Sequence record: MW630116.1
Length of the DNA: 64,000 nucleotides
From: Escherichia phage vB_EcoM-ZQ3
Strand: one strand, 5' to 3'
The position numbers and the translations under genes were made by a program. The notes beneath the pieces are model-generated. The model ran no database searches, had not been told where the DNA came from, and saw nothing but the letters and a program-made list of their open reading frames with translations. Positions within the stretch are counted from its first letter, which is position 1. Each line of letters starts with the position of its first letter. Positions 1-64,000 of the stretch are shown one piece after another.

Positions 1-1
1 A

Positions 2-643
2 ATTCCTTGGATGTGCGAAGAAAATACTGGTGAAATTCTTGAACATATCAAAACTTCATCTGCTTCTTTTTGTGTTGGGCACTGGGAACTGAATGGTTTT
101 TATTTCTATAAAGGAATGAAGTCTCATGGGCTTGAACCTGATTTCTTAAAGACCTATAAACAAGTCTGGTCTGGCCACTTCCACACAATCTCTGAAGCTG
201 CTAACGTCAAATATATTGGGACACCATGGACCCTTACTGCAGGTGATGAAAACGACCCGCGCGGATTCTGGGTATTTGACACCGATGTTGAACGTATGGA
301 ATTTATTCCTAATGAAACAACATGGCATCGACGAATCACTTATCCGTTTAAAGGCAAAATCAATTATTCTGATTATACTAATCTAGCCGTACGTGTTATA
401 GTATCAGAAATTGATTCAGAGTTGACTAAGTTTGAATCTGAACTTGAAAAAGTAGTTCACTCTCTTCGTATGGTTTCTAAAGTTGATAACAGTGTTGAAT
501 CTGATGACGACCAGGAAATCGAGATTAAATCACTTCAAGATATCATTAAAGAATATATTGACGCGATTCCAGATATCTCAGACGAAGACAGAGAAGCGCT
601 GGTCAAATATTCCAACGAACTTTATATTGAGGCAACACAATGA
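2..643 (+). CDS. 47: recombination endonuclease subunit gp47 (Mre11-like), C-terminal part; 5-prime end lies upstream of the window
   Basis: ORF open to window start; GHFH phosphoesterase motif; sits directly upstream of gene 46 as in T4. Confidence 0.85.
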   Translation: MPWMCEENTGEILEHIKTSSASFCVGHWELNGFYFYKGMKSHGLEPDFLKTYKQVWSGHFHTISEAANVKYIGTPWTLTAGDENDPRGFWVFDTDVERMEFIPNETTWHRRITYPFKGKINYSDYTNLAVRVIVSEIDSELTKFESELEKVVHSLRMVSKVDNSVESDDDQEIEIKSLQDIIKEYIDAIPDISDEDREALVKYSNELYIEATQ

Positions 644-897
644 CTTTAGATGAATTTAACAATGCTGGACTCAGGCTTGAAGTTGAAATGGACGTTAAAG
701 ATGATGATGGATTCGAGAACACTATCAAGTATTGGATTGAGCCATTACGCGTTGAAGGCAATGAAGTTAAAGCAGTTCATGTCTGCACCGACTGGGCTAT
801 TGAATTTAGCTTTAATATAATGGACAACGATACTCCTGGCTCTATTCTTAAAATGGCTGAAGCGTGTATTGAGGACGCGTATAATGACGAAAACTGA
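640..897 (+). CDS. hypothetical small early protein (46.x-like)
   Basis: 85-aa ORF; ATGA overlap with gene 47 stop. Confidence 0.55.
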   Translation: MTLDEFNNAGLRLEVEMDVKDDDGFENTIKYWIEPLRVEGNEVKAVHVCTDWAIEFSFNIMDNDTPGSILKMAEACIEDAYNDEN

Positions 898-1123
898 TTA
901 TGAAATCCATCGTCATGAATTTAGTATTGGTGACGGTTATATTGGTGTCGTTGAATGGACTGAGAATTACGAGGAATCAACTCCTCGTTTCTTTGGAACA
1001 ATGTATGTTACCTGTGAGTACGCACCAGGTGTTGTTATGTATGCAGAACTAGATGAATATTTTGCTGATAGAGATGACATGTTAAAATATGTAGAGGACT
1101 TCATTCGAAGAGAATACATATGA
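884..1123 (+). CDS. hypothetical small protein
   Basis: in-frame ATG at 884 within track ORF 869-1123; ends in ATGA overlap with gene 46. Confidence 0.5.
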   Translation: MTKTDYEIHRHEFSIGDGYIGVVEWTENYEESTPRFFGTMYVTCEYAPGVVMYAELDEYFADRDDMLKYVEDFIRREYI

Positions 1124-2808
1124 AATCATTTAAATTAAATCGTGTTCGTTATCAAAACATCATGTCGGTAGGTGGGAATCCTATTGACATCCAATTAGAT
1201 AAAGTCCAAAAGACATTAATCACTGGTAAAAATGGTGGTGGTAAATCTACGATGTTAGAAGCCATTACTTTCGGACTTTTCGGTAAACCATTTCGTGATG
1301 TTAAGAAAGGGCAAATCATTAATAGCACGAACAAGAAAGAGCTCTTAGTTGAGCTTTGGATGGAATTCGATGGTAAAAAATACTTCATTAAACGTGGCCA
1401 AAAGCCCAATATTTTCGAAATCTCCGTTGACGGTGTTCGTCTTGATGAATCTGCCAGCAGTCGTGACTTCCAAGAAGAATTTGAACGTAGCATCGGAATG
1501 TCATACGCGTCTTTTAAACAAATCGTTGTGCTTGGGACGGCAGGGTATACCCCTTTCATGGCTCTTAGCACCCCTGCTCGCAGAAAACTTGTCGAAGACC
1601 TTTTAGAAGTTGGCACACTCGCTGAAATGGATAAAATCAATAAGTCTCAAGTTCGAGAACTTAATTCACAGGGACAAGTTCTCGATGCCAAGAAAGATGG
1701 TGTTATCCAACAAATTAAGATTTATAACGAGAATATCGAACGTCAAAAGAAATTATCTGGTGATAATGTAGCGCGTCTACAGAATATGTATGACGACCTA
1801 GCCAAAGAAGCTCGTTCATTAAAAGCAGAAATCGAAGAAGCTAATGAGCGACTACTTAATATCGTTCTTGACGAAGACCCTACTGAGGCATTCAACAAGA
1901 TAGGACAAGAAGCATTCTTGATTAAATCTAAAATCGACTCGTATAACAAAGTTATTAAGATGTATCATGATGGTGGTACATGTCCTACTTGTGCATCGCA
2001 GTTGCACCAGGGTGATCCTATTGTCTCTAAGATTACCGATAAGCTTCATGAATGTAATCACTCATTCGAGCAACTTACATGTCACAGAGATAATCTGAGT
2101 GTCCTAGTGGACGAATATAGAGCTAATGTTAAGACTAAACAGGACCTTGCATCTGATATTCGTACCAAGAAACAAGCAATGATTGCCACTATTGATAAAG
2201 CTAAGAAAGTTAAAGCTGCAATAGAACAAGCCTCAGCTGAATTTATCGACCATGCTGATGAGATAGCTTTGCTTCAAAAAGAACTTGATAAAATCATTAA
2301 AACAAAATCTGATATCGTTCTTGAAAAATACCATCGTGGTATTATCACAGATATGTTAAAAGATTCTGGTATTAAAGGTGCTATCATTAAAAAATATGTG
2401 CCTCTGTTCAACAAGCAGATTAACCATTATCTTAAAATCATGGAAGCTGATTACGTGTTTTCTATTGACGAAGAATTCAATGAATCTATAAAATCACGTG
2501 GCCGTGAAGAGTTCAGTTATGCTTCATTTAGTCAAGGTGAAAAGGCACGTATCGATATCGCATTGTTGTTTACATGGCGAGATATTGCTGAAAAGGTCTC
2601 TGGTGTTAGAATCAATACATTAATTATGGACGAAGTCATGGATTCCGCGACTGATTCTGAAGGTATTAAAGCTATTTCAACAATTCTTAACTCTCTAACC
2701 GATGCAAACGTGTTTATAATTAGTCATAGAGACCATGACCCACAAGCTTATGGACAACATCTTCAAATGAGCAAAGTTGGACGATTTACGGTAATGACTG
2801 TTTCATAA
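1120..2808 (+). CDS. 46: recombination endonuclease ATPase subunit gp46 (Rad50/SbcC-like)
   Basis: 562 aa; Walker A GKNGGGKST, CPTC zinc hook, SQGE signature, LIMDEV Walker B; T4 gp46 size and position. Confidence 0.93.
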   Translation: MKSFKLNRVRYQNIMSVGGNPIDIQLDKVQKTLITGKNGGGKSTMLEAITFGLFGKPFRDVKKGQIINSTNKKELLVELWMEFDGKKYFIKRGQKPNIFEISVDGVRLDESASSRDFQEEFERSIGMSYASFKQIVVLGTAGYTPFMALSTPARRKLVEDLLEVGTLAEMDKINKSQVRELNSQGQVLDAKKDGVIQQIKIYNENIERQKKLSGDNVARLQNMYDDLAKEARSLKAEIEEANERLLNIVLDEDPTEAFNKIGQEAFLIKSKIDSYNKVIKMYHDGGTCPTCASQLHQGDPIVSKITDKLHECNHSFEQLTCHRDNLSVLVDEYRANVKTKQDLASDIRTKKQAMIATIDKAKKVKAAIEQASAEFIDHADEIALLQKELDKIIKTKSDIVLEKYHRGIITDMLKDSGIKGAIIKKYVPLFNKQINHYLKIMEADYVFSIDEEFNESIKSRGREEFSYASFSQGEKARIDIALLFTWRDIAEKVSGVRINTLIMDEVMDSATDSEGIKAISTILNSLTDANVFIISHRDHDPQAYGQHLQMSKVGRFTVMTVS

Positions 2809-2834
2809 ACGCTTTAACACGATGTGGTTATAAT
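2808..2834 (+). promoter_or_regulatory. putative MotA-dependent middle promoter; -10 TATAAT sits in the loop of a perfect 8-bp hairpin (2821-2843)
   Basis: Mot-box-like aacGCTTTA 2808-2816, 12-nt gap, TATAAT 2829-2834; inverted repeat gatgtggt/accacatc. Confidence 0.4.
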
Positions 2835-2850
2835 GACCACATCAAATTAA

Positions 2851-3051
2851 ATGGAGAACAACATGGAGTATTCAACTGGCCAACATCTTCTCGTTGTCCC
2901 TGAAATTAAAAAATATGTTTTGACCAATACGTTTTCAGGTGAAGAACATATTGTTACTGAACAAATGCTCAAATCTGCTTTTAAAGATGAGTATAATAAA
3001 ATAATGTCTAATCGCAATTCCGCATGGACAGTTACCGACTTCTACGAATAA
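2851..3051 (+). CDS. hypothetical small protein (alternative start 2863)
   Basis: 66-aa ORF between genes 46 and 45; RBS-like ggaga before the ATG at 2863. Confidence 0.5.
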   Translation: MENNMEYSTGQHLLVVPEIKKYVLTNTFSGEEHIVTEQMLKSAFKDEYNKIMSNRNSAWTVTDFYE

Positions 3052-3063
3052 GAGAGAAATAAT

Positions 3064-3480
3064 ATGTTTACTACTGCTAAAGGTTTCACTGCTGCTGATC
3101 TGAAAGTTACTTCTATCCGTACTGACGCTAACCCACATAACCATAATCGTGTTCGTAAAGCATGGGTCCTGCATTGTGATGACGTAAGTGCTAAAAAACT
3201 CCAATCTTTGCCACAAGAAACTCGTTTTATGATTTATGGTTTTATTGATAACGATGTATCTGATATGTGGATTCATCTGATGCGTAAGCACTATAAAGAT
3301 TCTATTGAAGCCGGCGGAAAAATCGTTCTTGATAAAGATGGTTCTGAGCGTCTGGAAGATTTCTACTGTGTTGATGCCGACGAACAGCTAATTGCAGCTG
3401 GCGAAATTGTTGCTTCTAAAATTCCAGAATATATTGAATCACTGCCTGAAGCTATTAAAAAGCAAATGGTTGCTGCATAA
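3064..3480 (+). CDS. hypothetical early protein at the position occupied by rpbA in T4
   Basis: 138-aa ORF with RBS agagag; highly-expressed-type codon usage; synteny only. Confidence 0.65.
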   Translation: MFTTAKGFTAADLKVTSIRTDANPHNHNRVRKAWVLHCDDVSAKKLQSLPQETRFMIYGFIDNDVSDMWIHLMRKHYKDSIEAGGKIVLDKDGSERLEDFYCVDADEQLIAAGEIVASKIPEYIESLPEAIKKQMVAA

Positions 3481-3522
3481 TAAATTTGTTATAAACTTTG
3501 AATTGTCTTGAAAGGAAATAAA

Positions 3523-4209
3523 ATGAAACTGTCTAAAGATACTATCGCTATTCTGAAAAACTTTGCCTCTATTAACTCCGGCATTCTGCTGAGTCAAGGT
3601 AAATTTATTATGACTCGTGCAGTTAATGGCACCACTTATGCGGAAGCAAATATCTCTGATGAAATTGATTTTGACGTAGCACTTTATGATTTGAATAGCT
3701 TCTTAAGCATTTTGAGTCTAGTGTCTGATGATGCCGAAATTTCAATGCACACCGATGGCAATATTAAAATTGCAGATACACGTTCCACGGTTTATTGGCC
3801 TGCCGCTGACAAGAGCACCATTGTTTTTCCTAATAAGCCAATTCAATTCCCAGTGGCTTCTGTGATTACTGAAATTAAAGCCGAAGACCTTCAACAATTG
3901 CTTCGAGTTTCACGTGGTCTTCAGATTGATACAATTGCTATTACAAATAAAGATGGTAAAATTGTTATCAATGGCTATAATAAAGTTGAAGATTCTGGAC
4001 TAACCCGTCCTAAGTATTCTTTGACTCTTACCGATTATGACGGTTCTAACAATTTTAACTTCGTAATCAATATGGCTAATATGAAAATCCAGCCAGGTAA
4101 CTATAAAGTAATGTTGTGGGGAGCTGGTGATAAAGTTGCAGCCAAGTTTGAAAGCCCTCAAGTAAGTTATGTTATTGCGATGGAAGCCGATTCTACTCAC
4201 GACTTCTAA
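3523..4209 (+). CDS. 45: sliding clamp gp45
   Basis: 228 aa from ATG 3523 (RBS aaaggaa); N-terminus MKLSKDT... matches recalled T4 gp45. Confidence 0.93.
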   Translation: MKLSKDTIAILKNFASINSGILLSQGKFIMTRAVNGTTYAEANISDEIDFDVALYDLNSFLSILSLVSDDAEISMHTDGNIKIADTRSTVYWPAADKSTIVFPNKPIQFPVASVITEIKAEDLQQLLRVSRGLQIDTIAITNKDGKIVINGYNKVEDSGLTRPKYSLTLTDYDGSNNFNFVINMANMKIQPGNYKVMLWGAGDKVAAKFESPQVSYVIAMEADSTHDF

Positions 4210-4212
4210 GTC

Positions 4213-4239
4213 AAAGCTTTACGTTTAATGTAGTACTAT
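4213..4239 (+). promoter_or_regulatory. putative MotA-dependent middle promoter upstream of gene 44, followed by a GGAGGA-gaaa-TCCTCC hairpin (4243-4258)
   Basis: aaaGCTTTA box, 12-nt gap, tactat -10. Confidence 0.4.
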
Positions 4240-4284
4240 TATGGAGGAGAAATCCTCCAGTTTAATGATAATGAGGAAAATTAC

Positions 4285-5247
4285 ATGATTACTATCAATT
4301 CCAAAGAACACATTCTAGAACAGAAATATCGTCCTTCTTCCATTGACGAATGTATTCTGCCTGCGTATGACCATGAAACATTCAAGTCTTTAGTATCTAA
4401 AGGAAAACTTCCTCATATTATTTTGCACTCTCCTTCTCCTGGCACAGGTAAAACAACAGTAGCAAAAGCATTATGTAATGATATCAATGCCGAAATGATG
4501 TTTGTCAACGGTTCTGATTGTAAGATTGATTTTGTGCGTGGTCCGTTAACCGCATTCGCTCGTTCAGTCTCAATGGAAGGCAAGCCTAAAGTTATTGTTA
4601 TTGATGAATTTGACCGTAGTGGCCTCGCCGAATCACAACGTCACCTTCGTACGTTTATGGAAGAATTCTCTAGTAACTGCTCTATTGTTATTACTGCTAA
4701 CAACATCGATGGAATTATTGAACCATTACGTAGTCGTTGTCGAGTTATCGAATTCGGACGTCCAACCGAAGAAGATAAAATCTCGATGATGAAGAAAATG
4801 ATTCATCGTATGGTTGAAATCTGTAAGAACGAAAATATCGAAATCGCTGATATGAAAGTTGTTGCAGCTCTTGTTAAAAAGAACTTCCCGGACTTTCGTC
4901 GCACAATCGGTCAATTAGACCAGTACTCGTCTAAAGGTGTTCTTGATGCGGGTATTTTGTCTATCGTAACTAATGACCGTGGCACAGTCTCTGATGTTAT
5001 CGAAGCAATGAAGAACAAAGATATCAAACAGCTTCGTGCATTAGCTCCAAAATATGCCGCAGATTATTCATGGTTCATCGATAAATTAGTTTCAGAATGT
5101 TATGACCAAGTTGCACCTGGTAAAAGTATTATTTCGCTTTATGAAATTGCAGGCGAAAACAATAAGTTTCATGGATTAGCAAGTAATATTGAATTACATG
5201 TTATGTATATGCTTCTTCAACTGACCTGCGAACTGACTTGGAAATAA
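4285..5247 (+). CDS. 44: clamp loader large subunit gp44 (AAA+)
   Basis: 320 aa; Walker A GTGKTT, Walker [12 protein letters not shown] motif. Confidence 0.95.
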
Positions 5248-5248
5248 T

Positions 5249-5812
5249 ATGAACTTATTCGATGATGACGTCCAGCTTAACGAGCACCAAATTGCATGGA
5301 AGTCTAATGACGCTGATGCGATTCAAAAATGTGCTGATATGTTTAAAGAAAAACCTGAGAATGAATTCTTTAAAATCATTAATGCTATTAATGAAAAGAA
5401 ATCTATGTCAATTGCTCAGGTTGACTACTCAAAATTTATGGTTGAGAACTCATTATCCCAGTTCCCAGAATGTATGCCAGCTGTTTACATGATGAACTTA
5501 GTCGGTTCTGAATTAAGTGATGAAGCGCACTTCAACTATATGATGGCGGCAATTCCGCGTGGTCGTCGATTCTCTAAATGGGCTAAACTAGTCGAAGACA
5601 CTTCAGAGTTACTAGTTATCAAACTGTTGATGAAACATTACACAATCAACATGAATGATGCTACCGAGTATAAGCGGCTCCTTGAAAAAAATAACAAGTT
5701 GCCAATAGTCCTTAAAGAACTGAAGGCCATGGTCACTGATGAGTTTCTCAAAGAAGTTACAAAAAATGTGAAAGAACAAAAACAATTTAAAAAATTAGCA
5801 TTGGAATGGTAA
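5249..5812 (+). CDS. 62: clamp loader small subunit gp62
   Basis: 187 aa, same size as T4 gp62, directly after gene 44. Confidence 0.88.
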
Positions 5813-5814
5813 AA

Positions 5815-6183
5815 ATGATTGAAATTAAATTGAAGAACCCTGAAGATTTTCTAAAAGTCAAAGAGACTTTGACCCGTATGGGCATCGCTAATAACAAGGA
5901 TAAAGTCCTTTACCAGTCTTGTCATATCCTCCAAAAGCAAGGTAAGTACTATATCGTCCACTTTAAAGAAATGCTGCGTATGGACGGACGTCAGGTTGAT
6001 ATTGATGGTGAAGACTATCAGCGACGTGATTCGATTGCTCAGTTGCTTGAAGACTGGGGATTGATTGTTATTGAAGACTCTGCTCGTGAAGATCTGTTTG
6101 GCCTGACTAATAACTTCCGTGTTATCTCTTTTAAACAGAAAGATGACTGGACTTTGAAAGCAAAATATACAATTGGTAATTAA
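5815..6183 (+). CDS. regA: translational repressor RegA
   Basis: 122 aa from ATG 5815 (MIEIKLK...), matches recalled T4 RegA; TAA/ATG adjacency with gene 62. Confidence 0.88.
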   Translation: MIEIKLKNPEDFLKVKETLTRMGIANNKDKVLYQSCHILQKQGKYYIVHFKEMLRMDGRQVDIDGEDYQRRDSIAQLLEDWGLIVIEDSAREDLFGLTNNFRVISFKQKDDWTLKAKYTIGN

Positions 6184-6235
6184 AGCAATGGGACTTCGGT
6201 CCCATTTGGAGTATAATAAGTTCATCAACAAACAA

Positions 6236-6264
6236 AAGACAATAACTCGTCTAAAGGAAATTAA
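6236..6264 (+). promoter_or_regulatory. putative gp43 translational operator (small hairpin with AAUAACUC loop plus SD)
   Basis: gac-aataactc-gtc then aagga SD before the gene 43 ATG; resembles the recalled T4/RB69 gene 43 operator. Confidence 0.4.
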
Positions 6265-8976
6265 ATGAAAGAATTTTACTTAACGGTTGAACAGATTGGT
6301 GATTCAATTTTTGAACGTTACATCGATTCTAACGGCCGTGAACGTACTCGTGAAGTAGAATATAAACCATCACTGTTTGCTCATTGTCCAGAAAGTCAGG
6401 CTACGAAATATTTCGATATCTACGGTAAGCCGTGTACTCGTAAGTTGTTCGCCAATATGCGTGATGCCTCACAATGGATTAAACGCATGGAAGATATCGG
6501 ACTTGAAGCACTTGGCATGGACGATTTCAAATTGGCGTATTTGTCTGACACTTATAACTATGAAATCAAATACGACCATACAAAAATTCGTGTGGCTAAC
6601 TTCGACATCGAAGTAACATCTCCAGATGGGTTCCCTGAGCCGTCACAAGCAAAACATCCGATTGATGCTATCACCCATTATGACTCAATTGATGACAGGT
6701 TTTATGTATTTGACCTTTTGAATTCTCCATATGGTAATGTAGAAGAATGGTCTATTGAAATCGCTGCTAAGCTTCAAGAACAAGGCGGTGATGAAGTTCC
6801 ATCCGAAATTATCGACAAAATCATTTATATGCCGTTCGATAACGAAAAAGAATTGTTGATGGAATATCTCAACTTCTGGCAACAGAAAACTCCTGTCATT
6901 TTGACTGGATGGAACGTTGAGTCATTTGATATTCCATATGTGTATAACCGAATCAAGAATATTTTTGGCGAATCTACTGCGAAACGTTTATCACCACATC
7001 GCAAAACTCGTGTTAAAGTTATCGAAAACATGTATGGTTCTCGTGAAATCATTACATTGTTCGGTATCTCTGTTCTTGATTACATTGATCTTTACAAAAA
7101 ATTCTCTTTTACCAATCAACCGTCGTATTCTCTGGATTACATTTCAGAATTTGAATTGAACGTTGGTAAACTGAAATATGACGGCCCTATTTCTAAGCTT
7201 CGTGAAAGCAATCACCAACGATATATTTCTTATAACATTATCGACGTATATCGTGTATTGCAAATTGATGCTAAGCGTCAGTTCATCAACTTGAGTTTGG
7301 ACATGGGTTATTATGCTAAAATTCAGATTCAATCTGTGTTTAGCCCAATTAAAACATGGGATGCTATTATTTTTAATAGCCTTAAAGAGCAGAACAAGGT
7401 GATTCCACAAGGTCGTTCTCACCCGGTTCAACCTTATCCAGGCGCTTTTGTTAAGGAACCTATTCCAAATCGATACAAATATGTAATGAGTTTCGACCTT
7501 ACATCCCTGTATCCAAGTATTATTCGCCAAGTGAATATTAGCCCAGAAACAATAGCAGGAACGTTTAAAGTAGCTCCATTGCATGATTATATTAACGCTG
7601 TTGCTGAACGTCCTTCTGATGTGTACAGTTGTTCTCCTAACGGCATGATGTATTATAAAGACCGTGATGGTGTAGTTCCAACTGAAATCACTAAGGTCTT
7701 TAATCAACGTAAAGAACATAAAGGTTACATGCTTGCAGCTCAACGTAATGGTGAAATAATTAAAGAGGCATTGCATAATCCTAATCTTTCTGTTGACGAA
7801 CCATTAGATGTTGATTATCGTTTCGACTTCAGTGATGAGATTAAAGAAAAGATTAAAAAGTTGTCTGCTAAATCTCTTAATGAAATGTTGTTTAGAGCTC
7901 AACGTACTGAAGTTGCAGGTATGACTGCCCAAATTAACCGTAAATTGCTTATCAACTCACTTTATGGTGCACTTGGCAACGTTTGGTTCCGTTATTATGA
8001 TTTGCGTAATGCTACTGCAATCACAACATTTGGTCAAATGGCTTTACAGTGGATTGAACGTAAAGTTAATGAATATCTGAATGAAGTTTGTGGCACAGAA
8101 GGTGAAGCTTTCGTTCTTTATGGTGATACAGACTCTATTTACGTATCTGCTGATAAAATTATCGATAAGGTTGGTGAATCTAAATTCCGTGATACCAACC
8201 ATTGGGTAGACTTCTTAGATAAGTTTGCACGTGAACGTATGGAACCAGCTATTGATAGAGGTTTCCGTGAAATGTGTGAATACATGAACAATAAACAACA
8301 CTTAATGTTCATGGACCGAGAAGCTATCGCTGGGCCTCCACTCGGTTCTAAAGGTATTGGTGGATTCTGGACTGGTAAGAAACGTTATGCATTAAACGTG
8401 TGGGATATGGAAGGTACTCGTTACGCTGAGCCTAAACTCAAAATCATGGGTCTAGAGACTCAGAAATCTTCGACTCCTAAAGCAGTACAGAAAGCTCTTA
8501 AAGAATGTATTCGTCGTATGCTTCAAGAAGGTGAAGAATCATTACAAGAATATTTTAAAGAGTTTGAAAAAGAATTCCGTCAATTGAATTATATTAGCAT
8601 CGCGTCGGTATCTTCTGCGAATAACATTGCTAAATATGATGTAGGTGGATTCCCTGGTCCCAAATGCCCGTTCCATATTCGTGGAATTCTGACGTATAAC
8701 CGTGCTATCAAAGGTAATATCGATGCACCGCAAGTTGTAGAAGGTGAAAAAGTATATGTTCTGCCTTTACGTGAAGGAAACCCATTCGGTGATAAATGTA
8801 TCGCATGGCCTTCTGGTACTGAAATCACAGATTTAATTAAAGACGATGTACTTCACTGGATGGACTACACTGTTCTCCTTGAGAAGACATTTATTAAACC
8901 ACTTGAAGGATTCACATCAGCAGCGAAACTCGATTATGAGAAGAAAGCATCTCTGTTCGATATGTTCGATTTTTGA
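6265..8976 (+). CDS. 43: DNA polymerase gp43 (family B, with 3-prime to 5-prime exonuclease)
   Basis: 903 aa; exo motifs FDIE/YNIIDVY, pol motifs SLYPS, KILLNSLYG-like, YGDTDS; sequence matches my recollection of RB69 gp43. Confidence 0.97.
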   Translation: MKEFYLTVEQIGDSIFERYIDSNGRERTREVEYKPSLFAHCPESQATKYFDIYGKPCTRKLFANMRDASQWIKRMEDIGLEALGMDDFKLAYLSDTYNYEIKYDHTKIRVANFDIEVTSPDGFPEPSQAKHPIDAITHYDSIDDRFYVFDLLNSPYGNVEEWSIEIAAKLQEQGGDEVPSEIIDKIIYMPFDNEKELLMEYLNFWQQKTPVILTGWNVESFDIPYVYNRIKNIFGESTAKRLSPHRKTRVKVIENMYGSREIITLFGISVLDYIDLYKKFSFTNQPSYSLDYISEFELNVGKLKYDGPISKLRESNHQRYISYNIIDVYRVLQIDAKRQFINLSLDMGYYAKIQIQSVFSPIKTWDAIIFNSLKEQNKVIPQGRSHPVQPYPGAFVKEPIPNRYKYVMSFDLTSLYPSIIRQVNISPETIAGTFKVAPLHDYINAVAERPSDVYSCSPNGMMYYKDRDGVVPTEITKVFNQRKEHKGYMLAAQRNGEIIKEALHNPNLSVDEPLDVDYRFDFSDEIKEKIKKLSAKSLNEMLFRAQRTEVAGMTAQINRKLLINSLYGALGNVWFRYYDLRNATAITTFGQMALQWIERKVNEYLNEVCGTEGEAFVLYGDTDSIYVSADKIIDKVGESKFRDTNHWVDFLDKFARERMEPAIDRGFREMCEYMNNKQHLMFMDREAIAGPPLGSKGIGGFWTGKKRYALNVWDMEGTRYAEPKLKIMGLETQKSSTPKAVQKALKECIRRMLQEGEESLQEYFKEFEKEFRQLNYISIASVSSANNIAKYDVGGFPGPKCPFHIRGILTYNRAIKGNIDAPQVVEGEKVYVLPLREGNPFGDKCIAWPSGTEITDLIKDDVLHWMDYTVLLEKTFIKPLEGFTSAAKLDYEKKASLFDMFDF

Positions 8977-9016
8977 TATAATGTCATGGACGGTAAACTA
9001 ATTAAATGAGAGAAAT

Positions 9017-9652
9017 ATGAAAACTACTCCTATTACTATCGCTATTGACGCAATCATAAAACAAGCTTCTTCTTTGGCCGCTATGGCCAAAGTAATTAGT
9101 CAAAACCCTGCTCGTTATAATGCTATTCTAGAAACTCTTCGACGCCCAGGACTTAGTAATTATGAAAGCCGAGTAATTATTACAGGTGTTGGTAAGAATG
9201 CTAATATTGCAACTAAAGCTTCTGAGACATTTGCTTCACTCGGTATCCCGAGTATGTACTTGAACACTGGGCATTATTCTCACGGTGATGCAGGATTCAT
9301 TGCGCCTAATGATGTGTTGATTCATATTAGTCGTTCTGGTAAAACTGAAGAAATGATAGGCGTGGCTAAGCATCTTAAAATGATTCGTCCGAACGTCAAA
9401 CAGATTCTGTTGCATTGTAACCCGGACATTCCACAAGAATACGAAGCTCTTTTTGATTATACGTTCTGTACAGGCATCGCAGTAGAGGTTGATGAGAATT
9501 CTCTGGCTCCGACCATGTCCACTACATTGTTGTTAGCGCTTATCGATACGTTTGCTATCAACCTTTCGTCTGAACGTGGATTTACCTCTAATGACTTCCT
9601 TAAGTTCCACCCTGGCGGTGCACTAGGTGCCATGTTACGAGGCGAACAATGA
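9017..9652 (+). CDS. SIS-domain sugar-phosphate isomerase, KdsD/GutQ-like D-arabinose-5-phosphate isomerase (no CBS domains)
   Basis: VGKNANIATKASETFASLGIPS...HGD...ISRSGKT and LAPTMSTT...FHPGGALG closely parallel the KdsD SIS core, including conserved Lys and His. Confidence 0.8.
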   Translation: MKTTPITIAIDAIIKQASSLAAMAKVISQNPARYNAILETLRRPGLSNYESRVIITGVGKNANIATKASETFASLGIPSMYLNTGHYSHGDAGFIAPNDVLIHISRSGKTEEMIGVAKHLKMIRPNVKQILLHCNPDIPQEYEALFDYTFCTGIAVEVDENSLAPTMSTTLLLALIDTFAINLSSERGFTSNDFLKFHPGGALGAMLRGEQ

Positions 9653-9792
9653 AAGCAATAACAATAGGACTTTTACTATTGATGCTTGTCATGACTATCT
9701 ACTGGAGCTTAACGGCTCCAGTAATGATTCCGACTCTTATAATCGGATGGATTATGATTGGACTACAAGCAAAGTATGAATGCTTTAACTAG
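9649..9792 (+). CDS. possible 47-aa small membrane protein
   Basis: ATGA overlap with upstream stop; hydrophobic sequence; below the track size cutoff. Confidence 0.35.
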   Translation: MKAITIGLLLLMLVMTIYWSLTAPVMIPTLIIGWIMIGLQAKYECFN

Positions 9793-9833
9793 AATAGTGT
9801 ACAATACTCCTACTTACCAATGAGGACCACAAC

Positions 9834-11522
9834 ATGAAAAAAGCTGTTATTCTTGGTGCTGGACTGGCAACTCGTTTGTATCCAATAACGCATCATATTC
9901 CTAAGGTGCTTGTTAACTATAAACAAGACACTATTCTGAGCAATTTGTATACAATTTATTCTGACCTTGGCGCAGACGAAATTATTGTAGTAGTTCATTC
10001 AAAATTTGCTGAAACTGTTCGAGCTTATTGTGAGCAAGAAGGGTTCAATGTGACTATTCGTACAGTTGATGAAGCGTATGGTTCTGCTTATGCTCTTGCT
10101 AAATTACACAAAGATTTAAACGGCCATAATGTAATTGTTAACTGGTGTGATATTATTCCTGATTTTGGTTCGTGGTCTTGGAATGTTAACGCAATCTATG
10201 TTAAGGGTGACGAATGTCGATATAATTTCGACGGTGAAAATATCACTAATGTAGGTTCAACAGGTGGTAATGTTGTAGGAATTTATCAGTTCAAAGACTG
10301 GGAATTCTATATGGGTTCTACTGATGAGGAAATTCATGAATACTGCAAAGGACGTGATTTCGTAGAATTCCTTTACGGCAGCGCATTCAATAAATCAGAG
10401 CTTATGAATATCATCGACCTTGGTGATATGCCTAAACTTGAAAAAGCTCATGAAGTTCGTGAACTTAATCGTAGTTTTAATGCAGTTGAAATTGGCGAAG
10501 AAACGGTAACAAAGATTGCTTTAACAGAACAGGGCGTTGCACTTCAAAAAGATGAAGTCAATTGGTATAAGAAAGTTAAATCAGATTCAGTTCCACGGAT
10601 TGTAAGTTATCATCCTGGCGGCCACTTTATTATGGAACGTATTAAAGGTAAGCCGGCATTTGAATATATTAAATCCAAATCAAGTCTTGCTCGTCCACAA
10701 ATTGTTGATGCAATTTTAGATGCACTGAAATTCAGCACAGACACTTATTTTGTAAGTCCTGAAACTGTTCGTCGTGATTTCACTAAAGAGTTCTATACGA
10801 AAGTTATTGATCGTTGTGAAAGTATTCAACCATTGATTGATTCATTTGGTAAAATCACACATGTGAACTACACTAAGATTGGGCGTCTGAAGCCAATGCT
10901 GAAACAAGCTTTAGAACACCTTATTCGTTATCATAACCGTTCTCAGGGACAGTACTCTGTTATTCATGGTGACCCGAACTTCAGTAATACTATGATTACT
11001 GATAATGGTGAAGTCAAGTTTATCGACCCTCGTGGATATTTTGGTGAAACCAAGATTTATGGGCCAAAATTGTATGATGAAGCTAAAGTGCTTTATGCTG
11101 TTTCAGGTTATGATGAATTCAACGCTAATCCGACTTGGGGACAGTTTACTATTGATGAAACAACTTGTAATGTGACTATTAACATCAATCCGTTAGTTTA
11201 CAAATATGGAAAGATGAGTTCGTTTAACGAGTATCATCATTTGGCAGTGGCAATTATCTGGATTGCATTGGGTGGTTATTTCAAGAATAATCCACTTAAA
11301 GCGGTAGCCGCATATTATAAAGGTATGGAACTTCTGACTAAGCAATTACGTAACATGGGCCGTGTACTTCAGGACGGCTCTATTAGTTATGACGTAGCAG
11401 AACCTGTAACGGCTACTCTGATTACAAAAAATCCTGGTAAATGGGTACTAACTGATAAAGAAACTGGTGTTTCTTATCGTCCAATCGGTGGCGATATCAC
11501 TCATCAATGGGAACGAATCTAA
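9834..11522 (+). CDS. bifunctional sugar kinase / sugar-1-phosphate nucleotidyltransferase
   Basis: N-terminus AVILGAGLATRLYPIT (RmlA/GlmU-type NTase motif); C-terminal HGDPNFSNTMIT and KFIDPRG (APH/choline-kinase-like Brenner motif). Confidence 0.8.
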   Translation: MKKAVILGAGLATRLYPITHHIPKVLVNYKQDTILSNLYTIYSDLGADEIIVVVHSKFAETVRAYCEQEGFNVTIRTVDEAYGSAYALAKLHKDLNGHNVIVNWCDIIPDFGSWSWNVNAIYVKGDECRYNFDGENITNVGSTGGNVVGIYQFKDWEFYMGSTDEEIHEYCKGRDFVEFLYGSAFNKSELMNIIDLGDMPKLEKAHEVRELNRSFNAVEIGEETVTKIALTEQGVALQKDEVNWYKKVKSDSVPRIVSYHPGGHFIMERIKGKPAFEYIKSKSSLARPQIVDAILDALKFSTDTYFVSPETVRRDFTKEFYTKVIDRCESIQPLIDSFGKITHVNYTKIGRLKPMLKQALEHLIRYHNRSQGQYSVIHGDPNFSNTMITDNGEVKFIDPRGYFGETKIYGPKLYDEAKVLYAVSGYDEFNANPTWGQFTIDETTCNVTININPLVYKYGKMSSFNEYHHLAVAIIWIALGGYFKNNPLKAVAAYYKGMELLTKQLRNMGRVLQDGSISYDVAEPVTATLITKNPGKWVLTDKETGVSYRPIGGDITHQWERI

Positions 11523-11908
11523 TGCACCGTGTAGAAAACATGCTTAATCTTTGTTTTGATGTCGATGATTGTATAACAGAGTGGAATAACAATCGTGATT
11601 ACGTGAACTTCAAACCAGACGTCGAAATGGTGTCTGCCATTAATGCCCTGTATGATGCAGGGCATACCATAACGCTTTACACTGCTCGCGGTATGAAGTC
11701 AGTCGGTCCTGGTCGTATAGCAATTGACATTCTCCCAAGTCTGATTCAGAACTTGGCAAACATTGGATTGAAGTACCATAATTTGCTAACACATAAACCA
11801 GTATATGATTGGATTATCGACGATAAAGCTATGCGTCCTGACGAATTCAAAGCTCTTATGAATAAAGGCGAATTCGAAACATTTAAATCATATAAACCGA
11901 ATCTATAA
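11522..11908 (+). CDS. small HAD-superfamily phosphatase
   Basis: TAATG overlap; candidate HAD motifs FDVDD (I), LYTARG (II), K in THKPVYD (III), IIDDK (IV). Confidence 0.65.
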   Translation: MHRVENMLNLCFDVDDCITEWNNNRDYVNFKPDVEMVSAINALYDAGHTITLYTARGMKSVGPGRIAIDILPSLIQNLANIGLKYHNLLTHKPVYDWIIDDKAMRPDEFKALMNKGEFETFKSYKPNL

Positions 11909-11964
11909 TAATTTAAGTAAGACCTGCAAAAACCATCGCGTCAATTAACGTGAGATGCAAAAAA

Positions 11965-13125
11965 ATGAATACCTTTAAAATCGGAACGAATTTTGATTTA
12001 GCTCTTCTTGATAAAATCGTAGAGCTCAATAAAACTTATCCTAATAGCTTGATAAATGAAGTATACGGCTCTACAAGAGAAATGGCTTTTGTAGCAGCCA
12101 GACCTGATTTTAGGCTTCCTGACGTTGACAAAAAGATGTTAGAAGATTATGTTAAACGTTGTAACGAATTAGGTATTTGCTTTAACTATACACTCAACAC
12201 GATAAATCCTGGTTCAAAAAGAGAACTAGTTGAGTGGAAGAAGAAAGCTATTCAGGATTATGTTCAGTATCTTTGGTCAATAGGCGTATGGCGTATTACT
12301 ATCGCTAACCCTGTTGTTATGGAAATTGTTCGTGAAGTCAATAAAGACATTGAGATTGAAGTTTCAACAATTCTACATGTTGATGCTGTAACTCAAATCA
12401 AATACTTGCATGACCAGTATAATATCAAAAAGGTCTGCTGTGGAATTCATAAGAACCGTTCAGTTTCTTTCCTGAAGCGTGCAGCAGAGTTTTGCAATAA
12501 GAACAATATAATATTTGAAGTTCTCGTAAATGAATTCTGTTCTAATGCCGGTAAAGGGTATACAACACATTGTAGCTATCGTGACTCTTGCTATATTTTC
12601 CATAGCACAGATGTTACAGTAGATGATGCTAAATCCTTAAATGGATATCCAATGCAACACTGCATTAAAGCTCGTGATACAGACCCATTTAACTGGTTGA
12701 GAACTCGTTTTGTTCGTCCTCAAGATTTGAAACTTTATAATGATATTGGTATCACTCAATTCAAAGTTTCAGGACGTACAGGTAGCACAGACTACATTTT
12801 GAAAGTTCTTGAAGCTTATGCTTCTGAAAAATTTGAAGGTAATTTGTTGGAATTGTGGAAGCCTTTAGAGACCATTTTCACTCTTGAAAATGAGACCGAG
12901 TTTTCACATACGGTAAATATTGAAACCTCTTTGTTAGATGGCTTTTTAGAAAAAAGGTGGTTCAAACATCCAGATTTCGATTGTGCTAATGAAATCTGCG
13001 GGACGACGTGTACATATTGTGAAAGATATTATAAACGTCAGTTATCTAAAAATGGGTTATCAGAAAACTCTATATCTATTATTGATATAACTAACTCTGA
13101 CGACGCTTTGAGGTACCCAGAATGA
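11965..13125 (+). CDS. Cys-rich enzyme of uncertain family (possibly peptidase-U32-like Fe-S TIM-barrel protein)
   Basis: 386 aa from ATG 11965; cysteine clusters EFCSNAGKGYTTHCSYRDSC and C-terminal CANEICGTTCTYC; QFKVSGR resembles the U32 KIEGR-type motif; assignment tentative. Confidence 0.75.
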   Translation: MNTFKIGTNFDLALLDKIVELNKTYPNSLINEVYGSTREMAFVAARPDFRLPDVDKKMLEDYVKRCNELGICFNYTLNTINPGSKRELVEWKKKAIQDYVQYLWSIGVWRITIANPVVMEIVREVNKDIEIEVSTILHVDAVTQIKYLHDQYNIKKVCCGIHKNRSVSFLKRAAEFCNKNNIIFEVLVNEFCSNAGKGYTTHCSYRDSCYIFHSTDVTVDDAKSLNGYPMQHCIKARDTDPFNWLRTRFVRPQDLKLYNDIGITQFKVSGRTGSTDYILKVLEAYASEKFEGNLLELWKPLETIFTLENETEFSHTVNIETSLLDGFLEKRWFKHPDFDCANEICGTTCTYCERYYKRQLSKNGLSENSISIIDITNSDDALRYPE

Positions 13126-13283
13126 TTTCTAGAAAAACTTTTAACCACCAACTTAATGAAGAGATTTTGACTACGAAAATTAACAGCAACGAACAAATTC
13201 TTAAAAAGGCCCTGATGGGCCTGTTTGAAACTAAAGCGGCTAAAGTGATTAAAGAAACCTGTTCAACTAGAATACTATGCTGA
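13122..13283 (+). CDS. possible 53-aa small protein
   Basis: ATGA overlap with upstream stop; no homology recognised. Confidence 0.3.
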   Translation: MISRKTFNHQLNEEILTTKINSNEQILKKALMGLFETKAAKVIKETCSTRILC

Positions 13284-13359
13284 TGCATTTCTTCATAGTG
13301 TTCTTGGAAGTATCGATGCTGAAGCTTTACGTTATATCAACATTGTCAAGAAATTCAAA

Positions 13360-13385
13360 TAAGCTTTACGAATTGAGTATATAAT
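13360..13385 (+). promoter_or_regulatory. putative MotA-dependent middle promoter
   Basis: taaGCTTTA box, 11-nt gap, TATAAT 13380-13385; aagctttacg also at 13322. Confidence 0.45.
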
Positions 13386-13404
13386 AAATTGTATTGAGGT
13401 AAAC

Positions 13405-14121
13405 ATGGGAAAACATAACACAATGAAATATATCAAAGCCGCAGATTTTCAAACCGCATTTAAAGCAGTCAATCGTGAAATTTTAGAAAACCCGGAATTC
13501 GTAACTGATTCTCGTATTGGACGTTGTAATGAAATTGGGTCTATGACAGTAGTTGTTGATACCCCTTCATCATTCAAAATGACCGACCCACGTATTAATC
13601 GCATCTCTTATGAATATGCTGAAGATTTCTGGAAGTTTATGATTTCTGGTGGTACCAACGCAGAAGAAGCGTTTAAGGCATATCCTAATGTCGCTAAATT
13701 TATTTCTAAACCAAAATCAGATGTTTTGCCTGCAAACTTCAACACTTTCTATGGTCCACGAATTGCGGCCCAGTTACCAGCTCTTCTAAAAGAACTTAAA
13801 GAGAAGCCTAACTCTCGAAGAGTTGTGTTCCAAATTCTAGAAAGTTCTGATCAGGCTTTGCTTGATTCAGACGAAACGCTTGAATATCCATGTACTGACT
13901 CAGTGACTTATTATATTCGTGATGGTAAGCTTTATACCCACTGTCATATGCGTTCTCAGAACTGTGCTGTTGTTATGCAGTTGGATTTTTATCTCCAAGG
14001 AAAATTACTTCATTATATCGCTAACGAATGCGGTGTAGAAGTTGGTGATTATACTCATACCATGGTAAGTGCCCATGTGTTTGAACGTGATTTTGATTAT
14101 GTTAAAGGATTCCTTGACTAA
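13405..14121 (+). CDS. thymidylate-synthase-fold pyrimidine-modifying enzyme, divergent dCMP hydroxymethylase (gene 42)-like
   Basis: 238 aa; NSRRVVFQI, YPCTDSVTYYIRDGKL and SAHVFERDF parallel the T4 gp42/TS motifs SRRGIMIY, FMCTNTVQYLIRDKKI, SLHVYSRHF. Confidence 0.8.
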   Translation: MGKHNTMKYIKAADFQTAFKAVNREILENPEFVTDSRIGRCNEIGSMTVVVDTPSSFKMTDPRINRISYEYAEDFWKFMISGGTNAEEAFKAYPNVAKFISKPKSDVLPANFNTFYGPRIAAQLPALLKELKEKPNSRRVVFQILESSDQALLDSDETLEYPCTDSVTYYIRDGKLYTHCHMRSQNCAVVMQLDFYLQGKLLHYIANECGVEVGDYTHTMVSAHVFERDFDYVKGFLD

Positions 14122-15020
14122 TGGCTATTTTCCGCGTACCTATCTTGAGTATGCGGTCTTATGAAACTGGACAGTATGCTATCCTTAAGGATGGCAACTT
14201 CCAACTTCATTTGCACCGTGCTAATCCGGGTGATGTGATTACATATCCACGTAATGCATCTGATATTAAAGAATGCGAACGTCTTTTTCCAGAATTTAAG
14301 TTTGTTCCATTATGGTATAAAGATAACGCGTATAACACTCGTAAATATTTCTGGTCTGAAAATGAATTTGTGGTTGATTCATTAATTGCTTATTATGATT
14401 GTGATTTTCTAATCACAGATATCACTGGATATGACGGTGCTTTTGATGTGGAATTCAATTTCAATATCACTGCAGACCCTAATAAACCACGTTTTTATAT
14501 TGACGAATTCTTAAAAACCGATATGTTGTCGGTTAATCGTTCACTTCAAACTACTGTGTTGAATAAACGTCAAAAGGAAGTGCTGGTTAACGCTGGTGCC
14601 GATGGTAATAAGATTATCGTAACCCAGAAAGTTATACGTCCTTCCATCATGCAGCGTCTTGTAGGTGATTTGGCTCCTATTCATCTAGATGGTATTTTTC
14701 ATCCATTTCGAATTAGTGACCCGTGCTATCGTTTTGAACAAGTGGTTGAATGTGCAATTCAATTAGGCCAACCGCTTTATATAACCGATCCAAATAATAG
14801 CTTCGACAGAAATAAGTATCCTGAAGAAGCGCTGATTCGAATTTTTAAACCAACTAAAACCGAGTACTATCAAATTCTTAAAGGACGTCCAAAGATTCAA
14901 TATTTCGAAAATCCTGAAGAAGTATTCCATCCAGGTCTTGGTGAGTTCATCTACTTTAATGCTTTAATTTCTTCGCCGTATAATATACCTAAATACGAAG
15001 ATGTCGTAATCGAGGAATAA
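14121..15020 (+). CDS. hypothetical protein (299 aa), function unknown
   Basis: TAATG overlap with the TS-like gene; no recognised motifs. Confidence 0.75.
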   Translation: MAIFRVPILSMRSYETGQYAILKDGNFQLHLHRANPGDVITYPRNASDIKECERLFPEFKFVPLWYKDNAYNTRKYFWSENEFVVDSLIAYYDCDFLITDITGYDGAFDVEFNFNITADPNKPRFYIDEFLKTDMLSVNRSLQTTVLNKRQKEVLVNAGADGNKIIVTQKVIRPSIMQRLVGDLAPIHLDGIFHPFRISDPCYRFEQVVECAIQLGQPLYITDPNNSFDRNKYPEEALIRIFKPTKTEYYQILKGRPKIQYFENPEEVFHPGLGEFIYFNALISSPYNIPKYEDVVIEE

Positions 15021-15021
15021 A

Positions 15022-15570
15022 ATGGCTAAAATTATTTTAGTAGATGGCCCGGATAATGCCGGTAAAACAACTTTCATTAATGACATAATGGAAATTAGTG
15101 AAAGATATGTAAAGATTGATTTCCCTAAACGAACAGTTGACGGACGTTTCGATGTTAAGTCTCGAAATGAAGTTGGCTGTTTCGAAACGATGTTGAATTA
15201 TTTAGACCCTACTAAGATTTATCTGTTAGATCGTGGATATATTAGTAACTGGGTTTACGGACGTATTCGACAAGATGCGGACTCGGTTCTTGACGTTTAT
15301 GAACAGGATTATGTTCGTCTTTGCCAAAACCATGATGTGTTCACAATTATTTTAACACGTAACGAAATGACTGAAAGTTTTGAAGACGACCTTATTACTT
15401 TGTCTTCATTCGGTTTTAATACAGTAATTTCATATTTTGAAGAGTTTGCAATCCATAACGAAATCCAAACGTATCAATTACTTAATCATGATGGTGCTAA
15501 CAAAGTTATAGGATTTAATGCAAGCGAACGTAATAATTTGATTACAGAAATTATCAAATGGGCTCGTTAA
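15022..15570 (+). CDS. P-loop kinase (nucleotide/nucleoside kinase-like)
   Basis: Walker A GPDNAGKTT near N-terminus; LDRGYISNWVYG resembles dNK/TMK-type motif. Confidence 0.8.
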   Translation: MAKIILVDGPDNAGKTTFINDIMEISERYVKIDFPKRTVDGRFDVKSRNEVGCFETMLNYLDPTKIYLLDRGYISNWVYGRIRQDADSVLDVYEQDYVRLCQNHDVFTIILTRNEMTESFEDDLITLSSFGFNTVISYFEEFAIHNEIQTYQLLNHDGANKVIGFNASERNNLITEIIKWAR

Positions 15571-15590
15571 GAGCCTGTTTAAAGTTTTAA
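15561..15590 (+). terminator. possible weak terminator hairpin spanning the kinase stop codon
   Basis: ggctc-gttaa-gagcc followed by T-rich tract. Confidence 0.35.
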
Positions 15591-15616
15591 ATGCTGTATA
15601 ACCCTTAGTATATAAT
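15589..15616 (+). promoter_or_regulatory. possible middle promoter upstream of uvsX
   Basis: aaaTGCTgtA box-like, TATAAT at 15611-15616. Confidence 0.35.
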
Positions 15617-15669
15617 CGTCTTATCTTTTAAACATGAGTAAAATATAATGATGCCTATGGAAAAATACA

Positions 15670-16842
15670 ATGTCTGATTTAAAATCTCGTCTGATTAAAG
15701 CTTCTACTTCTAAAATGACTGCAGACTTGACTAAGTCTAAGTTGTTTAATAATCGCGATGAAGTCCCTACTCGTATTCCGATGTTGAATATTGCATTAGG
15801 TGGTGCACTGAATGCTGGGTTGCAATCAGGCTTAACTATTTTTGCTGCTCCTTCTAAACACTTTAAAACGTTGTTTGGACTGACCATGGTTGCAGCATAT
15901 ATGAAGAAATATAAAGATGCAATTTGTTTGTTCTATGATTCAGAATTTGGTGCTTCAGAATCTTATTTTCGTTCGATGGGTGTTGATTTAGACCGTGTAG
16001 TTCATACTCCGATTCAATCTGTCGAACAACTTAAAGTTGATATGACTAATCAGCTTGACGCGATTGAACGCGGTGATAAAGTTATTATCTTTATCGATTC
16101 AATTGGTAATACTGCATCTAAGAAAGAAACCGAAGATGCGTTGAACGAGAAAGTTGTAGGTGATATGTCTCGTGCTAAGGCACTTAAATCTCTGTTCCGC
16201 ATTGTGACTCCTTATCTGACTATTAAAGATATTCCGTGTGTTGCAATCAACCATACAGCAATGGAAATTGGCGGACTATATCCTAAAGAGATTATGGGTG
16301 GTGGTACAGGTATTCTTTACTCTGCTAACACTGTATTCTTTATCTCTAAACGTCAGGTTAAAGAAGGTACAGAATTGACCGGTTATGACTTCACGTTGAA
16401 AGCAGAAAAATCTCGTACAGTTAAAGAGAAATCTACTTTCCCAATCACAGTCAATTTCGATGGCGGTATCGACCCATTCAGTGGCTTGTTAGAAATGGCA
16501 ACTGAAATTGGTTTTGTAGTTAAGCCTAAAGCCGGGTGGTATGCTCGAGAATTCCTTGACGAAGAAACAGGCGAAATGATTCGTGAAGAGAAATCATGGC
16601 GTGCTAAAGCTACTGATTGTGTAGAATTCTGGGGACCGTTGTTTAAACACAAACCTTTCCGAGATGCAATTGAAACTAAATATAAACTAGGTGCTATCTC
16701 TTCTATTAAAGAAGTCGATGACGCTGTTAACGACCTTATTAATTGCAAAGCAACAACTAAAGTTCCGGTTAAAACTTCTGATGCTCCGTCTGCAGCAGAT
16801 ATAGAAAACGACCTTGACGAAATGGAAGATTTCGATGAATAA
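15670..16842 (+). CDS. uvsX: RecA-like recombinase UvsX
   Basis: 390 aa; RecA-fold ATPase; T4 UvsX size and position. Confidence 0.93.
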   Translation: MSDLKSRLIKASTSKMTADLTKSKLFNNRDEVPTRIPMLNIALGGALNAGLQSGLTIFAAPSKHFKTLFGLTMVAAYMKKYKDAICLFYDSEFGASESYFRSMGVDLDRVVHTPIQSVEQLKVDMTNQLDAIERGDKVIIFIDSIGNTASKKETEDALNEKVVGDMSRAKALKSLFRIVTPYLTIKDIPCVAINHTAMEIGGLYPKEIMGGGTGILYSANTVFFISKRQVKEGTELTGYDFTLKAEKSRTVKEKSTFPITVNFDGGIDPFSGLLEMATEIGFVVKPKAGWYAREFLDEETGEMIREEKSWRAKATDCVEFWGPLFKHKPFRDAIETKYKLGAISSIKEVDDAVNDLINCKATTKVPVKTSDAPSAADIENDLDEMEDFDE

Positions 16843-17176
16843 TCTCGATGATTTAAATCTAGAAATCGTTGATGAATCCCCTTCTTCGGAAGGGGAAGAC
16901 ATTCGCAAAGAACGAGTGTTTAATGAATCTCTTAAAATTGTCCGTTCAGCAATGGAAAATGTCATTCAAGAGATTCTGATTACGCTTGAAGATGGTTCTC
17001 ATCATATAGTCTATATTACAAAACTAGACTGGGTTGATGGTAAAATCGTAATGGACTTTGCAGTTCTTGACCAGGACAGAAAAGCAGAACTTGCACCACA
17101 TGTTGAAAAATGTGTTACAATGCAAGTACAACAAGCTTTTAATGAACGGGCCAAGAAAAAATTTAGATTCTTTTAA
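16814..17176 (+). CDS. 40: gp40-like protein
   Basis: 120 aa between uvsX and 41 (synteny and size). Confidence 0.7.
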   Translation: MTKWKISMNNLDDLNLEIVDESPSSEGEDIRKERVFNESLKIVRSAMENVIQEILITLEDGSHHIVYITKLDWVDGKIVMDFAVLDQDRKAELAPHVEKCVTMQVQQAFNERAKKKFRFF

Positions 17177-17185
17177 GGAGTTATC

Positions 17186-18628
17186 GTGGTAGAAATTATT
17201 TTGTCTCATCTAGTATACGACCAGGCTTATTTTTCTAAGGTCTGGCCTTATATGGATTCTGAGTATTTTGAGCGTGGACCGGCAAAAAATGTCTTTAAAA
17301 TTATAAAGAGCCACGTTAACGAATATAATGCAATGCCGTCTATCAATGCATTAAAGGTGGCTTTAGATAACAGTTCTTTAACTGAAGCCGAATATAAAGG
17401 AACTTCAGACCTAATTGAAAAATTGGCTGATACTCCTGAAGACCACGAATGGTTGGTTAAAGAAACTGAGAAATATGTCCAGCAAAAAGCGATGTATAAT
17501 GCTACATCCAAAATCATTGAGATTCAGTCTAATGCTGAACTACCTCCAGAACAACGTAACAAGAAAATGCCTGATGTAGGAGCTATTCCTGATATTATGC
17601 GTCAAGCACTTTCAATTTCGTTTGATAGTTATGTTGGACACGACTGGATGGAAGACTACGAAGCACGCTGGCTTTCTTATCTGAACAAAGCACGTAAGGT
17701 CCCGTTCAAATTAAACATTCTGAATAAAATCACTAAAGGTGGTGCTGAAACCGGTACACTGAATGTTTTAATGGCTGGTGTTAACGTTGGTAAATCTTTA
17801 GGCCTTTGTTCACTTGCTGCAGATTATCTTCAAACAGGTCATAATGTTCTTTATATTTCTATGGAAATGGCTGAAGAAGTTTGTGCTAAGCGTATAGATG
17901 CAAACATGCTTGACGTATCACTTGATGATATCGATGATGGTAACGTATCTTATGCTGAATATAAAGCCAAGATGGAAAAATGGCGTTCAAAATCCACATT
18001 AGGACGTTTAGTAGTTAAACAGTATCCTACTGGCGGAGCTAATGCTAATACATTCCGTGCATTGCTTAATGAATTGAAACTCAAGAAGAACTTTGTGCCA
18101 TCTGTAATCATGGTTGATTACTTAGGTATTTGTGGGTCTTGTCGTATCAGAGTTTACACTGAAAATAGTTACACATTAGTTAAAGCTATCGCAGAAGAAC
18201 TTCGTGCATTAGCAGTAGAATCTGAAACAGTTCTATGGACTGCAGCTCAAGTAGGACGTGCAGCATGGGATGCTTCGGATATGAACATGAGCGATATTGC
18301 AGAATCAGCAGGTTTACCAGCAACGGCAGATTTCATGTTGGCCGTAATTGAAACCGAAGAACTTGCACAAGCTGAACAACAACTTATCAAACAAATCAAA
18401 TCACGATACGGTGATAAGAATAAGTGGAATAAATTCCTGATGGGTGTACGTAAAGGCAACCAGAAATGGATTGAGATTGAGCAAGAAGGCATGAACACAC
18501 CTAACACAGTAAATGAAAACGCAGGTGCTCAGATGCGTCAGGCAGAGGTGAATCGTACGGAACGCGTAGGTAGAGCCAAAGCAACACGGGCTGACCTAGA
18601 TAGCTTAGCTAATGAGTTAAAATTTTAA
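17186..18628 (+). CDS. 41: replicative DNA helicase gp41 (DnaB-like)
   Basis: GTG start; 480 aa; Walker A GVNVGKS; N-terminus VEIILSHLVYDQAYFSKVWPYMDSEYFE matches recalled T4 gp41. Confidence 0.95.
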   Translation: MVEIILSHLVYDQAYFSKVWPYMDSEYFERGPAKNVFKIIKSHVNEYNAMPSINALKVALDNSSLTEAEYKGTSDLIEKLADTPEDHEWLVKETEKYVQQKAMYNATSKIIEIQSNAELPPEQRNKKMPDVGAIPDIMRQALSISFDSYVGHDWMEDYEARWLSYLNKARKVPFKLNILNKITKGGAETGTLNVLMAGVNVGKSLGLCSLAADYLQTGHNVLYISMEMAEEVCAKRIDANMLDVSLDDIDDGNVSYAEYKAKMEKWRSKSTLGRLVVKQYPTGGANANTFRALLNELKLKKNFVPSVIMVDYLGICGSCRIRVYTENSYTLVKAIAEELRALAVESETVLWTAAQVGRAAWDASDMNMSDIAESAGLPATADFMLAVIETEELAQAEQQLIKQIKSRYGDKNKWNKFLMGVRKGNQKWIEIEQEGMNTPNTVNENAGAQMRQAEVNRTERVGRAKATRADLDSLANELKF

Positions 18629-18634
18629 TAAAAA

Positions 18635-18655
18635 GGAGACTTCGGTCTCCTTTCG
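18635..18655 (+). terminator. hairpin terminator after gene 41
   Basis: ggagac-ttcg-gtctcc then T-containing tract. Confidence 0.5.
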
Positions 18656-18716
18656 GGGTTTACATCTTCCTCTAGGCATGATATGATGTACTTACACCGA
18701 CCAAGAGGAGAACAAA

Positions 18717-19034
18717 ATGAAAACCATCGATTGTAAAGCAGAATTTAAGATTTTTTATCACGGTTCAAGTAGTTCAGCTAACATCGAAAACATGCTTTGT
18801 CCTCCTGAAGAAACAGGAGTTCTGTCTGAAACTGGACGTAAGAAAAACTTGGATCGTGTATTCTTTACTGAAGATATCGGTTTAGCAAAGATTTATGCAG
18901 GACGAGCAGCACGCTCTTATGGAGGTGAACCACGTCTCTATCGAGTAATTTCTCCGGTAGACGTAGTTCAAATGAATGATACTAAAGGTGCTACAGTTTA
19001 TCACGCTGAATGGGCATTTTGCGAGGAAATATGA
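18717..19034 (+). CDS. hypothetical protein
   Basis: 105-aa ORF with RBS agaggag. Confidence 0.6.
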   Translation: MKTIDCKAEFKIFYHGSSSSANIENMLCPPEETGVLSETGRKKNLDRVFFTEDIGLAKIYAGRAARSYGGEPRLYRVISPVDVVQMNDTKGATVYHAEWAFCEEI

Positions 19035-19219
19035 ACAAATTAACTAAAGTTACTTTTATCGGTTGGTTTAAAAGCGGTGAGATGTTCACTAAAGATATCA
19101 TGTTATCAGGTGATCGCGAAGAAATCGAGTGGGTTACGGTACAACTTGCTGAAGTGAACAACGCATTAGTTAAAGCATTTGTTAATGACGAGAAAGTTTT
19201 CGAGGCAGATTTTCAATAA
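19031..19219 (+). CDS. dmd: Dmd antitoxin-like protein (inhibitor of RnlA/LsoA toxins)
   Basis: 62 aa; FIGWFKSGEMFTKDIM...AEVNNALVKAF resembles recalled T4 Dmd. Confidence 0.8.
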   Translation: MNKLTKVTFIGWFKSGEMFTKDIMLSGDREEIEWVTVQLAEVNNALVKAFVNDEKVFEADFQ

Positions 19220-19232
19220 TTTTAAAATAACT

Positions 19233-19262
19233 GTTTACAAGCCCCACATACTGTGTTACTAT
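19233..19262 (+). promoter_or_regulatory. T4-type early promoter
   Basis: GTTTAC 19233-19238, 18-nt spacer, TACTAT. Confidence 0.45.
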
Positions 19263-19290
19263 CTTTCTATCAACTACAGAGGAAATTGAA

Positions 19291-19659
19291 ATGAAAAAAT
19301 TAATCGCTTTAGCAATGGTATTTGGATTAACCGGATGTGGTGCCCACGGCTTTATCCCTAATAACGTTGGCCAACTGATTTACAATCCGAATGTTAAACA
19401 ATATGAACAACCTAAAGTTGAAGTGGAAGACCCGGTTACTGTAGGTAATCGAATGATTCAAGCTGATGCTCATGCTCAACGTTATCGTGATTCTGATACC
19501 GTAGCTATGTCAAAAGAACAGCGCGTTAAAGAACATTGCTTACAGGCTACTGAAATCGCATTCATTCGCTATGTTGAAACAACCGGTAAAGAGCCTACCC
19601 AGAAACAAATCGCGAATAACTACGTCCGGTGTATTGAACGTTTAAACAAATTTAATTAA
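19291..19659 (+). CDS. lipoprotein
   Basis: signal peptide with lipobox LTGC (MKKLIALAMVFGLTGC). Confidence 0.75.
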   Translation: MKKLIALAMVFGLTGCGAHGFIPNNVGQLIYNPNVKQYEQPKVEVEDPVTVGNRMIQADAHAQRYRDSDTVAMSKEQRVKEHCLQATEIAFIRYVETTGKEPTQKQIANNYVRCIERLNKFN

Positions 19660-19720
19660 TTGGTTTACGCCAAAGTTAAAACAAGATATTATAAACATAA
19701 CAAATCAAGAGGAAATTAAC

Positions 19721-19969
19721 ATGGAATTATTCGTAGCTAGTTCAGTAGCTGTTTTAATCGCAGGTATTGGTTCAATCATCATTTACATGTTGCCTTGGGT
19801 AATCGCACTTATTCGTGGCACAAAAAACACAACAGCAATCTTCTTTGTATCTTTACTCTTTAACTGGACGATGATTGGTTGGATTGGAACTTTAATTTGG
19901 TCTATCGTTGCCGAAAAGAAATCTGCTCAGCAGCCTCAACAAGTAATTATTATTCGCGAAAAAGAATAA
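19721..19969 (+). CDS. small inner-membrane protein, superinfection-immunity (Imm)-like
   Basis: 82 aa, two hydrophobic segments; LPWVIALIRG...WTMIGWIGTLIWSI resembles the Imm superinfection-immunity family pattern as I recall it. Confidence 0.6.
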   Translation: MELFVASSVAVLIAGIGSIIIYMLPWVIALIRGTKNTTAIFFVSLLFNWTMIGWIGTLIWSIVAEKKSAQQPQQVIIIREKE

Positions 19970-19973
19970 ACTT

Positions 19974-20003
19974 GTTTACATTATAGATGGACTATAGTAT
20001 AGT
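19974..20003 (+). promoter_or_regulatory. T4-type early promoter
   Basis: GTTTAC, 18-nt spacer, TATAGT, then conserved cctatcaa leader. Confidence 0.45.
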
Positions 20004-20034
20004 AGTCTCCTATCAAATCAACTAAGGAGTTAAA

Positions 20035-20328
20035 ATGAAAAAGTTATCATTGGCAGCAATCTTACTTGCAGTATCATGTGCACCGGCTCCAGTTACAGCA
20101 GGTTATGATAAAGACCTATGTGAGTGGTCAATGACTGCAAATCAAGAAGATGTTGAACAACAAATCTTCTCTGATATCATGAACATCACTAAACGAGACC
20201 GTCCTAATATGGTTAATAAAGTTGTTGAACAACTTAAGTCTGGTGGTATCATGCAGTACAATTATGTTTTGTATTGTGACCCTAATTTCGATAACAAAGA
20301 TATCGTAACCGAAATCACAGGTGAATAA
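20035..20328 (+). CDS. sp: Spackle (periplasmic superinfection-exclusion protein, lysozyme inhibitor)
   Basis: 97 aa with signal peptide; GYDKDLCEWSMTA...QYNYVLYCD matches recalled T4 Sp. Confidence 0.88.
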   Translation: MKKLSLAAILLAVSCAPAPVTAGYDKDLCEWSMTANQEDVEQQIFSDIMNITKRDRPNMVNKVVEQLKSGGIMQYNYVLYCDPNFDNKDIVTEITGE

Positions 20329-20329
20329 T

Positions 20330-20980
20330 ATGATTTATTATATGCACAAAAATGCGCCATTTAAATATGGTAAATTTCCTAATGCACAATGTTATAATAT
20401 AACGCCGAATGAAAATAATAACGGATACCATATTGGTGTAATTTTTGTAATTGTTAAAGATAACGAAATCGTTGCCTGGGCAGATTTTAAAGGTACAACA
20501 TATGATGTTAATCCGGTGCCTTTCACATATTACAATATAATGGATTTGGCATATGATTATAATTGGTTTAATCATGACGCGTTGGCTCATATTGAAGGTG
20601 TAGGATTTGACATCTCATATTCTAGCTATTCATTATGCCCTATGAGCCGAGCTCACGGTAAAGATGCATCATATCTTTCATTTCGGAAACGTGTAAACTT
20701 CAAACGTAGTACAGAGTATGTCGGTGGACTCTTTGTTAAAGATAATAAAATAACCCGTATTAGTTATCCTTTAAGTGTAGGTCAAAAAGATGTTGTTGTT
20801 GATTTAGACTTAACCGAAAATAACATTAATCATATTGCTTCTGTATATTTTGATATTGATGAAAAAATTGTAGTGTGTGGATACGAATTACCGCCTGAAG
20901 AAAAGGCTGAAACAATTGAAGTCGAATTAGAAATTTCTGTTGATGACCAAATATTTAATGCATTTATGAATCGAGGTTAA
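20330..20980 (+). CDS. hypothetical protein in a low-GC segment
   Basis: 216 aa from ATG 20330; AT-rich coding sequence. Confidence 0.6.
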   Translation: MIYYMHKNAPFKYGKFPNAQCYNITPNENNNGYHIGVIFVIVKDNEIVAWADFKGTTYDVNPVPFTYYNIMDLAYDYNWFNHDALAHIEGVGFDISYSSYSLCPMSRAHGKDASYLSFRKRVNFKRSTEYVGGLFVKDNKITRISYPLSVGQKDVVVDLDLTENNINHIASVYFDIDEKIVVCGYELPPEEKAETIEVELEISVDDQIFNAFMNRG

Positions 20981-20981
20981 A

Positions 20982-21179
20982 ATGAATACTGCAATTTGCA
21001 CTGGTTCTAAAATTAGTGTTTTTACAAGTTTTGAAGATTATGAAGTTGTTTCAAAACACCAATACCATATTAGCGTAAAAGCTAATGATGGTGTAATTTG
21101 GAATATTCCACAGTATGAAGGCACTACATATGAAGTCACAGATATAAATGGTGACAAAGCAATCTTTGTAATTGATTAA
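20982..21179 (+). CDS. hypothetical small protein
   Basis: 65 aa; RBS gagg. Confidence 0.5.
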   Translation: MNTAICTGSKISVFTSFEDYEVVSKHQYHISVKANDGVIWNIPQYEGTTYEVTDINGDKAIFVID

Positions 21180-21198
21180 ATATACTCAGGAGGTACCT

Positions 21199-21666
21199 AT
21201 GGGTATTATTAACACTGCAATAGATTCTGTTTATGCATATAAGTTTATTCGACTAATGCAAAAACCTTTTACCGAATGGAAAGCATACGAAGCCAAAATC
21301 ATCGATGACCGTGGAAGTGTTCTTAAACGTCCTTCTACTCCAGAAGAGAAAGCTGCGTATACACCTTTTCATGCTTCAGTTCGTTCAATGAAGCGAATGA
21401 TGAGCACTGTTCCAGGTCTTAATGGAATGGCCTCAATGATGTCTGCCTGGAGTGCTGTAGCTTCACGCTATAACATTACGGAAGAACAACAGAAAGAAAT
21501 ATTTAAAGAACTCCCTTTATTTGAGGATATGGTTGCTGGTGATTCAGGTGGCAGCCCTCAAGCTATTGCATCAGGAACAACTACAGGTGCAGTAGTAAAT
21601 AAAGGTCCAGAACAAATTCCTTCCAAGAAAAGAAAGCGAATTAAAGTAAATATTAATAAGTTGTGA
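21199..21666 (+). CDS. hypothetical protein
   Basis: ATG 21199 preceded by aggagg; basic C-terminal tail. Confidence 0.6.
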   Translation: MGIINTAIDSVYAYKFIRLMQKPFTEWKAYEAKIIDDRGSVLKRPSTPEEKAAYTPFHASVRSMKRMMSTVPGLNGMASMMSAWSAVASRYNITEEQQKEIFKELPLFEDMVAGDSGGSPQAIASGTTTGAVVNKGPEQIPSKKRKRIKVNINKL

Positions 21667-21707
21667 TAAGATGGCCCCTTATTAATTTAAGGCCTCTGGA
21701 GAATACT

Positions 21708-22730
21708 ATGGCTGAATGGATAGATAATGAATTTGCTTATCGCGCGTTTTCTCACCTACCTCGTTTTAGACAAATCAATAATTCAAGCACATTTAAATTA
21801 ACATTTCGATGTCCAGTTTGTGGCGACTCCCAGACAGATGCAATGAAAGCTCGCGGATGGTATTATGGCGGTACTCCTGGTAATGTACATTGTTATAATT
21901 GCCAATACCACAATACAATTTCCGGATACTTAAAAGAGTATGATGAAGAGCTTTATCGCGAATATCTAATGGAAGTTCGTAAAGAAAAAGCTAGAATGGA
22001 ACCAAAGATTGAAAAGGTTCCTGAAGCTAAGCCGGAGCCAGAGAAAAAGACTATAAATTCTTTGCCGTCTTGTTCTCGCCTGGACAAGCTGCCTGAAGAG
22101 CATCCTATTGTGAAATATGTTAAGTCTAGATGCATTCCTAAAGAATCATGGAATAGACTATGGTTCACATTAGAATGGCCTAAATTGGTCAACAAGATTC
22201 AACCTGGTACGTATAAGAAAGAGATTCCAGAACCACGTTTGGTGATTCCTATTTTTAATAAAGACGGGAAGGCTGAGTCATTCCAAGGACGTGCACTTCG
22301 TAAAGATGCTCCTCAGAAATATATCACTATTAAAGCGTTTGAGTCTGCAACAAAAATTTATGGTGTTGAACGTGTTAAGGAAGGAGACGTCTGGGTAATG
22401 GAAGGCCCTATTGATAGTTTATTCATACCCAATGCAATCGCTATTACAGGCGGCTCAATAGATTTAGATGTGGTACCATTTAAAGAACGTCGGGTATGGG
22501 TAATGGATAATGAACCTAGGCACCCGGATACTATAGCTCGCATGAAGCGATTAGTTGACGCAGGCGAACGTGTCATGTTCTGGGACCGAGCTCCATGGAG
22601 ATCAAAGGATGTGAATGATATGGTAATGAAAGAAAATGCAACACCACAAGAAATTTTAGAATATATGAAACAGAATATTTCAAGTGGGTTGCATGCTAAA
22701 ATGAGATTATCTCGTTATTCTAAGATTTAA
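21708..22730 (+). CDS. 61: DNA primase gp61
   Basis: zinc ribbon CPVCGDS...HCYNC; toprim MEGPIDS and VMDNE; ATG 21708 with ggag RBS. Confidence 0.9.
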   Translation: MAEWIDNEFAYRAFSHLPRFRQINNSSTFKLTFRCPVCGDSQTDAMKARGWYYGGTPGNVHCYNCQYHNTISGYLKEYDEELYREYLMEVRKEKARMEPKIEKVPEAKPEPEKKTINSLPSCSRLDKLPEEHPIVKYVKSRCIPKESWNRLWFTLEWPKLVNKIQPGTYKKEIPEPRLVIPIFNKDGKAESFQGRALRKDAPQKYITIKAFESATKIYGVERVKEGDVWVMEGPIDSLFIPNAIAITGGSIDLDVVPFKERRVWVMDNEPRHPDTIARMKRLVDAGERVMFWDRAPWRSKDVNDMVMKENATPQEILEYMKQNISSGLHAKMRLSRYSKI

Positions 22731-22924
22731 ACAAGCCCTATAATAGCAAAGGCCAAATCAACTACAGTATCCAATGGAACAGAAGGAACAATAACACCAT
22801 GGGCAACTAACAATGGCGCAATCACGAAGTTCCACGAAATAATGCCACCTACAACTATTGCAGCGATAGCAGTTTTCTTTTTATTGCCTTTAATAGCGTT
22901 GATTAACGATGGAAGTTTAAACAT
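22727..22924 (-). CDS. small membrane protein (65 aa) encoded antisense to the flanking early genes
   Basis: strong RBS aaggag 5 nt upstream of ATG on the - strand; hydrophobic two-segment sequence. Confidence 0.55.
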   Translation of the reverse strand: MFKLPSLINAIKGNKKKTAIAAIVVGGIISWNFVIAPLLVAHGVIVPSVPLDTVVDLAFAIIGLV

Positions 22925-23014
22925 AATATCTCCTTAGTTACCTTATTATTTATTACGCTTTATAAAATTAATGTTAGAATTAACTTCTCTTATACTGAAT
23001 TGAAAGGAAAAATA

Positions 23015-23536
23015 ATGGCACACTTTAACGAATGTTCACAACTTATTTCTGGTGTTGATAAAGCAGAAGAAGCTTATTTTAATGCTCTGATTCACGAAGA
23101 TAAAGACCCACTGCAGGTAATGCTTGATATGCAGAAATCTTTACAGGTTCGTCTGGCAAATGACAAGCCTGAACATAACAAACATCCTGATGAATTGGCT
23201 ACTGCTGGTGATGTTGTTGATTGGCTGCGTAATCAGAAAGATTATATTGATGATGAATTCCGTGAACTGCTGACTTCACTTGGTGGTATGAGCAATGGTG
23301 AAAAGGCCGCTAGCTCTGTATGGAAGCCGTGGAAGGCCCAGCATGCTGAATATCGAAATCGTCGTATCGATGAACTGTCTCCTGAAGACCAGCTTGAAAT
23401 TAAATTCGAGATGATTGATATTCTGCATTTCGTTCTAAATATGTTCCAAGGTCTAGGACTTTCTGCTGAAGAAATCTTCAAACTGTATTACCTGAAAAAC
23501 CAACACAACTTTGAACGCCAGGATAATGGTTACTAA
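23015..23536 (+). CDS. 56: dCTP pyrophosphatase gp56 (MazG-like)
   Basis: starts MAHFNEC; DPLQVMLDMQ, ETAGDVV, EIKFE and FKLYYLKN match recalled T4 gp56. Confidence 0.9.
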   Translation: MAHFNECSQLISGVDKAEEAYFNALIHEDKDPLQVMLDMQKSLQVRLANDKPEHNKHPDELATAGDVVDWLRNQKDYIDDEFRELLTSLGGMSNGEKAASSVWKPWKAQHAEYRNRRIDELSPEDQLEIKFEMIDILHFVLNMFQGLGLSAEEIFKLYYLKNQHNFERQDNGY

Positions 23537-23542
23537 TTAAGT

Positions 23543-23550
23543 TATAAATA
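23543..23550 (+). promoter_or_regulatory. late promoter TATAAATA upstream of soc
   Basis: exact TATAAATA about 32 nt before the soc ATG. Confidence 0.6.
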
Positions 23551-23581
23551 CACCTGTAATTAAACAACAAAGGAGTTAATT

Positions 23582-23818
23582 ATGGGTGGTTATGTAAACA
23601 TCAAAACCTTTACGCATCCTGCAGGTGAAGGCAAAGAAGTTAAAGGTATGGAAGTTTCTGTACCGTTTGAGATTTATTCAAACGAACATCGGATTGCAGA
23701 TTCTCATTATCAGACTTTCCCGTCTGAAAAAGCTGCTTATACAACGGTAGTAACTGATGCTGCTGACTGGAAGACCAAGAACGCAGCAATGTTCACGCCT
23801 ACACCAGTAAGCGGTTAA
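23582..23818 (+). CDS. soc: small outer capsid protein Soc
   Basis: 78 aa; GYVNIKTF...HYQTFPSEKAAY matches recalled T4 Soc. Confidence 0.9.
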   Translation: MGGYVNIKTFTHPAGEGKEVKGMEVSVPFEIYSNEHRIADSHYQTFPSEKAAYTTVVTDAADWKTKNAAMFTPTPVSG

Positions 23819-23826
23819 ATAATTTA

Positions 23827-23855
23827 AGGAATCCTTCGGGATTCCTTTTTTTTTG
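23827..23855 (+). terminator. rho-independent terminator
   Basis: aggaatcc-ttcg-ggattcct followed by T9. Confidence 0.8.
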
Positions 23856-23863
23856 TTTCTACA

Positions 23864-23893
23864 GTTTACAACCACTAAAAACTGTGTTAAGAT
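23864..23893 (+). promoter_or_regulatory. T4-type early promoter
   Basis: GTTTAC, 18-nt spacer, TAAGAT. Confidence 0.45.
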
Positions 23894-23921
23894 ATTCTTA
23901 CTTACTCAAGAGGAGAACAAT

Positions 23922-24149
23922 ATGTTAAATCGTTGGATTAAACCTAATAACACATTAGGTGCTTTGATTGCTCAAGAAGTTTCGTTGAAATACGGTCTTG
24001 GATATTACGATGATGTAGTCGTACACTCATTCATGATGGATGGCGAAGACGTCAAATTTAATGCCGAAATCCGCTGGGATGACGGCGGTGTTCGTTTTGT
24101 TCGAGGAACAATTAATGCTTACGATGCTGAAGAAGTTGTTTGCTGTTAA
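23922..24149 (+). CDS. hypothetical small protein
   Basis: 75 aa from ATG 23922 with RBS gaggag. Confidence 0.5.
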   Translation: MLNRWIKPNNTLGALIAQEVSLKYGLGYYDDVVVHSFMMDGEDVKFNAEIRWDDGGVRFVRGTINAYDAEEVVCC

Positions 24150-24162
24150 ACCAGGCGAAGGT

Positions 24163-24363
24163 ATGATGCCTATTCCTGATACACACGAAAAAAGTTGGGA
24201 ATACATCGGCGACGGAATGATGGAAGAAGTTGTTCGTCCAAAAACAAAACAGGTTAATGCTTCAAGCTCTTCCGATTATAATCATTCATACGTATCGTCT
24301 TGGCCTGGTGATTCTGGGTCAAGTTATTCTGATTGTGGTTCAAGCTCATGGAGCTGTGAATGA
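24163..24363 (+). CDS. hypothetical small Ser-rich protein
   Basis: ATG 24163; start choice uncertain. Confidence 0.4.
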   Translation: MMPIPDTHEKSWEYIGDGMMEEVVRPKTKQVNASSSSDYNHSYVSSWPGDSGSSYSDCGSSSWSCE

Positions 24364-24539
24364 GCAAAATAGTAAAATGGTTTAAAAGCTGGAATGATGG
24401 AGTCGAACCAGAAGATTGGCTGGATGTTCTTGAAGAGAATATGGCTAAAGAATTCCAGAAACACGAAGAGAAGCTCATCGAAGATGAAGGCGAACGTATC
24501 GTAAAACTTTATATGGGTGAACCATCGAGGAAATTATAA
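24360..24539 (+). CDS. possible 59-aa protein
   Basis: ATGA overlap upstream and TAATG overlap downstream; below track size cutoff. Confidence 0.4.
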   Translation: MSKIVKWFKSWNDGVEPEDWLDVLEENMAKEFQKHEEKLIEDEGERIVKLYMGEPSRKL

Positions 24540-25003
24540 TGGATGCTATGTTATTTAAAATGTATTTGCTTGAAGCCAAATCGTTTAAACATATACCAGT
24601 AGAAGATAAGACTCCACTAGAAATAGCTATTCTCATTAACAAAAGTCTAAATAATCCGCAATATATCGTAGAAGAATTCTGTAAATTGCAGATTCCTAAA
24701 GGTTACAAAATTCGTGTAGAGCGAGTTGGAGCTATTACTCATTCTAAAAATTCTCCGTTTAGTCTTGAAGAAGGCATAAAGGACTTAGGTTATGAATCTA
24801 CGGAAAATGCAGTTTATGTGAATCCTGAAAAGCGTTTAGACTTGTTTGAAAAGCGAGACCATAAGTATTTTGCTAAAAAATACTTTATTACGTCATTAGC
24901 AGATTTAACACATTTGCAACGAGCTATTTGGAAATTTTTTAAGACAAAAGGTGTAGCGCTAGAAACATTCTCTGAACCTGCTAGTTTTTATCTCGGTGAA
25001 TAA
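24539..25003 (+). CDS. hypothetical protein
   Basis: 154-aa ORF. Confidence 0.6.
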   Translation: MDAMLFKMYLLEAKSFKHIPVEDKTPLEIAILINKSLNNPQYIVEEFCKLQIPKGYKIRVERVGAITHSKNSPFSLEEGIKDLGYESTENAVYVNPEKRLDLFEKRDHKYFAKKYFITSLADLTHLQRAIWKFFKTKGVALETFSEPASFYLGE

Positions 25004-25004
25004 T

Positions 25005-25184
25005 ATGGACTTGATGAGTATGTTTGATGAGCCCGAAGTTGAGGCTCCTAAAGTGCATCGTAGTGAACTTGTTGATGAACTAGATAGTATTATACAACGA
25101 CATGGCTTTAGTTTACCTGTTGAAGCCCTGAAAGACCTTGCCTCTTATTATGACGACCCTCCACCATGGAGTCCTTGGAAATGA
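25005..25184 (+). CDS. hypothetical small acidic protein
   Basis: ATG 25005 adjacent to upstream TAA. Confidence 0.45.
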   Translation: MDLMSMFDEPEVEAPKVHRSELVDELDSIIQRHGFSLPVEALKDLASYYDDPPPWSPWK

Positions 25185-25345
25185 AAGAGAAATTTAAAGA
25201 GAAATTCTTACTAGAAATCAAGGAAAAAGACTTTGAGACATGGTATCGAATGGTGAAAGGGTTGACATTGCTTTTTAAAGCATCCTTATTCATGTTAGAA
25301 CAACCTGGTCCTGATGGACCTTTAGTAGGAAAACTTAAAAAGTAG
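25181..25345 (+). CDS. possible 54-aa protein
   Basis: ATGA overlap; below track size cutoff. Confidence 0.35.
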   Translation: MKEKFKEKFLLEIKEKDFETWYRMVKGLTLLFKASLFMLEQPGPDGPLVGKLKK

Positions 25346-25373
25346 TTTACATTCCCTCCTCTCGTGTTATGAT
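25345..25373 (+). promoter_or_regulatory. T4-type early promoter
   Basis: GTTTAC, 17-nt spacer, TATGAT. Confidence 0.45.
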
Positions 25374-25474
25374 AGGCTTATCTTTAAATGGAGGTCTATC
25401 ATGACATGTCAATCTGAACTTCAAGAACGCGAATACCTAACAAAATCATTCATTTGAAAATGTTGAATTTTTAG

Positions 25475-25506
25475 TGTACAAACTCTACTGACGATGATAC
25501 TATACT
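25475..25506 (+). promoter_or_regulatory. T4-type early promoter
   Basis: GTGTAC then TACTAT/TATACT region. Confidence 0.4.
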
Positions 25507-25531
25507 TTTATCAACCACAGGAGAAACCTAA

Positions 25532-26089
25532 ATGTTTATGCCGTATAATGAATGTGAAATTGAAGAAATGGTTCGTCGTGCTCAAAACCCCGAATATCAA
25601 GATGTATTGCAGTACGAAATTGATAGTCAATTCAGCGACATTGAACAAAGTGTACTGTGGCAGTGTATGGAAAACAAGCCTGATAGCATCCAACAAGATT
25701 TAAGTGCAATTGTTCGTAGAAATTGGACGTCTTCTGTTCCTGAGACAATGTATCGTGGAATCTCTAAGAAAACTATGGCCACACTCGATGATAAAGGCAT
25801 TGGTAGTATTATTAAATTTGACAGAGTAATGAGCTTCAGTCCGGTGTTTGGTGTAGCACGTAACTTCGCTTCATATAATTTTTATGGAACATTTAATATG
25901 TTCTGCATCAAAGATGCACCATCTTGCGAGTTCAATGGAGCTTTCCCTGAAGCGACAAGACGGTCTAATGCTAGACTTATATCTGACGAATGTGAATTTA
26001 TGCTCCCTATAGGGACTACACTGCGTGTAGATTCTATTATTCAGGATGGACGTTATACAATCTGGAATCTGTCTATTGTCAGTTACTGA
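25532..26089 (+). CDS. ADP-ribosyltransferase (ModA/ModB family)
   Basis: R-S-E triad: MYRGIS, MSFSPV (S-x-S), DECEFMLP (E-x-E); position between soc and srd. Confidence 0.8.
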   Translation: MFMPYNECEIEEMVRRAQNPEYQDVLQYEIDSQFSDIEQSVLWQCMENKPDSIQQDLSAIVRRNWTSSVPETMYRGISKKTMATLDDKGIGSIIKFDRVMSFSPVFGVARNFASYNFYGTFNMFCIKDAPSCEFNGAFPEATRRSNARLISDECEFMLPIGTTLRVDSIIQDGRYTIWNLSIVSY

Positions 26090-26163
26090 CTGAATTGGAA
26101 TAACCGGATGGAACTCAGAACCATTATAACACATAAAAAATTAAAGCATTTTATGAAAAAAGA

Positions 26164-26192
26164 GTGTACACTACCTGAGGGCATGATATTAT
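26164..26192 (+). promoter_or_regulatory. T4-type early promoter
   Basis: GTGTAC, 17-nt spacer, TATTAT. Confidence 0.45.
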
Positions 26193-26242
26193 AAGCTTAT
26201 CAGCTAAATGACCTTAACGTCCGTAAGACAGAGGAAAATATT

Positions 26243-26989
26243 ATGTTATCAAATAATAAAATTAACAAAATCAATCGTCGTCTTGACCACACCAGAGCTT
26301 CTGCGAAGAGACGCTCTAAGGATTTTAACTTAGACTTTAATTACCTTAAAAACATTCTTGATCAAAAGGTCTGCGCTTACTCAGGTGAATCTTTCAATAA
26401 CTCTGTTGAAGGTGAGAAATTATCCTTAGAACGTTTTAATAACGATATCGGCTACATTAAAGGTAATGTTATCCCGGTTAAGAAAAAATATAACACGGCT
26501 CGTTCTGATTTAACATTAGAAGAACTTATTGAAAAACGTGATGCCATTGCAAGACGTATCGCTAATCCTTCTGCCCGTAAAGTAGAGAAACTTAATCTCG
26601 ACGAGAAGAAATGGGCCCAAATTAAAAAGGTTTATGGTACTATTTTAAAAATCCGAGCAAAACGTGAAAACCGTGTTAAGCATATGGCGAACATGATGAA
26701 AAATCAACCTTTATCTAACGAATCTAAACTTAGAATTGTTGCTTTGAAAGCACGCATTAATGGCTCACATCAAGCAGAAGGCCATGAACTTACTAAACTC
26801 AACGTTCTTCTTAAAGGCTCTGACTGGAAAACTAAAACTAAATTAACTGACGCTGAATCGCTTTTCGATACATATGATAAAGTTATCCAAGGTCTGCAAC
26901 GTTTTGAAAAGATTGGTTTCATTGGTAAATTAAAATTGAAACGTGGCTTACCACTTAGCGCATCATTATTCCAACTGATTAAAGGTTAA
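26243..26989 (+). CDS. srd: Srd-like protein
   Basis: 248 aa directly upstream of dda (size and synteny). Confidence 0.7.
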   Translation: MLSNNKINKINRRLDHTRASAKRRSKDFNLDFNYLKNILDQKVCAYSGESFNNSVEGEKLSLERFNNDIGYIKGNVIPVKKKYNTARSDLTLEELIEKRDAIARRIANPSARKVEKLNLDEKKWAQIKKVYGTILKIRAKRENRVKHMANMMKNQPLSNESKLRIVALKARINGSHQAEGHELTKLNVLLKGSDWKTKTKLTDAESLFDTYDKVIQGLQRFEKIGFIGKLKLKRGLPLSASLFQLIKG

Positions 26990-26991
26990 TT

Positions 26992-27303
26992 ATGGTTTAT
27001 GTATATGCAATAGTTTATCGAGATATGGAAGGATTTACTGTCCCGGTTCCACTTGATGAGCATCGTCCTGCAGTATTTTTTAGAAAAGATATTGCAGATA
27101 AAGTTTTCGATACTTTGAAAACACAGTATAAAACAGATTTAAAAATGGGAGTTCTAAGAATGGTCGAAACTCCGCGTAAGTTCTGGTTTAATAAGCTTGA
27201 AATGAAACGCATTAAACTAGATGCGGAGACGCAAAAATTGTATCAACGAATCCTGGACACAGGCCGTATTGTTAGTATTCCAATTGCAGGGACTTTACGA
27301 TGA
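26992..27303 (+). CDS. hypothetical protein (dda.1 position)
   Basis: 103 aa; ATGA overlap with dda. Confidence 0.65.
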   Translation: MVYVYAIVYRDMEGFTVPVPLDEHRPAVFFRKDIADKVFDTLKTQYKTDLKMGVLRMVETPRKFWFNKLEMKRIKLDAETQKLYQRILDTGRIVSIPIAGTLR

Positions 27304-28613
27304 CATTTGATGATTTGACTGAAGGCCAGAAAAACGCCTTCAACGTTGTTATGAACGCTATTAAAGAAAAGAAACATCACGTAACTATTAATGGGCCTGC
27401 TGGTACAGGTAAAACAACCCTTACTAGATTCATCGTTGAAGCCCTTATTTCTTCTGGAGAATCAGGTATTATTTTAGCAGCCCCTACACACGCCGCTAAA
27501 AAGGTTCTAAGCAAACTTGCAGGTCAAGAAGCATCGACTATTCATAGCATTCTTAAAATCAACCCAACTACATACGAAGAAAACGTATTGTTTGAACAGA
27601 AAAAGGTTCCCGACTTAGCCTTGTGTCGTGTACTGTTATTTGATGAAGCGTCAATGTGCGACCGTTCTCTGTTTAAAATAATGTTAGCTAGTATCCCTAA
27701 ATGGTGCACAGTAATTGGAATCGGCGACCGATGTCAAATTCGACCGGTAGACCCAGGCGAATCAACTGCGTATCTAAGTCCTTTCTTCACTCACAAAGAC
27801 TTCGTGCAATGCAACCTTACAGAAGTTAAACGTAGTAATGCACCAATTATTGATGTTGCGACTGATATTCGTAATGGCAAATGGATTTACGATAAAGTAG
27901 TTGATGGACACGGTGTTCATGGATATACAGACCTTAAATCGTATATGATGAACTATTTTAACGTCGTTAAAACTCCTGAAGACCTTTTCGAAAATCGAAT
28001 GATGGCATTCACAAATAAGTCGGTGGACAAGTTAAATTCAATTATTCGCCGAAAACTTCTTGAAACAGAAAAACCATTTATTAAAGACGAAGTCATTGTT
28101 CTACAAGAGCCGTTTACTAAGACATATAAGCTAGATGGTAAAAATATGACCGAAATGCTTTTCAATAACGGCCAATTCGTTCGTATTCGAGATGCTGTAG
28201 AAACGTCTACATTCGTTAAAGCACATGGTGTTTCAGGCGAATATATGATACGATACTGGAATCTTACAGTAGAAACATATGGGGATGATGAAGAATACAT
28301 CCGCGAAGATATAAAGGTTATTTCTTCTGAAGAAGAGCTTTATAAATTCAATTTGTTTTTGGCTAAGACCGCAGAAACATACAAATTTTGGAATAAAGGT
28401 GGTAAAGCTCCATGGAGCGAATTCTGGGATGCTAAACGTATGTTCACTAAGGTGAAGGCACTACCAGTATCGACCTTCCATAAGGCCCAGGGTATGTCTG
28501 TTGACACGGCCTTTGTTTATACACCGTGTATCCATTACGCCGATTCAGAATTAGCTAAACAGTTATTGTATGTCGGCACAACTCGTGGTCGGTTTGACGT
28601 CCATTTTATTTGA
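27300..28613 (+). CDS. dda: SF1 DNA helicase Dda
   Basis: 437 aa; Walker A GPAGTGKTT; N-terminus matches recalled T4 Dda. Confidence 0.95.
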   Translation: MTFDDLTEGQKNAFNVVMNAIKEKKHHVTINGPAGTGKTTLTRFIVEALISSGESGIILAAPTHAAKKVLSKLAGQEASTIHSILKINPTTYEENVLFEQKKVPDLALCRVLLFDEASMCDRSLFKIMLASIPKWCTVIGIGDRCQIRPVDPGESTAYLSPFFTHKDFVQCNLTEVKRSNAPIIDVATDIRNGKWIYDKVVDGHGVHGYTDLKSYMMNYFNVVKTPEDLFENRMMAFTNKSVDKLNSIIRRKLLETEKPFIKDEVIVLQEPFTKTYKLDGKNMTEMLFNNGQFVRIRDAVETSTFVKAHGVSGEYMIRYWNLTVETYGDDEEYIREDIKVISSEEELYKFNLFLAKTAETYKFWNKGGKAPWSEFWDAKRMFTKVKALPVSTFHKAQGMSVDTAFVYTPCIHYADSELAKQLLYVGTTRGRFDVHFI

Positions 28614-28622
28614 GAGAAAATT

Positions 28623-29300
28623 ATGAGCACTGATGTTATTATAGATTTTGAAACATTCGGCAATACATCAAAAGCGGCTGTTATTGACCTTGCGGTTATT
28701 GCATATAATTCCGACCCTGAAGTTGTTGAATCATTTGAAGAACTTGTTCAACGAGGTAAGCGAATTAAATTTAATTTAGCTTCTCAGAAAGGGAAGCGAG
28801 TTTTCGCTAAATCCACTATGAAATGGTGGAAAGAACAATCGGCTGAAGCACGTAAAAACTTGGCTCCGTCTGAAGACGATGTCACTACGCTTGAAGGCAT
28901 TAAAATCTTTTTAGATTATTGCCGAGCTAATAAAGTTGACCAATGGAAATCACAGATGTGGTGCCGTGGTATGAGCTTTGACTTCCCGATATTGGTCGAT
29001 TTGATTCGTGACCTCTATCGTGATGAAGGTGTTCCTGAACCAGAGATTGATACTGATAAATTAGAACCGGTTAAATTCTGGGCTCAACGTGATATTCGTA
29101 CGGCAATCGAAGCTTACTCGTTGACACGAGGATTAAGTATGTGTCCATTACCGATGGGTACGCTAAAAGGATTCGTTGCCCATGATAGTATTCATGATTG
29201 TGCTAAAGATATTTTGATGTTAAAATATGCTCAGCGTTATGCGCTTGGCCTTGAAGATGTCCCTGAGAATCCTGACCCGTTAAGTGTAAAACAGCGATAA
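28623..29300 (+). CDS. dexA: exonuclease A (DEDD family)
   Basis: 225 aa; DFETFG exonuclease motif; position after dda. Confidence 0.85.
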   Translation: MSTDVIIDFETFGNTSKAAVIDLAVIAYNSDPEVVESFEELVQRGKRIKFNLASQKGKRVFAKSTMKWWKEQSAEARKNLAPSEDDVTTLEGIKIFLDYCRANKVDQWKSQMWCRGMSFDFPILVDLIRDLYRDEGVPEPEIDTDKLEPVKFWAQRDIRTAIEAYSLTRGLSMCPLPMGTLKGFVAHDSIHDCAKDILMLKYAQRYALGLEDVPENPDPLSVKQR

Positions 29301-29305
29301 AATCA

Positions 29306-29335
29306 GTTTACAACCAAGGATGGTTGGAGTATAAT
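29306..29335 (+). promoter_or_regulatory. T4-type early promoter
   Basis: GTTTAC, 18-nt spacer, TATAAT. Confidence 0.5.
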
Positions 29336-29366
29336 CTTTCTATCTTAACCAAACAGGAAAAACATT

Positions 29367-29861
29367 ATGAATATCAATACTATGGCTACTTACATCCTGA
29401 AAGACGAAAAACAAATCAACTGGTACGGTGCTTCAGTGCGAGCTTATGAAAAGTTTTGTGAAATTTTAGGTGCCACTCAAGGTAATAGTTTCACTATTGT
29501 TAACTTCATCAAACAAGTTGAAGGCCCTTGGTTATTCTTAGAAATTAAAAATTCATATGGTACAATTTCTACTACCGCCCTTCCAAGCACCGACTTTGAA
29601 CTGTTGATTGAAGAAGCACCTGTTAAAGATGGTCTCCACTTTGATATGGATATCGCTTGTATGTACGGTACTCTGATTAAGCCTATTGAGCCTACTGATT
29701 TGTTGTGTAAAGCTGTTTCAATTCGACGACCATTCGCTGGACCGGTAAGTGGCTGGGTAACTGACCAGTGGATTGAAGATGGGGTTGAACTTCTGAACGT
29801 TGTTCATGCCGGTGATTTTAGTGTGGTTCCACGTAGTGCAGTAGTTAATATTCTAAATTAA
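29367..29861 (+). CDS. early protein, paralog family member 1
   Basis: C-terminus SGWVTDQWIEDGVELLNVVHAGDFSVVP shared with the next two ORFs. Confidence 0.75.
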   Translation: MNINTMATYILKDEKQINWYGASVRAYEKFCEILGATQGNSFTIVNFIKQVEGPWLFLEIKNSYGTISTTALPSTDFELLIEEAPVKDGLHFDMDIACMYGTLIKPIEPTDLLCKAVSIRRPFAGPVSGWVTDQWIEDGVELLNVVHAGDFSVVPRSAVVNILN

Positions 29862-29864
29862 TGT

Positions 29865-29893
29865 TTTACATCCAAGGATGGATGGAGTATAAT
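29865..29893 (+). promoter_or_regulatory. T4-type early promoter (near-duplicate of 29306-29335)
   Basis: TTTTAC, 17-nt spacer, TATAAT; spacer ccaaggatggatggag nearly identical to the upstream copy. Confidence 0.5.
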
Positions 29894-29922
29894 GAATTCA
29901 ATTTAACAAAGAGAGAAAAATT

Positions 29923-30378
29923 ATGATTACTATTGGTGAAATTAAGCGTGTATCAACTGCATCCCGGTCTAAAGCCACAGGTCGTCTGGTTGAAGTGGTA
30001 GGACTTCGCACAAATGGCATGGGACGCATTAAAGAAGTTAAAGTTCGAATCATTCCTAGTTTTGGACGTCAGGATACTCAGCACGCTTACGTAAGTCCTA
30101 AATTCTTGGAAACTCCTGTGAGCGCTCATTTTGCTTCTACTGAACCTAATGCACAGTTCAAATGGGCCTTGTGTAAAGGTGTTGAATTCCAGACTGATAA
30201 AGAATTTGACTTCATCGATGAATACGGTTATCCAAGCAAAACTGATACTATGTGTGGCTTCATTAGTGACCAATGGGTTGAAGATGGTGAAAAGTTATAC
30301 AATATCGTATTCTTAGGTGACTTCCGAGTTGTTAAAGAATCTGAAATCACTCGTTATGTGTCTCCTCGTAAAGCTTAA
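29923..30378 (+). CDS. early protein, paralog family member 2
   Basis: ASRSK..G.LVEV, FKW.L and FISDQWVEDG.KLYNIVF motifs shared with member 3. Confidence 0.75.
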   Translation: MITIGEIKRVSTASRSKATGRLVEVVGLRTNGMGRIKEVKVRIIPSFGRQDTQHAYVSPKFLETPVSAHFASTEPNAQFKWALCKGVEFQTDKEFDFIDEYGYPSKTDTMCGFISDQWVEDGEKLYNIVFLGDFRVVKESEITRYVSPRKA

Positions 30379-30387
30379 GGAATTATT

Positions 30388-30807
30388 ATGAATATTGTAA
30401 ATCTCTCTACAGGTGATTACGTATATGTATCTGTTGCTTCTCGCTCTAAAGTTGCCGGGAAGTTGGTTGAAGTTCTTTCTGTGAGTGATCCGGTTTTTGG
30501 TCGTAACCAAGTTAAAGTTCGTGACGCCGATGGTAACATTGGTTACGTTAAAAGCCAGTTCATCGAGCCAGAAGAACGCGCGTTCAAATGGAAACTGGGC
30601 AGATCAGTTTTAGTTGTAAAAGACTACGAGTTCACCATTGCCGCTGCGACAGATGGAACACCGTGGACAACGAATCAAGTTGCTGGTTTTATTTCGGACC
30701 AATGGGTAGAAGATGGTGTTAAGCTTTATAACATTGTTTTCGCTGGGCAGTTCATGGTAGTTCCTGAGTTCCAAATCAAAAAATATTGTCCAGCATCTTT
30801 TGCATAA
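30388..30807 (+). CDS. early protein, paralog family member 3
   Basis: same motifs as member 2. Confidence 0.75.
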   Translation: MNIVNLSTGDYVYVSVASRSKVAGKLVEVLSVSDPVFGRNQVKVRDADGNIGYVKSQFIEPEERAFKWKLGRSVLVVKDYEFTIAAATDGTPWTTNQVAGFISDQWVEDGVKLYNIVFAGQFMVVPEFQIKKYCPASFA

Positions 30808-30811
30808 AGTT

Positions 30812-30840
30812 GTTTACTTCTCCTCCGGTTTTGATATTAT
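30812..30840 (+). promoter_or_regulatory. T4-type early promoter
   Basis: GTTTAC, 17-nt spacer, TATTAT. Confidence 0.45.
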
Positions 30841-30866
30841 AACCATATCAACCAGAGGAGAATAAT

Positions 30867-31391
30867 ATGTTAGTTTACCGCGTAGAACGTAGTTTTTGTA
30901 CTCAACGTGAATCATTACCAGGAATTGCTATCGAAGATGGTAAAGCCGTCAGAATTTGGGAAACCTCTTGGAATAAAGAACCTCGTTCGCCGTATGGTTG
31001 GTCGGGCACCGACAACTCTGAAGAAACATGGGAGTTCCTTGATAAGCATGGAATACTCTCAGGTAACTTCTACCATCACGGCGACAACTATAATGTCCCT
31101 AATCGTCCTACAGTAAATGAAGACAAACTCCTTGAACAAAATATCTTAAGATACTATAGAATTGAGCACACATTTGAATTGAGTGAAGATTGGGCCCAAG
31201 GGTTCTATTTTGGATTTGAAAGTGTTGACGCGGTTTATGCATGGTTTGATGACCAGGTGGATGTTGAACTCTTGAAAGCTAAAGGATACTACATCGCGGT
31301 CTATGAAGCACCTGATTTCATCCTCGGAAGTTGTCAATTAATGTTTAGACGTTCATTGGCAGAACAAGTTGATTTTATTTTGCTAAAATGA
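30867..31391 (+). CDS. hypothetical protein
   Basis: 174 aa with RBS gaggag. Confidence 0.65.
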   Translation: MLVYRVERSFCTQRESLPGIAIEDGKAVRIWETSWNKEPRSPYGWSGTDNSEETWEFLDKHGILSGNFYHHGDNYNVPNRPTVNEDKLLEQNILRYYRIEHTFELSEDWAQGFYFGFESVDAVYAWFDDQVDVELLKAKGYYIAVYEAPDFILGSCQLMFRRSLAEQVDFILLK

Positions 31392-31392
31392 T

Positions 31393-31422
31393 GTACAACA
31401 ACTATGGTCTATGATACTATAG
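31393..31422 (+). promoter_or_regulatory. T4-type early promoter
   Basis: TGTACA then gatactatagacctatcaaaac leader. Confidence 0.4.
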
Positions 31423-31448
31423 ACCTATCAAAACAAGAGGAGAATATT

Positions 31449-31676
31449 ATGAAACGTCAAATCATTAAAAACGTAACTACTGATTCAAACATCGATGAGT
31501 TTGAAGATGTTCTGTTTAATCCTGATTTAGTTGTTGTACAGAAAAACTGGACCGAATTTTTATGCTACACTGAAGTGGTTTACGTTTACGAAAAACTCGG
31601 CGATGAAATGCCTATCTATGGTATCTTCCGTGAAATCACTGAAAACGGTACAACTTATTGGAAGGAAACTTACTAA
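31449..31676 (+). CDS. hypothetical small protein
   Basis: 75 aa from ATG 31449 after RBS gaggag. Confidence 0.55.
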
Positions 31677-32089
31677 TGGCTAATAAATTCCGCGTTAACT
31701 CATGGTACCAATTTATAGATAAACGTGCCCAAGAAGAGTTTATTAAAGACCACACTGATAATGGGATTTATGCACGACGTCTTGGCATGGAACCATTTAA
31801 AGTATTAGATGTTGACCATCTTGGTCGTCCTACTAAAATTGTGACATCTACTGGCACGGTTGGATACGCAACAGGTGGTGATATCCTTGATGAAAACTTT
31901 ATCTGGCTCTCCACGAATGAAGCAGAGTTCTTTGACGAAGTTGAAAATCCATATCAAGCGTCCGAAGAGCAAGATTCTGGTGAACTTGAAGAATTGTCTG
32001 AATTTCCGGTGATGACGATTACTATCGAAAATAACGACCAGGCATGGTCTTTGTATCAAATGTTGAAAGCTCACTTTAAGGAACAATAA
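31676..32089 (+). CDS. hypothetical acidic protein
   Basis: TAATG overlap; 137 aa. Confidence 0.6.
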
Positions 32090-32268
32090 TGCCGTTATAC
32101 GACTATAAATGTCAATCTGAAGATTGTGGTCATGAATATGAAAAAATTAAAAGGATTTCTGAACGAGAAAACGATGTTTGCCCTGAATGTCATCGTCTGT
32201 CTACTCGTCGGGTTTCTGCTCCTAAACATGTGAACGGTGGTTTTTACGACTTACTTAAGAAGGGTTAA
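32089..32268 (+). CDS. small zinc-ribbon protein (FmdB-like, CxxC...CxxC)
   Basis: 59 aa, [15 protein letters not shown]...CPECH; TAATG overlap; below track size cutoff. Confidence 0.55.
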   Translation: MPLYDYKCQSEDCGHEYEKIKRISERENDVCPECHRLSTRRVSAPKHVNGGFYDLLKKG

Positions 32269-32270
32269 TT

Positions 32271-32696
32271 ATGGCTTTTAAAGGTTTTGAAGTTGGTAAG
32301 AAATATCGTATTATCAAAGGACAGGAAGATAATTTCTTGAGAATTCTTAATACGACTGGTAAACGTCTTAATACTAATCTGCATACTACTTTATTGTCCA
32401 AAGATTTTATTGTGGAAGAGATGATTGGTTACGGCGTTTCTGTGATTGCTGTAGAAGCCGTAGGCGATTATGGCCGAACTATTCATAGTATGCAAGGTGA
32501 TATTCTGCTTTATGGTGCAGAATTTAAATTCTTTGAAGAAGTTCCGGAACCAGATACAGCTGTCGATTTCAAAAAAGGCTCTATAGAATTTGTTGATGGT
32601 TCGGTGATCGTATCAGGCGATGTGGTCATTACAGTTAAAAGTGAACAAGGGCGTTTGGCTGCAATTGATGCACTTCAGAAAATTAAATTTAAATAA
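32271..32696 (+). CDS. hypothetical early protein (141 aa, same size and position as T4 goF)
   Basis: synteny immediately upstream of gene 39. Confidence 0.65.
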   Translation: MAFKGFEVGKKYRIIKGQEDNFLRILNTTGKRLNTNLHTTLLSKDFIVEEMIGYGVSVIAVEAVGDYGRTIHSMQGDILLYGAEFKFFEEVPEPDTAVDFKKGSIEFVDGSVIVSGDVVITVKSEQGRLAAIDALQKIKFK

Positions 32697-32714
32697 GGGC
32701 TTCGGCCCTTTTTG
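32697..32714 (+). terminator. rho-independent terminator
   Basis: gggc-ttcg-gccc followed by T5. Confidence 0.75.
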
Positions 32715-32737
32715 CTTTAGATTTCGGATGATAGAAT
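32711..32737 (+). promoter_or_regulatory. MotA-dependent middle promoter upstream of gene 39
   Basis: perfect Mot box TTTGCTTTA 32711-32719, 12-nt gap, TAGAAT -10. Confidence 0.55.
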
Positions 32738-32759
32738 ACCTTCATAACGAGGAGACAAC

Positions 32760-34577
32760 ATGATTAAAAATGAAATTAAGGTATTGTCAGATGTAGAACA
32801 TATTAAGAAACGCAGTGGCATGTATATTGGTTCTTCGGCCAAAGAAGCCCACGAGCGTTTTTTGTTTGGTAAATATCAACAAGTTGAATATGTTCCTGGT
32901 CTGGTTAAATTAATCGATGAGATTATTGACAACTCGGTTGATGAAGCTATTCGTACATCATTTAAGTTTGCAAATAAAATTGATGTGCAAATTAAAAATA
33001 ATCAAGTTTCGGTGGAAGATAACGGACGTGGTATTCCTCAAGGTTTAGTTACCGACCAAACAGGTGAACAAATTCCTGGGCCTGTAGCAGCCTGGACTAT
33101 TCCAAAGGCTGGTGGTAACTTTGGCGATGACTCTGAACGCAAGACTGGTGGTATGAACGGCGTCGGGAGTAGTTTAACTAATATCTTCTCTACGTTGTTT
33201 ACAGGCATCACGTCAGATGGCGAAAATGAAATCACTGTTAACTGTTCAAACGGAATGGAAAACAAATCATGGTCTTCTAAGAAATCTAAAGGTAAAGGCA
33301 CTAAAGTAATCTTCACTCCTGATTTCACTTCATTTGAAGAGCATAATTTATCTCAAATTTATTTAGATATTACTTTAGACCGACTTCAAACATTGGCAGT
33401 CGTTTATCCTGATATCAAGTTCACATTTAATGGTAAAAAGGTTGATGGTAATTTTAAACGATTTGCTAAACAATTTGGTGAAGATAACATCATTCAAGAA
33501 AATGATAAAGTCTCTATAGCATTCACAACATCACCAGATGGCTTCCGTCATTTAACTTATGTGAATAACATCCATACTAAAAATGGTGGTCATCATGTTG
33601 AATGTGTAATGGATGATATCTGCGAACATCTTTTGCCCGGCATTAAAAAGAAATATAAGGGTATTGAAGTCACTAAAGCTCGTGTTAAAGAATGCCTCAC
33701 AATGTTGATGTTTATTAGAGACATGAGCAACATGCGTTTTGATTCTCAGACTAAAGAACGTTTAACGTCAACGTATGGTGATATTCGTAATCATATCCAA
33801 TTAGATGCTAAGAAAATTGCTCAGGCACTTCTTAAAAACGAAGCCTTGATTATGCCTATTGTTGAAGCAGCATTAGCTCGTAAATTGGCGGCAGAAAAGG
33901 CTGCAGAAACTAAAGCAGCTAAAAAGGCAACTAAAGCTAAGGTTCATAAGCATATTAAAGCTAACCAATGTGGTAAAGATGCAGATACGACATTGTTTTT
34001 AACAGAAGGTGATTCGGCAATTGGTTATCTCATTGATGTTCGTGACCGTGAACTACACGGCGGATTCCCATTACGTGGTAAGGTGATGAATAGCTGGGGT
34101 ATGTCATATGCTGATATGATGAAGAACAAAGAGCTCTTTGATATCTGTGCTATCACAGGTCTTATTCTTGGTGAAAAGGCAGAGAATACAAACTATCGTA
34201 ATATTGCAATTATGACCGATGCCGATCATGACGGTCTTGGAAGTATTTATCCGGCTTTGCTTGCTTTCTTTAGTAATTGGCCTGAATTGTTTGAACAAGG
34301 ACGTATTCGCTTTGTTAAAACGCCTGTAATTATTGCACAAATTGGCAAAACTCAAAAATGGTTTTATACTGTAGCTGAGTATGAAGAAGCTAAAGATACA
34401 CTGCCTAAGCATAGTATTCGATACATCAAGGGATTAGGCTCCCTTGAAAAGTCAGAATATCGTGAAATGATTCAGAACCCTGTGTACGACGTAGTTAAAC
34501 TTCCTGAAAATTGGAAAGAACTCTTTGAAATGTTGATGGGTGATGATTCAGAACTTCGTAAAGAATGGATGTCCTAA
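32760..34577 (+). CDS. 39: DNA topoisomerase II large subunit, GyrB-like ATPase; uninterrupted (covers both T4 gp39 and gp60 segments)
   Basis: 605 aa; GHKL ATPase N-terminus; toprim region; single continuous ORF. Confidence 0.92.
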   Translation: MIKNEIKVLSDVEHIKKRSGMYIGSSAKEAHERFLFGKYQQVEYVPGLVKLIDEIIDNSVDEAIRTSFKFANKIDVQIKNNQVSVEDNGRGIPQGLVTDQTGEQIPGPVAAWTIPKAGGNFGDDSERKTGGMNGVGSSLTNIFSTLFTGITSDGENEITVNCSNGMENKSWSSKKSKGKGTKVIFTPDFTSFEEHNLSQIYLDITLDRLQTLAVVYPDIKFTFNGKKVDGNFKRFAKQFGEDNIIQENDKVSIAFTTSPDGFRHLTYVNNIHTKNGGHHVECVMDDICEHLLPGIKKKYKGIEVTKARVKECLTMLMFIRDMSNMRFDSQTKERLTSTYGDIRNHIQLDAKKIAQALLKNEALIMPIVEAALARKLAAEKAAETKAAKKATKAKVHKHIKANQCGKDADTTLFLTEGDSAIGYLIDVRDRELHGGFPLRGKVMNSWGMSYADMMKNKELFDICAITGLILGEKAENTNYRNIAIMTDADHDGLGSIYPALLAFFSNWPELFEQGRIRFVKTPVIIAQIGKTQKWFYTVAEYEEAKDTLPKHSIRYIKGLGSLEKSEYREMIQNPVYDVVKLPENWKELFEMLMGDDSELRKEWMS

Positions 34578-34604
34578 GCTCCTTCGGGAGCTTCATTTTA
34601 ATTT
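34577..34604 (+). terminator. terminator hairpin after gene 39
   Basis: agctcc-ttcg-ggagct then T-rich tract. Confidence 0.55.
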
Positions 34605-34619
34605 TAATAAGGCTTAATT

Positions 34620-35720
34620 ATGAAAGTTATGTTTATCCCATCTCGTGCAGTCCCATTTAATCCTGACCGTGTACAAGGTGGTCTTGAAGCAGTACATTTA
34701 AATGTGTTGAAATATCTTGTGTCCATCGGTGCTGATATTGATTATATCGGTTTTGATAATGACACATTTGGTGATTGGAAGGTTAATCATCATCCTGTTG
34801 GTCATCTGACTAAATTCAGTCTAGGTATGAGTTATACTATGGCTCGTAAGATTGTTGAACTAGCCGGCATCCATGAATACGATTTTGTTGTTACTATGGA
34901 AACGACTAAACTAACCGTTCAGGCAATTAAAGACGCAGGTCTCTCTAAAGTTCATAAGAATTTTATGGCAACACCATTTGAACCGGTATCTCGTGGCATT
35001 GTTCAAATTTGGGACCAGACTATTCAAATTCATAAGAATGGTGGTAAGAGTTATGCTCCTACTAAAGCCTTCCGTGAATTTGAACGCAAATATTGTTATA
35101 TGACTTCAGGTCTGACTGACAAAATTGATTACGATTATTGGCGAGCAAATCCGTTGTTTGAAGCCGAAGATTATCCGGTTATTTGTTTGAATGAGAAACC
35201 TGAAGTTCTTCCGGCGACTGATCTGATTATTAGTGCACAACGTTATGACACTAAAATGCGTCGTACTGATGTTGCTCTTGAAGCGATTAAAGCACTAGGC
35301 GAAAATGGTGTAGGATACTGTCCTAGTAAATGGGCACCACCGGCTAAGTATCCTGTTATTATTGATGCTCCACACAGTGAAATCATGGAACGTCTTAAAA
35401 CAGCTAAAGCACTTATCAATACGTGTCCTGACACGGGTACGGTAGAGAATAGTTCTATTGAAGCCATCTCTAAAGGTGTCCCTGTGATTCAGTTAGTTTT
35501 TAAGGATTATCCGCACGCGACATTCGAATATGACCCAGATACTGTGCGTGTAGAAATTGATTCCTCTACTCCTAAGAAAGAAGTAGTTGCGCTTTACACA
35601 AAAGCGGTATTAGAATTCACTGACACATACGAAGCTCGAGTTAAACGTGCTGAAGCAGTATGGAAGAAGTATAACCGAGATGCGGTTGTTGCGATGTGGG
35701 ATAAAATCTTCACAGCGTAA
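34620..35720 (+). CDS. putative GT-B-fold glycosyltransferase (candidate DNA sugar transferase)
   Basis: N-terminal GGLEAVHLNVLKYL; C-terminal GTVENSSIEAISKGVPVI resembles the GT4-type EX7E/donor-binding segment. Confidence 0.7.
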   Translation: MKVMFIPSRAVPFNPDRVQGGLEAVHLNVLKYLVSIGADIDYIGFDNDTFGDWKVNHHPVGHLTKFSLGMSYTMARKIVELAGIHEYDFVVTMETTKLTVQAIKDAGLSKVHKNFMATPFEPVSRGIVQIWDQTIQIHKNGGKSYAPTKAFREFERKYCYMTSGLTDKIDYDYWRANPLFEAEDYPVICLNEKPEVLPATDLIISAQRYDTKMRRTDVALEAIKALGENGVGYCPSKWAPPAKYPVIIDAPHSEIMERLKTAKALINTCPDTGTVENSSIEAISKGVPVIQLVFKDYPHATFEYDPDTVRVEIDSSTPKKEVVALYTKAVLEFTDTYEARVKRAEAVWKKYNRDAVVAMWDKIFTA

Positions 35721-35812
35721 ATCCTGAATCGCCTGAGGCACTATTACACATAAGATGATAGATTATATGGTCTTTAGTAATAGTGCCCTAGGAATCTACT
35801 GAAGAGAATATT

Positions 35813-36013
35813 ATGAGAACATATAACGTGGACTTGGAACTTTTTGATAAAGCAGTGCTCCGGGAATTCCGGCTTATCCAAAGATTTTTTGATATCGAGT
35901 CAGCAGAGTCCTTTAAAGAACGCTTTAAAGAAATTCGATATAAAATACAAACCGATACAGCTACTAAAGAAGAACTTCTTGAAGTAGCAGAAATTTTTAA
36001 ACGTAACTTGTGA
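35813..36013 (+). CDS. hypothetical small protein (rIIA.1 position)
   Basis: 66 aa upstream of rIIA. Confidence 0.55.
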   Translation: MRTYNVDLELFDKAVLREFRLIQRFFDIESAESFKERFKEIRYKIQTDTATKEELLEVAEIFKRNL

Positions 36014-36025
36014 TGAGAGAAAAAT

Positions 36026-38239
36026 ATGATTATTGAAACGGCTAAAGAAACGATTATTGGTTCAGGCGGTAAGAGCACAGCATTCACTATTCAAGGCAAT
36101 AGCAAAGTTTATAAGATTTTGTCTAATGACCTTTATACAAACAAAGAATTGGCTTGTGTACGTGAATTAATCACAAACTGTATTGATGGACAAATTCTTA
36201 ATGGTTGCACTGATAAGTTTATTGTTCAGGCTCCAGGTCGTTTAGACCCACGTTTTGTAGTTCGAGACTTTGGTCCTGGTATGAGTGATTTCACCATTAG
36301 AGGTAATGACGAAGAGCCAGGAATCTATAACTCATATTTTGCTTCAACTAAAACATCGAGTAACGATTTCATTGGTGGATTCGGACTCGGCTCTAAAGCT
36401 CCGCTAGCATATACCGATACATTTAACCTTACGTCTTATCACAACGGTGAAGTTCGTGGTTACGTAATCTACCAAGATGACACAGGTCCACAAATTAAGC
36501 CGACCTTTGTAGATAAGATGGGTCCTGATGACCGTACGGGTGTAGAAGTAGTTGTACCGGTTAACCCGGAAGATTTTGAAAAGTTCGCATCCGAAATTGC
36601 ATATGTTATGCGTCCTCTAGGTGATATTGCAGAAGTTCGTGGTGTTAAAGATATTAAATACTTCCCTGAATTTGACGATGTATATTTGGCCAAGGAAGCT
36701 CCATGGGGTGAACGCGGTAATATCATGGCTGTTTACGGTGGTATTGTATATCCAATCGGAAGTGTTATTAAAGAACAAACATGGATGATGACTCGATGCA
36801 CCACAGCTTATATTAAATTCCCTATGGGTGAACTAGACGTAGCTCCGTCTCGTGAAGCATTGTCATTTGATAAACGTACAGTAGCAAATATCCATAAACG
36901 CGTTGCAGAAATTGATGCAAAATTATTTGCTGAAGATTCTAAGAAATGGATTGATTGTAAATACCCGCGTCATGTATTCCGTGAAATTGATTCTCTTGGT
37001 TATACCGCTCGTAAATACATGGAAAAGGCTGGGTCTAATATTGAATCACTGAAATACTCTAAAGAACAACTAACTTATTCTGAGTTGTACAAACGTTTTA
37101 AAATGGGGCCTGAGTGGTGTAATCTTGGCGTCGTATATGATATCGTTGAATCCCCTCGTCTTCGTCGTATTCGTGAAAGTGGTAGCTCATCATCGACCAT
37201 TTCAATTAACAGCCTGATTGGCATTAACATTAAAAATGTTGAAATCGTTATTGACGACGTTAAGGGACGCGTTCCATTAATGCGAGCTCTTAATTCAATT
37301 GAAATGTCTAAAGACGAGGTTAAATTAACTGGTAAAGTTCCACGCGGTTTTGGTAAAAGTGTACTATTCGTTGACCCTACAGACGAAGATGCAATGAAAC
37401 TTCTGGAACGCCTTAAAGTTATCTTTGATGGCGACAACATTAACATGTACAAGACTTCAGAGCTTTTACAAATCGTTAAGCCATGGATTGAAGTCAGGAA
37501 ACGGACTAATGAGCCTCGTCCTAAATCGCCAAGTGCTCATCGATTCTTTAAGAATGAAAACGACGTTTGGGTATCAGAAGATCTCTTTATTCCAGCGAGT
37601 GAAGCAGATGAAATCCAAGGTTATGCTATAGTTCGTAATCGTTCTAATGCTGAATGTCTTGACGCAGATAAAGGTTGGTTGAACTATGACTCCAATTTCT
37701 TGACCCGTATTGCTGATTTGTCAGGTATTAAAGAGTTCACTGTAGTTCGTCCACAGATTGCTAAGAAAGTTCGTAAACTTGGTGAAGTAGAATGCTTGTT
37801 CGAAAAATCAATTAATGACTATATTACGCTAATCGATAAAGTGGATTATGATGAGTATGTATCACCAAGTCGTAGAGCACAGCCTTATTTGAATCATATT
37901 ACTCGTAATGAAGAGCTTAACTTCCTTAGTAAGTATTTTAGCTCTAAAAACAAAGAAATCAGTAAAGATTTTGCAAAACTCTCAACAGTAAATAATCGTT
38001 GGGGATGGAATCGATTCGCAGGTGCTGAAAACAGAGATCTGAACAGGAAGTTAGAATTGTGTGCTAAAATTTTCGATAAGCTTAAAGATAATGCTTACGA
38101 TAATGATGATAAAATGGTTATTGAATTCGAAACCAATTATCATATTGTGTCAGAATACATGGGACGACGTGGTACTCTTTCTAAAGAACAGGTCGCTCAA
38201 ATCGTTAAATTCATGAAGGCCGTGGAAGCGGCCAAATAA
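36026..38239 (+). CDS. rIIA: rIIA protein (GHKL ATPase-like N-terminal domain)
   Basis: 737 aa; ELITNCIDGQ and GGFGLGSK motifs; followed by rIIB. Confidence 0.9.
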   Translation: MIIETAKETIIGSGGKSTAFTIQGNSKVYKILSNDLYTNKELACVRELITNCIDGQILNGCTDKFIVQAPGRLDPRFVVRDFGPGMSDFTIRGNDEEPGIYNSYFASTKTSSNDFIGGFGLGSKAPLAYTDTFNLTSYHNGEVRGYVIYQDDTGPQIKPTFVDKMGPDDRTGVEVVVPVNPEDFEKFASEIAYVMRPLGDIAEVRGVKDIKYFPEFDDVYLAKEAPWGERGNIMAVYGGIVYPIGSVIKEQTWMMTRCTTAYIKFPMGELDVAPSREALSFDKRTVANIHKRVAEIDAKLFAEDSKKWIDCKYPRHVFREIDSLGYTARKYMEKAGSNIESLKYSKEQLTYSELYKRFKMGPEWCNLGVVYDIVESPRLRRIRESGSSSSTISINSLIGINIKNVEIVIDDVKGRVPLMRALNSIEMSKDEVKLTGKVPRGFGKSVLFVDPTDEDAMKLLERLKVIFDGDNINMYKTSELLQIVKPWIEVRKRTNEPRPKSPSAHRFFKNENDVWVSEDLFIPASEADEIQGYAIVRNRSNAECLDADKGWLNYDSNFLTRIADLSGIKEFTVVRPQIAKKVRKLGEVECLFEKSINDYITLIDKVDYDEYVSPSRRAQPYLNHITRNEELNFLSKYFSSKNKEISKDFAKLSTVNNRWGWNRFAGAENRDLNRKLELCAKIFDKLKDNAYDNDDKMVIEFETNYHIVSEYMGRRGTLSKEQVAQIVKFMKAVEAAK

Positions 38240-38248
38240 GGAAACATT

Positions 38249-39196
38249 ATGTACAATATCAAATGCTTGTCCCAAGAAGAACAGTTAGAAGCTTACGGCC
38301 TGGTTGAATCAGGCAAATGGACTCGTAAAGAAATTGCCGATTACTTCGACATTTCAACAGATACTCTTCGTAAGATTGTTAAGAATTTTAAAGCAGAAGG
38401 CGTTGTCCCTGAAGCAAACGATGCCTCTTATGTAATCGAAGAAGTTCCAGAAAATGATGAACCTATTATCGGCGGACATCGTCCTGAAATCGTATGGAAC
38501 GCGTCATCTAAATTTATTTCAATTATTGAAGGACGCGTAGCATACAATGCGACCCCATCAAGTCATGCAAATTTTGAAGAAATTAAAGCTAATCTGGTCG
38601 CAGGAAACCTTAGTAAAGCTGTCGAACTTATTAACATCAAGAAAGCTATTAGTAAGTTTGTTGATGGTAATGTTACTATTGAAGGTGGTAGTTTATTTTA
38701 TCAAGGTATAGAAATTCGTTCAGGACTGGTTAATCGTATTATTGATTCCATGGAAAAAGGCGAAGACTTTAAATTCTATCTGCCGTTCCTTGAAAACCTG
38801 TTAGAAAACCCGAGCGAAAAAGCTGTACAACGTTTATTCGACTTCTTGGTTGCAAATGATATTGAAATCACTGAAGATGGGTATTTCTATGCGTGGAAAG
38901 TAGTTCGTAAGGACTATTTAGACTGCTATAGTGGCACATTTGATAACTCCCCAGGTAAAGTTGTTTCAATGCCTCGTACTCGAGTTAACGACGATGATAC
39001 TCAAACCTGTTCTCGCGGTCTCCACGTTTGTGCTAAATCTTATATTCGCCACTTTGGTTCAAGCTCAGATAAAGTTGTTAAGGTTAAAGTTCATCCACGT
39101 GATGTTGTATCCATCCCGGTTGACTATGGTGATGCTAAGATGCGTACTTGTCGTTATGAAGTAATTTCAGACGTTACTGAATTATTTGCAGAATAA
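38249..39196 (+). CDS. rIIB: rIIB protein
   Basis: 315 aa directly after rIIA. Confidence 0.88.
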   Translation: MYNIKCLSQEEQLEAYGLVESGKWTRKEIADYFDISTDTLRKIVKNFKAEGVVPEANDASYVIEEVPENDEPIIGGHRPEIVWNASSKFISIIEGRVAYNATPSSHANFEEIKANLVAGNLSKAVELINIKKAISKFVDGNVTIEGGSLFYQGIEIRSGLVNRIIDSMEKGEDFKFYLPFLENLLENPSEKAVQRLFDFLVANDIEITEDGYFYAWKVVRKDYLDCYSGTFDNSPGKVVSMPRTRVNDDDTQTCSRGLHVCAKSYIRHFGSSSDKVVKVKVHPRDVVSIPVDYGDAKMRTCRYEVISDVTELFAE

Positions 39197-39201
39197 TAAT
39201 T

Positions 39202-39226
39202 GGGGACTTCGGTCCCCTTTTTTTCT
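39202..39226 (+). terminator. rho-independent terminator
   Basis: ggggac-ttcg-gtcccc followed by T9. Confidence 0.8.
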
Positions 39227-39238
39227 TTAGGGGTAATT

Positions 39239-39526
39239 ATGATTCATCCATTTGACGTATCAGAATCCAAAATTGCTAATCTTCGTGGTCATCATAAGTG
39301 TAAATCGGTTTATTGTGCTAAATTGGTAAAACACCCAGGTGATGCACACTATGGCTGGTTAGAATGCGACGAAGTTGTTAATGAAATTCCACCTGTAGAT
39401 GCTGAATATCTTGAAGAAGGTGACCGCATTTATTTTGGCGAACTACACATCAGAGGTATCTATGGTAAAGACGAACTTGGGATTGTTGAGACTGAAGAGT
39501 CTTCCGACATTTATCCTGTCGAATGA
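39239..39526 (+). CDS. hypothetical small protein
   Basis: 95 aa from ATG 39239 just after the terminator. Confidence 0.55.
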   Translation: MIHPFDVSESKIANLRGHHKCKSVYCAKLVKHPGDAHYGWLECDEVVNEIPPVDAEYLEEGDRIYFGELHIRGIYGKDELGIVETEESSDIYPVE

Positions 39527-39542
39527 GTTTTTGACTAGTGAA

Positions 39543-40019
39543 ATGAAGGTGAAGATTGCTGACACTGCTCGATATTCGTTGAGCCAAAATCCAGACCAAA
39601 ACAAAGAAGATGTAGTTCGACGTTGTAAGGTTGCAGTCTTTGCAGAGTATGTAGTAGCAAATTGGCTAGACGGATATGTTAATAAAGGTATTGAAGACGT
39701 AGAAGACCCGTACACGTATGCATGGGACGTGTTAGCCCATCCCAAGTATTGTGGAATTCGTGTAGAAGTCAAGACACACCAGATAGATTCTAAATGGATT
39801 TCTGTTACCACAGGATACAGTGGTGATTATCCAGGTGGCAACGGAATCAACATAGGGCCCTTCTTGAACCATCGAGTCGCAGATTGCATTATTATATTAG
39901 ATGTCAAAGAAACCTCACCTGACGTCTTCTCTTATTCTATAAAGTTCGTGGGAGACCATGAAGACCTAAAGAAAATCGTCCGCAAGAGCAACTACAACGG
40001 GTGGTATCTTCATCTTTAA
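39543..40019 (+). CDS. putative PD-(D/E)xK-type nuclease (possibly the denB/endonuclease IV equivalent)
   Basis: 158 aa; candidate D...EVK triad (AWDV ... RVEVK); sits near ndd and rIIB. Confidence 0.5.
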   Translation: MKVKIADTARYSLSQNPDQNKEDVVRRCKVAVFAEYVVANWLDGYVNKGIEDVEDPYTYAWDVLAHPKYCGIRVEVKTHQIDSKWISVTTGYSGDYPGGNGINIGPFLNHRVADCIIILDVKETSPDVFSYSIKFVGDHEDLKKIVRKSNYNGWYLHL

Positions 40020-40031
40020 TTTCATAAAAGT

Positions 40032-40062
40032 GTTTACAACTAAGTAGGTCTATGATATAGTA
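40032..40062 (+). promoter_or_regulatory. T4-type early promoter
   Basis: GTTTAC then tatgatatagtagtcctatc. Confidence 0.4.
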
Positions 40063-40087
40063 GTCCTATCTAAAAGAGGATAACATC

Positions 40088-40279
40088 ATGAAATTTAAAT
40101 TTTTCTACGCAAAACATAAAGTGACCGGTGAGTTTGTTTCAATGTACAACACCGCAGATGACGAAGGGATGATTTATACTCATTTAGGTCTATCTCATTG
40201 GGACTCAGACGTGCCTTATATGTCATCTGAAGCCGAAATAACTCGTTTAGTTAATGGACATATGAACGACCCATTTTAG
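40088..40279 (+). CDS. hypothetical small protein
   Basis: 63 aa with RBS agagga. Confidence 0.5.
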   Translation: MKFKFFYAKHKVTGEFVSMYNTADDEGMIYTHLGLSHWDSDVPYMSSEAEITRLVNGHMNDPF

Positions 40280-40544
40280 TGTTATTCTTTCTAAAGACCT
40301 TAAAGAGGTTATCAACAAAGGATATATGGAACTCGCGGAAGTTGAGATATGAGCTCTAAAATGTGGATAGGAATATGGTTGCTTAGTATCCCTATGATTT
40401 GTATAGTATTTTCAATTGTATTGAGGTACTTATGAAAAATGCACTTATTATTGTACTAAGAACAATTTGTGATACGGGTTTTTACATCGCATGTTCGTTC
40501 ACTGGAACATGGTTGGCTTTAACATATTTTAATGTAATTTAATT

Positions 40545-40574
40545 GTTTACAACAAGGTAGGATTATGGTATAGT
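40545..40574 (+). promoter_or_regulatory. T4-type early promoter
   Basis: GTTTAC, 18-nt spacer, TATAGT. Confidence 0.45.
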
Positions 40575-40602
40575 AGTCCTACTGAAACATGAGGAACACA
40601 AA

Positions 40603-40803
40603 ATGGCTAAGCTTTTTAAAGATGTTGAAATTGGTGAAAAATTTGTTCTGAATAATGGTCAGCAGCTTATTCGTGTAGCTTCTATCGCCGGACAAACTCA
40701 TAACTGTATCGCCCCAACGTGTTGGACTCGATTCTTTATTGAAGATGACACTGAATGTTTAACTGTTGAAGAGCTTTTTGAACGTTCTGATATAGCCGAA
40801 TAA
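40603..40803 (+). CDS. hypothetical small protein
   Basis: 66 aa with RBS gagga. Confidence 0.5.
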   Translation: MAKLFKDVEIGEKFVLNNGQQLIRVASIAGQTHNCIAPTCWTRFFIEDDTECLTVEELFERSDIAE

Positions 40804-40805
40804 AA

Positions 40806-40835
40806 TTGTACAAACTCTTGAGAGCAGAGTATAAT
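40806..40835 (+). promoter_or_regulatory. T4-type early promoter with palindrome around the -10
   Basis: TTGTAC, 18-nt spacer, TATAAT; gagagca...tgctctc inverted repeat. Confidence 0.45.
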
Positions 40836-40879
40836 GCTCTCATGGATTACAAAAACATTAATCAATTGAGGAAATTAGC

Positions 40880-41326
40880 ATGTCCAAATATTTAACTCGT
40901 AAAGACCTTCTGGCAGTTGGCGGTGAAGTTGTTGCAGTAGTTCGTAATGGTGAATACGGTTCTGAAGTTTCTAAAGAGTTTCGTTCTCGTGAAGGTTTTT
41001 ACTTCTTTGTTAAAGGTTCATCTGACTGGCGTCAAGTAGCAGCACGATTCTTTGTAGGACGTCAACGTTCTAAACAAGGGTTGGATGCAATTCTTTCTCA
41101 CATTCGTCAAGGCCGTTCGCAACTAGCCCGTACTATGGGCACTAACAATATTGAATATGATGTAATCTTTGTCGCAGCTAAGAACATGAAACCCCTGACT
41201 ACTGGTTATGGTAAAGGACAATTGGCTCTGGCATTCACTCGCAATCATACATCAGAATATCAAACACTCACTGAAATGAACCGTCTTCTGGCAGATAATT
41301 TCAAATTCGTTCTGCAGAGTTACTAA
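40880..41326 (+). CDS. ndd: nucleoid disruption protein Ndd
   Basis: 148 aa; [38 protein letters not shown] matches recalled T4 Ndd. Confidence 0.85.
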
Positions 41327-41378
41327 TTTATACGGGCCTATTAAGTTAGGCCTTTAATTTATTTTTGAGGTAATTAAA

Positions 41379-41528
41379 ATGGTAGCATGGATTATTGCAT
41401 TGCTGTGTTGGTCGTTTTTATTCGTTAACACTTTAGTTACAGGCGAAACAACAGTATTTCAACAGGCTGTGTCACAAGGTACCTTAGCGGTCTTAGCTCT
41501 TCTTAACGTATTAAAAGGCGAGCAATGA
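41379..41528 (+). CDS. possible 49-aa hydrophobic peptide
   Basis: RBS gagg; ATGA overlap with the next small ORF. Confidence 0.4.
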   Translation: MVAWIIALLCWSFLFVNTLVTGETTVFQQAVSQGTLAVLALLNVLKGEQ

Positions 41529-41665
41529 TTAAGAAAATCTTAGCAGGAGCCTTCGGGCTCTTGTTTTTGCTTACGGTTCTGTACTACGGTGTGATGTTTG
41601 GGCTAATCCAAGTAGTGCTTTTCATTTCAGATGTTATAATGGTTATTCGTTCATTAATATGGTGA
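41525..41665 (+). CDS. possible 46-aa membrane peptide
   Basis: hydrophobic; ends 5 nt before the gene 52 ATG. Confidence 0.4.
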   Translation: MIKKILAGAFGLLFLLTVLYYGVMFGLIQVVLFISDVIMVIRSLIW

Positions 41666-41669
41666 AAAT

Positions 41670-42995
41670 ATGCAATTGAATTCTCGTAATCTAAAAAGTA
41701 TTATTGATAACGAAGCCTTAGCATATGCGATGTACACCGTTGAAAACCGTGCAATCCCAAACATGATTGATGGATTTAAGCCGGTTCAACGTTTTGTGGT
41801 TCATCGTGCGTTAGATTTGGCTCGTGGTAATAAAGAAAAATTTCATAAACTTGCGTCAATTGCAGGAGGTGTTGCAGATTTAGGTTATCACCATGGTGAA
41901 TCTTCTGCACAAGATGCAGGTGCATTGATGGCTAACACATGGAACAACAACTATCCACTGTTAGATGGCCAAGGCAACTTTGGTTCTCGAACAGTCCAAA
42001 AAGCTGCAGCATCTCGTTATATTTTTGCTCGTGTAAGTAAAAATTTCTATAACGTATATAAAGATACTGAATATGCTCCAGCTCATGAAGATAAAGAACA
42101 CATTCCACCAAAATTCTATCTTCCTATTATTCCGACAGTTCTTTTGAATGGCGTCTCTGGTATTGCAACCGGTTACGCAACAAATATTCTGCCTCATAGT
42201 TTTAAATCAGTCAAAAAGGCTGTATTACAAGCTCTTCAAGGTAAAAATGTCACTAAGCCAAAAGTTGAATTCCCGGAATTCCGTGGTGAAGTACATGAAG
42301 TTGATGGGCGTTATGAGATTCACGGAACATATAAGTTCACATCTCGCACTCAAATGCAGATAACTGAAATCCCATATAAATTCGACCGTGAAACGTATGT
42401 GAGTAAGGTTCTTGACCCGTTGGAAGACAAAGGTCTAATCTCATGGGAAGATGATTGTGGTGAACACGGCTTTGGGTTTAAGGTGAAGTTCCGTAAAGAG
42501 TACTCGCTTCCTGATGATGAAGAGCTACGTCATGAAAAAATCATGAAAGATTTTAGTCTCATCGAACGTCGTTCACAAAACATCACAGTGATTAATGAAA
42601 AGGGTAAATTAGCAGTCTACGATAACGTAGTGGACTTAATCAAAGATTTTGTTGAAGTCCGTAAGACTTACGTTCAGAAACGTATTGACAACAAAATCCT
42701 TGAATCTGAAAAAGCATTTAAACTGGCTTTTGCTAAGGCACACTTCATCAAAAAAGTTATCAGTGGTGAAATTGTGATTCAGGGCAAGACTCGTAAAGCT
42801 TTGACTGAAGAGCTAGCACAAATCGAAATGTATAAAGAACATGTCGATAAACTGGTAGGTCTTAACATCTTCCATATCACTTCCGACGAAGCACGTAAAC
42901 TAGCAGAAGAAGCTAAAGCTAAGAAAGAAGAAAATGAGTATTGGAAGTCTACTGATGTTGTGACAGAGTACACTAAAGACTTGGAGGCACTTTGA
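41670..42995 (+). CDS. 52: DNA topoisomerase II medium subunit gp52 (GyrA/ParC-like)
   Basis: 441 aa; AYAMYTVENRAIPNMIDGFKPVQR N-terminal motif. Confidence 0.93.
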   Translation: MQLNSRNLKSIIDNEALAYAMYTVENRAIPNMIDGFKPVQRFVVHRALDLARGNKEKFHKLASIAGGVADLGYHHGESSAQDAGALMANTWNNNYPLLDGQGNFGSRTVQKAAASRYIFARVSKNFYNVYKDTEYAPAHEDKEHIPPKFYLPIIPTVLLNGVSGIATGYATNILPHSFKSVKKAVLQALQGKNVTKPKVEFPEFRGEVHEVDGRYEIHGTYKFTSRTQMQITEIPYKFDRETYVSKVLDPLEDKGLISWEDDCGEHGFGFKVKFRKEYSLPDDEELRHEKIMKDFSLIERRSQNITVINEKGKLAVYDNVVDLIKDFVEVRKTYVQKRIDNKILESEKAFKLAFAKAHFIKKVISGEIVIQGKTRKALTEELAQIEMYKEHVDKLVGLNIFHITSDEARKLAEEAKAKKEENEYWKSTDVVTEYTKDLEAL

Positions 42996-43071
42996 GTGCC
43001 ATAGCCTTAGGATTTCTCGGTGCAATAGCTGCACTAGTGATTTGGCTGTATTGGTTGGACAAACATGATTA

Positions 43072-43092
43072 GGGAGCTTCGGCTCCCTTTTG
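43072..43092 (+). terminator. rho-independent terminator
   Basis: gggagc-ttcg-gctccc followed by TTTTG. Confidence 0.7.
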
Positions 43093-43113
43093 TGCATTTT
43101 TCTCACAAAACAG

Positions 43114-43141
43114 TTTACACGTGCTTCAAACATGATATTAT
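43114..43141 (+). promoter_or_regulatory. T4-type early promoter
   Basis: GTTTAC ... TATTAT; leader nearly identical to 43435-43500. Confidence 0.5.
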
Positions 43142-43180
43142 AGACCTATCAAAACAAAACAACCAAATTGGAGAAATAAA

Positions 43181-43396
43181 ATGTCTAAAATGAAATTAAC
43201 CCAAAACACAACTACTCGTTTTGGTAAAGTTAAACCTGGTATGAATGCTCCCCGTAAAGCACTTGTTGAAGAATTAAATTTCTTAGAAGTTGAAATCAAT
43301 TCTTTAGTGGTTCGCGGTTCAAATGGACATCATTTAGAAAAGCTTCGTTCTAAAAAGGCAAAACTTATTGGCCTTATTAAAGAAATGAGTTTGTAA
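43181..43396 (+). CDS. hypothetical small basic protein
   Basis: 71 aa; shares promoter, leader and MSK start with motA. Confidence 0.6.
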   Translation: MSKMKLTQNTTTRFGKVKPGMNAPRKALVEELNFLEVEINSLVVRGSNGHHLEKLRSKKAKLIGLIKEMSL

Positions 43397-43434
43397 ATTT
43401 TACCAGGGCTTTTGGAAAAAGAGCCCAAAATAAA

Positions 43435-43463
43435 GTTTACTTTTGCTTCAAACATGATATTAT
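43435..43463 (+). promoter_or_regulatory. T4-type early promoter of motA
   Basis: GTTTAC ... TATTAT then tagacctatcaaaac leader. Confidence 0.5.
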
Positions 43464-43500
43464 AGACCTATCAAAACAAATACTAATTTGGAGAAATAAA

Positions 43501-44133
43501 ATGTCTAAAGTTACTTACATCATCAAAGCTTCTGAAAACGTTCTGAATGAAAAAACTGCTGCAATAATGGTTTATATCATTAAGAACAACTTCACCACTG
43601 CTGCCAATGTCCGTGAAGCTCTGGAAGCTGAATACAATGCATCAGTTGTTAACTCTAACATTGGTGTATTGATTAAGAAAGGTTTAGTCGAAAAATCTGG
43701 TGATGGACTTATAGCAACAGGCGAAGCAATGGATATTATCCAAAAAGCTGCAGACCTCTTTGCCCAAGAAAATGCTCCAGAACTTCTTCAGAAACGTAAC
43801 ACTAGAAAAGCACGTGGAGTTACTCCCGAAATGCATGAATTAGCAAACTTTGTTTTTGAAAATATTAAAGATAAAGTTGAAGTTAAAGAAATTGGTGAAA
43901 ACCGTAGTAACTTGGAAGTTCGATTTGCAAAACGAGTTCTAGGTATTCGTCAGATCGAAATTCGTCGAGATGGTTGTCTTAGAATATTTGCATACAACAT
44001 GTCAGAAACTGAATCAAAGCTGTTTACTTCTCTTGAAAATGATGTTAAGATTAAGATCGGTGGTAAATATACTTACATTGACTTCCCTAATGTGTCCAAA
44101 GAAATCATTACCCTTGTAACTAACGTACTGTGA
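43501..44133 (+). CDS. motA: middle-transcription activator MotA
   Basis: 210 aa; MSKVTYIIKAS...NSNIGVLIKKGLVEKSGDGL matches recalled T4 MotA. Confidence 0.9.
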   Translation: MSKVTYIIKASENVLNEKTAAIMVYIIKNNFTTAANVREALEAEYNASVVNSNIGVLIKKGLVEKSGDGLIATGEAMDIIQKAADLFAQENAPELLQKRNTRKARGVTPEMHELANFVFENIKDKVEVKEIGENRSNLEVRFAKRVLGIRQIEIRRDGCLRIFAYNMSETESKLFTSLENDVKIKIGGKYTYIDFPNVSKEIITLVTNVL

Positions 44134-44143
44134 GGAATACATA

Positions 44144-44488
44144 ATGAATAAGCTGAATATTATTAACGAACTTCGTAAATGTGCAGAACCTACTCAGGAA
44201 GGATGGGATATTTGGTACCACGGGGCTTATCTTGGAACTATAGTTAAAGTTAAAGCTGGGTTATATTTAATTATTCGCGAAAATTCTGAATTCCCTAATG
44301 GAGTAGCTCCTGGCGGTATACGTAAAAACTTTATGGCAGCTATCAGTTCATTTGTTGATGCAGCTTACGAAATCTATAAAGAAGATTATAAAGAATATCA
44401 GCAGTCACAACCGGTTATTCGTTCGATTGGTGTAAATAAACAAGCACAAAAATCTATTTGGCAACGTATTAAGGAATGGTTTAAATGA
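44144..44488 (+). CDS. hypothetical protein
   Basis: 114-aa ORF with RBS gagga. Confidence 0.6.
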
Positions 44489-44946
44489 AATCATTTAAAG
44501 AACGTTTAGAGCTATTAGATTTGGCCTTGTCTCGTGAGACCCCTGAAAGTCTAGCAGAAAAATTCCAGTCCTACGGTTATAATTATTCTGCTGATGATAT
44601 AATGAATGAAGTTCCTGAAATCTGTTGGCAAACGTGCTATTGGAATAATGACCAAAAAGTTCAACGTGTTATAGTATGTGCAGCTAATAGGTTTAAATTG
44701 AAGAGTGGTGGAACTCTGGTTATTCCTGGAGTTCGTCATTACTCTAAAGATATGGCTGAAGTACTTGATATAGTTGGTCCTCAATTAGTCTCGCAACAAG
44801 TTTGTGGTGACGACCAAGGCTTTATCGACCAATACTCTAATTACTGGACTCGTGAAGAAGCAATGATTATTGCAACGTATGCTGGACAGGTACGTATTGA
44901 ACGTGGCGGAAGTGAGAAAGAACTTTATTCAGAGGACCTTTATTAA
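44485..44946 (+). CDS. hypothetical protein
   Basis: 153 aa; ATGA overlap. Confidence 0.6.
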
Positions 44947-45227
44947 TGAATATTAAACAACTCCAGAAAGATGCTATTGAATCACGCATCCAAGATATCA
45001 AACGTCTTAATCATATGATGGAAGAAAACTATGGTATGTATGCTAATCAGCCTGGTTGGGACGCTTTAGACCATCCTTATTTGGTTAATTTATGTAAAGG
45101 TGATACGTTAGCAATTATTCGTGATGGGTTAAAACCTTTCTTACGCGACATGTATATTAAAATGAACGAAGAAATTATTAGCTCGTTGCAATATCAATTA
45201 AGGAAATTAGATGATGAGAATAATTGA
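44946..45227 (+). CDS. hypothetical small protein
   Basis: 93 aa; TAATG overlap. Confidence 0.55.
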   Translation: MNIKQLQKDAIESRIQDIKRLNHMMEENYGMYANQPGWDALDHPYLVNLCKGDTLAIIRDGLKPFLRDMYIKMNEEIISSLQYQLRKLDDENN

Positions 45228-45429
45228 TTCTAAAGCAGATTATTTTAATTCTGTTAATGATAAGAATAAAGCTTTAATTCGCCACTTTATTACTGAGATG
45301 GGATACACTGACTCTAAAGATTTGAAAGAGCACATTATCGAATGTTCTGTGGCTAAAAAGTTTTCTTTTACCGATAAATGTTTAAACGAGGTTATAAAGC
45401 ATTATGAACAATCTTGTAGCAAAACATAA
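45211..45429 (+). CDS. hypothetical small protein
   Basis: 72-aa ORF. Confidence 0.5.
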   Translation: MMRIIDSKADYFNSVNDKNKALIRHFITEMGYTDSKDLKEHIIECSVAKKFSFTDKCLNEVIKHYEQSCSKT

Positions 45430-45512
45430 TTTCAATAAGGCTTCTGTTCATAAGGACAAGAAGAAATCAGAACTTCAATCTAAACGTAAACAAAAACATA
45501 AGGGTAAAGACT

Positions 45513-45812
45513 ATGCTTATTAAAATCAAAGAAAATCCTGCAACTGAACTTGTTATTCGATGCGAAGAACTTGCAGAGCTTTATCAGGTTAACCGAGAAG
45601 TATATCGTAGTGTTGTTGCAGATATGGCAGACGAAGTATGTTCTCGTATTCCTTTTAGTGTTGATTTCAATCACATGAAGCCTGGTGAAATCACTATCGT
45701 CTTTGGTTCTGACTATACTGAAGAACGGGCTCTTAATGCCCTAGAATATGAAATGTCGTTCTTCGACATACAGGACTATATTGATAGTTATAAGGAACGT
45801 TATGAGTCATAA
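45513..45812 (+). CDS. hypothetical small acidic protein
   Basis: 99-aa ORF. Confidence 0.55.
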   Translation: MLIKIKENPATELVIRCEELAELYQVNREVYRSVVADMADEVCSRIPFSVDFNHMKPGEITIVFGSDYTEERALNALEYEMSFFDIQDYIDSYKERYES

Positions 45813-45963
45813 TCTTCAGAACGTAGTAGAGGCCGAACGTGAGCGTGAGGCTTTAGTCTATAATGAACTATTAGTTCCGTTCTTGGCCTTACACTCGTAC
45901 GAACAGGAAGACTACACCAATTACGTTAAAAGCGTAGAAAAAGCCATTTACAATCAACACTGA
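45802..45963 (+). CDS. possible 53-aa protein
   Basis: ATGA overlap with the previous ORF. Confidence 0.4.
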   Translation: MSHNLQNVVEAEREREALVYNELLVPFLALHSYEQEDYTNYVKSVEKAIYNQH

Positions 45964-46009
45964 TAATGGTACTATATCCATATCAACTAAGTGGAATGAA
46001 TAAAACGTT

Positions 46010-46282
46010 ATGAATAAAGACATTGAAATCGTACGTGAAATTATTACTATTGCTTCTATTTTGATTAAATTCTCTAGGGAAGATATTGTTGAAGACCGAG
46101 CAAGTTTCATCGGATTCTTGAATGAGATTGGAATTAAAAAAGATGGTCGGCAGCTAAATCAGAATTCGTTCAGAAAACTAATTACAAATTTAACTGCCGA
46201 AGAAAAGAAAACACTGATTAGTGAATTCAATGAAGGTTTTGAAAATATTTATCGTCATTTAGCGATGTATTCTAACAACTAA
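46010..46282 (+). CDS. asiA: anti-sigma-70 factor AsiA
   Basis: 90 aa; VREIITIASILIKFSREDIVE...LNQNSFRK matches recalled T4 AsiA. Confidence 0.9.
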   Translation: MNKDIEIVREIITIASILIKFSREDIVEDRASFIGFLNEIGIKKDGRQLNQNSFRKLITNLTAEEKKTLISEFNEGFENIYRHLAMYSNN

Positions 46283-46942
46283 TTATTTGGCCCTTCCTAG
46301 TATTCGGATTGCTTGGTTGCATATAGCCGCTAAGCGATCTTCCTCAAGTATATTACTCCCCTTATACCAATACATCGTCACAGTTCCAGCATAGATGTTA
46401 TCCAAATTAAAGTATGGGCAACTATACATATAAGAAAGTTCGGCGGTCTTAGATTTTGTAGGCAAAAATGCAAATTCTGATTTAGATGAGAAATGACGGC
46501 CACTTAAATGAATTATATATTCATTGGCCGTTTTATCCACAGGGAATCCGCCAAGGGACTTTTCAGAAATTGTGCTAGGTAGTTTGCCTTCGTAAGCTAT
46601 AAGGTCGACGAAATAATTTAAGTTTTTAGGTCTGAAAGAATACACAGCACTAAAATCTGCACCAGATGAGATATGAACTATTTGCAGTTGTTCTAGAGCC
46701 GCAGATTCAAAACGTAAAGCTCGTTCTTTTTGGATTATTTCAGTATAAGTATCATACTTAGCTCTTACATAATAATCCAGCAAAATACTTCCTTTGTACC
46801 ATATTAGTGCCATTAGGAACAAAAGAATAATTACCGCTACTCGAGACATTAAAACCTTTCCAGTAGCGTTATCTTTGAAAATACGATCTAGCAACCCAAA
46901 TAGAATATCACTAGGCGAAGATGATACTTTTGGTGTTGCCAT
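46283..46942 (-). CDS. t: holin t
   Basis: 219 aa; SPSDILFGLLDRIFKDNATGKVL... matches recalled T4 holin. Confidence 0.93.
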   Translation of the reverse strand: MATPKVSSSPSDILFGLLDRIFKDNATGKVLMSRVAVIILLFLMALIWYKGSILLDYYVRAKYDTYTEIIQKERALRFESAALEQLQIVHISSGADFSAVYSFRPKNLNYFVDLIAYEGKLPSTISEKSLGGFPVDKTANEYIIHLSGRHFSSKSEFAFLPTKSKTAELSYMYSCPYFNLDNIYAGTVTMYWYKGSNILEEDRLAAICNQAIRILGRAK

Positions 46943-46951
46943 AATACCTCC

Positions 46952-47503
46952 TTACTTAAAGATATTTATAATCGCTTTGACAATAGATTTGTTTTCAAGG
47001 TCAGGGAATTTAGGGAATTCACCGCCGAGATGTTCATGTTTTTCTAAAAGGGCAAAGAATTTTTTGAGCTCTTTAAATTTTCGTTTTTCTTCTCTATTAG
47101 CAACCTCTGCGTCAATAAGAGAACTTAAAACACTGAATAATTTATAGAGTTCATGAATTTTCTTATCACGTTGAACTACGCATTTATACGCTTCATCTTC
47201 CTTCCACCCGGCGTCGGTCCAAATGTCAAATTCACCAGGTTCTTCTGTAGTAACATTTTGAAGAGCGCCCGGAGTGTCAATAACAATTTTTTGCTTATCA
47301 TAAGTCCATACTGTTTTTCCACGATGGTCTTCAACATATACCCATTCTTGTTCGCGTTCATCAAATACAACAGCATAGCCTTCTTTAGGGTCTAAAGGTT
47401 TTTTAACTGTTGAATGAGCAGGAAGACCAAGACCTTTAATCAGTTTGTAATTTTCTTCTTTGTAAAATTCTTTTGTGTCAAAATAATAATGATAGATTTT
47501 CAT
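46952..47503 (-). CDS. 38: gp38 (long tail fiber assembly protein)
   Basis: 183 aa; MKIYHYYFDTKEFYKEENYK...EKHEHLGGEFP matches recalled T4 gp38. Confidence 0.9.
   Translation of the reverse strand: MKIYHYYFDTKEFYKEENYKLIKGLGLPAHSTVKKPLDPKEGYAVVFDEREQEWVYVEDHRGKTVWTYDKQKIVIDTPGALQNVTTEEPGEFDIWTDAGWKEDEAYKCVVQRDKKIHELYKLFSVLSSLIDAEVANREEKRKFKELKKFFALLEKHEHLGGEFPKFPDLENKSIVKAIINIFK
46963..46970 (-). promoter_or_regulatory. late promoter TATAAATA for t (inside the 3-prime end of gene 38)
   Basis: + strand tatttata, 21 nt upstream of the t start. Confidence 0.55.
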
Positions 47504-47510
47504 ATTTAGA

Positions 47511-47526
47511 AGGGGCCGAAGCCCCT
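47511..47526 (-). other. hairpin between gene 37 stop and gene 38 start
   Basis: aggggc-cgaa-gcccct; no strong U-tract. Confidence 0.35.
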
Positions 47527-47530
47527 CTCC

Positions 47531-50500
47531 TTATGCTAAACGAACGATATAGTTAAAAGCAATGTTTTTAACCGTGTTTTCTGTATTACCTGTACTATTT
47601 ACAGTGATAGTATGACCATGCGAACCAATAGCTACCGTGTGAGTATGAGCACCTATACCAACCGAATGGCTATGAGCACCAATACCAACGGTGTGGGCAT
47701 GGTTACCGGTCGTGTTGGTTACACCAGACCAGTTTCTTGAAGCGTTGAAGTTGACAGGGATACCATTAACAAAGTTATTACCAGTATACCCTCTAGAGCC
47801 TGCCTGACCACCGAGGTAGAATGCACCACTTGCTGTGTAGAAGCTACTGTTGTCACTTCTAAAGTAACCAAATGAACCAGAGATTTCCATATTACCTCTG
47901 TTGTGGTTATGGTTGCCAGTAGTGTTGGTTGTCTTAGTACCATAGTCGAAGCTACTTGTTGTCTTAGTACCATAATCAAAACTTGACGTGGTTTTAGTAC
48001 CCAAGTCAGTACTCGAAGCAGATGCGCTATGGTTATGAGCCTTAACACCGTCTGCTTCTGTACTTAATACAGCACGCCCGGATGGTTTACCTTTAATAGT
48101 TTGACCACGCATATCCGGAATAGTACCGGTAGGATATGCTATAGCGAGCTTAGGATAAGCTGAAGTATCAAAAGTCTGACCTTCCATTATGGCATAACCT
48201 TCAGGAGGTGTATCAGTAGGCCAAGGAATCGGAGCTCCAATAGGATAACTTGAAACAATATCAGTTTTAAGTGATTCAATCGTACTGTTTAAGTTAGCAA
48301 AATTACCAGAACCACCCGTAATATTGCCGTCAGTTCCTAAAGTTGTGTTGCCTACAATAATTTTACCAGGTAAGCGGAAGTCACCGGTGCGACGGAATTC
48401 CCAACTTATATCGGTGCCACCCGTACTAGTGCCTTGGTGGTAATGAACACGGAAATCTCCTTGATTAATTAATGTCCCAATAGAATAAGTGCTATCACCT
48501 TGCACATAACGCTGTTTAACAATAGGAATATATTCAGAAGTAGCAGTACGCTCTATATTCATATAAATCGGAGCTCTGACGTTTACGTCGTTCTGAGATG
48601 CAAATGAACCGCACCCTGCTGGACGAACGCCGTCAGAAGCCTGAATATCTATATAAGCGTTTTGCCCTAATTGCATATTATAATTAGGACTTATGCGAGA
48701 ATTAGAAGTCAAAACAACAAGTTTACTATCATTATCAACAGTAACCATATTGCCGCCTAACCCATCATCACCTAATGTAACAGAATGACGCATTTGCACC
48801 ATACCATTATGAAGAGCAATACTTAACGGGCGAAGATTACCTATTTCGCCATTTTCTCCTTGGTCTTTAAGAGTAGGAATAATGTGCAATGCTGTTTCTG
48901 AACGACGGAAAATAGCACCATATTCAGCGTTCCAAATTCTTAGTGCGTTTGCTGTTCCGCCAAATTTAGCTTGTCCATTTACAGTCAATCCATTATTTGC
49001 AACTAAGCTTGATTCGGTTGTAATAGAACCAGAAGCAACAATACTACCTGAAGTTAATAAACCGCCATTAACTCGAAATTGAATAGGTCCGACAGTAGAA
49101 CCCGATCCAGGAGCAACTCGCTGAGAATAAAAATGGTAACCTTGCCCATCTGATACTTCAAAAACTGTTTCACGACTACGATCACCAGATGCGTTAAATG
49201 AATTACCCCACGCTTTAACAGTTACATAGCTTTTATTCTGCCCAGCACGAGTACCGCCTTCCCACAAAATTTGCTTAGTGCCATCAACTGTAGTAGTTGG
49301 AGCGAATGTTAGCCCAGCAGTAGAATTATTAGCTGCTAAATATACACCATTATATATTGAAAGCTGCTTAACAGATGTAATACCGCCATCAGCATAAAAC
49401 ATCACATTATTTGCACCGGTTACCAATTTCAAAATACCCGGGTTAATTTCCATACCTTGTTGGGTATTGATATTCATCTGACCTGTACCGCGGAAATAGT
49501 GGTTCATTTTACCGCCAGCATTGTACCCGATATGGGTTTGACCGTCTCCAGCATTGTTATTATCAGCTTGTGTTTGAACTGATAAAAGAGCGGCGTTGGT
49601 TCCAGGCATAATCCAAGTTGTGCCTTGGTCCTCGGAACGACCAAATATACCTTTACGAGTACTACGGAAACTGTCAGGAGTAATAGAAGCGACAGATTTA
49701 CCTGAACCAACTAAATCATAAACACCGGTTTTTTTGTATGATAAACCCGTCCCGTTATCGCCTAGAGCTAAATAAGCACCGAATCCTAAAGCGCCACCGT
49801 TACCGTAATCGCTTGACGGATATCCTTCAGTCACGGTCCCAATGGCTACACTATTGCGGACGATCATTCGGCCGTCATTACGAATACCATATAGTTTAAA
49901 TAATGGTGTATTACCAGTCCACCAAGAAACTTCATCAGCCAGGCCAGTTTGAGCTGTACAAATTTCATGGTAAATAGTTCCGCCCGATTTAGCACGAACT
50001 TTACGAAGATAGTTTACACCATTTGTTTCTCCGGTTCCAGGATAAACATAGTTAACCAAAGATTGAGAATCATATTGCCCAAAGGCTTTAGAATCATGAT
50101 TAATTAAATTAACACTAATAGATGGTGTACTAATAGAAGTTAAAGCAGTTAATTTGCGTGCCTGGAAAATACCGCCATCAGTAGAAATGAAATGAAATTC
50201 TGAATTTTGAGCCCCTGCTGCGGTTCCTTGGCGAACACGCATTGTAATTACGCCTTCATTTTCAGACTGCGGTTTTGAATATAAAACACCTCTCTCTGAT
50301 CCATCTGTATTTTCAAACCAAAGATGGGCATTGGAAGTATCATTTGTTGCTCTTGTGTAAAATGACCCTCGCATAGATCTAAAAACTAAGGCGGATACGC
50401 CTTCAGTAGAACCAATAGGTCCATTTACGGTCATTCCGCCGGTTTGTACATAATCGCCGTTTAATTTCAAAAGACCATTGATAGTTACATTTCCATCAAC

Positions 50501-50671
50501 TTGGCCGCCTTTAGCAAAACCCAGATCAATGATATTTCCTGAATCGTCTTTAGTAAAAATTGTTCTATCTTTTAAGTTTATAGCCAATTCACCTTCGGCT
50601 AATACTGAAGCAGCAGGACGTGCACCTGCAGTTTTGCTTCTTTTAAATTGTATTTGTTTTAAAGTAGCCAT
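47531..50671 (-). CDS. 37: long tail fiber distal subunit gp37
   Basis: 1046 aa; C-terminal HxH repeats ([25 protein letters not shown]) typical of the T4 gp37 tip. Confidence 0.93.
47928..48017 (-). repeat. three in-frame tandem repeats of about 30 bp inside gene 37
   Basis: encodes (F)DYGTKTTSS three times; + strand gtcttagtacca... repeated. Confidence 0.7.
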
Positions 50672-50679
50672 AAGTCCTC

Positions 50680-51345
50680 TTAATAATAGCCGAAATCTTG
50701 AACAGAATCTTTAATTACAATCTGGTCGAAACGAGGAACATGATTAGCCTCAGACGCCGGATTCTGTGAGAAAAAGTTTGGTGCTGTTAAAGTACCAGCC
50801 ATGGTATCGCCAGAACGCAATACACGGGAATTTGCGTTATCTGTAACAATATTTATTCGTCCATCAACGTAATCTTTTCTTGTGAGATCATTCGCTGCTA
50901 TAGGAGCAGTAGCGTTAGAACGGACAGGTCCAGTTGCATAAACCCCGCCCTTAGTGCTGATATCACCGGTACGAGTGTTAATAACCACAGTACGTAATGC
51001 AGAACCTTGAGAAGATTTAAATCCAATGCCATACCATGAAACAATATCAATGTTTGTCATATCATATGTTGCAGCATCACCGTTGCCCGGGAAAATACCA
51101 CTTTGATTTGTGTTATTTACGGCATAAGGTATTTGCACACCATTATTAAATGTTACTCGAGAGGCATACGTACCACCATTAGCTTTAGAAACGAAATCGT
51201 TATCAGCAGCTTGTGGTTTATTATATTCTGAATAGAGTTTAAACGTTTTATACAGGACGTCATCACCTGCTGGCATTAAAGGGAAATTACCTTGATGCCA
51301 TATAACGGCACCACCAGTTGTACTACCAGCTTTTAAATCGGCCAT
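50680..51345 (-). CDS. 36: long tail fiber subunit gp36
   Basis: 221 aa, same size and position as T4 gp36. Confidence 0.9.
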
Positions 51346-51369
51346 AGTTGTCTCCTTATATGTATACCA

Positions 51370-51377
51370 TATTTATA
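51370..51377 (-). promoter_or_regulatory. late promoter TATAAATA for gene 36
   Basis: + strand tatttata, 25 nt upstream of the gene 36 start. Confidence 0.55.
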
Positions 51378-51402
51378 CAAAAATGGGAGACCGAAGTCTC
51401 CC
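51378..51402 (-). terminator. terminator hairpin after gene 35
   Basis: gggagac-ttcg-gtctccc on the - strand followed by ATTTTT. Confidence 0.55.
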
Positions 51403-51407
51403 TAAAT

Positions 51408-52535
51408 TTATTCTGATGCTTCTTTAAATTCTTGTCCAAATACCTTACCAGTATCAGTTGAAGATTGAGTAGGTAATGTCATTATGTCTGGAGCACTTAA
51501 AGATTCTGAAACATAATTTACACGAATACCATTTATACCAAACTCAGCAGGTTTTGAAACGCTTCCATTACATGACACTTCAGTGAATATAACGTTTCTT
51601 AATCCACCTTGCCCGACTGGAGCTGTACGATAACAATAAATCGTGAACCCGTCAGCACCAGCAGGAATTTCTATGTAGTCTTCATATATCTTCCATTCAC
51701 CTGCAGCCCCATCAAAGTTTATATCCTTAAATGAAATAGGTGAAGTAGAAGGAGATTTAAAGAAACGAATAGAAAGTCGTGTCGTCCCTTGTGCTAACAA
51801 ATCAGCATCGGCCATTAGTTGGAATTTCATATAAAGGAAATCTCCAGGCTTCAATTTATACCCAGCGAGAGGTGTAATAAGGGACGTTGTAGGCATCCTT
51901 TTAATTTCATTATTAGTACCTCCAACAGCAGATAAAAATGTGTCTGTCGATTCGTACGTACGACTAGGGAAGCCGGTAGCACCAATATCATCGATCGTGT
52001 CGTACACAACATCAAGTGGTGTACTATAGTCGGTTGAAGTTTTCTTATTACTATACTTAATATGTTCTAGTGCTATAGCATTCTTACCAGAAATATAAAA
52101 TGCTGAATAAGAAATGTCCACTATATTTAAAACTTGTTGAGCTAATGGAATAACAGAACTCCCAGCTTTAGTAAACCATGCGAGAACTTCGGGTGGAAAG
52201 TTTGTTTTAGCATTAGTAACAAGAGCAAATATAAAATTTGAAGCGTATGTGTCCATGTAAGTAACGAATGCGCTTGACGTGGCGTCGTTTTCAGTAGAGA
52301 AATTATATGTCTTAGATTCAACTACTGCACCTGTTGTAGGATTTATTACACGAACGTTTAATCCAACGGAAAAAACCTGGGACCCAAGTGGATTATCTTG
52401 GAACTTAATATAAGCAGGAGATGTTGATAGCGGGCAAGAGCCCGCTATGCTTAATTTAAATCGTACTGAATTGCTTTCCGATAAAAATGGCGTTTGGACG
52501 TATCCTTGTCCGAACTTAGCCATAAATTTTTCCAT
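51408..52535 (-). CDS. 35: long tail fiber hinge protein gp35
   Basis: 375 aa, size and synteny. Confidence 0.9.
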   Translation of the reverse strand: MEKFMAKFGQGYVQTPFLSESNSVRFKLSIAGSCPLSTSPAYIKFQDNPLGSQVFSVGLNVRVINPTTGAVVESKTYNFSTENDATSSAFVTYMDTYASNFIFALVTNAKTNFPPEVLAWFTKAGSSVIPLAQQVLNIVDISYSAFYISGKNAIALEHIKYSNKKTSTDYSTPLDVVYDTIDDIGATGFPSRTYESTDTFLSAVGGTNNEIKRMPTTSLITPLAGYKLKPGDFLYMKFQLMADADLLAQGTTRLSIRFFKSPSTSPISFKDINFDGAAGEWKIYEDYIEIPAGADGFTIYCYRTAPVGQGGLRNVIFTEVSCNGSVSKPAEFGINGIRVNYVSESLSAPDIMTLPTQSSTDTGKVFGQEFKEASE

Positions 52536-52543
52536 AATACCTC

Positions 52544-55500
52544 TTATTCAATCCACTCGAATTTAACAGATTTATTCACAGGATCTGGAATAATGCGGAC
52601 ATTACCAATCCTTAAGAAATCCCTTATTGTCAAGTTTCCGATTGTTGCATTATCAGAAGGTAAAGCGCCAATATCAGAAGGTTGAGGAGGGTTTCCACCA
52701 TCAAATACCTGAACAAAACTCGACCAAGAATTTTTAGTTTTCTGCCATGTACGTGTCCAACGGGTTGTACGTGCTTCTGGAGTTGTTGGATAAGTAATCC
52801 AATCTTGGTAAAGCGAATCAAGTGTGTTACCAAACTGAGTCAGTGTACCAGGAGATTTAACTTCTTCGCCACGTTCTAAGTATGGAAGTCCAGTCACTTC
52901 ATTAGTTTTTTCAACCATTTTAAAATAACCCGGGAACTGGTTATAAGTGGCTGAATCGTTAATATCTATTGACCAGAATCCGACTGTATCAGCAGTAGGA
53001 GCACGAGTGTATAAATCAGCAGTTTTAGAACCATGAGAACGAATTCTCGAGTTAACAGTTAAACCACCTGAATTTATAGTAGCACCTTTGGCAATGATTA
53101 AGCCTTCACCAATCGTTACTTGGCCGGATGCATTATTAATAGCTAAAGGACGTAATCCATTAAATCCGCCAGTCTGATCACCTGATGCAGTAAGCATAAA
53201 ATAGGTATTAACAGCATCATTACGAATAAAGAATCCGTAATTACCACTAATTGCTCTGAATGCGTTTGCACTATAGGTTATAAATTCACCCTGTGCTGTC
53301 ACCGAACGTCCAAATGTTGCCGCACCATTAGCATTCAATGTTCCGGATGCATTAACATTAATCGGCCGAACTGTACCGTTGATGCTGAAAGTAATATTAC
53401 CAAGGTTATCCCGTTGTGAATAAAAGTGGTTAGATGTTTCATCACCAACTTCAAATATCGTAGCACGAGATGTATCAGAACCGCCGGCGAATTGGTTACC
53501 CCATACACGGATATTCATCGCCTGAGCAGGGTTGTTTCCAGTTTGTGGACCTTTTTCAAATATTAAGCGAGTTGAAGCACCTGTATTAGAAATAGTTAAT
53601 GTACTATTAGCAGATACCGAACCACCAAACGTAGCCGTACTAGATGATACAAGAGGGGCACTCAGATTCGTTTGTTGGGTTAAGGTTAGTGAACCATTAA
53701 CCGTCTGTGCAATGTCCCTACGAATGAACTGAGATGAATCTAGGCCATCTAATAAATTTGCGTCAGCAGCTTTTGCTTTTAATGGCAAGTAATTTGCCAA
53801 TACACGGTTTAATTCATACGGTGATACTGCATAGCTATTTTTCTCGTATAGCTCTAAGTTTTGTGTAGAACCGACTGTATCATTACCAACGAATGTAATA
53901 GAACCGGATGAAGTTTTAACGAATCCGCGAATTGCTGTAGTAGCAGCCCATGTTGGTTCACTCTGCACAATCCATTTTAAATTCTTAGGAGATACAGCAG
54001 TGTTCGCTGACGTTCCAGTCACAGTTTCAGACTGGGTTGCAACCTTGATTACACCTTCAGACGTTTCAGTGGACTTAGTCCCTAAAAGCTTTTTAGGAGT
54101 AATAAGAACATCATCTAAAGTTCCTGCATTAGATTCTGCCTGGGTCGCTACGCGAAGTGTACCACGTTGTGTTTCATTTGCTTTAGAAATATCAAGAGTA
54201 TAATGGTTCCACAAGGTTCCTTCTTCAATAAGTCCGGAATCAGAATTAACACTGGTACGGTCAGAAGAATCAAAATGAGTTTTAATTTTCAGTGGAGTTG
54301 AGATACGAGTATCATCAGTTCCAGTATCAAATTCAACTTGCGTAGCAATTTCGGCTATGCCGGATAATCCTTCCGTAGCTTTCCTATCATTTAACGTCTT
54401 AGGCGTTACTGCACGTGTATAATCAGTCCCAGCATTAGTTTCTGTTTGCGTAGCAATTTCAATTAAACCAATACGTCCATCAGTAGAAGTTTTCTTATGT
54501 AGTGTTTCAGGAGTTACTACAGCGTGAGAATAACCTGCTTGTGATTGACCAGCAATTACTTCACTATCAACAGCTAAAATTACTGCACCTTGTTGAGCAT
54601 ACGTTGCTTTATATTGGTCAAGGGCTTTAGGAGAAATAGTTAAATTATTTACGGTTTTATTATAAACGTTAGTGCCTGCGGCCCCACGAGTTTCGGCAGG
54701 AGTAGCAGAAGTAGTTGATACATATTTAACTATACCAGATAGTGTTTCAGAACCCTGACGTGCCTGCAATTTCTTAGGTGTAATAATCGTTGTGTCATCA
54801 AGACCAGCATCGGTTTCAGTCTGAGTAGCAATTTCGGCAAGACCGCGACGAGTTTCAGTTGCTGTACGCTCATTTAGTTTTTTAGGCGTAACAATAGTAT
54901 CGTCCACAAATGATGCTGTGGAATTCTGGTTAACTTGTGCTGTTGTAGCAATTTTAGCGATACCACGTCGAGCTTCAGTTGCTGTACGATTTGCCAACGT
55001 TTCAGGAGTAATAGCAACTTCTTTAGCTGGAGTATTCTCTAAATCAACATTTGCTTGCGCTTGAGTAGCAAGAGCAATAACACCTAAACGAGCTCGTGTA
55101 GCATCAGTTCCAGCATCAACACGTTCTACCGTAGGGACGTTTTGTTGAACAACCCAATAACGTGTACCAGCAACGGTGTCTTCGATATACGATAATTCTA
55201 ATACAGGAACATATGAAGTAGTGCCATTGAATTCTAGTTCAGTAACAGAGACCCATTGAGCATCAGGTGGATATTCAGAACGTTTAGGGAACTGAAGCAA
55301 CGCAACAGAAGAAGCAATTGTATCACCTTCGGCAGCTTTAATTTTTACTGTTTGGCCTTTACGCATGTAGTTCATTGAAATTTTAACAGTGTCACCACTC
55401 AAAATTCCAGTAGGCAGCGTAAGATTAATAGTTCCGGTTGTAGCGTTATTTGTGCCAAAAATAAGAACTTCTTCATTTGGACGAATATTTGAATCAGCAC

Positions 55501-56419
55501 GGATAATACGAAGACGCGATTTCTGGCCGCCTTCCCATATACGCCATAAACTATTTGAAGCATCAAAAACAAAAAACGCGTCAGAGTCATTTCTGCCTTC
55601 GGCAATATGAGTCCCGACTTCACCAATAGACGTTGTATCATCAAATGTTTTAACAATTGTATGATACAGCGGGTTTAATTTATCTAAATCGACTAGGCTG
55701 ATTATATCACCATTGTTAGCATTACGTGGAAGTGTAATGTTGATTGGTGCTGCACTAGTAAAACGACGAATGATAAAATCATTTGCTTGTGCTTGATATG
55801 GCGCCGCAGGTGTAACAGTGATTGATTCTTTACCATAATCAATGATATACATCTGCCACAAACGATTACTAAACACAAACAATAGTTGTGAACGTGGGCG
55901 CGTCATTAAAACTGTACGAACTTGTTCACCTCTAAAGTTTAAAATACTCTGCACAGACGCGTTAATCTGTACTTTAACTGTCCCGGTTCTTCCACCAATA
56001 TCAGCCAAAACAACAGTATCACCATCAACCGGTGCACTTGGCAACGTGAAAACCATATCATTGCCGGCACCAGTGTTAACCGAAATCGATTCACCTGAAG
56101 AAAGTTGATAAGTCCCAGAAGCGACAGTTATCCATTGTGCATCAGTACGAACTGCACGCCATTGTAAAAGGTTAAATGCCCCGGAAGGAGACACGATATC
56201 ATTTATTGCTTGATATAATCGGTTGTCATAAAGAACAACAAATCCTTTGTTATATCCACGCGTAGAATCATATACTTGAACGGTGTTTTCTTGTACCAGG
56301 AAGTCAACGTTTACGCCATCAGTACCTACTGTACGGTCGGCTAATGCTACGTTAACAATCTTGTCGCCACCGGCGTCCAGACCGTCTTCGGCTCTGAACT
56401 TACGTTTGATGTCGGCCAT
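52544..56419 (-). CDS. 34: long tail fiber proximal subunit gp34
   Basis: 1291 aa; internal repeats of the R.ATE.RRG.A.IAT..E type. Confidence 0.93.
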   Translation of the reverse strand: MADIKRKFRAEDGLDAGGDKIVNVALADRTVGTDGVNVDFLVQENTVQVYDSTRGYNKGFVVLYDNRLYQAINDIVSPSGAFNLLQWRAVRTDAQWITVASGTYQLSSGESISVNTGAGNDMVFTLPSAPVDGDTVVLADIGGRTGTVKVQINASVQSILNFRGEQVRTVLMTRPRSQLLFVFSNRLWQMYIIDYGKESITVTPAAPYQAQANDFIIRRFTSAAPINITLPRNANNGDIISLVDLDKLNPLYHTIVKTFDDTTSIGEVGTHIAEGRNDSDAFFVFDASNSLWRIWEGGQKSRLRIIRADSNIRPNEEVLIFGTNNATTGTINLTLPTGILSGDTVKISMNYMRKGQTVKIKAAEGDTIASSVALLQFPKRSEYPPDAQWVSVTELEFNGTTSYVPVLELSYIEDTVAGTRYWVVQQNVPTVERVDAGTDATRARLGVIALATQAQANVDLENTPAKEVAITPETLANRTATEARRGIAKIATTAQVNQNSTASFVDDTIVTPKKLNERTATETRRGLAEIATQTETDAGLDDTTIITPKKLQARQGSETLSGIVKYVSTTSATPAETRGAAGTNVYNKTVNNLTISPKALDQYKATYAQQGAVILAVDSEVIAGQSQAGYSHAVVTPETLHKKTSTDGRIGLIEIATQTETNAGTDYTRAVTPKTLNDRKATEGLSGIAEIATQVEFDTGTDDTRISTPLKIKTHFDSSDRTSVNSDSGLIEEGTLWNHYTLDISKANETQRGTLRVATQAESNAGTLDDVLITPKKLLGTKSTETSEGVIKVATQSETVTGTSANTAVSPKNLKWIVQSEPTWAATTAIRGFVKTSSGSITFVGNDTVGSTQNLELYEKNSYAVSPYELNRVLANYLPLKAKAADANLLDGLDSSQFIRRDIAQTVNGSLTLTQQTNLSAPLVSSSTATFGGSVSANSTLTISNTGASTRLIFEKGPQTGNNPAQAMNIRVWGNQFAGGSDTSRATIFEVGDETSNHFYSQRDNLGNITFSINGTVRPINVNASGTLNANGAATFGRSVTAQGEFITYSANAFRAISGNYGFFIRNDAVNTYFMLTASGDQTGGFNGLRPLAINNASGQVTIGEGLIIAKGATINSGGLTVNSRIRSHGSKTADLYTRAPTADTVGFWSIDINDSATYNQFPGYFKMVEKTNEVTGLPYLERGEEVKSPGTLTQFGNTLDSLYQDWITYPTTPEARTTRWTRTWQKTKNSWSSFVQVFDGGNPPQPSDIGALPSDNATIGNLTIRDFLRIGNVRIIPDPVNKSVKFEWIE

Positions 56420-56449
56420 TCGTTTTTCCTTTATTGTTTCAATAATACT

Positions 56450-56457
56450 TATTTATA
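56450..56457 (-). promoter_or_regulatory. late promoter TATAAATA for gene 34
   Basis: + strand tatttata, 31 nt upstream of the gene 34 start. Confidence 0.55.
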
Positions 56458-56460
56458 CCA

Positions 56461-56490
56461 GTTTACGCTTTCAAATGAGTGTGTTACTAT
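56461..56490 (+). promoter_or_regulatory. T4-type early promoter for rnh
   Basis: GTTTAC, 18-nt spacer, TACTAT. Confidence 0.45.
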
Positions 56491-56522
56491 AGACAAGTTG
56501 ACTAACTGAACAAGAGGTTCAT

Positions 56523-57440
56523 ATGGATTTAGAAATGATGTTGGATGAAGATTACAAAGAAGGTATTGCACTTGCCGACTTTAGTAACATTGCATTGGCC
56601 GCCGCATTAAACAACTTTGAAGACGGCGATAAAATTACTGTTCCGATGGTTCGCCATGTAATCTTGAATTCAATTCGTAAAAACGTGGTGATGTTCCGTA
56701 AGCAAGGCTATACAAAATTTGTATTGTGTATGGATAATGCTACTTCAGGTTATTGGCGTCGTGACTTTGCTTACTATTACAAGAAAAATCGTAAAACCGA
56801 TCGTGAAGCTTCAAAGTGGGATTGGGAAGGATATTTTACTGCACTCCATCAAGTTGTTGATGAGATTAAGAAATACATGCCATACGTTGTAATGGATATT
56901 GACAAGTATGAAGCGGATGACCATATCGGTGTATTAACTAAATATTTGTCATTAGCTGGTCATAAGGTATGTATTGTTGCATCAGATGGTGACTTTACAC
57001 AATTACACAAATATCCTAACGTTAAACAGTGGTCGCCACCACAGAAAAAATGGGTTAAAATTAAGAACGGTTCTGCTGAAATTGATTGCATGACTAAAAT
57101 TCTTAAAGGTGACCGTAAAGATGGCGTTGCATCTGTTCGAGTTCGTGGTGACTTCTGGTTTACTCGAGTTGATGGTGAACGAACTCCGAGCATGAAAACA
57201 ACGATTATTGAAGCAATTGCCAATGACCGTTCTCAAGCCGAAGTATTATTAAGTGCAGAAGAATATAAACGGTATCAAGAAAATTTGGTTCTCATTGATT
57301 TTGATTATATCCCTGATAATATTGCTTCAACCATTATAGAGTATTATAACTCATATAAACCACAACCTAAAGGCAAGATTTATTCATACTTTGTAAAATC
57401 TGGTCTTTCTAAATTAACAAGTGTAATTAATGAATTCTGA
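56523..57440 (+). CDS. rnh: RNase H (5-prime to 3-prime exonuclease, FEN-1 family)
   Basis: 305 aa, same size as T4 RNase H; position between 34 and dsbA/33. Confidence 0.9.
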   Translation: MDLEMMLDEDYKEGIALADFSNIALAAALNNFEDGDKITVPMVRHVILNSIRKNVVMFRKQGYTKFVLCMDNATSGYWRRDFAYYYKKNRKTDREASKWDWEGYFTALHQVVDEIKKYMPYVVMDIDKYEADDHIGVLTKYLSLAGHKVCIVASDGDFTQLHKYPNVKQWSPPQKKWVKIKNGSAEIDCMTKILKGDRKDGVASVRVRGDFWFTRVDGERTPSMKTTIIEAIANDRSQAEVLLSAEEYKRYQENLVLIDFDYIPDNIASTIIEYYNSYKPQPKGKIYSYFVKSGLSKLTSVINEF

Positions 57441-57447
57441 GGTAAAC

Positions 57448-57717
57448 ATGGCTAAGAAAGAAGCAGTTGAATTTAATCAAGATGTGCATGGTGAAGAACT
57501 GGCTAAACTAGTCAAGGAAGCTTCCGATAACAAACTTAAAATTTCTGGTTATAATGAACTGATTAAAGACATTCGTACTCGTGCTAAAGAAGAGCTTGGT
57601 GTCGATGGAAAAATGTTTAATCGTTTGTTAGCTCTTTATCATAAAGACGCTCGTGACCAATTTGAAGCTGAAAACGAAGAGGTAGTCGAGCTTTATGACA
57701 CAGTTTTCACTAAGTGA
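57448..57717 (+). CDS. dsbA: dsDNA-binding protein DsbA
   Basis: 89 aa from ATG 57448 (RBS gagg), size matches T4 DsbA. Confidence 0.7.
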   Translation: MAKKEAVEFNQDVHGEELAKLVKEASDNKLKISGYNELIKDIRTRAKEELGVDGKMFNRLLALYHKDARDQFEAENEEVVELYDTVFTK

Positions 57718-58033
57718 TATTAAACCGGTTGATGAGGCCGGTTTATCTGAACAAGAATTAGCAGTAAAACACGATAAAGATGATATCGCTAAATTGCTTG
57801 ACCGACAAGAAAACGGATTCATTATCGAATCCATGGTTGAACAATTTGGTATGTCTTATTTAGAAGCAACAACTGCTTTCTTGGAAGAAAATTCTATTCC
57901 AGAAACACAATTTGCTAAATTTATTCCTACAGGAATTGTTGAAAAAATTACAAGCGAAGCAATTGACGAAAACATGCTTCGCCCATCAGTTGCTCGTGGT
58001 GAAAAAACTAATACGTTAGATTTCTTATTATGA
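57695..58033 (+). CDS. 33: late transcription co-activator gp33
   Basis: 112 aa, size and synteny. Confidence 0.8.
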   Translation: MTQFSLSDIKPVDEAGLSEQELAVKHDKDDIAKLLDRQENGFIIESMVEQFGMSYLEATTAFLEENSIPETQFAKFIPTGIVEKITSEAIDENMLRPSVARGEKTNTLDFLL

Positions 58034-58683
58034 TTAAAATACGCATGCCTCCTGATGGAGAACGTTATATTAACGGAAAATCGGTATACAAACTATACTT
58101 GATGTGCAAACAACATTTTAATGGTCGGTATGACGTAATCAAATATAACTGGTGCATGCGTGTTTCGGATAATGCGTATCAAAAACGCCGAGATAAATAT
58201 TTCTTTGAAAAGCTAGCAGAGAAATATAAATTGAAGGAACTCACCTTGATATTCATCAGTAACTTAGTTGCTAACCAAGATGCATGGATTGGTGAGATAT
58301 CAGACGCTGATGCATTAGTTTTCTATAGGGAATATATTGGACGTCTCAAACAAGCCAAGGAGACGTTTGCTGAAGATGTACGTAACATCTACTATTTCAG
58401 TAAGAAAGTTGAAGTTAGCGCGCTTCAAGAGATATTTGATTATAATAACAACGTTCAGTCGAGCTACATATTCAAATTGCTACAAAGCAATATAATTTCA
58501 TTTGAGACTTTCTTATTGTTGGACTCATTTTTGAATATTATAGATAAGCACGACGAACTTACTGACAATTTAGTCTGGCAAAATTATTCTACCAAATTAA
58601 AGGCATATCGAAAAATACTCCAAATCGATGGAAATGCTGCTAAGAAATTGTTCATAGAAACAATCAAATCATGTAAGTATTAA
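58030..58683 (+). CDS. 59: helicase loader gp59
   Basis: 217 aa, size and synteny. Confidence 0.88.
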   Translation: MIKIRMPPDGERYINGKSVYKLYLMCKQHFNGRYDVIKYNWCMRVSDNAYQKRRDKYFFEKLAEKYKLKELTLIFISNLVANQDAWIGEISDADALVFYREYIGRLKQAKETFAEDVRNIYYFSKKVEVSALQEIFDYNNNVQSSYIFKLLQSNIISFETFLLLDSFLNIIDKHDELTDNLVWQNYSTKLKAYRKILQIDGNAAKKLFIETIKSCKY

Positions 58684-58707
58684 GCTTTATTTCTTGTGTG
58701 TTAAAAT
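58681..58707 (+). promoter_or_regulatory. putative MotA-dependent middle promoter for gene 32
   Basis: taaGCTTTA, 12-nt gap, TAAAAT; a TATAAATA at 58713-58720 may be an additional late promoter. Confidence 0.4.
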
Positions 58708-58730
58708 TACTTTATAAATAAATCATACCA

Positions 58731-58797
58731 GCTACGAGGTATAAGTGTCGTAGCAACCAACTGTAAAATTTAATTAATCTAAATAAAGGCAAATAAA
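58731..58797 (+). promoter_or_regulatory. gene 32 autoregulatory leader (structured element plus A/U-rich unstructured tract)
   Basis: gctacga...tcgtagc stem followed by aatttaattaatctaaataaaggcaaataaa before the ATG. Confidence 0.5.
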
Positions 58798-59700
58798 ATG
58801 TTTAAACGTAAAAGTACCGCAGACCTCGCAGCTCAGATGGCTAAACTGAATGGTAACAAAGGTTTCTCTTCAGAAGATAAAGGTGAATGGAAGCTGAAAC
58901 TCGATGCGTCCGGTAATGGTCAAGCGGTAATTCGTTTCCTGCCGGCAAAAACAGATGACGCACTTCCGTTTGCAATTCTTGTTAACCACGGGTTCAAGAA
59001 AAATGGTAAATGGTATATTGAAACCTGTTCATCTACACACGGCGATTACGACTCTTGTCCGGTATGTCAGTACATTAGTAAAAATGACCTGTACAATACA
59101 AACAAAACAGAATATTCTCAACTGAAACGTAAAACTTCTTATTGGGCTAATATCCTGGTTGTTAAAGACCCACAAGCTCCAGATAATGAAGGTAAAGTAT
59201 TCAAATACCGTTTCGGTAAAAAGATTTGGGACAAAATCAATGCAATGATTGCAGTCGATACTGAAATGGGTGAAACTCCTGTTGATGTAACTTGCCCATG
59301 GGAAGGTGCTAACTTTGTGCTGAAAGTTAAACAGGTTTCTGGTTTCAGTAACTATGACGAATCTAAATTCCTGAATCAATCTGCGATTCCAAACATTGAT
59401 GATGAATCTTTCCAGAAAGAATTGTTCGAACAAATGGTTGACCTTTCTGAAATGACTTCTAAAGATAAGTTCAAATCGTTTGAAGAATTGAATACTAAAT
59501 TTACTCAAGTTCTTGGTACTGCCGTTCTTGGTGGTGCAGCAGCTGCCGCAGCTTCTGTTGCAGATAAAGTTGCTTCTGACCTCGACGATTTTGATAAAGA
59601 CATGGAAGCCTTTAGTTCTGCAAAAACTGAAGATGACTTCATGAGCTCTACCTCATCCTCTGATGATGGCGACCTCGATGACCTGTTAGCTGGTCTATAA
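58798..59700 (+). CDS. 32: ssDNA-binding protein gp32
   Basis: 300 aa; [36 protein letters not shown] matches recalled T4 gp32; acidic C-terminus. Confidence 0.95.
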
Positions 59701-59706
59701 TAAATT

Positions 59707-59729
59707 GGGAGACTTCGGTCTCCCTTTTG
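59707..59729 (+). terminator. rho-independent terminator
   Basis: gggagac-ttcg-gtctccc followed by TTTT. Confidence 0.8.
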
Positions 59730-59756
59730 AGTATCTGTAAATTGCCAAAAAAGATG

Positions 59757-59784
59757 TTTACTTCTTCCCTAGATGTGATATTAT
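59757..59784 (+). promoter_or_regulatory. T4-type early promoter
   Basis: GTTTAC ... TATTAT then tagttctatcaac leader. Confidence 0.45.
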
Positions 59785-59813
59785 AGTTCTATCAACAACA
59801 TGAGGAAATCAAA

Positions 59814-60218
59814 ATGGAAATCGGAAAATCTTATATCATTAACCCTTTGTTTAAAGACGACTTTGTTCAAGAAGCACCACACAATAACGCTAAGATGTTA
59901 AAATTGATTGAACTCCACGGGCCTAGTTTTGTTGTAAACGGAATGGAACCTGATTATGATGGCGATACGCCAAACGTAGTAAGTGTAACTATGGAAGATG
60001 GTACTGTATGTTCTGCCGGTGGTGAAATTGAAACTTATTTTGAGATTTATCCTGACGAGTTCAAATACTTTATTGAGTACTTTACTGAGGTAACTTTAGA
60101 AAAGCCTCAACCTACTAACGAAGGTATAACTTTAGGTGTAACAAAAATCCATTGTATCGTAGATGAAACCAACGTCGACGAAATCATCAAACTTTTGCAA
60201 AAAACTTTTAAAAAGTAG
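59814..60218 (+). CDS. hypothetical protein
   Basis: 134 aa with RBS gagga. Confidence 0.6.
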   Translation: MEIGKSYIINPLFKDDFVQEAPHNNAKMLKLIELHGPSFVVNGMEPDYDGDTPNVVSVTMEDGTVCSAGGEIETYFEIYPDEFKYFIEYFTEVTLEKPQPTNEGITLGVTKIHCIVDETNVDEIIKLLQKTFKK

Positions 60219-60247
60219 TGTACAATCAGATAGGGTTATGTTATAGT
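60218..60247 (+). promoter_or_regulatory. T4-type early promoter
   Basis: GTGTAC, 18-nt spacer, TATAGT. Confidence 0.45.
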
Positions 60248-60279
60248 AGTCCTATCAAATAAAAGTGAAGGAGAATAAA

Positions 60280-60528
60280 ATGAGATTGCAACGCCAGAGC
60301 ATCAAAGATTCGGAAGTTAGAGGTAAATGGTACTTCAACATTGTCGGTAAAGACGCTGAACTCCTTGAACAAGCCGAAGAAGCTTTACGTGAAATGGGTT
60401 GGAACGAAGAATGCGATGGATGTCCACTCTACGAAGATGGTGAAAGTGCAGGATTCTGGATTTATCATTCTGACGTCGATCAGTTTAAAGCTGATTGGAA
60501 AGTTGTTAAGAAAAATCTGAGGAAATAA
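60280..60528 (+). CDS. hypothetical small protein
   Basis: 82 aa from ATG 60280 (RBS gaaggaga). Confidence 0.55.
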   Translation: MRLQRQSIKDSEVRGKWYFNIVGKDAELLEQAEEALREMGWNEECDGCPLYEDGESAGFWIYHSDVDQFKADWKVVKKNLRK

Positions 60529-60530
60529 TT

Positions 60531-60779
60531 ATGAATGTTGTTGTTGAATACTCTCAAGGCGCTGATGTCGGATATGAAGTTTATACTTCAGTTAATTTAG
60601 ACCATCCGGATTTGGCCGAATTCATTGGCGACGCATTTGATTTGTCTGGGCGATACACAACAAAACCTCGCGTTTGTGTTATAACATTTGACCCGACCGA
60701 CGGCTGTCAAATCCAGACTGATTTGGTTTCTTCTAAATCACAAATCCAAAAAGTTATTAAAGGACTTAAAAATGCTTAA
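60531..60779 (+). CDS. hypothetical small protein
   Basis: 82 aa; overlaps the frd start by 8 nt. Confidence 0.55.
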   Translation: MNVVVEYSQGADVGYEVYTSVNLDHPDLAEFIGDAFDLSGRYTTKPRVCVITFDPTDGCQIQTDLVSSKSQIQKVIKGLKNA

Positions 60780-61359
60780 ATTAGTATTCGCATGTGCTCC
60801 GACTAAAACAGTTGATGATAAGCTGGAATATGCTTTTGGATTAGGTGATGGACTTCCATGGAAGCATATCAAACAAGATATGAGTAACTTTGTTGCTCGC
60901 ACTAAAAACACTGTAATGGTTATGGGTGCTAAGACTTTTGCATCATTACCTCGTCTACTACCAGATCGCACTCATGTGGTTGTCACTGATATGGCCAGAA
61001 AACTGCCTAGGACTAAAACCAACGAACTTGCACGGTTCTATATCACCCAATCTGAATTTATTACCTTGGTAACAGGTGGTGAAATTAACCTGTTTAGACC
61101 TGCAACTGACGTACCGTTTAAACTTTCTACTGAACATGTTAATGTCTCGGTTATTGGTGGTCCTGCTTTATTAAAACAAGCACTGCCTTATGCCGATGAA
61201 ATCGTGATGACTAAAATCATTAAGAAATGTCGTGTTAATTCCGATGTTCAACTTGATAAAGATTTCGTCCAAGATATTATGCTTCAACGTTCTATGGTAG
61301 AATCTCATTACTACAGAATCGATGAACTCACCGAAATTACTGAGAGCGTTTATAAATGA
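60772..61359 (+). CDS. frd: dihydrofolate reductase
   Basis: 195 aa from ATG 60772; FGLGDGLPW and VMGAKTF motifs match recalled T4 Frd. Confidence 0.88.
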   Translation: MLKLVFACAPTKTVDDKLEYAFGLGDGLPWKHIKQDMSNFVARTKNTVMVMGAKTFASLPRLLPDRTHVVVTDMARKLPRTKTNELARFYITQSEFITLVTGGEINLFRPATDVPFKLSTEHVNVSVIGGPALLKQALPYADEIVMTKIIKKCRVNSDVQLDKDFVQDIMLQRSMVESHYYRIDELTEITESVYK

Positions 61360-62216
61360 AACAATACCAATACCTAATTAAAGATATCTTAGAAAATGGC
61401 TACGAAACAGACGACCGTACAGGTACCGGCACTATTGCCCTGTTCGGAACTAAATTACGTTGGGATCTGACTAAAGGATTCCCTGCGGTAACAACTAAGA
61501 AATTAGCATGGAAAGCTTGTATTGCCGAGTTACTGTGGTTCATGTCCGGTTCTACTAATGTTAACGAATTACGTCTTCGTACCCATGGTAGTCTAATTGA
61601 AGGTAAAACTATTTGGGACGATAATTACGAAAATCAGGCAAAAGACCTTGGGTACCATAGCGGTGAACTTGGTCCTATATATGGTAAACAATGGCGTGAT
61701 TTCGGCGGTGTAGACCAATTAGTTGAAACAATCGACCGTATTAAAAAATTACCAACTGATCGTCGTCAAATTGTTTCTGCCTGGAATCCAGCTGAAATAA
61801 ATCAAATGGCACTTCCTCCTTGCCATATGTTCTACCAGTTCAATGTGCGTAATGGTCATCTTGATTTACAATGGTATCAACGCAGTGTAGATGTTTTCTT
61901 GGGCCTGCCGTTCAACATTGCCTCGTACGCTGCCTTGACGCATATTGTAGCGAAGATGTGTAACCTTATCCCAGGTGATTTAGTGTTCTCAGGCGGCAAC
62001 ACGCATATCTACAGCAATCATGTAGAACAATGCAAAGAAGTTCTTCGTCGTGAACCTAAAGAGTTGTGTGAATTAGTTATTAACGGATTACCATACAAAT
62101 TTAGACATCTATCAACCGAAGAACAAATCGAATATGTATTAAAACTTCGTCCTAAAGACTTTATTCTTAAAAATTACGAATCACATCCAGCTATCAAAGC
62201 TAAAATGGCGGTATAA
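61356..62216 (+). CDS. td: thymidylate synthase, uninterrupted
   Basis: 286 aa continuous ORF; PPCHMFYQF active-site motif; ATGA overlap with frd. Confidence 0.93.
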   Translation: MKQYQYLIKDILENGYETDDRTGTGTIALFGTKLRWDLTKGFPAVTTKKLAWKACIAELLWFMSGSTNVNELRLRTHGSLIEGKTIWDDNYENQAKDLGYHSGELGPIYGKQWRDFGGVDQLVETIDRIKKLPTDRRQIVSAWNPAEINQMALPPCHMFYQFNVRNGHLDLQWYQRSVDVFLGLPFNIASYAALTHIVAKMCNLIPGDLVFSGGNTHIYSNHVEQCKEVLRREPKELCELVINGLPYKFRHLSTEEQIEYVLKLRPKDFILKNYESHPAIKAKMAV

Positions 62217-62217
62217 A

Positions 62218-62472
62218 ATGATTTTACGTTTTATTAATTCATATGGCACCACAATTTTTGAAATGAAAAATCCTACAGAACTAGATATCCCTTCGCCAAA
62301 TAGTGAAATCACAGTTAAAGGTGAACGATTCATTTGCTATTCACATGAACGAATTTATGACTATCGTGAATTTTGTGGTGGTTACGGTATAGAAAAAGAA
62401 CCGTTGGTTTATTTCGATATCACAGTCTTGACACCTAAAGAATACGAAGAAATTATTGCTGAGGATAATTAA
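62218..62472 (+). CDS. hypothetical small protein
   Basis: 84-aa ORF between td and nrdA. Confidence 0.55.
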   Translation: MILRFINSYGTTIFEMKNPTELDIPSPNSEITVKGERFICYSHERIYDYREFCGGYGIEKEPLVYFDITVLTPKEYEEIIAEDN

Positions 62473-62496
62473 CGCTTCAGTTTAAAAGTGTATAAT
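62471..62496 (+). promoter_or_regulatory. putative MotA-dependent middle promoter for nrdA, followed by a leader hairpin (62502-62523)
   Basis: aacGCTTCA box, 11-nt gap, TATAAT 62491-62496. Confidence 0.4.
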
Positions 62497-62559
62497 AAAT
62501 TAACGGGATAAATACTATCCCGTTTGGAGTAATGTCTATCAACCTATACTGAGGACTAT

Positions 62560-63984
62560 ATGCAAGTAACTAAGAGCAGTGGTGTATCCCAAAATTTTGA
62601 TGCACAGAAAATTATTCAAGTCTTAACTTGGCAATGTGAAGGAACACAAATTGACCCATATGAATTGTACGAAGAAATTAAGACCCATCTTGTTGACGGG
62701 ATGAGCACCAAAGATATCCAGAAGATTTGTATTAAAGTTGCAGCTAACTCGATTTCTGTCGAAGAACCTGATTATCAGTATGTCGCCGCCAAAGGGCTAA
62801 TGTTTGCACTCCGTAAAGATGTATACGGACAGTTTGAACCGCCTGCTTTTATCGACCATATTTCTTATTGTGTTAATGAAGGCAAATACGACCCTGAGCT
62901 GTTGTCTCAATATTCAGCAGAAGAAATCATTTATCTCGATTCACAGATTAAACATGAACGAGACTTTGACCTGACTTATGCTGGTGCTATGCAGCTTAAA
63001 GAAAAATATCTAGTTAAAGATAAAACAACTGGGAAGATTTATGAAACTCCACAGTTTGCTATCATGGCTATTGGTATGGCCTTACATCAAGACGAAACTC
63101 ATGACCGTTTGAAACATATTATTCGTTTTTATGATGCCGTTTCTACTCATCAAGTTTCATTGCCTACCCCAATTATGGCAGGTGCTCGTACTCCGACTCG
63201 CCAGTTCTCTAGTTGTGTAGTTATTGAAGCAGGTGATTCGTTAAAATCTATTAACAAAACTTCAGCATCAATTATTGAATATATTTCTAAACGAGCTGGT
63301 ATCGGTATCAACGTTGGTATGCTTCGTGCAGAAGGTTCTAAGATTGGTATGGGTGAAGTTCGACATACAGGTGTTATTCCATTCTGGAAACATTTCCAAA
63401 CTGCAGTAAAATCTTGTTCTCAAGGTGGTATTCGCGGTGGTGCTGCTACAGCGTATTATCCGATGTGGCACTTAGAAGTAGAGAACCTATTAGTTCTGAA
63501 AAATAACAAAGGTGTGGATGAAAACCGTATTCGACATATGGACTACGGAATTCAGATTAATGACCTTATGATGGAACGCCTTGGTAAAAATGATTATATT
63601 ACTTTATTTAGCCCTCACGAAATGTCAGGCGAACTATACTACTCGTTCTTTGAAGATCAAGATAAATTCCGTGAGCTTTATGAGAAAGCTGAAAAAGACC
63701 CGGCAATCAGAAAGAAAAGAATCAAAGCACTAGAACTCTTTGAATTGTTCATGACTGAACGTTCTGGCACTGCTCGAATTTATCCACAGTTTGTTGATAA
63801 CACGAATAACTACACTCCATTTATTCGTGAAAAAGCTCCAATTCGTCAGAGTAACTTATGTTGTGAAATCGCTATTCCAACTAATGATGTGAATAGCCAA
63901 CAAACCCGTTTAATCAAAATTAAGAAGTCGGATGTAGCTAAGTTTTATGAAGCTAATCCTGGCGGTATAATTCAAAGCAAATAA
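62560..63984 (+). CDS. nrdA: ribonucleotide reductase large subunit NrdA, N-terminal 474 codons; frame stops shortly after the catalytic NLCCEI motif
   Basis: ATP-cone N-terminus; NLCCEI active-site motif about 34 codons before the stop; a full class Ia alpha subunit is about 750 aa. Confidence 0.8.
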   Translation: MQVTKSSGVSQNFDAQKIIQVLTWQCEGTQIDPYELYEEIKTHLVDGMSTKDIQKICIKVAANSISVEEPDYQYVAAKGLMFALRKDVYGQFEPPAFIDHISYCVNEGKYDPELLSQYSAEEIIYLDSQIKHERDFDLTYAGAMQLKEKYLVKDKTTGKIYETPQFAIMAIGMALHQDETHDRLKHIIRFYDAVSTHQVSLPTPIMAGARTPTRQFSSCVVIEAGDSLKSINKTSASIIEYISKRAGIGINVGMLRAEGSKIGMGEVRHTGVIPFWKHFQTAVKSCSQGGIRGGAATAYYPMWHLEVENLLVLKNNKGVDENRIRHMDYGIQINDLMMERLGKNDYITLFSPHEMSGELYYSFFEDQDKFRELYEKAEKDPAIRKKRIKALELFELFMTERSGTARIYPQFVDNTNNYTPFIREKAPIRQSNLCCEIAIPTNDVNSQQTRLIKIKKSDVAKFYEANPGGIIQSK

Positions 63985-64000
63985 AGTACACAGACCGTTA

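Follow-up and report, generated by a model that had tools for sequence, protein, structure and literature searches.

A start-site box in the predicted sigma-70 early promoters of a Mosigvirus coliphage is best read as part of the T-even early promoter consensus

In the 64,000-nucleotide stretch of Escherichia phage vB_EcoM-ZQ3 DNA analysed here (record MW630116.1; ‘the window’), we found a series of sites that are probably sigma-70-dependent T-even early promoters (Pe). A conserved box downstream of their -10 hexamer is best interpreted as the portion of that promoter consensus that covers the start site and the initial transcribed sequence, and promoter class and box together make up the explanation that we consider probable as a whole. 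The early promoters, with their leaders and occasional terminator hairpins, are real but ordinary, and belong to an already-known T4-like class. The window derives from a T4-like coliphage of the genus Mosigvirus, with ~96-99% identity to phage HX01 (99.3% across 4 kb; 96-97% for most of 19-64 kb), and its + strand is the early-gene strand. The classic T4 early genes imm, sp, modB, srd, a motB-like gene, motA, asiA and rnh lie downstream of the promoters. A modA homologue is deleted relative to HX01, leaving an 18-codon remnant.

Promoters were searched for with a matrix of the UP, -35, TGn and -10 elements only, using no downstream information. Twenty sites in the window scored at least 22, and one further site, upstream of asiA, scored 13.1 (Table 1). 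All 21 are on the + strand, the - strand of the window giving zero matrix sites. Eighteen fall inside positions 19974-60247 and three (18658, 19233 and 19663) just upstream; a Shine-Dalgarno sequence (SD) and ATG were found 20-44 nt downstream of 20 of the 21. These results bear out the original prediction of early promoter/leader cassettes with at least 15 sites sharing GT(T/G)TAC, a spacer and a -10 hexamer; GTTTAC-N17/18-TAnnnT occurs 18 times in the window versus 1.65 times expected from shuffles (0/100 shuffles reach 18). The -35 hexamer is GTTTAC in 15 of 21 sites and one position off in the remainder, 15 sites have an 18-nt spacer and 6 a 17-nt one, and 17 of 21 sites have an extended -10 with TG at -15/-14. 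The UP region is A-rich, with A enriched at distances of 4, 6 and 8 nt before the -35 hexamer. The -10 had been given as TATAAT or TATAGT; both are present (two and four sites), but TATTAT (six) and TACTAT (five) are more frequent. GAGGA, proposed as the shared ribosome-binding site, is present in 11 of 20 leaders and missing in the others. In 18 of 21 sites an A stands 7 nt after the -10, and this A is the predicted start. At experimentally mapped T4 middle promoters (PMC2988021 Table 1) the start lies 7-8 nt after the -10, the distances being taken from the sequences examined here.

Table 1. Predicted promoters, hairpins and associated features in the window (all transcription starts are predicted)
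Feature	Coordinates	Strand	Details
Terminator-like hairpin	18632..18653	+	AAAGGAGAC ttcg GTCTCCTTT; at least two T in tail; ends 4 nt upstream of -35 at 18658
Early promoter + leader	18658..18716	+	-35 GTTTAC 18658; -10 TATGAT 18682-18687; +1 A 18694; no box
ORF behind promoter 18658	ATG 18717	+	105 aa, MKTIDCK
Early promoter + leader	19233..19290	+	-10 TACTAT 19257-19262; box ctttCTATCAAC; +1 19269; ATG 19291 (imm.1-like)
Early promoter + leader	19663..19720	+	-10 TATTAT 19687-19692; degenerate box aaacATAACAAA; ATG 19721 (imm)
Early promoter + leader	19974..20034	+	-10 TATAGT 19998-20003; ATG 20035 (sp)
Embedded hairpin, promoter 19974	19983-20013	+	z -2.6
Box of promoter 19974	20009-20017	+	CCTATCAAA, 2-nt shift
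Putative C(UUCG)G terminator	23826..23854	+	AAGGAATCC ttcg GGATTCCTT + T7 run (longer tail); 16 nt upstream of -35 at 23864
Early promoter + leader	23864..23921	+	-10 TAAGAT 23888-23893; no box (attcttactta); ATG 23922 (mrh.2-like)
Early promoter	25345..25400	+	-10 TATGAT 25368-25373; box aggCTTATC; drives modA-homologue remnant only
Early promoter + leader	25474..25531	+	-35 GTGTAC; -10 TACTAT 25498-25503; box actTTTATCAAC
Gene behind promoter 25474	ATG 25532	+	ADP-ribosyltransferase, modB-like
Early promoter, long leader (44 nt)	26164..26242	+	-10 TATTAT 26187-26192; ATG 26243 (srd)
Box of promoter 26164		+	aagCTTATCAG; stays beside -10 despite 44-nt leader
Early promoter + leader	29306..29366	+	-10 TATAAT 29330-29335; box ctttCTATCTT; ATG 29367
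Embedded hairpin, promoter 29306	29317-29346	+	z -2.3
Early promoter + leader	29864..29922	+	-35 TTTTAC; -10 TATAAT 29888-29893; no box; ATG 29923 (MotB-like); spacer paralogous to that of 29306
Early promoter + leader	30812..30866	+	-10 TATTAT 30835-30840; box aacCATATCAAC; ATG 30867
Early promoter + leader	31391..31448	+	-35 ATGTAC, overlapped by stop of upstream ORF; -10 TACTAT 31415-31420; box agaCCTATCAAA; ATG 31449
Embedded hairpin, promoter 31391	31406-31425	+	GGTCTATG/TATAGACC; z -5.0
Putative C(UUCG)G terminator	32695..32710	+	~three T; then MotA-box (TGCTTTA) middle-promoter candidate at 32713, no early promoter
Putative C(UUCG)G terminator	39202..39217	+	GGGGAC ttcg GTCCCC + T run (longer tail); no early promoter in next 60 nt
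Early promoter + leader	40032..40087	+	-10 TATAGT 40056-40061; box agtCCTATCTAA; ATG 40088
Embedded hairpin, promoter 40032	40044-40069	+	z -2.6
Early promoter + leader	40545..40602	+	-10 TATAGT 40569-40574; variant box agtCCTACTG; ATG 40603
Embedded 11-bp hairpin, promoter 40545	40556-40583	+	-13.6 kcal/mol; z -4.7; spacer GGTAGGA pairs with box
Weak-scoring promoter-like site	40806..40841	+	TTGTAC-N18-TATAAT; -10 in loop of hairpin GAGAGC/GCTCTC; same architecture upstream of motB-like genes in T4 and JS98
Putative C(UUCG)G terminator	41542..41565	+	~three T; then tttGCTTAcg, by eye like MotA-box consensus TGCTTtA
Putative C(UUCG)G terminator	43071..43088	+	AGGGAGC ttcg GCTCCCT; ~three T; 24 nt upstream of -35 at 43113
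Early promoter, 33-nt leader	43113..43180	+	-10 TATTAT 43136-43141; box agaCCTATCAAAAC; ATG 43181 (71-aa ORF); near-duplicate of motA cassette
motA early promoter	43435..43500	+	-10 TATTAT 43458-43463; box agaCCTATCAAAAC; 31-nt leader; ATG 43501
Promoter-like site within motA, status uncertain	44022..44058	+	-10 TAAGAT 44046-44051; no box; next ATG 86 nt away
asiA early promoter	45946..46009	+	-35 ATTTAC; -10 TACTAT 45970-45975; box atcCATATCAAC; ATG 46010
Embedded hairpin, asiA promoter	45961-45985	+	z -2.3
rnh early promoter	56461..56522	+	-10 TACTAT 56485-56490; no TATC box (agacaagttgACTAACTGA); ATG 56523; orthologous to T4 rnh promoter
Putative C(UUCG)G terminator	59707..59724	+	GGGAGAC ttcg GTCTCCC + T run (longer tail); 31 nt upstream of -35 at 59756
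Early promoter + leader	59756..59813	+	-10 TATTAT 59779-59784; box agtTCTATCAAC; ATG 59814
Early promoter + leader	60218..60279	+	-35 GTGTAC, overlapped by stop of upstream ORF; -10 TATAGT 60242-60247; box agtCCTATCAAA; ATG 60280
Embedded 11-bp hairpin, promoter 60218	60229-60256	+	GATAGGGTTAT/GTAGTCCTATC; z -3.2

The box begins 3 nt after the -10 hexamer and has the consensus A-6 G-5 n C-3 Y-2 T-1 A+1 T C A A C about the start, with information content peaking at +4, +6, +7 and +9 after the -10. In 13 of 21 sites TATC starts at an offset of exactly 6 nt from the -10, and a 14th site has it at +8; the background is 2.9% (binomial 3e-17). When paralogous copies were removed, 11 of 16 sites had TATC (5e-14). 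As predicted, the box is enriched over shuffled sequence, TAnnnT-N3-YYTATC occurring 16 times in the window versus 4.1 expected (0/100 shuffles). It was present in 12 of 17 promoter-bearing leaders, compared with 10 of 47 SD + ATG leaders lacking a promoter (Fisher 6e-4). The exact string CCTATCAAA was found only five times. Seven of the 21 promoters have no box, a point against the explanation that we favour.

The position of the box relative to the -10 is fixed, with 13 of 14 boxes at an offset of 6, whereas the spacing between box and ATG can be anything from 21 to 45 nt. The best-conserved position is C-3 (15 of 21 sites); this C and the two positions after it precede the predicted start, and this part of the box would therefore not be transcribed. 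The early promoters of T4, with the same CTATCAAC start-site box, and of JS98 also carry the box, and in the pooled set from the window, T4 and JS98 TATC is at +6 in 27 of 50 promoters. In contrast, the box is absent from RB49 early promoters, from six mapped T4 middle promoters and from late promoters. Because it is locked to the -10, common to three T-even genera and absent from these other promoters, we read it as the portion of the Pe consensus spanning start site and initial transcript rather than as a processing signal. The suggestion that it serves in processing or translation was therefore not upheld; the leaders are predicted to be unstructured, and a search of Rfam gave zero family matches anywhere in the window at the gathering score.

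A related alternative, which we regard as unlikely, is that the box acts as RNA, the 5′-terminal AUCAAC(UA) of early mRNAs serving in single-stranded form to load ribosomes or S1 onto the very short leader, or to signal 5′-end-dependent stability or decay. Predicted leaders are short (mode 22 nt), with the first 8 nt unpaired at a mean probability of 0.8. The transcribed part is A/C/U-rich and G-poor (9% G from +1 to +10 of the predicted transcripts), and in the window, as in T4 and JS98, the extended consensus reaches into the leader (CTATCAACTAcTGA). However, the untranscribed positions -3 to -1 include the most conserved one, the box tracks the -10 and not the SD in the long leaders (26164, 43113 and 43435), Rfam gave no match, and by inspection there is no obvious complementarity to the 3′ end of 16S rRNA. 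The 5′-terminal AUCAAC may nonetheless have an extra role in translation or stability. The T4 early-mRNA processing signal is the RegB site GGAG/U, intergenic or in the SD, which is cleaved with S1 (PMC3014915). We rejected the box as a RegB or RNA processing site, since CCTATCAA does not contain GGAG; in 9 of 20 leaders GGAG occurs within the SD, which lies 10-20 nt downstream of the box.

In the explanation that we favour, host RNA polymerase would use the Pe sites immediately after infection. The box would act at the level of DNA and RNA polymerase, fixing the start at the A located 7 nt past the -10 and preceded by a pyrimidine (-1). The G-poor initial transcript would help the polymerase to leave a very tightly bound promoter quickly, and the box would also yield an unstructured 5′ end for ribosome loading. 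Against this explanation, of the known general preferences of RNA polymerase the box fits only Y-1/R+1 and lacks the G+2 of the core recognition element. Sigma-70 middle promoters might be expected to share a box that optimizes initiation, yet they do not.

It is very improbable that the box is instead an operator, bound at the start site by a phage early or middle protein that shuts early promoters off minutes after infection. Restriction to the early class and overlap with +1 would suit such a role, as would the lack of the box in RB49-type phages; RB49 is not known to carry motA. The mechanism of early-promoter shut-off is incompletely understood, AsiA and ModA being insufficient (PMC3014915, PMC2988021). 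Against an operator, the box itself lacks dyad symmetry, one third of early promoters do without it, no candidate binding protein was identified, and it is never found away from promoters (with one mismatch allowed, 18 matches versus 20 expected). The operator reading is pure inference.

In IMG/VR contigs of 155-175 kb, the composite motif is found many times in a genome. It also counts against the favoured explanation that orthologous promoters across genera gain and lose the box; the 13 nt after the -10 show 44% identity compared with 33% for the spacer. Selection on the box is thus quantitative at best, or the box has been spread by recombination between promoters. We give little credence to the view that the box is not itself selected, being kept similar by concerted evolution through cassette recombination or gene conversion (shuffling of promoter-early stem-loop, or PeSL, cassettes) or constrained as the 3′ arm of an embedded stem-loop marking the upstream transcript end. 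The near-duplicate cassettes at 43113 and 43435, which precede unrelated genes, are closely alike from spacer to third codon inclusive, three JS98 promoters with different spacers share one and the same sequence between -16 and +7, and crossovers of RB49 minicircles were mapped between the -10 and the SD/ATG (PMC2839356). With the tail fibre excluded, two of four indel junctions between the window and HX01, a very small sample, are in promoter UP regions (19205-19212 and 25440, of promoters 19233 and 25474); one is a homing-endonuclease insertion. However, unrelated spacers between near-identical flanks are more suggestive of constrained flanks than of recent copying, and the box persists in three genera with saturated neutral sites. 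As for a stem arm, the spacer and box consensus sequences, TAGG and CCTA, are complementary, and covariation between spacer and box is supported, but the presence of the box and that of the hairpin are not associated (16/41 versus 20/60).

Two kinds of hairpin accompany the early promoters. Seven C(UUCG)G-loop hairpins on the + strand have a GC-rich stem, a loop closed by C-G and a T-rich tail, and are putative intrinsic terminators. An early promoter follows only four of the seven, and MotA-box middle-promoter candidates follow two. The original prediction had placed terminator and promoter pairs at 23827/23864, 43072/43114 and 59707/59757, and all three exist within 1 nt of these positions; its statement that promoters usually follow such terminators is wrong, as only 4 of 21 do. 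Hairpins of the second kind are embedded in the promoter, the spacer pairing with the 3′ half of the -10, the discriminator and the box. They were found in 50 of 158 non-redundant promoters across phages (31.6%), compared with 4.1% in spacer shuffles, and their internal mismatches comprise 13 G.T and 0 A.C. In the window, eight promoters have an embedded hairpin at z <= -2.3; it is present at 7 of 11 promoters abutting an upstream ORF versus 0 of 7 others. About 9 of the 21 promoters have neither an upstream UUCG hairpin nor an embedded one.

Since the embedded stem-loop needs the spacer arm, it would form only in read-through transcripts from upstream. Such transcripts would fold a hairpin just 5′ of the next SD, and those started at the promoter would have no 5′ arm, hence no such structure. 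Our tentative and rather doubtful proposal is that about one third of T-even early promoters are built inside an RNA hairpin that defines two mRNA isoforms with different fates. If true, these fates would be termination or attenuation, protection of the upstream cistron's 3′ end, or translation of the downstream cistron, and the known logic of T4 gene e, gene 49 and soc would be extended to the whole early region.

T4 early promoters were reportedly described by Liebig and Ruger in 1989 and by Wilkens and Ruger in 1994 and 1996. T4 Pe are ‘uber’ UP/-35/TGn/-10 sigma-70 promoters with ‘additional regions of consensus’ beyond these elements (Hinton 2010, PMC2988021), and in RB69, 57 early promoters were predicted with C preferred at -3 to -1 (Nolan et al. 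2006, PMC1524935), a likeness to the window box. T4 and RB69 Pe share with the window sites GTTTAC, TGn, TAnnnT, a spacer of 17-18 nt and an A-rich UP region, as well as a place upstream of early genes on the early strand, and there is no essential difference between them. The published T4 and RB69 accounts (PMC2988021, PMC1524935) give no explicit description or functional dissection of TATCAAC at +1. T5 N25 and T7 A1 offer a functional analogy and not a family relationship, in that about -5 to +20 is conserved in a strong early class, within the polymerase footprint. Downstream and initial-transcribed-sequence effects at these two promoters were reportedly seen by Kammerer et al. in 1986 and Hsu et al. 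in 2006. T7 A1 also starts CC-AUC. The window box differs in sequence from the T5 and T7 downstream regions, and any role in promoter escape is conjectural.

C(UUCG)G tetraloop hairpins are said to have been found by Tuerk et al. in 1988 in T4 intercistronic regions and intrinsic terminators. The window hairpins resemble them in stem, loop and closing pair; the difference is that only four of the seven precede an early promoter. PeSL cassettes of T4-like phages have been described by Arbiol et al. 2010 (PMC2839356) and Comeau et al. 2014 (PMC4122927). Judged by sequence, the UUCG-preceded and hairpin-embedded promoters of the window are PeSL-type promoter/stem-loop cassettes. Like PeSLs, they are intergenic cassettes of ~100 bp that combine a strong early promoter with a stem-loop and an SD/ATG and precede small early ORFs; cassette duplication is another likeness, and indel junctions at promoters may be one as well. 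The stem-loop is either just upstream, as with the UUCG terminators, or between the -35 and -10 or over the -10, as with the embedded hairpins and their G-T pairs; the embedded stems of the window have no U tract behind them. PeSL stem-loops of T4 and PST were described upstream of the promoter (PMC4122927), whereas those of the window, T4 and JS98 are often embedded, as in RB49 and phi1.

Over the 4 kb from 42000 to 46000 the window shares 99.3% identity with Escherichia phage HX01 (Straboviridae, Tevenvirinae, Mosigvirus, RB69 group), and hundreds of T4-like phages match this piece. Identity to HX01 is 96-97% from 18.8 to 64 kb, with a few indels and one divergent tail-fibre segment. According to the HX01 annotation and ORF calls, the + strand carries classical T4 early and middle genes: dmd-region ORFs, imm, sp, primase, modB, srd, dda, dexA, motB-like, gp39, rIIA/B, denB, ndd, gp52, motA, arn-like, asiA, rnh, gp59, gp32, frd, td and nrdA. 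The - strand holds the late tail-fibre genes, at ~46.3-56.4 kb.

A search of the window for GTTTAC-N17/18-TAnnnT gave 18 matches versus 1.65 expected, a number reached in 0 of 100 shuffles. Since the stricter pattern GT[TG]TAC-N16-19-TA[TG]A[AG]T finds only 5 sites, a position matrix was needed; it comprised only the UP/-35 block and the TGn/-10 block and held no downstream information. The matrix scan produced 20 sites scoring at least 22, all on the + strand, followed by a gap to 13.1 (upstream of asiA) and then to 9.2. Eighteen of the 21 promoters fall inside 19974-60247, the range of the original prediction, and three closely precede it (18658, 19233 and 19663). Fifteen sites carry GTTTAC as their -35, spacers measure 18 nt in 15 sites and 17 nt in 6, and TG is found at -15/-14 in 17/21. 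The -10 hexamers are TATTAT (6), TACTAT (5), TATAGT (4), TATGAT, TAAGAT and TATAAT (2 each). An SD and a start codon follow 20 sites, with predicted leaders mostly of 20-26 nt (mode 22). Promoter architecture, strand and gene context are thereby shown, and the call of early promoters was right; such a feature is nothing unusual in a T4-like genome. The first 18.6 kb (1-18600) contain zero early-promoter matches. Judged by T4 gene order, this region is taken to hold replication genes, and the absence is consistent with their using middle promoters and read-through.

Some individual sites deserve mention. The motA cassette is duplicated, at 43113-43190 (before the preceding 71-aa ORF) and 43435-43510; the copies are near-identical from the spacer to codon 3 (ATG TCT AAA), and their leaders differ by an indel of 2 nt. 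A high-scoring early-promoter-like site without the box lies within the motA coding region (44022-44058), 86 nt from the next start codon (44144). At 40806-40841 a promoter-like TTGTAC-N18-TATAAT places its -10 within the loop of the GC-rich hairpin GAGAGC...GCTCTC. The same architecture is found upstream of motB-like genes in T4 (GGGACC...GGTCCC, T4 locus L002, ~7215) and JS98 (GAGAGCC...GGCTCT, JS98 locus L006, ~6698), and the stem sequences differ among the three. Relative to HX01, the window lacks a small ORF that in HX01 separates dmd from the imm.1-like gene (HX01 locus L001, 400-599; window 19205-19212), ending there at the UP region of promoter 19233, and an HNH homing-endonuclease gene after terminator 32695 (L001, 14702-15436; window 32742-32816). 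The modA homologue (582 bp in HX01) is deleted (25345-25532), leaving an 18-codon remnant, MTCQSELQEREYLTKSFI*, behind promoter 25345; the short repeat ACAAA(A)TC marks the deletion junction, ~30 nt before the start of the next early promoter. The - strand segment 47707-50474 (distal tail-fibre/adhesin, gp37/gp38 region) is 75-82% identical or unalignable to HX01, compared with ~96% for the remaining window.

When the 21 sites were aligned on the -10 hexamer, the consensus after it was A (16/21), G (10), any base, C (15), C/T, T (18), A (18), T (15), C (14), followed by an A-rich, G-poor stretch and then the SD. TATC occurs at offset 6 in 13/21 sites and at offset 8 in 1, versus 2.9% at any + strand position (binomial 3e-17); without five obviously paralogous promoters the count is 11/16 (5e-14). 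Among leaders with SD and ATG, TATC is present in 12/17 that have a promoter and 10/47 that do not (Fisher 6e-4). The composite pattern TAnnnT-N3-YYTATC has 16 matches, compared with 4.1 expected from shuffles. The refuting condition of the original prediction, no enrichment of the box over shuffled sequence, is therefore not borne out, and the box is real. By itself CCTATCAAA, exact or with one mismatch, is not enriched in the window (18 matches versus 20 expected), nor is the bare 9-mer box enriched outside promoters; the box is informative only if anchored to the -10. Enrichment of the box and its anchoring to the -10 are shown; its uniformity was overstated in the original prediction, with exact CCTATCAAA present only 5 times in the window and 7 promoters lacking the box.

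The same box is present in early promoters of T4 (87 kb examined) and of JS98 (Dhakavirus), for example TACTAT-acaaCTATCAACTACTGATAC and TACTAT-agaCCTATCAAC. With window, T4 and JS98 pooled, 27/50 promoters have TATC at +6 and 39/50 have A at +7. RB49 (Krischvirus) early promoters are TTGACA-N17-TATAAT, without the box. None of the MotA-box candidates for middle promoters has the box, and it is also absent from TATAAATA late promoters and from six T4 middle promoters with mapped starts. In IMG/VR an exact composite pattern occurs many times per genome in contigs of 155-175 kb, the size of a T4-like genome. Between orthologous promoters of the three genera, identity is 92% in the -35, 86% in the -10, 49% in the UP region, 44% in the 13 nt past the -10, 33% in the spacer and 36% further downstream, and only some of the orthologues have the box. 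From this distribution among phages and promoter classes and its variable presence at orthologues, the box is a class consensus of T-even early promoters and not an invariant element.

Other sequences near promoter starts were also observed. At least five T4 early promoters (T4 loci L002, L003 and L004; examples are T4 6630 and 17674 and 21087 of L004) have a common extended leader start past the box, CTATCAACT(AC)TGATAC(A/G)GA; shorter versions, TCAACTAA/ACTAACTGA, occur in the asiA and rnh leaders of the window and in JS98. MotA-box (TGCTTtA-N11-13-TAnnnT) middle-promoter candidates were found at 32713, 41560, 9781, 14960 and other positions. Several have CCT/CCC right before the predicted start, without TATCAA, and two are directly 3' of UUCG terminators.

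The base 7 nt past the -10 is A in 18/21 sites, and in the T4 sequence the -10 precedes the start by 7-8 nt at six experimentally mapped middle promoters (PMC2988021, Table 1). The likely +1 is therefore the A of TATC, which gives a predicted box of C-3 Y-2 T-1 A+1 T+2 C+3 A A C. Literature searches for T4 transcription-start data gave nothing usable. The early promoter consensus is shown to extend from ~-55 to ~+10. We infer that the box is the start-site and initial-transcribed portion of the promoter, within the polymerase footprint. It would set initiation at A+1 with T-1, and the G-poor initial transcript may be suited to fast escape while providing an unstructured 5' end.

The box had also been proposed as a processing or translation signal, which we find unsupported. 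A related alternative is an RNA-level role of the 5'-terminal AUCAAC. The best-conserved box base lies outside the predicted transcript. The box is at offset 6 from the -10 in 13/14 cases and anywhere between 21 and 45 nt from the ATG; in the three long leaders (26164, 43113, 43435) it remains by the promoter. Predicted folding of promoter-initiated leaders gave no structure signal (mean z +0.6), their first 8 nt being unpaired, and an Rfam scan of the whole window returned zero family matches. A NAD-capping consensus was also considered; it requires a purine at -1, whereas the predicted -1 is T in the box. A sigma-dependent pause element was rejected, as TATCAA is without the final T of a -10-like hexamer. 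The box could instead be an operator for early-promoter shut-off, a process still unexplained (PMC3014915), or could be conserved through concerted evolution or hairpin constraint. No association was found between box presence and hairpin presence. Our preferred reading remains that of a start-site portion of the promoter.

Seven hairpins on the + strand combine a GC-rich stem with a UUCG loop that C-G closes. Each has a T-rich tail of two to seven T, and in four cases 4-31 nt separate the hairpin end from a downstream early -35. CUUCGG hairpins are classical in T4 intercistronic regions. The sequences at the three terminator/promoter pairs cited in the original prediction are as described there. 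Only 4/21 promoters come after one of these hairpins, so the 'usually' of that prediction is incorrect.

UUCG-loop terminator hairpins and the early promoters that follow them
Feature	Position	Strand	T residues in tail	Downstream early -35
UUCG hairpin	18632	+	2	18658
UUCG hairpin	23826	+	7	23864
UUCG hairpin	32695	+		
UUCG hairpin	39202	+		
UUCG hairpin	41542	+		
UUCG hairpin	43071	+		43113
UUCG hairpin	59707	+		59756

A second kind of hairpin is embedded in the promoters themselves. Folding of the segment between the -35 end and the 14th nt past the -10, against a null in which only the spacer was shuffled, revealed significantly stable hairpins in 14/41 promoters of window, T4 and JS98. The 5' arm is the spacer and the 3' arm comprises the last -10 bases, discriminator and box. 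Using the same box-blind matrix, the set was extended to 281 unique promoters, 158 of them non-redundant at 80% identity, and z was below -2 in 63/158. By a strand-neutral Watson-Crick-only score, helices were found in 31.6% versus 4.1% in shuffles. Mismatches within helices were G.T in 13 cases and A.C in 0 (p 2e-4), an asymmetry that points to sense-strand RNA and disfavours a DNA cruciform.

The stems vary between promoters and covary, as in GGTCTATG/TATAGACC, GGTAGGATTAT/GTAGTCCTACT, GATAGGGTTAT/GTAGTCCTATC and GTTGACAAGATTAT/GTAATCTTGTCAAC. In 22 hairpin promoters of one register, 53 cells changed on both sides versus 16.4 in shuffles (0/500), with a covariation score of 0.49 versus 0.24 in shuffles and 0.10-0.20 in slid registers; these figures are inflated since the set was chosen for folding. 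The count was consequently redone, without selection for folding, on every promoter whose spacer is 18 nt (106 in all). The paired fraction was 0.524; column shuffles gave 0.480 (z 5.6), and other registers 0.32-0.45. When only window, T4 and JS98 were taken, likewise unselected, it was 0.515 versus 0.466 (0/500). In the window, embedded hairpins occur at 7/11 promoters whose upstream ORF stop is <=13 nt from the -35, compared with 0/7 having larger gaps, including the four preceded by UUCG terminators (Fisher 0.010). The embedded stems are followed by no U tract. The hairpins may act on transcripts from upstream, through termination, attenuation or 3'-end protection.

The main use of these results is annotation, as 21 early transcription units and intervening terminators are placed on an unannotated T4-like genome. 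The early-class-specific box CTATCAAC, common to Tequatrovirus, Mosigvirus and Dhakavirus, could interest phage transcription specialists. A second small point of this kind is that covariation and the G.U asymmetry speak for many T-even early promoters lying within RNA stem-loops of the type found in promoter-early stem-loop cassettes (PeSLs), which bears on read-through handling between densely packed early units. Neither box nor stem-loops alter the picture of T4 gene expression.

Given the published T4 and RB69 early promoters, PeSLs and classical CUUCGG hairpins, a finding of this kind is known already, and for close relatives so are the instances themselves. T4 early promoters have been described as UP/-35/TGn/-10 with 'additional regions of consensus' (PMC2988021), and 57 were predicted in RB69, with C preferred at -3 to -1 (PMC1524935). 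In the literature searched, we found no published description of an explicit TATCAAC start-site consensus for T4 early promoters and no functional dissection of the start-site box. PeSLs, defined by Arbiol et al. (PMC2839356) and Comeau et al. (PMC4122927) as an intergenic strong early promoter with stem-loop and SD/ATG, were proposed to mediate modular shuffling, and one RB49/phi1-type stem-loop cut downstream lacZ expression as much as rrnB T1 (PMC2839356, PMC4122927). In RB49/phi1 the stem-loop is mostly between -35 and -10 or over the -10, with G-T pairs (PMC2839356, PMC4122927). The embedded stem-loops of the window, T4 and JS98 resemble this position, whereas the published T4/PST stem-loops are placed just upstream of the promoter (PMC4122927).

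Follow-up and report, generated by a model that had tools for sequence, protein, structure and literature searches.

A small gene between dam and gene 61 in T4

In the reference genome of bacteriophage T4, a gap of 309 nt separates dam from gene 61 (17626–17934 of NC_000866; 2627–2935 of the extracted locus L003), and no CDS is annotated in this gap in NC_000866, AF158101 or MT984581. A reading frame of 66 aa sits there (17738–17938, + strand of NC_000866), which the T4T record lists as gene dam.1, 'hypothetical protein' (HM137666.1; ADJ39749.1), and for which the orthologue in RB51 carries the name RB32ORF030w. The names given to these proteins in the protein collections are all 'hypothetical' or 'uncharacterized', except for a UniRef entry from phage OE5505, which is called 'Holin' (A0A482MZV5). 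Literature searches covering dam.1, Ribo-seq and small reading frames of T4, and maps of antisense or late start sites found no paper naming this gene, and in two T4 omics papers antisense and unannotated reading frames were not treated; a T4 dRNA-seq preprint (10.1101/2024.04.04.588121) reports 22 antisense transcription start sites. The T4 reference annotation omits dam.1, and expression studies that count annotated genes only therefore miss it. The gene is already known as an annotated hypothetical protein.

Late genes of T4 are read from promoters with the sequence TATAAATA at –13 to –6, of which the commonest variant has A at –13 (9 of 50 T4 sites; PMC2988020). RB69 and other relatives show little conservation of the –13 base (PMC1524935). 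G or C at –13 are not among the common T4 variants.

Here we describe the counterpart of dam.1 in Escherichia phage vB_EcoM-ZQ3 (MW630116.1), as found in a stretch of 64,000 nt of its genome, hereafter the window. The features of the locus are as follows.

22727–22924, – strand: CDS of the Dam.1 orthologue, a predicted membrane microprotein of 65 aa (ORF list, phrog_2024 match, dN/dS, annotation of relatives)
22930–22935, – strand: Shine–Dalgarno sequence AAGGAG, separated from the ATG by 5 nt (read from the sequence)
22947–22954, – strand: putative late (gp55-type) promoter motif AATAAATA (motif location, conservation in relatives)
22727–22730, tail to tail: TTAA, in which the stop codons of gene 61 (+) and the small gene (–) overlap
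21708–22730, + strand: gene 61, DNA primase, the convergent neighbour (phrog_47, E 5e-102)
23015–23536, + strand: gene 56, dCTPase/NTP pyrophosphohydrolase, the divergent neighbour (phrog_173, E 1.6e-45)

The T4 protein is the orthologue of the window protein (55.6% identity, tblastn E 1e-13), and the two genes agree in further respects. Both occupy the same site, converge on gene 61 with overlapping stop codons, and have the same orientation with respect to the early genes; both encode 65–66 aa, at about 55% identity, behind the same arrangement of ATAAATA and Shine–Dalgarno sequence. They differ in that T4 has dam between the small gene and gene 56, whereas in the window gene 56 follows directly, and in the base at –13, which is G in T4 and A in the window. 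The locus is the Mosigvirus orthologue of dam.1, and we consider it probable that it encodes a late-transcribed, 65-aa protein passing once through the inner membrane.

The locus in a Mosigvirus genome

The window belongs to a T4-like Mosigvirus genome: a megablast search with positions 21600–23600 returned 154 full-length matches, all of them Mosigvirus (Tevenvirinae), the best being phage PNJ-9 at 98.6%, followed by ST0, F2 and HX01. Early and middle genes are read along the + strand of the window, and late genes, among them t and the tail-fibre genes, lie on the – strand beyond 46 kb. The primase reading frame starts at 21663 or 21708 and ends at 22730 (+), and annotations of the flanking genes as primase and dCTPase agree in near-identical genomes. 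The 284-nt interval between genes 61 and 56 is covered by no + strand reading frame of more than 31 codons in the ORF list, and on the – strand it holds the small gene, which runs from an ATG at 22924–22922 to a TAA at 22729–22727 and encodes the 65-aa product MFKLPSLINAIKGNKKKTAIAAIVVGGIISWNFVIAPLLVAHGVIVPSVPLDTVVDLAFAIIGLV.

The earlier note, made from the sequence alone, had placed here a – strand gene with an AAGGAG ribosome-binding site and a hydrophobic 65-aa product, between genes 61 and 56, and this description is confirmed by the sequence and by the phrog matches. It had also called the gene the only convincing – strand gene of the early region, which is essentially right: a greedy ORF map, in which – strand candidates before 46 kb were considered, gave two others. 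One of these (5851–6231) was rejected as a shadow of regA on the + strand. The second (13091–13288, 65 aa) is ambiguous, as it competes with a translationally coupled + strand reading frame of 53 aa (13122–13283) that shares an ATGA overlap with the gene upstream; the two fill a gap between early genes, and neither has a Pfam match. A 387-aa protein with a Peptidase_U32 domain (E 6e-11) is encoded at 11962–13125 (+), in the early region ahead of the uvsX–41 block, where T4's beta-glucosyltransferase gene would be expected. It may have to do with a DNA modification that differs in this group of phages.

Coding status and conservation

In this AT-rich genome the ORF list of the window contains many antisense shadow reading frames of 60–90 aa, so the length of the small reading frame is not significant by itself and the case for a gene rests on comparative evidence. 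What sets this frame apart from the shadows is that it is uncovered on the + strand, has a Shine–Dalgarno sequence, is under purifying selection, and recurs in 692 phage records. Its product matches phrog_2024, a family for which a function is not given, over the full length of both (E 1.1e-27; residues 1–65 against profile positions 1–65 of 65). In a tblastn search, 685 of the 692 records cover at least 80% of the reading frame. Phage ZQ3 has the same protein under the accession QWY13252.1, and in ST0, ChristianSchoenbein and others the gene carries the label 'hypothetical protein'.

By the Nei–Gojobori method, dN/dS among ten orthologues of the coding sequence, taken from Mosigvirus, Tequatrovirus and Gaprivervirus, is 0.05–0.2 wherever dS is unsaturated. 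Between the window and gene L012A, for example, pS is 0.39 and pN 0.068 (omega 0.13), and for the window and L011A it is 0.11. The numbers of variable columns in the alignment are 47, 20 and 61 at codon positions 1, 2 and 3. Three residues, W31, N32 and P37, are invariant in the family down to about 20% identity, and G43, P47 and V49 are nearly so. The core motif W-N-x4-P-x5-G-x3-P-x-V is fully present in the window protein. The reading frame at 22727–22924 is thus a real gene under purifying selection. The earlier note had proposed conservation in related phages as a check, and had named a frame not shared by relatives as one sign against the gene; its retention in 692 phage records, T4 among them, settles this point decisively. 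The Shine–Dalgarno core AGGAG(G) is retained at the equivalent position in all orthologous loci, and the 4-nt TTAA overlap recurs in T4, SA20RB, ESCO47, VR25 (where the overlapping gene is paralogue B), L014, Marfa and L027.

In some isolates the gene is damaged or shortened. Phages a48 (1983–2108 of L008) and ERS-1 (H97) have copies frameshifted by 1 nt, and phages a20 (2001–2189 of L007) and OE5505 (P0096) have in-frame deletions of three residues within the membrane helix. Growth in the laboratory therefore does not require the gene; dam.1 is a non-essential accessory gene that can be lost in culture.

A putative late promoter ahead of the gene

On the – strand, 22 nt before the ATG, stands AATAAATA, which has the form of a T4 late promoter with A at –13. 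Such motifs are scarce in this genome. WATAAATA occurs seven times on the two strands of the 64-kb window (22947, 23543, 46963, 50850, 51370, 56450 and 58713), against 16.2 ± 4.1 in shuffled sequences, and ATAAATA occurs 11 times against 27.6 expected; every shuffle had at least as many of either motif as the window. The motif is therefore avoided, and its under-representation suggests selection against stray late promoters. Five of the seven WATAAATA sites lie 20–31 nt before the Shine–Dalgarno sequence and ATG of late genes, namely the small gene itself, soc, the holin gene t, a tail-fibre gene, and a gene for a tail-fibre-like protein of 1291 aa, which we take to be gene 34. As for the other two sites, the one at 58713–58720 (+) is the consensus TATAAATA, with no ATG in the 60 nt downstream, and the one at 50850–50857 (–) is AATAAATA, with no nearby Shine–Dalgarno sequence or long reading frame downstream, and appears to lie inside coding sequence.

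The motif is kept across relatives. In 13 of 14 T4-like loci an ATAAATA heptamer begins 21–29 nt before the cassette's first ATG, and these include L013 and L014, the proteins of which are only about 23% identical to that of the window. The surrounding bases vary from locus to locus, and so does the base at –13, which may be A, G, C or T; L012 and phage Marfa have a perfect TATAAATA, and the single locus lacking the heptamer, L027, has ATTAAATA. In the Lutter record an 8-nt promoter is annotated at the equivalent place. This conservation is a phylogenetic footprint of what would be a late promoter, as judged from a motif of 7–8 nt. With the –13 to –6 geometry of T4, transcription would start near 22941 and the leader would be about 17 nt long; the corresponding start in T4 would be at about 17,722 (+). 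The earlier note had argued from the opposite orientation that the gene has a promoter of its own and is possibly expressed late, and the placement of AATAAATA, together with the heptamer in 13 of the 14 loci, supports both parts of that suggestion, although it is from sequence that we infer late expression.

Parallels are soc and other T4 late genes set into the early region. Like the small gene as predicted here, soc, about 650 bp away, is a short late gene within a block of early and middle genes, and it is read with a short leader from a TATAAATA-type promoter of its own; in soc, TATAAATA stands 31 nt before the ATG. Unlike the small gene, soc lies on the early-gene strand and encodes a capsid decoration protein, whereas Dam.1 is encoded on the opposite strand and is a predicted membrane protein.

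On the + strand, GCTT-N14-TAGAAT at 22957–22980 resembles a MotA-dependent middle promoter for gene 56. This element and the putative late promoter lie back to back, a few bases apart. In T4 the promoter region of gene 56 is the replication origin oriA.

Predicted structure and topology of the protein

An AlphaFold2 (AF2) model built with an alignment of 56 sequences (pLDDT 80) places helices at residues 4–11, 15–41 and 51–61, the second being 27 residues long, with a loop at 42–50. The window protein has five Lys in the flank N-terminal to the hydrophobic stretch, whereas the C-terminal flank has neither Lys nor Arg, contains two Asp, and ends in AFAIIGLV. This asymmetry is general in the family: across 66 members Lys and Arg together average 4.3 on the N-terminal side of the stretch and 0.23 on the C-terminal side, and the N flank has more in 64 of the 66. 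By the positive-inside rule, this predicts an N-in/C-out orientation, that is, a single-pass membrane protein with its basic N-terminus probably in the cytoplasm and its short acidic tail outside. Together with the low dN/dS (0.05–0.2) and the invariant residues, the modelled helix at 15–41 and the Lys and Arg asymmetry bear out the proposal that this is a genuine gene for a small, presumably membrane-inserted protein.

A conserved Asn in the middle of a membrane helix is a classic driver of helix–helix association, so oligomerization or binding to a partner membrane protein may be expected of Dam.1. The bacterial microproteins MgrB and AcrZ, single-pass proteins that bind larger membrane proteins, resemble Dam.1 in size, in having a single helix, and in carrying a conserved polar residue in that helix, features that hint at helix–helix binding; they show no homology to Dam.1, and the analogy is functional only.

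Distribution, paralogues and distant members

Among T4-like phages the gene always adjoins the 3' end of gene 61 and runs against the early genes. The site is occupied in the Tequatrovirus, Mosigvirus and Gaprivervirus genomes sampled, and in the T4-like Klebsiella and Salmonella phages sampled. It is empty in Slopekvirus Matisse, Krischvirus GEC-3S, Aeromonas phage 31.2 (Biquartavirus) and Acinetobacter phage Konradin (Lazarusvirus), in all four of which gene 61 abuts the next + strand gene.

The proteins fall into two paralogue clades, about 25% identical to each other, with W31, N32 and P37 invariant across both. Clade A, to which the window and T4 proteins belong, starts with MxKLxxLIxAIKGxKK, and clade B with MGTxFYQIWKL. 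Klebsiella phages have B alone, while other phages carry the two in tandem, in the order A–B in VR25 (2001–2407 of L005) and B–A in ESCO47-like phages, the pairs examined including those at 2305–2698 of L009 and L011 and at 2285–2698 of L012; phage PSD2001 retains only a decayed remnant of its B copy (2199–2306 of L006). In tandem pairs the late-promoter motif is present before the first gene only.

Beyond the T4-like phages the family is sparse. Searched against 1.84 billion representative proteins, the family profile matched only 17, and no family of known function was among them. Distant members outside the T4-like phages are few, and no primase gene lies beside them. In two unrelated contigs from non-T4 phages (5260–6210 of L015 and 5272–6159 of L021) the family member lies just after the tail genes and is preceded by the same gene pair, one encoding a 94-aa protein and the other an endonuclease VII; in L015 the 94-aa neighbour combines a membrane helix with a coiled coil. 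Elsewhere a distant member stands at the end of a prophage, adjoining host genes (L019), or precedes a gene with a RelA_SpoT domain (L020). These places are typical positions of accessory genes, not lysis cassettes.

Alternative readings of the locus

The hydrophobic stretch could also be read as a cleavable signal peptide, from which a secreted peptide of about 22 residues (VIVPSVPLDTVVDLAFAIIGLV) would be released after A-H-G43. The architecture fits in part, with a basic n-region, a hydrophobic core, small residues at –3 and –1 (A41 and G43, the latter nearly invariant) and a Pro at –7. The core itself does not: it spans about 23–24 residues, modelled as part of one continuous helix from 15 to 41, against the 7–15 expected of an h-region. 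Membrane anchors usually have cores of this length, whereas those of signal peptides are shorter. The invariant W31, N32 and P37 lie within it, which would be unexpected in a disposable leader, and some members have Phe at –3. We regard a secreted peptide as quite improbable. A further alternative is that the product is not a protein at all, and that a late antisense RNA would run into the 3' end of gene 61, pair with residual early/middle 61–56 RNA and shut off primase expression late, the reading frame being incidental. A terminator scan of the window found no intrinsic terminator between the reading frame and gene 61, so late transcripts may indeed run antisense into the primase gene; the 4-nt tail-to-tail overlap with gene 61 is widely conserved, and at certain sites T4 is known to read both strands, though not at the same time (PMC2988020). 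Against this stand the strong constraint at the protein level (dN/dS 0.05–0.2), residues that are invariant across paralogues about 20% identical, the conserved Shine–Dalgarno sequence, and the family members outside the T4-like phages, which lack the primase neighbour. In addition, L009 (2699–2716) and L013 (5596–5602 and flanks) have a short GC hairpin, AGGGAGgaaaCTCCCT or AGGGGttacaCCCCT, inserted at precisely the point that separates the small gene from the primase stop codon. Neither the window nor T4 has this hairpin, which resembles a bidirectional terminator and would stop read-through, so antisense read-through as an obligatory feature is not conserved. An Rfam scan of 22300–23300 found no RNA family. 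An antisense RNA as the functional product thus seems to us very improbable, while an antisense side effect may accompany the function of the protein.

If the protein is the product, its size, hydrophobicity and predicted late expression would suggest a holin or holin-like lysis protein, and 'Holin' is the label that UniProt, UniRef and BFVD attach to the OE5505 orthologue (A0A482MZV5). Profile searches gave sub-threshold GTA_holin_3TM hits in 3 of 20 members (best E 0.03) and a match of the window protein to Phage_holin_10 at E 2.7, all Pfam holin hits being far below the gathering scores. Among four features of holins, a transmembrane domain in a small protein is predicted by the AF2 helix at 15–41 and the hydropathy profile, whereas a charged C-terminal domain, a lysis neighbourhood and a profile match are all lacking: the C-terminus, which is hydrophobic and acidic, has no basic tail on the cytoplasmic side, and the neighbours are the primase and dCTPase genes, with no endolysin or spanin gene adjoining, just as the copies in non-T4 relatives are not adjacent to a lysozyme gene. 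Moreover, the phage already has a T-type holin (46283–46942; PF11031, E 6.6e-91) behind a consensus late promoter. Dam.1 would share with T4 holin T and the small class II holins that it is late, membrane-inserted and phage-encoded, but it has no sequence or profile relationship to them and lacks a charged C-terminal tail, a large periplasmic domain and a lysis cassette. A holin function is, in our judgement, improbable.

Possible role in late infection

Homology offers no guide to the function. Scans of the window protein and 20 diverse members against Pfam, NCBIfam and PADLOC gave nothing above threshold, and neither a PDB sequence search nor a Foldseek comparison of the AF2 model with PDB and BFVD brought up anything but the protein's own orthologue; with no homology to any protein of known function, the functional part of what follows is conjecture. 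The T4 superinfection immunity protein Imm, which is encoded nearby (19721–19969, +), is a small inner-membrane protein of T-even phages, as Dam.1 is predicted to be, but it is early, lies on the + strand and has two hydrophobic segments. A relationship between the two was rejected (hhalign probability 0.1%).

We suggest that the gene would be silent while the early/middle unit from 61 to 56 is read on the opposite strand, and that after the onset of replication RNA polymerase with gp55 would transcribe it from its own AATAAATA late promoter, giving a message with a leader of about 17 nt and a strong Shine–Dalgarno sequence. The predicted product, a 65-aa single-pass protein of the inner membrane, would keep a basic amphipathic N-terminus (residues 1–17, with five Lys) in the cytoplasm and span the membrane with one long helix (about 18–41) containing the invariant Trp–Asn pair and the invariant Pro; on the periplasmic side it would expose the G-x3-P-x-V loop, which begins at the near-invariant Gly, and a short acidic amphipathic helix (51–61). 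Through its polar Asn in mid-membrane the helix may pack against itself or against a partner membrane protein.

If it does, this small protein could modulate some process of the envelope from within the membrane late in infection, a guess that we hold with low confidence. Exclusion of incoming phage DNA, or protection against it, is one tentative possibility, and the tuning of lysis timing or lysis inhibition is another, slightly less likely one; the remaining and larger share of the probability we leave to some other function. A broader conjecture, which we rate as unlikely, is that Dam.1 is an overlooked late envelope factor of T-even phages including T4, one that might for example bind a host or phage inner-membrane protein, with the A and B paralogues interchangeable or hetero-oligomeric. 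Control of lysis inhibition, late superinfection exclusion and membrane integrity are roles that, with equally little likelihood, such a factor might have.

The locus is no new kind of element, the gene being already annotated as hypothetical in hundreds of T4-like genomes. It offers a clean case of a putatively late gene reversed inside an early transcription unit, with a predicted late promoter that is footprinted across relatives and in which –13 is free to vary. T4, the best-studied phage, carries this conserved gene where its reference annotation shows no gene at all, and Dam.1 would be a near-universal membrane microprotein of the T-even phages.

Follow-up and report, generated by a model that had tools for sequence, protein, structure and literature searches.

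The motB.1/motB/motB-like cluster of Escherichia phage vB_EcoM-ZQ3: divergent paralogs and near-identical predicted early promoters flanking motB.1

Three consecutive early genes of Escherichia phage vB_EcoM-ZQ3 (MW630116.1) are best explained, with a probability that we place near 85%, as the motB.1/motB/motB-like cluster of Mosigvirus, in which two early promoters would account for expression, recombination between these promoters for the loss or gain of motB.1, and an old origin for the divergence of the paralogs. The window, a 64,000-nt stretch of the phage DNA, is assigned by its sequence to a Mosigvirus of the RB69/JS09 type, that is, a T-even, T4-like phage. All genes considered here lie on the + strand. 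ORF1 (29367-29861, 164 aa; phrog_2333) is a full-length motB.1, ORF2 (29923-30378, 151 aa; PF17613) is the motB ortholog and ORF3 (30388-30807, 139 aa; PF17613) is a second motB-like paralog. They are preceded by the genes for the dda helicase (27300-28613, 437 aa) and the dexA exonuclease (28623-29300, 225 aa) and followed by ORF4, which is motB.2 (30867-31391, 174 aa; phrog_1106), cef (ending at 31676) and goF (ending at 32089). The order dda, dexA, motB cluster, motB.2, cef, goF agrees with that of T4 and RB69, and the cluster occupies a dispensable, variable early block extending from dexA to motB.2-cef-goF. The initial annotation had associated these genes with host takeover or anti-defence, and the setting agrees with the former: they lie in the early host-takeover region, and T4 MotB is a published host-takeover protein (PMC6070864, PMC7827196).

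The 2.8-kb stretch from dexA to motB.2 shows 99% DNA identity to vB_EcoM_SQ17 and 95-99% to a large number of further JS09/RB69-type Mosigvirus genomes; matches covering at least 80% of its length occur in 147 records. The three proteins are identical to those on record for vB_EcoM-ZQ3. The three-gene arrangement recurs in many Mosigvirus records, the trio being fixed across many genomes of this genus, and annotation as MotB or MotB-like is already present in Mosigvirus genomes at 99% DNA identity.

The three proteins are related through their C-terminal ends. Each carries a C-terminal small beta-barrel of about 50-70 residues with a DQW(V/I)EDG core, and the motif common to the end of all three reads G(W/F)(V/I)(T/S)DQW(V/I)EDG..L.N(I/V)V..G.F.VV. 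In BLASTP comparisons, ORF2 and ORF3 can be aligned along their entire length (42% identity, E 1e-28), and only the last 30-36 or so residues of ORF1 align with ORF2 and ORF3 (E 3e-10 and 1e-11). With hhalign, comparison of the profiles of both families recovered 51 columns, corresponding to the entire C-terminal domain, at a probability of 98.5% (E 1.9e-15). All three ORFs exceed the gathering score of Pfam family PF17613 (25 bits): ORF2 and ORF3 match the full model with 123 and 81.9 bits (E 1.4e-35 and 6e-23), and ORF1 scores 36.9 bits (E 4e-9) through residues 88-159 only, which cover the C-terminal half of the model (positions 82-153). By these measures the common C-terminal block is real homology, and the locus holds three true paralogs, as against the four "transcriptional regulators" of many records. 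The initial annotation had described this block in all three proteins; its motif as written fits ORF2 and ORF3, ORF1 having a diverged version (TDQWIEDGVELLNVVHAGDFSVV). It had also noted N-terminal motifs shared by ORF2 and ORF3, in agreement with their full-length alignment and with the common VS.ASRSK..G.LVEV motif.

The family is small. An exhaustive HMM search with the C-terminal domain yielded 26 clusters (at 50% identity) among 1.84 billion proteins, in a library that carries no names and with clusters counted irrespective of source organism. In 25 matches of 101-251 aa, the match ends about 8 residues or less from the C-terminus (14 in one protein); the 26th cluster is a 43-aa fragment. 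No other or longer domain architecture containing the C-terminal domain occurs among the 26 clusters, all of which are 43-251 aa long. Sequence search returned no solved structure for the MotB family (best E-value 0.63).

ORF1 matches phrog_2333, the T4 MotB.1 family, over its full length (E 4.9e-81), which identifies it as a MotB.1 protein. Its AF2 model (mean pLDDT 78) comprises an N-terminal domain of a helix plus strands, a low-confidence linker (residues 86-106, pLDDT below 50) that carries the conserved motif DMDIACMYGTLIKP, and the C-terminal barrel. Since the N-terminal domain is unrelated to that of MotB, ORF1 is no whole-gene copy; it has the makeup of a domain chimera, with an unrelated N-terminal domain joined to the shared C-terminal one, as would result from domain shuffling and not from amplification. 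In the other two proteins we found the KOW/SH3-like N-terminal domain with (V)S..SRSKA.G.LVE that marks the MotB family. ORF2, 91% identical to RB69 MotB and 47% to T4 MotB, has a basic KOW-like N-terminal domain followed by the C-terminal barrel. In ORF3 the linker is shortened and the N-terminal domain nearly neutral; the AF2 model of this protein consists of two small beta-barrels (mean pLDDT 83). The C-terminal barrel has five strands in both AF2 models (ORF1 and ORF3).

Several observations bear on the age of the paralogs. Their amino-acid identity is 42-47%, and the DNA of the three genes is only 56-67% identical in the best-conserved block of 84 nt. The identity of ORF3 to most MotB orthologs, ORF2 and T4 MotB among them, is about 40-48%, and that to the divergent ortholog P0098 is 38%. 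A neighbor-joining distance tree, built without support values, places the ORF3 clade as the sister group of the whole set of MotB orthologs, which come from several genera; a fast-evolving local duplicate could also branch outside the MotB orthologs in such a tree. Searches with ORF3 gave 207 records at 80% identity or more, none between 60% and 80%, and 570 other records below 60%; among those listed, the high-identity records are Mosigvirus-type phages. The number of family copies is one in the T4-like phages of Klebsiella, Edwardsiella and Enterobacter, two in Tequatrovirus and Dhakavirus, three in Mosigvirus, and two in those Mosigvirus phages that lack motB.1. Relatives thus differ in whether they have one distinct gene, not in how many identical units they carry. 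In the family alignment, N-terminal domains vary by lineage and the C-terminal domain is constant, a combination that argues for an old duplication plus domain shuffling. Altogether, these comparisons indicate that the paralogs probably arose in this way within the T-even phages, and not by recent amplification.

All promoters described here are predicted from consensus matches. P1 (29307-29335, + strand), an early sigma-70-type promoter located 5' of motB.1, consists of TTTACA (29307-29312), a 17-nt spacer and TATAAT (29330-29335); P2 (29865-29893, + strand), of the same type and with the same TTTACA-17-TATAAT arrangement, lies 5' of motB. Each matches the consensus at 11 of 12 positions, and the pattern had no match in 100 shuffles of the window. 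P1 and P2 agree at 27 of 29 positions overall and at 15 of 17 within the spacer, the remaining pairs of early-type promoters in the window having 3-12 spacer positions in common. The similarity (75% identity) extends over 56 nt and reaches from the -35 element as far as the ribosome-binding site (repeat family D2). The segment of P1 from -35 to -10 is constant in most of the related loci examined, with one spacer substitution in JS09; P2 has a degenerate -35 (TTGTAC) or -10 (TATAGT) in many relatives and conforms to the consensus in the window. Alignment of the upstream regions therefore upholds the near-identity of two promoters that the initial annotation had reported. Its statement that each of the three genes has a promoter of its own does not hold for ORF3, upstream of which no sigma-70-type, MotA-box middle or TATAAATA late motif was found on the + strand. 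Because only 9 nt separate the ORF2 stop from the ORF3 start, ORF3 is most likely co-transcribed with ORF2. As predicted strong early promoters, P1 would drive motB.1, and P2 would drive motB and motB-like as a two-gene unit. An Rfam search of the region gave two matches below the gathering score, to Y_RNA (26.6 versus 38 bits) and to the S15 leader (17.1 versus 39.5 bits); both fall inside coding sequence and were rejected as chance matches.

P1 and P2 form direct repeats, 558 bp apart, that flank motB.1. At least 12 phages lacking motB.1 (PTE-Eco05, AV114, AV115, AV116, AV118, JM17, JK42, JK45, PNJ-9, NHEP36, S143_2 and ST2) align across the dexA-motB junction in a single piece, and annotation confirms the absence of the gene in six of the twelve. 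The promoter at this junction is a chimera: it corresponds to P1 on the dexA side (-35 and spacer) and continues with the P2 leader as far as the start of motB. The crossover in JK42 is placed within the spacer, between its two points of difference; in the other phages lacking motB.1 it falls downstream from the second difference, in the interval from spacer position 12 to the end of the -10. Two different crossover positions imply at least two independent events. The comparison suggests that homologous recombination between P1 and P2 would remove or insert the motB.1 cassette, leaving one chimeric promoter; in principle, the genomes without motB.1 could represent the ancestral state, with insertion in place of deletion. 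The identity between the promoters (93%) is far above that of the coding sequences, a difference more in keeping with recombination or gene conversion between promoter cassettes than with co-duplication.

A related arrangement is found downstream. P3, identified in the promoter scan, and the motB.2 5' leader span positions 30813-30866 (+ strand), outside the 29301-30807 region. The P3 spacer segment CTCCTCCGG (30820-30828) pairs with the Shine-Dalgarno region CCAGAGGAG (30852-30860). The read-through RNA at P3 has a predicted fold of -19.2 kcal/mol (z -4.55), as compared to -1.8 kcal/mol for the RNA started at P3, and the arms of the stem co-vary in other lineages. The P3 and cef leaders have a 20-nt repeat in common, with 90% identity. 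PNJ-9 lacks motB.2 in addition to motB.1; its junction falls within a promoter whose beginning resembles P3 and whose end resembles the cef promoter. ORF4 itself is a homolog of T4 motB.2 (phrog_1106) located in the same variable dexA-cef block. Its candidacy as a fourth MotB paralog was rejected, as hhalign against the MotB profile returned a probability of 0.16%.

Other explanations were considered for both the genes and the promoters. That the shared C-terminal block reflects chance similarity or low-complexity sequence can be given practically no weight. The one point on its side is that BLASTP aligns no more than some 30-36 residues of ORF1; against it stand pairwise E values of 3e-10 to 1e-28, the hhalign result, concordant Pfam and PHROG cross-matches, and conservation of the block across 26 divergent clusters. 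The protein alignment that the initial annotation had proposed as a check was thus carried out, and it excludes the possibility that the shared blocks are not significant. Recent tandem amplification of one gene under selection, in the manner of an anti-defence "accordion", with subsequent divergence, is also very unlikely. It would be in keeping with three adjacent genes on the same strand that have a domain in common, with the near-identical promoters of two of them, and with the fact that T-even early regions do hold host-takeover genes. However, copies that are only 42-47% identical, and 56-67% in the best-conserved DNA block, do not qualify as a recent "genomic accordion"; the ORF1 N-terminal domain is unrelated, the ORF3 clade branches outside all MotB orthologs (in the tree without support values), the same trio is found again in many Mosigvirus records, extra near-identical copies were seen in no genome, and no anti-defence function is known for the MotB family. 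The divergence largely refutes this explanation. The initial annotation had spoken of local gene amplification with divergence: true paralogs, and duplication with divergence, remain from this proposal, but the copies are old and one of them, ORF1, is a domain chimera. The comparison of copy number across phages that it had recommended gave one to three copies depending on the lineage, so that copy number does vary but with no expansion of identical units.

As for the promoters, the near-identity of the P1 and P2 spacers might reflect a shared regulatory site, such as an operator or a structured dyad (AACCA-agga-TGGTT / ATCCA-agga-TGGAT), and not recombination or descent. Both spacer differences fall at paired positions of a 5-bp inverted repeat and the dyad is kept in both copies; in addition, GGAG lies directly 5' of the -10 in P1 and P2, and the other early-promoter spacers in the window differ. 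We nevertheless consider a shared site unlikely. Conservation of the dyad is not strict: JK42 combines the two forms (AACCA...TGGAT), and one base of the right arm is altered in RB69 P2. RNA from the P1 and P2 regions is predicted to fold no better than shuffled sequences; the -35 or the -10 of P2 has decayed in many relatives while the spacer remained unchanged, a pattern that fits inheritance rather than selection for a site; and no candidate binding protein is known. The spacer dyad was rejected as a conserved functional element, as compensatory change fails in JK42 and RB69 and the fold is not significant. Recombination between promoter cassettes remains our preferred reading of the P1/P2 repeat.

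The charge of the domains differs among the paralogs. The calculated pI is 11.3 for the N-terminal domain of ORF2 and 9.9 for that of T4 MotB, 6.2 for the N-terminal domain of ORF3, 4.65 for the whole ORF1 protein, and 4.7-6.3 for the shared C-terminal domain. This pattern fits DNA binding of the T4 MotB type for ORF2 but not for ORF1 or ORF3; with an acidic ORF1 and a non-basic N-terminal domain in ORF3, these two proteins may not bind DNA in the manner of T4 MotB. Since the C-terminal barrel is acidic to neutral and the MotB N-terminal domain basic, the barrel is possibly not the DNA-binding part, and the asymmetry suggests which domain to use in tests of DNA binding and of partner binding. 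We tentatively envisage, as an idea that is more doubtful than probable, that the barrel might be a protein-protein module, directed at a host target of the H-NS/StpA type or engaged in mixed oligomers of paralogs, to which swappable N-terminal effectors are attached, the promoter repeats serving as recombination sites for the exchange of cassettes. The effectors could include KOW-like, LSm-like and at least two other types. If this were true, a Mosigvirus would use one targeting module in three versions, each with a different effector.

As a discovery, the trio carries little weight: the observation is real but ordinary, and the genes have been described before. It was already known that MotB and MotB.1 share the C-terminal domain and that their homologs fall into four categories with differing N-terminal domains (Patterson-West et al. 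2021, PMC7827196); RB69 was reported in the same work to have two motB copies, one motB.1 and a 29-aa peptide. The MotB/MotB.1 paralogy, with the extra copy of RB69, is therefore published for the same phage group, and the genes are annotated in hundreds of genomes. The promoter repeat flanking motB.1 and the chimeric junctions go beyond these reports (PMC6070864, PMC7827196). Phages naturally lacking motB.1 or motB.2 and carrying chimeric promoters offer ready-made, isogenic-like comparisons, and those with chimeric promoters illustrate clearly how true T-even phages lose cassettes through their promoters.

Cassette shuffling through promoter-early stem-loops (PeSL) is known in T4-like phages (Arbiol et al. 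2010, PMC2839356; Comeau et al. 2014, PMC4122927), where the early promoter consensus of the T4 group is TTTACW-N17-TAYWAT (PMC2839356, PMC4122927). P1 and P2 fit this consensus and flank a dispensable gene in a variable region; relatives gain or lose motB.1 with the junction inside the promoter. From its sequence features, then, the loss or gain of motB.1 is an instance of the known promoter-mediated, PeSL-type shuffling. P1 and P2 are not textbook PeSLs, however, as neither forms the stable stem-loop that in a PeSL serves as terminator or attenuator (z -0.02 and -1.05 relative to shuffles); only the neighboring P3 has a stable stem-loop. The assignment made here is based on genome comparison.

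T4 MotB is toxic to E. coli and binds DNA with no sequence specificity; H-NS and StpA co-purify with it, and it raises the burst size twofold (Patterson-West et al. 2018, PMC6070864); it alters the H-NS footprint, and its overexpression raises the levels of 75 host genes (PMC7827196). ORF2 and ORF3 resemble it in having the KOW-like N-terminal domain with SRSKA.G and the C-terminal barrel with DQWVEDG.KLYNIVF, and in occupying the same dexA-cef slot, T4 motB being likewise classed as early. They differ from it in sequence (about 44-47% identity, the biochemistry being that of the T4 protein alone) and in length, ORF2 (151 aa) and ORF3 (139 aa) being shorter than T4 MotB (162 aa) because of deletions in the inter-domain linker. 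Furthermore, the window has a tandem pair where T4 has a single motB, and the N-terminal domain of ORF3 is not basic. By analogy we infer for ORF2 the function of a T4 MotB-like, H-NS-altering DNA-binding protein; from this homology it would be expected to be an abundant early protein that targets the nucleoid, binds DNA without sequence specificity and interferes with H-NS.

According to Kim et al. (2025, PMC12152347), the N-terminal domain of T4 MotB.1 is LSm-like and the gene, whose function is unknown, can be dispensed with. ORF1, a full-length homolog, has the N-terminal domain described as LSm-like for T4 and a C-terminal domain of the MotB.1 type; the T4 gene is early. In the T4 reference, MotB.1 is 119 aa long and ends inside the DQWI motif through one extra G, whereas the 164-aa ORF1 has a complete C-terminal domain; ORF1 also differs from T4 MotB.1 by a 20-residue insert that contains DMDIACMYGTLIKP. 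Here motB.1 directly follows dexA and has its own promoter; in T4 it follows motB.2 and has none. RB69 (RB69p013, RB69p012, RB69p011, RB69p010) belongs to the same genus and has the same gene order and three paralogs. Its P2 has a weaker -35 (TTGTAC) and a -10 of TATAAA where the window P2 is consensus, and in the RB69 record two 1-nt insertions split its motB.1 into ORFs of 132 and 29 aa, unlike the intact motB.1 of the window. In conclusion, the Mosigvirus motB.1 has its full length, in contrast to the truncated forms of this gene in the reference records of T4 and RB69, and work on "MotB.1" has so far used the 119-aa T4 form.

The MotB.1 protein of the T4 reference is 119 aa long, its stop lying inside the DQWI motif. 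This early end is due to one extra G, at about 1805-1806 of the T4 locus (NC_000866, approximately 7304-7305), where T4 reads tggattGgaagat versus tggattgaagat in the window; the corresponding segment of the window spans 29770-29861. In the shifted frame, the T4 sequence reads on as ...EDGVELLNVVHAGEYSVVPRSAVVAILN, followed by a stop, as far as the motB promoter. Intact alleles of 143-145 aa are widespread, one of them being present on 256 contigs, and in T4_ev151, an evolved isolate of T4, the protein is 144 aa long. The extra G is not mentioned in two papers on MotB.1; it could have arisen as a true mutation of the laboratory strain, or the old sequence could be wrong at this point. Compared with the window, RB69 motB.1 (RB69 locus, 1482-1978) contains two additional single nucleotides, which break it into one ORF of 132 aa and another of 29 aa. 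The shorter of these, RB69p012, was placed in "category 3" (PMC7827196); this peptide is the C-terminal remnant of motB.1.

The low-confidence linker in the structural model of the intact window protein contains the motif DMDIACMYGTLIKP (residues 92-105; window 29640-29681). The motif is also found N-terminally in other MotB.1-type proteins (e.g., MITDMDVACMYGTLIKP...) and the Tequatrovirus protein of 143 aa lacks it. It resembles a short linear motif that can change position.

In many gene calls in the databases, MotB is 165-186 aa long (e.g., proteins P0001, P0003 and P0009; positions 3762-4280 of the related locus L002). These long versions begin at or just past the motB.1 stop and then cross P2, the predicted early promoter of motB. 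The true start is likely that of the 151-aa protein, located behind a ribosome-binding site. The window has an ATG further upstream, at 29861, but it is not in frame with motB.

At P3, the predicted promoter of motB.2 (30813-30866 with the leader), the spacer CTCCTCCGG is complementary to the Shine-Dalgarno region CCAGAGGAG of the gene. In computed folds, RNA reading through from upstream of P3 forms a structure of -19.2 kcal/mol (z -4.55) in which the motB.2 ribosome-binding site is predicted to be masked, while RNA initiated at P3 is without structure. The hairpin arms co-vary in other lineages (CTCCTCATG/CATGAGGAG and CTCCTCTGG/CCAGAGGAG), and the predicted promoter at 18659 of the window has the same layout.

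The motB.2 and cef leaders share a 20-nt repeat with 90% identity (30850-30869 and 31432-31451). Phage PNJ-9 lacks motB.2, and its junction falls within a promoter (positions 2575-2640 of the related locus L031). Thus, motB.2 is a second cassette, edged by promoter and leader repeats. In the 31392-31451 interval, the first codon of the longest possible cef ORF is at 31404, within a predicted promoter (31392-31420; TGTACA-17-TACTAT) whose -10 element is in the loop of a hairpin, GGTCTAT-n-ATAGACC. Translation of cef probably begins instead at the ATG at 31449, which is preceded by GAGGAG and is also the start annotated in JS09.

Three further early-type promoters on the + strand (19975, 40033 and 40546) have an inverted repeat bracketing the -10 element, as in GTAGGA...TATAGT...TCCTAC. 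These repeats probably represent the stem-loop part of PeSL (promoter-early stem-loop) elements; the -10 element is likewise bracketed by an inverted repeat in motB promoters of the T4 and Dhakavirus types.

Follow-up and report, generated by a model that had tools for sequence, protein, structure and literature searches.

The gene between genes 39 and rIIA.1 of a Mosigvirus genome encodes a GT-B glycosyltransferase, probably the second DNA arabinosyltransferase

Background

The alpha- and beta-glucosyltransferases of phage T4 are GT-B enzymes that glycosylate hydroxylated cytosine after replication with a UDP-sugar, and the beta-alpha-GT of T2 and T6 adds a second glucose. The DNA of RB69 is modified in another way: according to Lee et al. 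(NAR 2026), it contains mono- and di-arabinosylated 5-hydroxycytosine (5hoC), not hmC, and 5-hydroxy-dCMP is made by a ThyA homolog. In their proposal, the first transferase is gp46:47 and the second is gp3 (ORF003c), “beta-arabinosyltransferase 2”; a paper on the Durham collection likewise assigns the second transfer to an ORF003c-type gene. ORF003c had earlier been proposed as a DNA arabinosyltransferase on HMM/HHpred evidence (Thomas et al. 2018). Assays within this family are described for the Acinetobacter phage DLP3: with UDP-arabinofuranose (UDP-Araf) as donor, purified gp76 and gp77 together attach a third arabinose to RB69 DNA in vitro, each is inactive alone, and the pair gives no product on plain 5hoC DNA (Lee et al. 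2026).

Arabinosylation of 5-hydroxycytosine, a hypermodification of phage DNA that was defined only recently, makes restriction enzymes, CRISPR-Cas and DNA glycosylases less effective, and the number of arabinoses appears to tune which defences are evaded. In the Mosigvirus NP, the di-arabinosyl form accounts for about 80% of cytosines. In Bas46, according to a paper that cites the result, deletion of “the arabinosyltransferase Aat” sensitised the phage to a plasmid-borne defence; the citing paper does not specify which transferase is meant.

We consider here the gene at 34620..35720 (+ strand) in a 64,000-nucleotide stretch of Escherichia phage vB_EcoM-ZQ3 (MW630116.1), referred to below as the window, which is a Mosigvirus (RB69-like) genome. 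The literature already covers the gene, its fold and likely role, and a crystal structure (2018, 2025, 2026), and nothing in this report is scientifically new. Its value is in annotation: the function is missing in Pfam, NCBIfam and PHROGs despite a crystal structure and three papers, and the second sugar in a very common group of coliphages that are therapeutic candidates is most likely due to this gene.

The gene, its neighbours and its relatives

The gene begins with ATG, ends with TAA and encodes 366 amino acids; a Shine-Dalgarno-like TAAGG / AAGGC, read from the sequence at 34609..34613 (+), lies 7 nt before the ATG. The upstream neighbour on the same strand is the unsplit topoisomerase II large subunit gp60+39 (605 aa, 32760..34577), with which it probably forms a co-transcription unit. 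Downstream are rIIA.1 (66 aa, 35813..36013, +) and then rIIA (36026..38239, +). The original prediction placed the gene between gene 39 and rIIA, apart from the sugar-synthesis cassette, and this is correct with the detail that rIIA.1 precedes rIIA; the sugar/nucleotide cassette (9.0-15.6 kb) lies 19.6 kb upstream. It was also right that T4 has no such gene at this position, where it carries 60, 60.1 and mobA. The rIIA.1/gene 39 slot of Dhakavirus JS98 is about 590 bp long and unannotated (NC_010105.1, locus 2423-2982, minus strand), and its ORFs of 107 and 53 aa are unrelated to the glycosyltransferase. Since T4 carries other genes there and JS98 unrelated small ORFs, the gene 39/rIIA.1 junction is a variable slot.

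The ORF is full-length in 209 phage records, and an alignment of 11 diverged homologs, each 35-44% identical to the window protein, has 48 invariant columns. Pairwise Nei-Gojobori comparison of five Mosigvirus alleles gives dN/dS of 0.03-0.12 with dS up to 0.34, so the gene is under strong purifying selection, and a chance reading frame is ruled out by these three observations taken together. Amino-acid substitutions among the Mosigvirus alleles concentrate in residues 95-191, and the nucleotide identity among them falls to 88.7% at 35100-35399. The variable residues overlap a segment of low confidence in our structural model (residues 116-187, pLDDT < 50) and could be where the N-terminal domain faces the acceptor.

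The region is 97-98% nucleotide-identical to Mosigvirus genomes, the nearest being that of Escherichia phage HY126. RB69 ORF003c/gp3 (NP_861693.1) is the ortholog, with 99.2% amino-acid identity over 366/366 residues. Both RB69 ORF003c and the HY126 glycosyltransferase match the window gene in length and in the position between gene 60+39 and rIIA.1; they differ from it by 2-5 conservative substitutions, none at an invariant residue, and no functional distinction is apparent. Proteins at least 95% identical are present in 155 Escherichia/Shigella (Mosigvirus-type) phage records, RB69 among them, while homologs of about 43% identity occur in 55 Acinetobacter T4-like phages with two copies apiece, compared with the single copy in Mosigviruses. 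A tblastn search at E <= 1e-5 matched Mosigvirus-type and Acinetobacter phage records only, and no T4, T2 or T6 record. Loci of the ORF003c family in IMG/VR similarly come from Mosigvirus and Acinetobacter phages only; a word-seeded search of 5.8 billion proteins gave 5 clusters, and a full HMMER scan of 1.84 billion proteins gave 12 representative clusters at E <= 1e-3. The spread of the family is extremely narrow. One record named “Tegunavirus” contains a homolog of less than 60% identity, and is either a third cultured lineage or a naming error.

In the existing databases the family is poorly described. The protein matches PHROG 8302 over residues 1-366 (E = 8.5e-223), a group labelled “unknown function”, and the 60-odd GenBank annotations listed for orthologs are mostly “hypothetical protein”. 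Several are misnamed, as DNA alpha-glucosyltransferase (HX01), ATP-binding protein (JQD51) or GDP-mannose-dependent PI mannosyltransferase (308Ecol101PP). The ortholog of ChristianSchoenbein is annotated as a putative hmC-arabinosyltransferase, and the current 5-hydroxycytosine chemistry is reflected in none of these annotations.

A separate observation concerns Shigella phage JK45 (MK962757.1, 598-2293), where the full 366-aa gene is followed by a 136-aa 3'-terminal fragment (1791-2201), and the 92-nt hairpin-containing spacer described below is repeated exactly after both. At the nucleotide level the fragment does not exactly match the full gene of JK45 itself; either the gene has undergone a genuine partial tandem duplication, or mixed alleles have produced an assembly artefact.

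Fold and sequence signals

The PDB entries 9iqz (apo) and 9ir0 (with UDP), released on 2025-07-16, are crystal structures of a phage HY126 glycosyltransferase, which the depositor named [quoted passage not shown]. The crystallised construct differs from the window protein by 5 substitutions (about 98.6% identity), and 0/5 fall on the 48 invariant columns. The fold and UDP binding of the HY126 ortholog are thus a matter of direct structural observation. Our own AlphaFold2 model, built on a six-sequence alignment, was poor (pLDDT 59) and was used for coarse fold matching, being unsuited to residue-level inference. A structure search had been suggested together with the original prediction, and Foldseek with this model returned the HY126 crystal structure first (TM 0.71). 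The other matches among the best 50 listed, those after the ortholog, were GT-B sugar enzymes at probability 1.00, including BshA, PimA, MshA, many UDP/GDP/TDP-sugar transferases and one UDP-GlcNAc 2-epimerase; among viral models, phage and giant-virus glycosyltransferases were matched. The ortholog crystal with UDP and the Foldseek matches both fit the two-Rossmann architecture of GT-B enzymes.

The HMM search suggested at the same time gave a divided answer. The protein had no match in Pfam at E <= 10, hence none above the gathering score, and nothing was found in the NCBIfam scan. A search of PDB sequences (phmmer and the family profile) gave no glycosyltransferase besides the HY126 ortholog. 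The family profile did have a weak match, P0015, which scores 31.9 bits against Pfam Glyco_transf_4 (cut-off 28.5), and hhalign of the family profile against P0015 gave 98.2%, E = 3.7e-14 over 341 columns, i.e., a full-length alignment. The crystal structure, the Foldseek matches and the profile alignment are three independent lines that establish the GT-B (GT4-like) fold, as originally proposed. Homology to T4 agt/bgt is not detectable by tblastn at E <= 1e-5, and Thomas et al. (2018) describe similarity to T4 alpha-GT at the HHpred level only.

The two segments that had been quoted as resembling the halves of GT4-type enzymes are indeed present, GGLEAVHLNVLKYL as residues 20-33 and GTVENSSIEAISKGVPVI as residues 273-290. 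The invariant residues of the family include G20-G21, R208, R214, E276 and E281; Thomas et al. (2018) aligned G20, an arginine (their Arg-207) and E281 to the residues with which T4 alpha-GT binds phosphate and ribose. The second Glu of the EX7E motif is the invariant E281, and the position of the first aligns to G273; the invariant E276 stands three residues further on, which results in E-x4-E. With the GT4-type GT-B enzymes (PimA, MshA, BshA) the window protein shares the two-Rossmann fold, the N-terminal GG loop, the NDP-sugar donor, the Arg/Lys phosphate binders and the C-terminal Glu on the nucleotide ribose. Unlike them, it escapes the Pfam and NCBIfam models and lacks the first Glu of EX7E, and it would use a DNA-borne sugar in duplex DNA as its acceptor.

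The replaced Glu could suggest that the protein is a non-catalytic or obligately partnered subunit, one that needs, for example, the in-cassette transferase, and the DLP3 paralogs are indeed active together only. We think it most improbable: all the nucleotide-binding residues are invariant, the HY126 ortholog binds UDP in the crystal, and Mosigviruses have one copy of the gene (one place per record).

The list of structural neighbours raises another question, namely, whether the acceptor is DNA at all. BshA, PimA and MshA, the closest of them, act on small molecules and lipids; one GenBank record, as noted above, says phosphatidylinositol mannosyltransferase, and the pI of the product is 6.3, not markedly basic. 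The enzyme might then transfer sugar to a protein of the phage or of the host, to a lipid or to a cell-envelope precursor, and merely share the UDP-sugar pool with the DNA pathway. Against this, the protein has no hydrophobic segment (maximum 19-residue hydropathy 1.07), the Acinetobacter phage homologs lie within the DNA-modification cassette, DNA is a substrate of the paralogs in vitro, and the family is restricted to phages with extra arabinoses on DNA. A non-DNA acceptor therefore seems to us scarcely credible, and we retain an arabinosyltransferase acting on DNA as the preferred reading.

Modification cassette and DNA chemistry

The cassette at 9017-15570 is complete and matches the published RB69 arabinosylation cluster gene for gene. 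All its genes are on the + strand, and the roles of four of them are taken from published work: a SIS-domain arabinose-5-phosphate isomerase (RB69 gp55 equivalent, 9017..9652); a bifunctional NTP-transferase and kinase that makes UDP-arabinofuranose (RB69 gp52:53 / HY126 AfhE equivalent, 9834..11522); a HAD-type sugar phosphatase (RB69 gp51 / AfhF equivalent, 11507..11908); and a thymidylate-synthase homolog, the 5-hydroxy-dCMP synthase (RB69 gp48 equivalent, 13405..14121). A Peptidase-U32-like protein (RB69 gp50 equivalent, 11950..13125) precedes the latter. It is followed by the in-cassette glycosyltransferase of 299 aa (RB69 gp46:47 equivalent, 14121..15020), proposed to be the base-proximal arabinosyltransferase, and by a thymidylate-kinase-like nucleotide kinase (RB69 gp45 equivalent, 15022..15570). 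We also note that the 280 nt between the U32-like gene and the ThyA homolog (13126-13404) contain no ORF of at least 80 aa, and that MotA-box-like matches (TGCTTTAA...TACAAT / TATAAT) are found at 9781-9805 and 14960-14984 (+), just upstream of the kinase/NTP-transferase gene and the nucleotide-kinase gene.

BLASTP found no similarity between the product of 34620..35720 and the in-cassette transferase, so that the two are not paralogs. The in-cassette transferase is far more widespread: it is present in 348 phage records from at least 14 host genera, and its carriers include Serratia phage LC53, Shewanella phage Thanatos, Dhakavirus and phages of Klebsiella, Yersinia and Proteus. In JS98 the cassette transferase is present and the ORF003c family is absent.

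This distribution bears on the order of the two transfers. Under the 2018 model of Thomas et al., ORF003c would be the sole or first arabinosyltransferase, placing the sugar straight onto the modified cytosine; it can be added that, of the two candidates, only the product of 34620..35720 shows recognisable GT4-like sequence signals. Nevertheless, the family is absent in Thanatos and LC53, which mono-arabinosylate their DNA and keep the in-cassette transferase, and more than 130 other cassette-bearing records also have that transferase and lack the family. The Acinetobacter paralogs, moreover, act on arabinosylated DNA and are inactive on plain 5hoC DNA in vitro. We consider the 2018 assignment very unlikely for this reason, and prefer the second transfer as the role of the gene.

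The number of copies of the family can be compared with the published chemistry. Thanatos and LC53 have no copy and show mono-arabinosylation; RB69, NP and Bas46/47 have one copy and show mono- and di-arabinosylation; DLP3 has two copies and shows tri-arabinosylation. The sugar count thus matches the copy number of the ORF003c family among these few chemically characterised phages.

Location within the Acinetobacter phages points in the same direction. DLP1 has two homologs in tandem directly behind the cassette kinase, with 43% and 41% identity to the window protein. Since they are inside the cassette, the separation of the Mosigvirus gene from its cassette is a lineage-specific rearrangement, and the link between the family and the pathway is ancestral or recurrent.

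Proposed function

We believe it very likely that the product of 34620..35720 is the second DNA arabinosyltransferase, acting on arabinosylated 5-hydroxycytosine. The gene would encode a soluble GT-B (GT4-like) Leloir glycosyltransferase that is supplied with UDP-arabinofuranose by the cassette genes at 9.0-13.1 kb. The unrelated in-cassette transferase (14121..15020) would put the first arabinose on 5-hydroxycytosine. The second enzyme would then bind UDP-Araf in its inter-domain cleft and pass another arabinofuranose to the 5hoC-linked arabinose in duplex phage DNA after replication. This would yield the di-arabinosylated cytosine that is predominant in the virion DNA of Mosigviruses, and di-arabinosylation would extend the protection of the phage DNA from host nucleases.

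For the family, DNA arabinosyltransferase activity is an experimental fact that concerns two Acinetobacter paralogs acting jointly. For the protein of 34620..35720 itself, we infer that it transfers arabinose from UDP-Araf to arabinosylated 5hoC; that the single-copy Mosigvirus enzyme does so alone is presumed, like its linkage and the timing of its expression. The original prediction of a DNA sugar transferase working with the cassette gains from the in-cassette Acinetobacter homologs and from the arabinose transfer by DLP3 enzymes in vitro. Its hmC acceptor should be replaced: this phage group uses 5-hydroxycytosine as the modified base, and the likely acceptor is the first arabinose, not the base.

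Compared with the T4 enzymes, which use UDP-Glc and 5-hydroxymethylcytosine, the window enzyme is proposed to use UDP-Araf and 5-hydroxycytosine; its functional analogue is the second transferase of T2/T6, which also places a sugar on a sugar. The likeness to DLP3 gp77/gp76 (ADLP1_075/_074 in DLP1) consists in common membership of PHROG 8302 and full-length identity of 43%/41%. The differences are that DLP3 has two tandem in-cassette paralogs, jointly required, and a tri-arabinosyl chain, whereas Mosigviruses have one gene 19.6 kb away from the cassette and a chain that ends at two sugars.

GT4-type enzymes are normally retaining. Lee et al. (2026) label the second transfer “beta”. It is tempting to suppose that a GT4-like scaffold with a degenerate EX7E forms beta-Araf on a DNA-bound sugar, in which case its mechanism may be out of the ordinary for this fold. 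One may also suppose that the Mosigvirus gene, relocated from the cassette to the hypervariable 39/rIIA.1 slot, could be there a separately exchangeable add-on that switches phages between mono- and di-arabinosylation. We regard these suppositions as rather doubtful, though worth stating; if true, an unusual mechanism or an exchangeable add-on would be reason enough for a new CAZy family or an evolutionary story. The identity of the gene would be the same in either case.

Expression signals, hairpin and regional mosaicism

A terminator-like hairpin AAGCTCCTTCGGGAGCTT with a TTCG loop and a T-rich tail (34576..34593, +) directly follows gene 60+39, 26 nt before the start codon of the glycosyltransferase gene. 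The 42-nt gap between the two genes contains no promoter-like site, and the late-promoter motif TATAAATA is absent near 34620..35720. Ahead of gene 60+39 there is a candidate middle promoter resembling a MotA box, TGCTTTAG...TAGAAT (32713..32737, +), which is a match to the consensus only; MotA-box matches in the window are not enriched over shuffles. From the promoterless gap and this MotA-box-like site we would tentatively say that the gene is probably expressed by read-through of the topoisomerase transcript.

The 92-nt spacer before rIIA.1 contains an inverted repeat (35732..35792, +). The original prediction correctly noted it 3' of the gene and gave its extent as 35743-35792; it actually starts 11 nt earlier. 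Its arms, 35732-35747 and 35777-35792, are 16 nt long and 88% complementary, with 29 nt between them; as RNA, the whole segment forms a stable hairpin (-28.5 kcal/mol, z = -4.2). No T-run follows, so it is not a canonical intrinsic terminator. Rfam has no match for it, and elsewhere in the window the hairpin arm has only weak relatives. Between alleles that differ at 6-19% of third codon positions, the spacer shows 0-2 differences, and in the AV109 allele a two-base change renders the stem perfect. Because recombination has made the whole region a mosaic, in which the identity of single patches is 68-100%, we did not count the conservation of the spacer as evidence of hairpin function. We take the hairpin as a stable RNA or DNA structure that possibly stabilises the 3' end.

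Endonuclease genes are found beside the topoisomerase gene in two related phages. In AV109 (OR352939.1, 1-108) a CDS annotated “homing endonuclease” stops at precisely the position that is the end of gene 60+39 in other Mosigviruses, and in HX01 (locus 3462-4145) an HNH endonuclease abuts the start of gene 39. Over the 5' half of gene 39, the window (32700-33900) shares only 68-80% identity with HX01. Mosaicism driven by endonucleases at the Mosigvirus topoisomerase gene recalls the mobA/60/39 split of T4.
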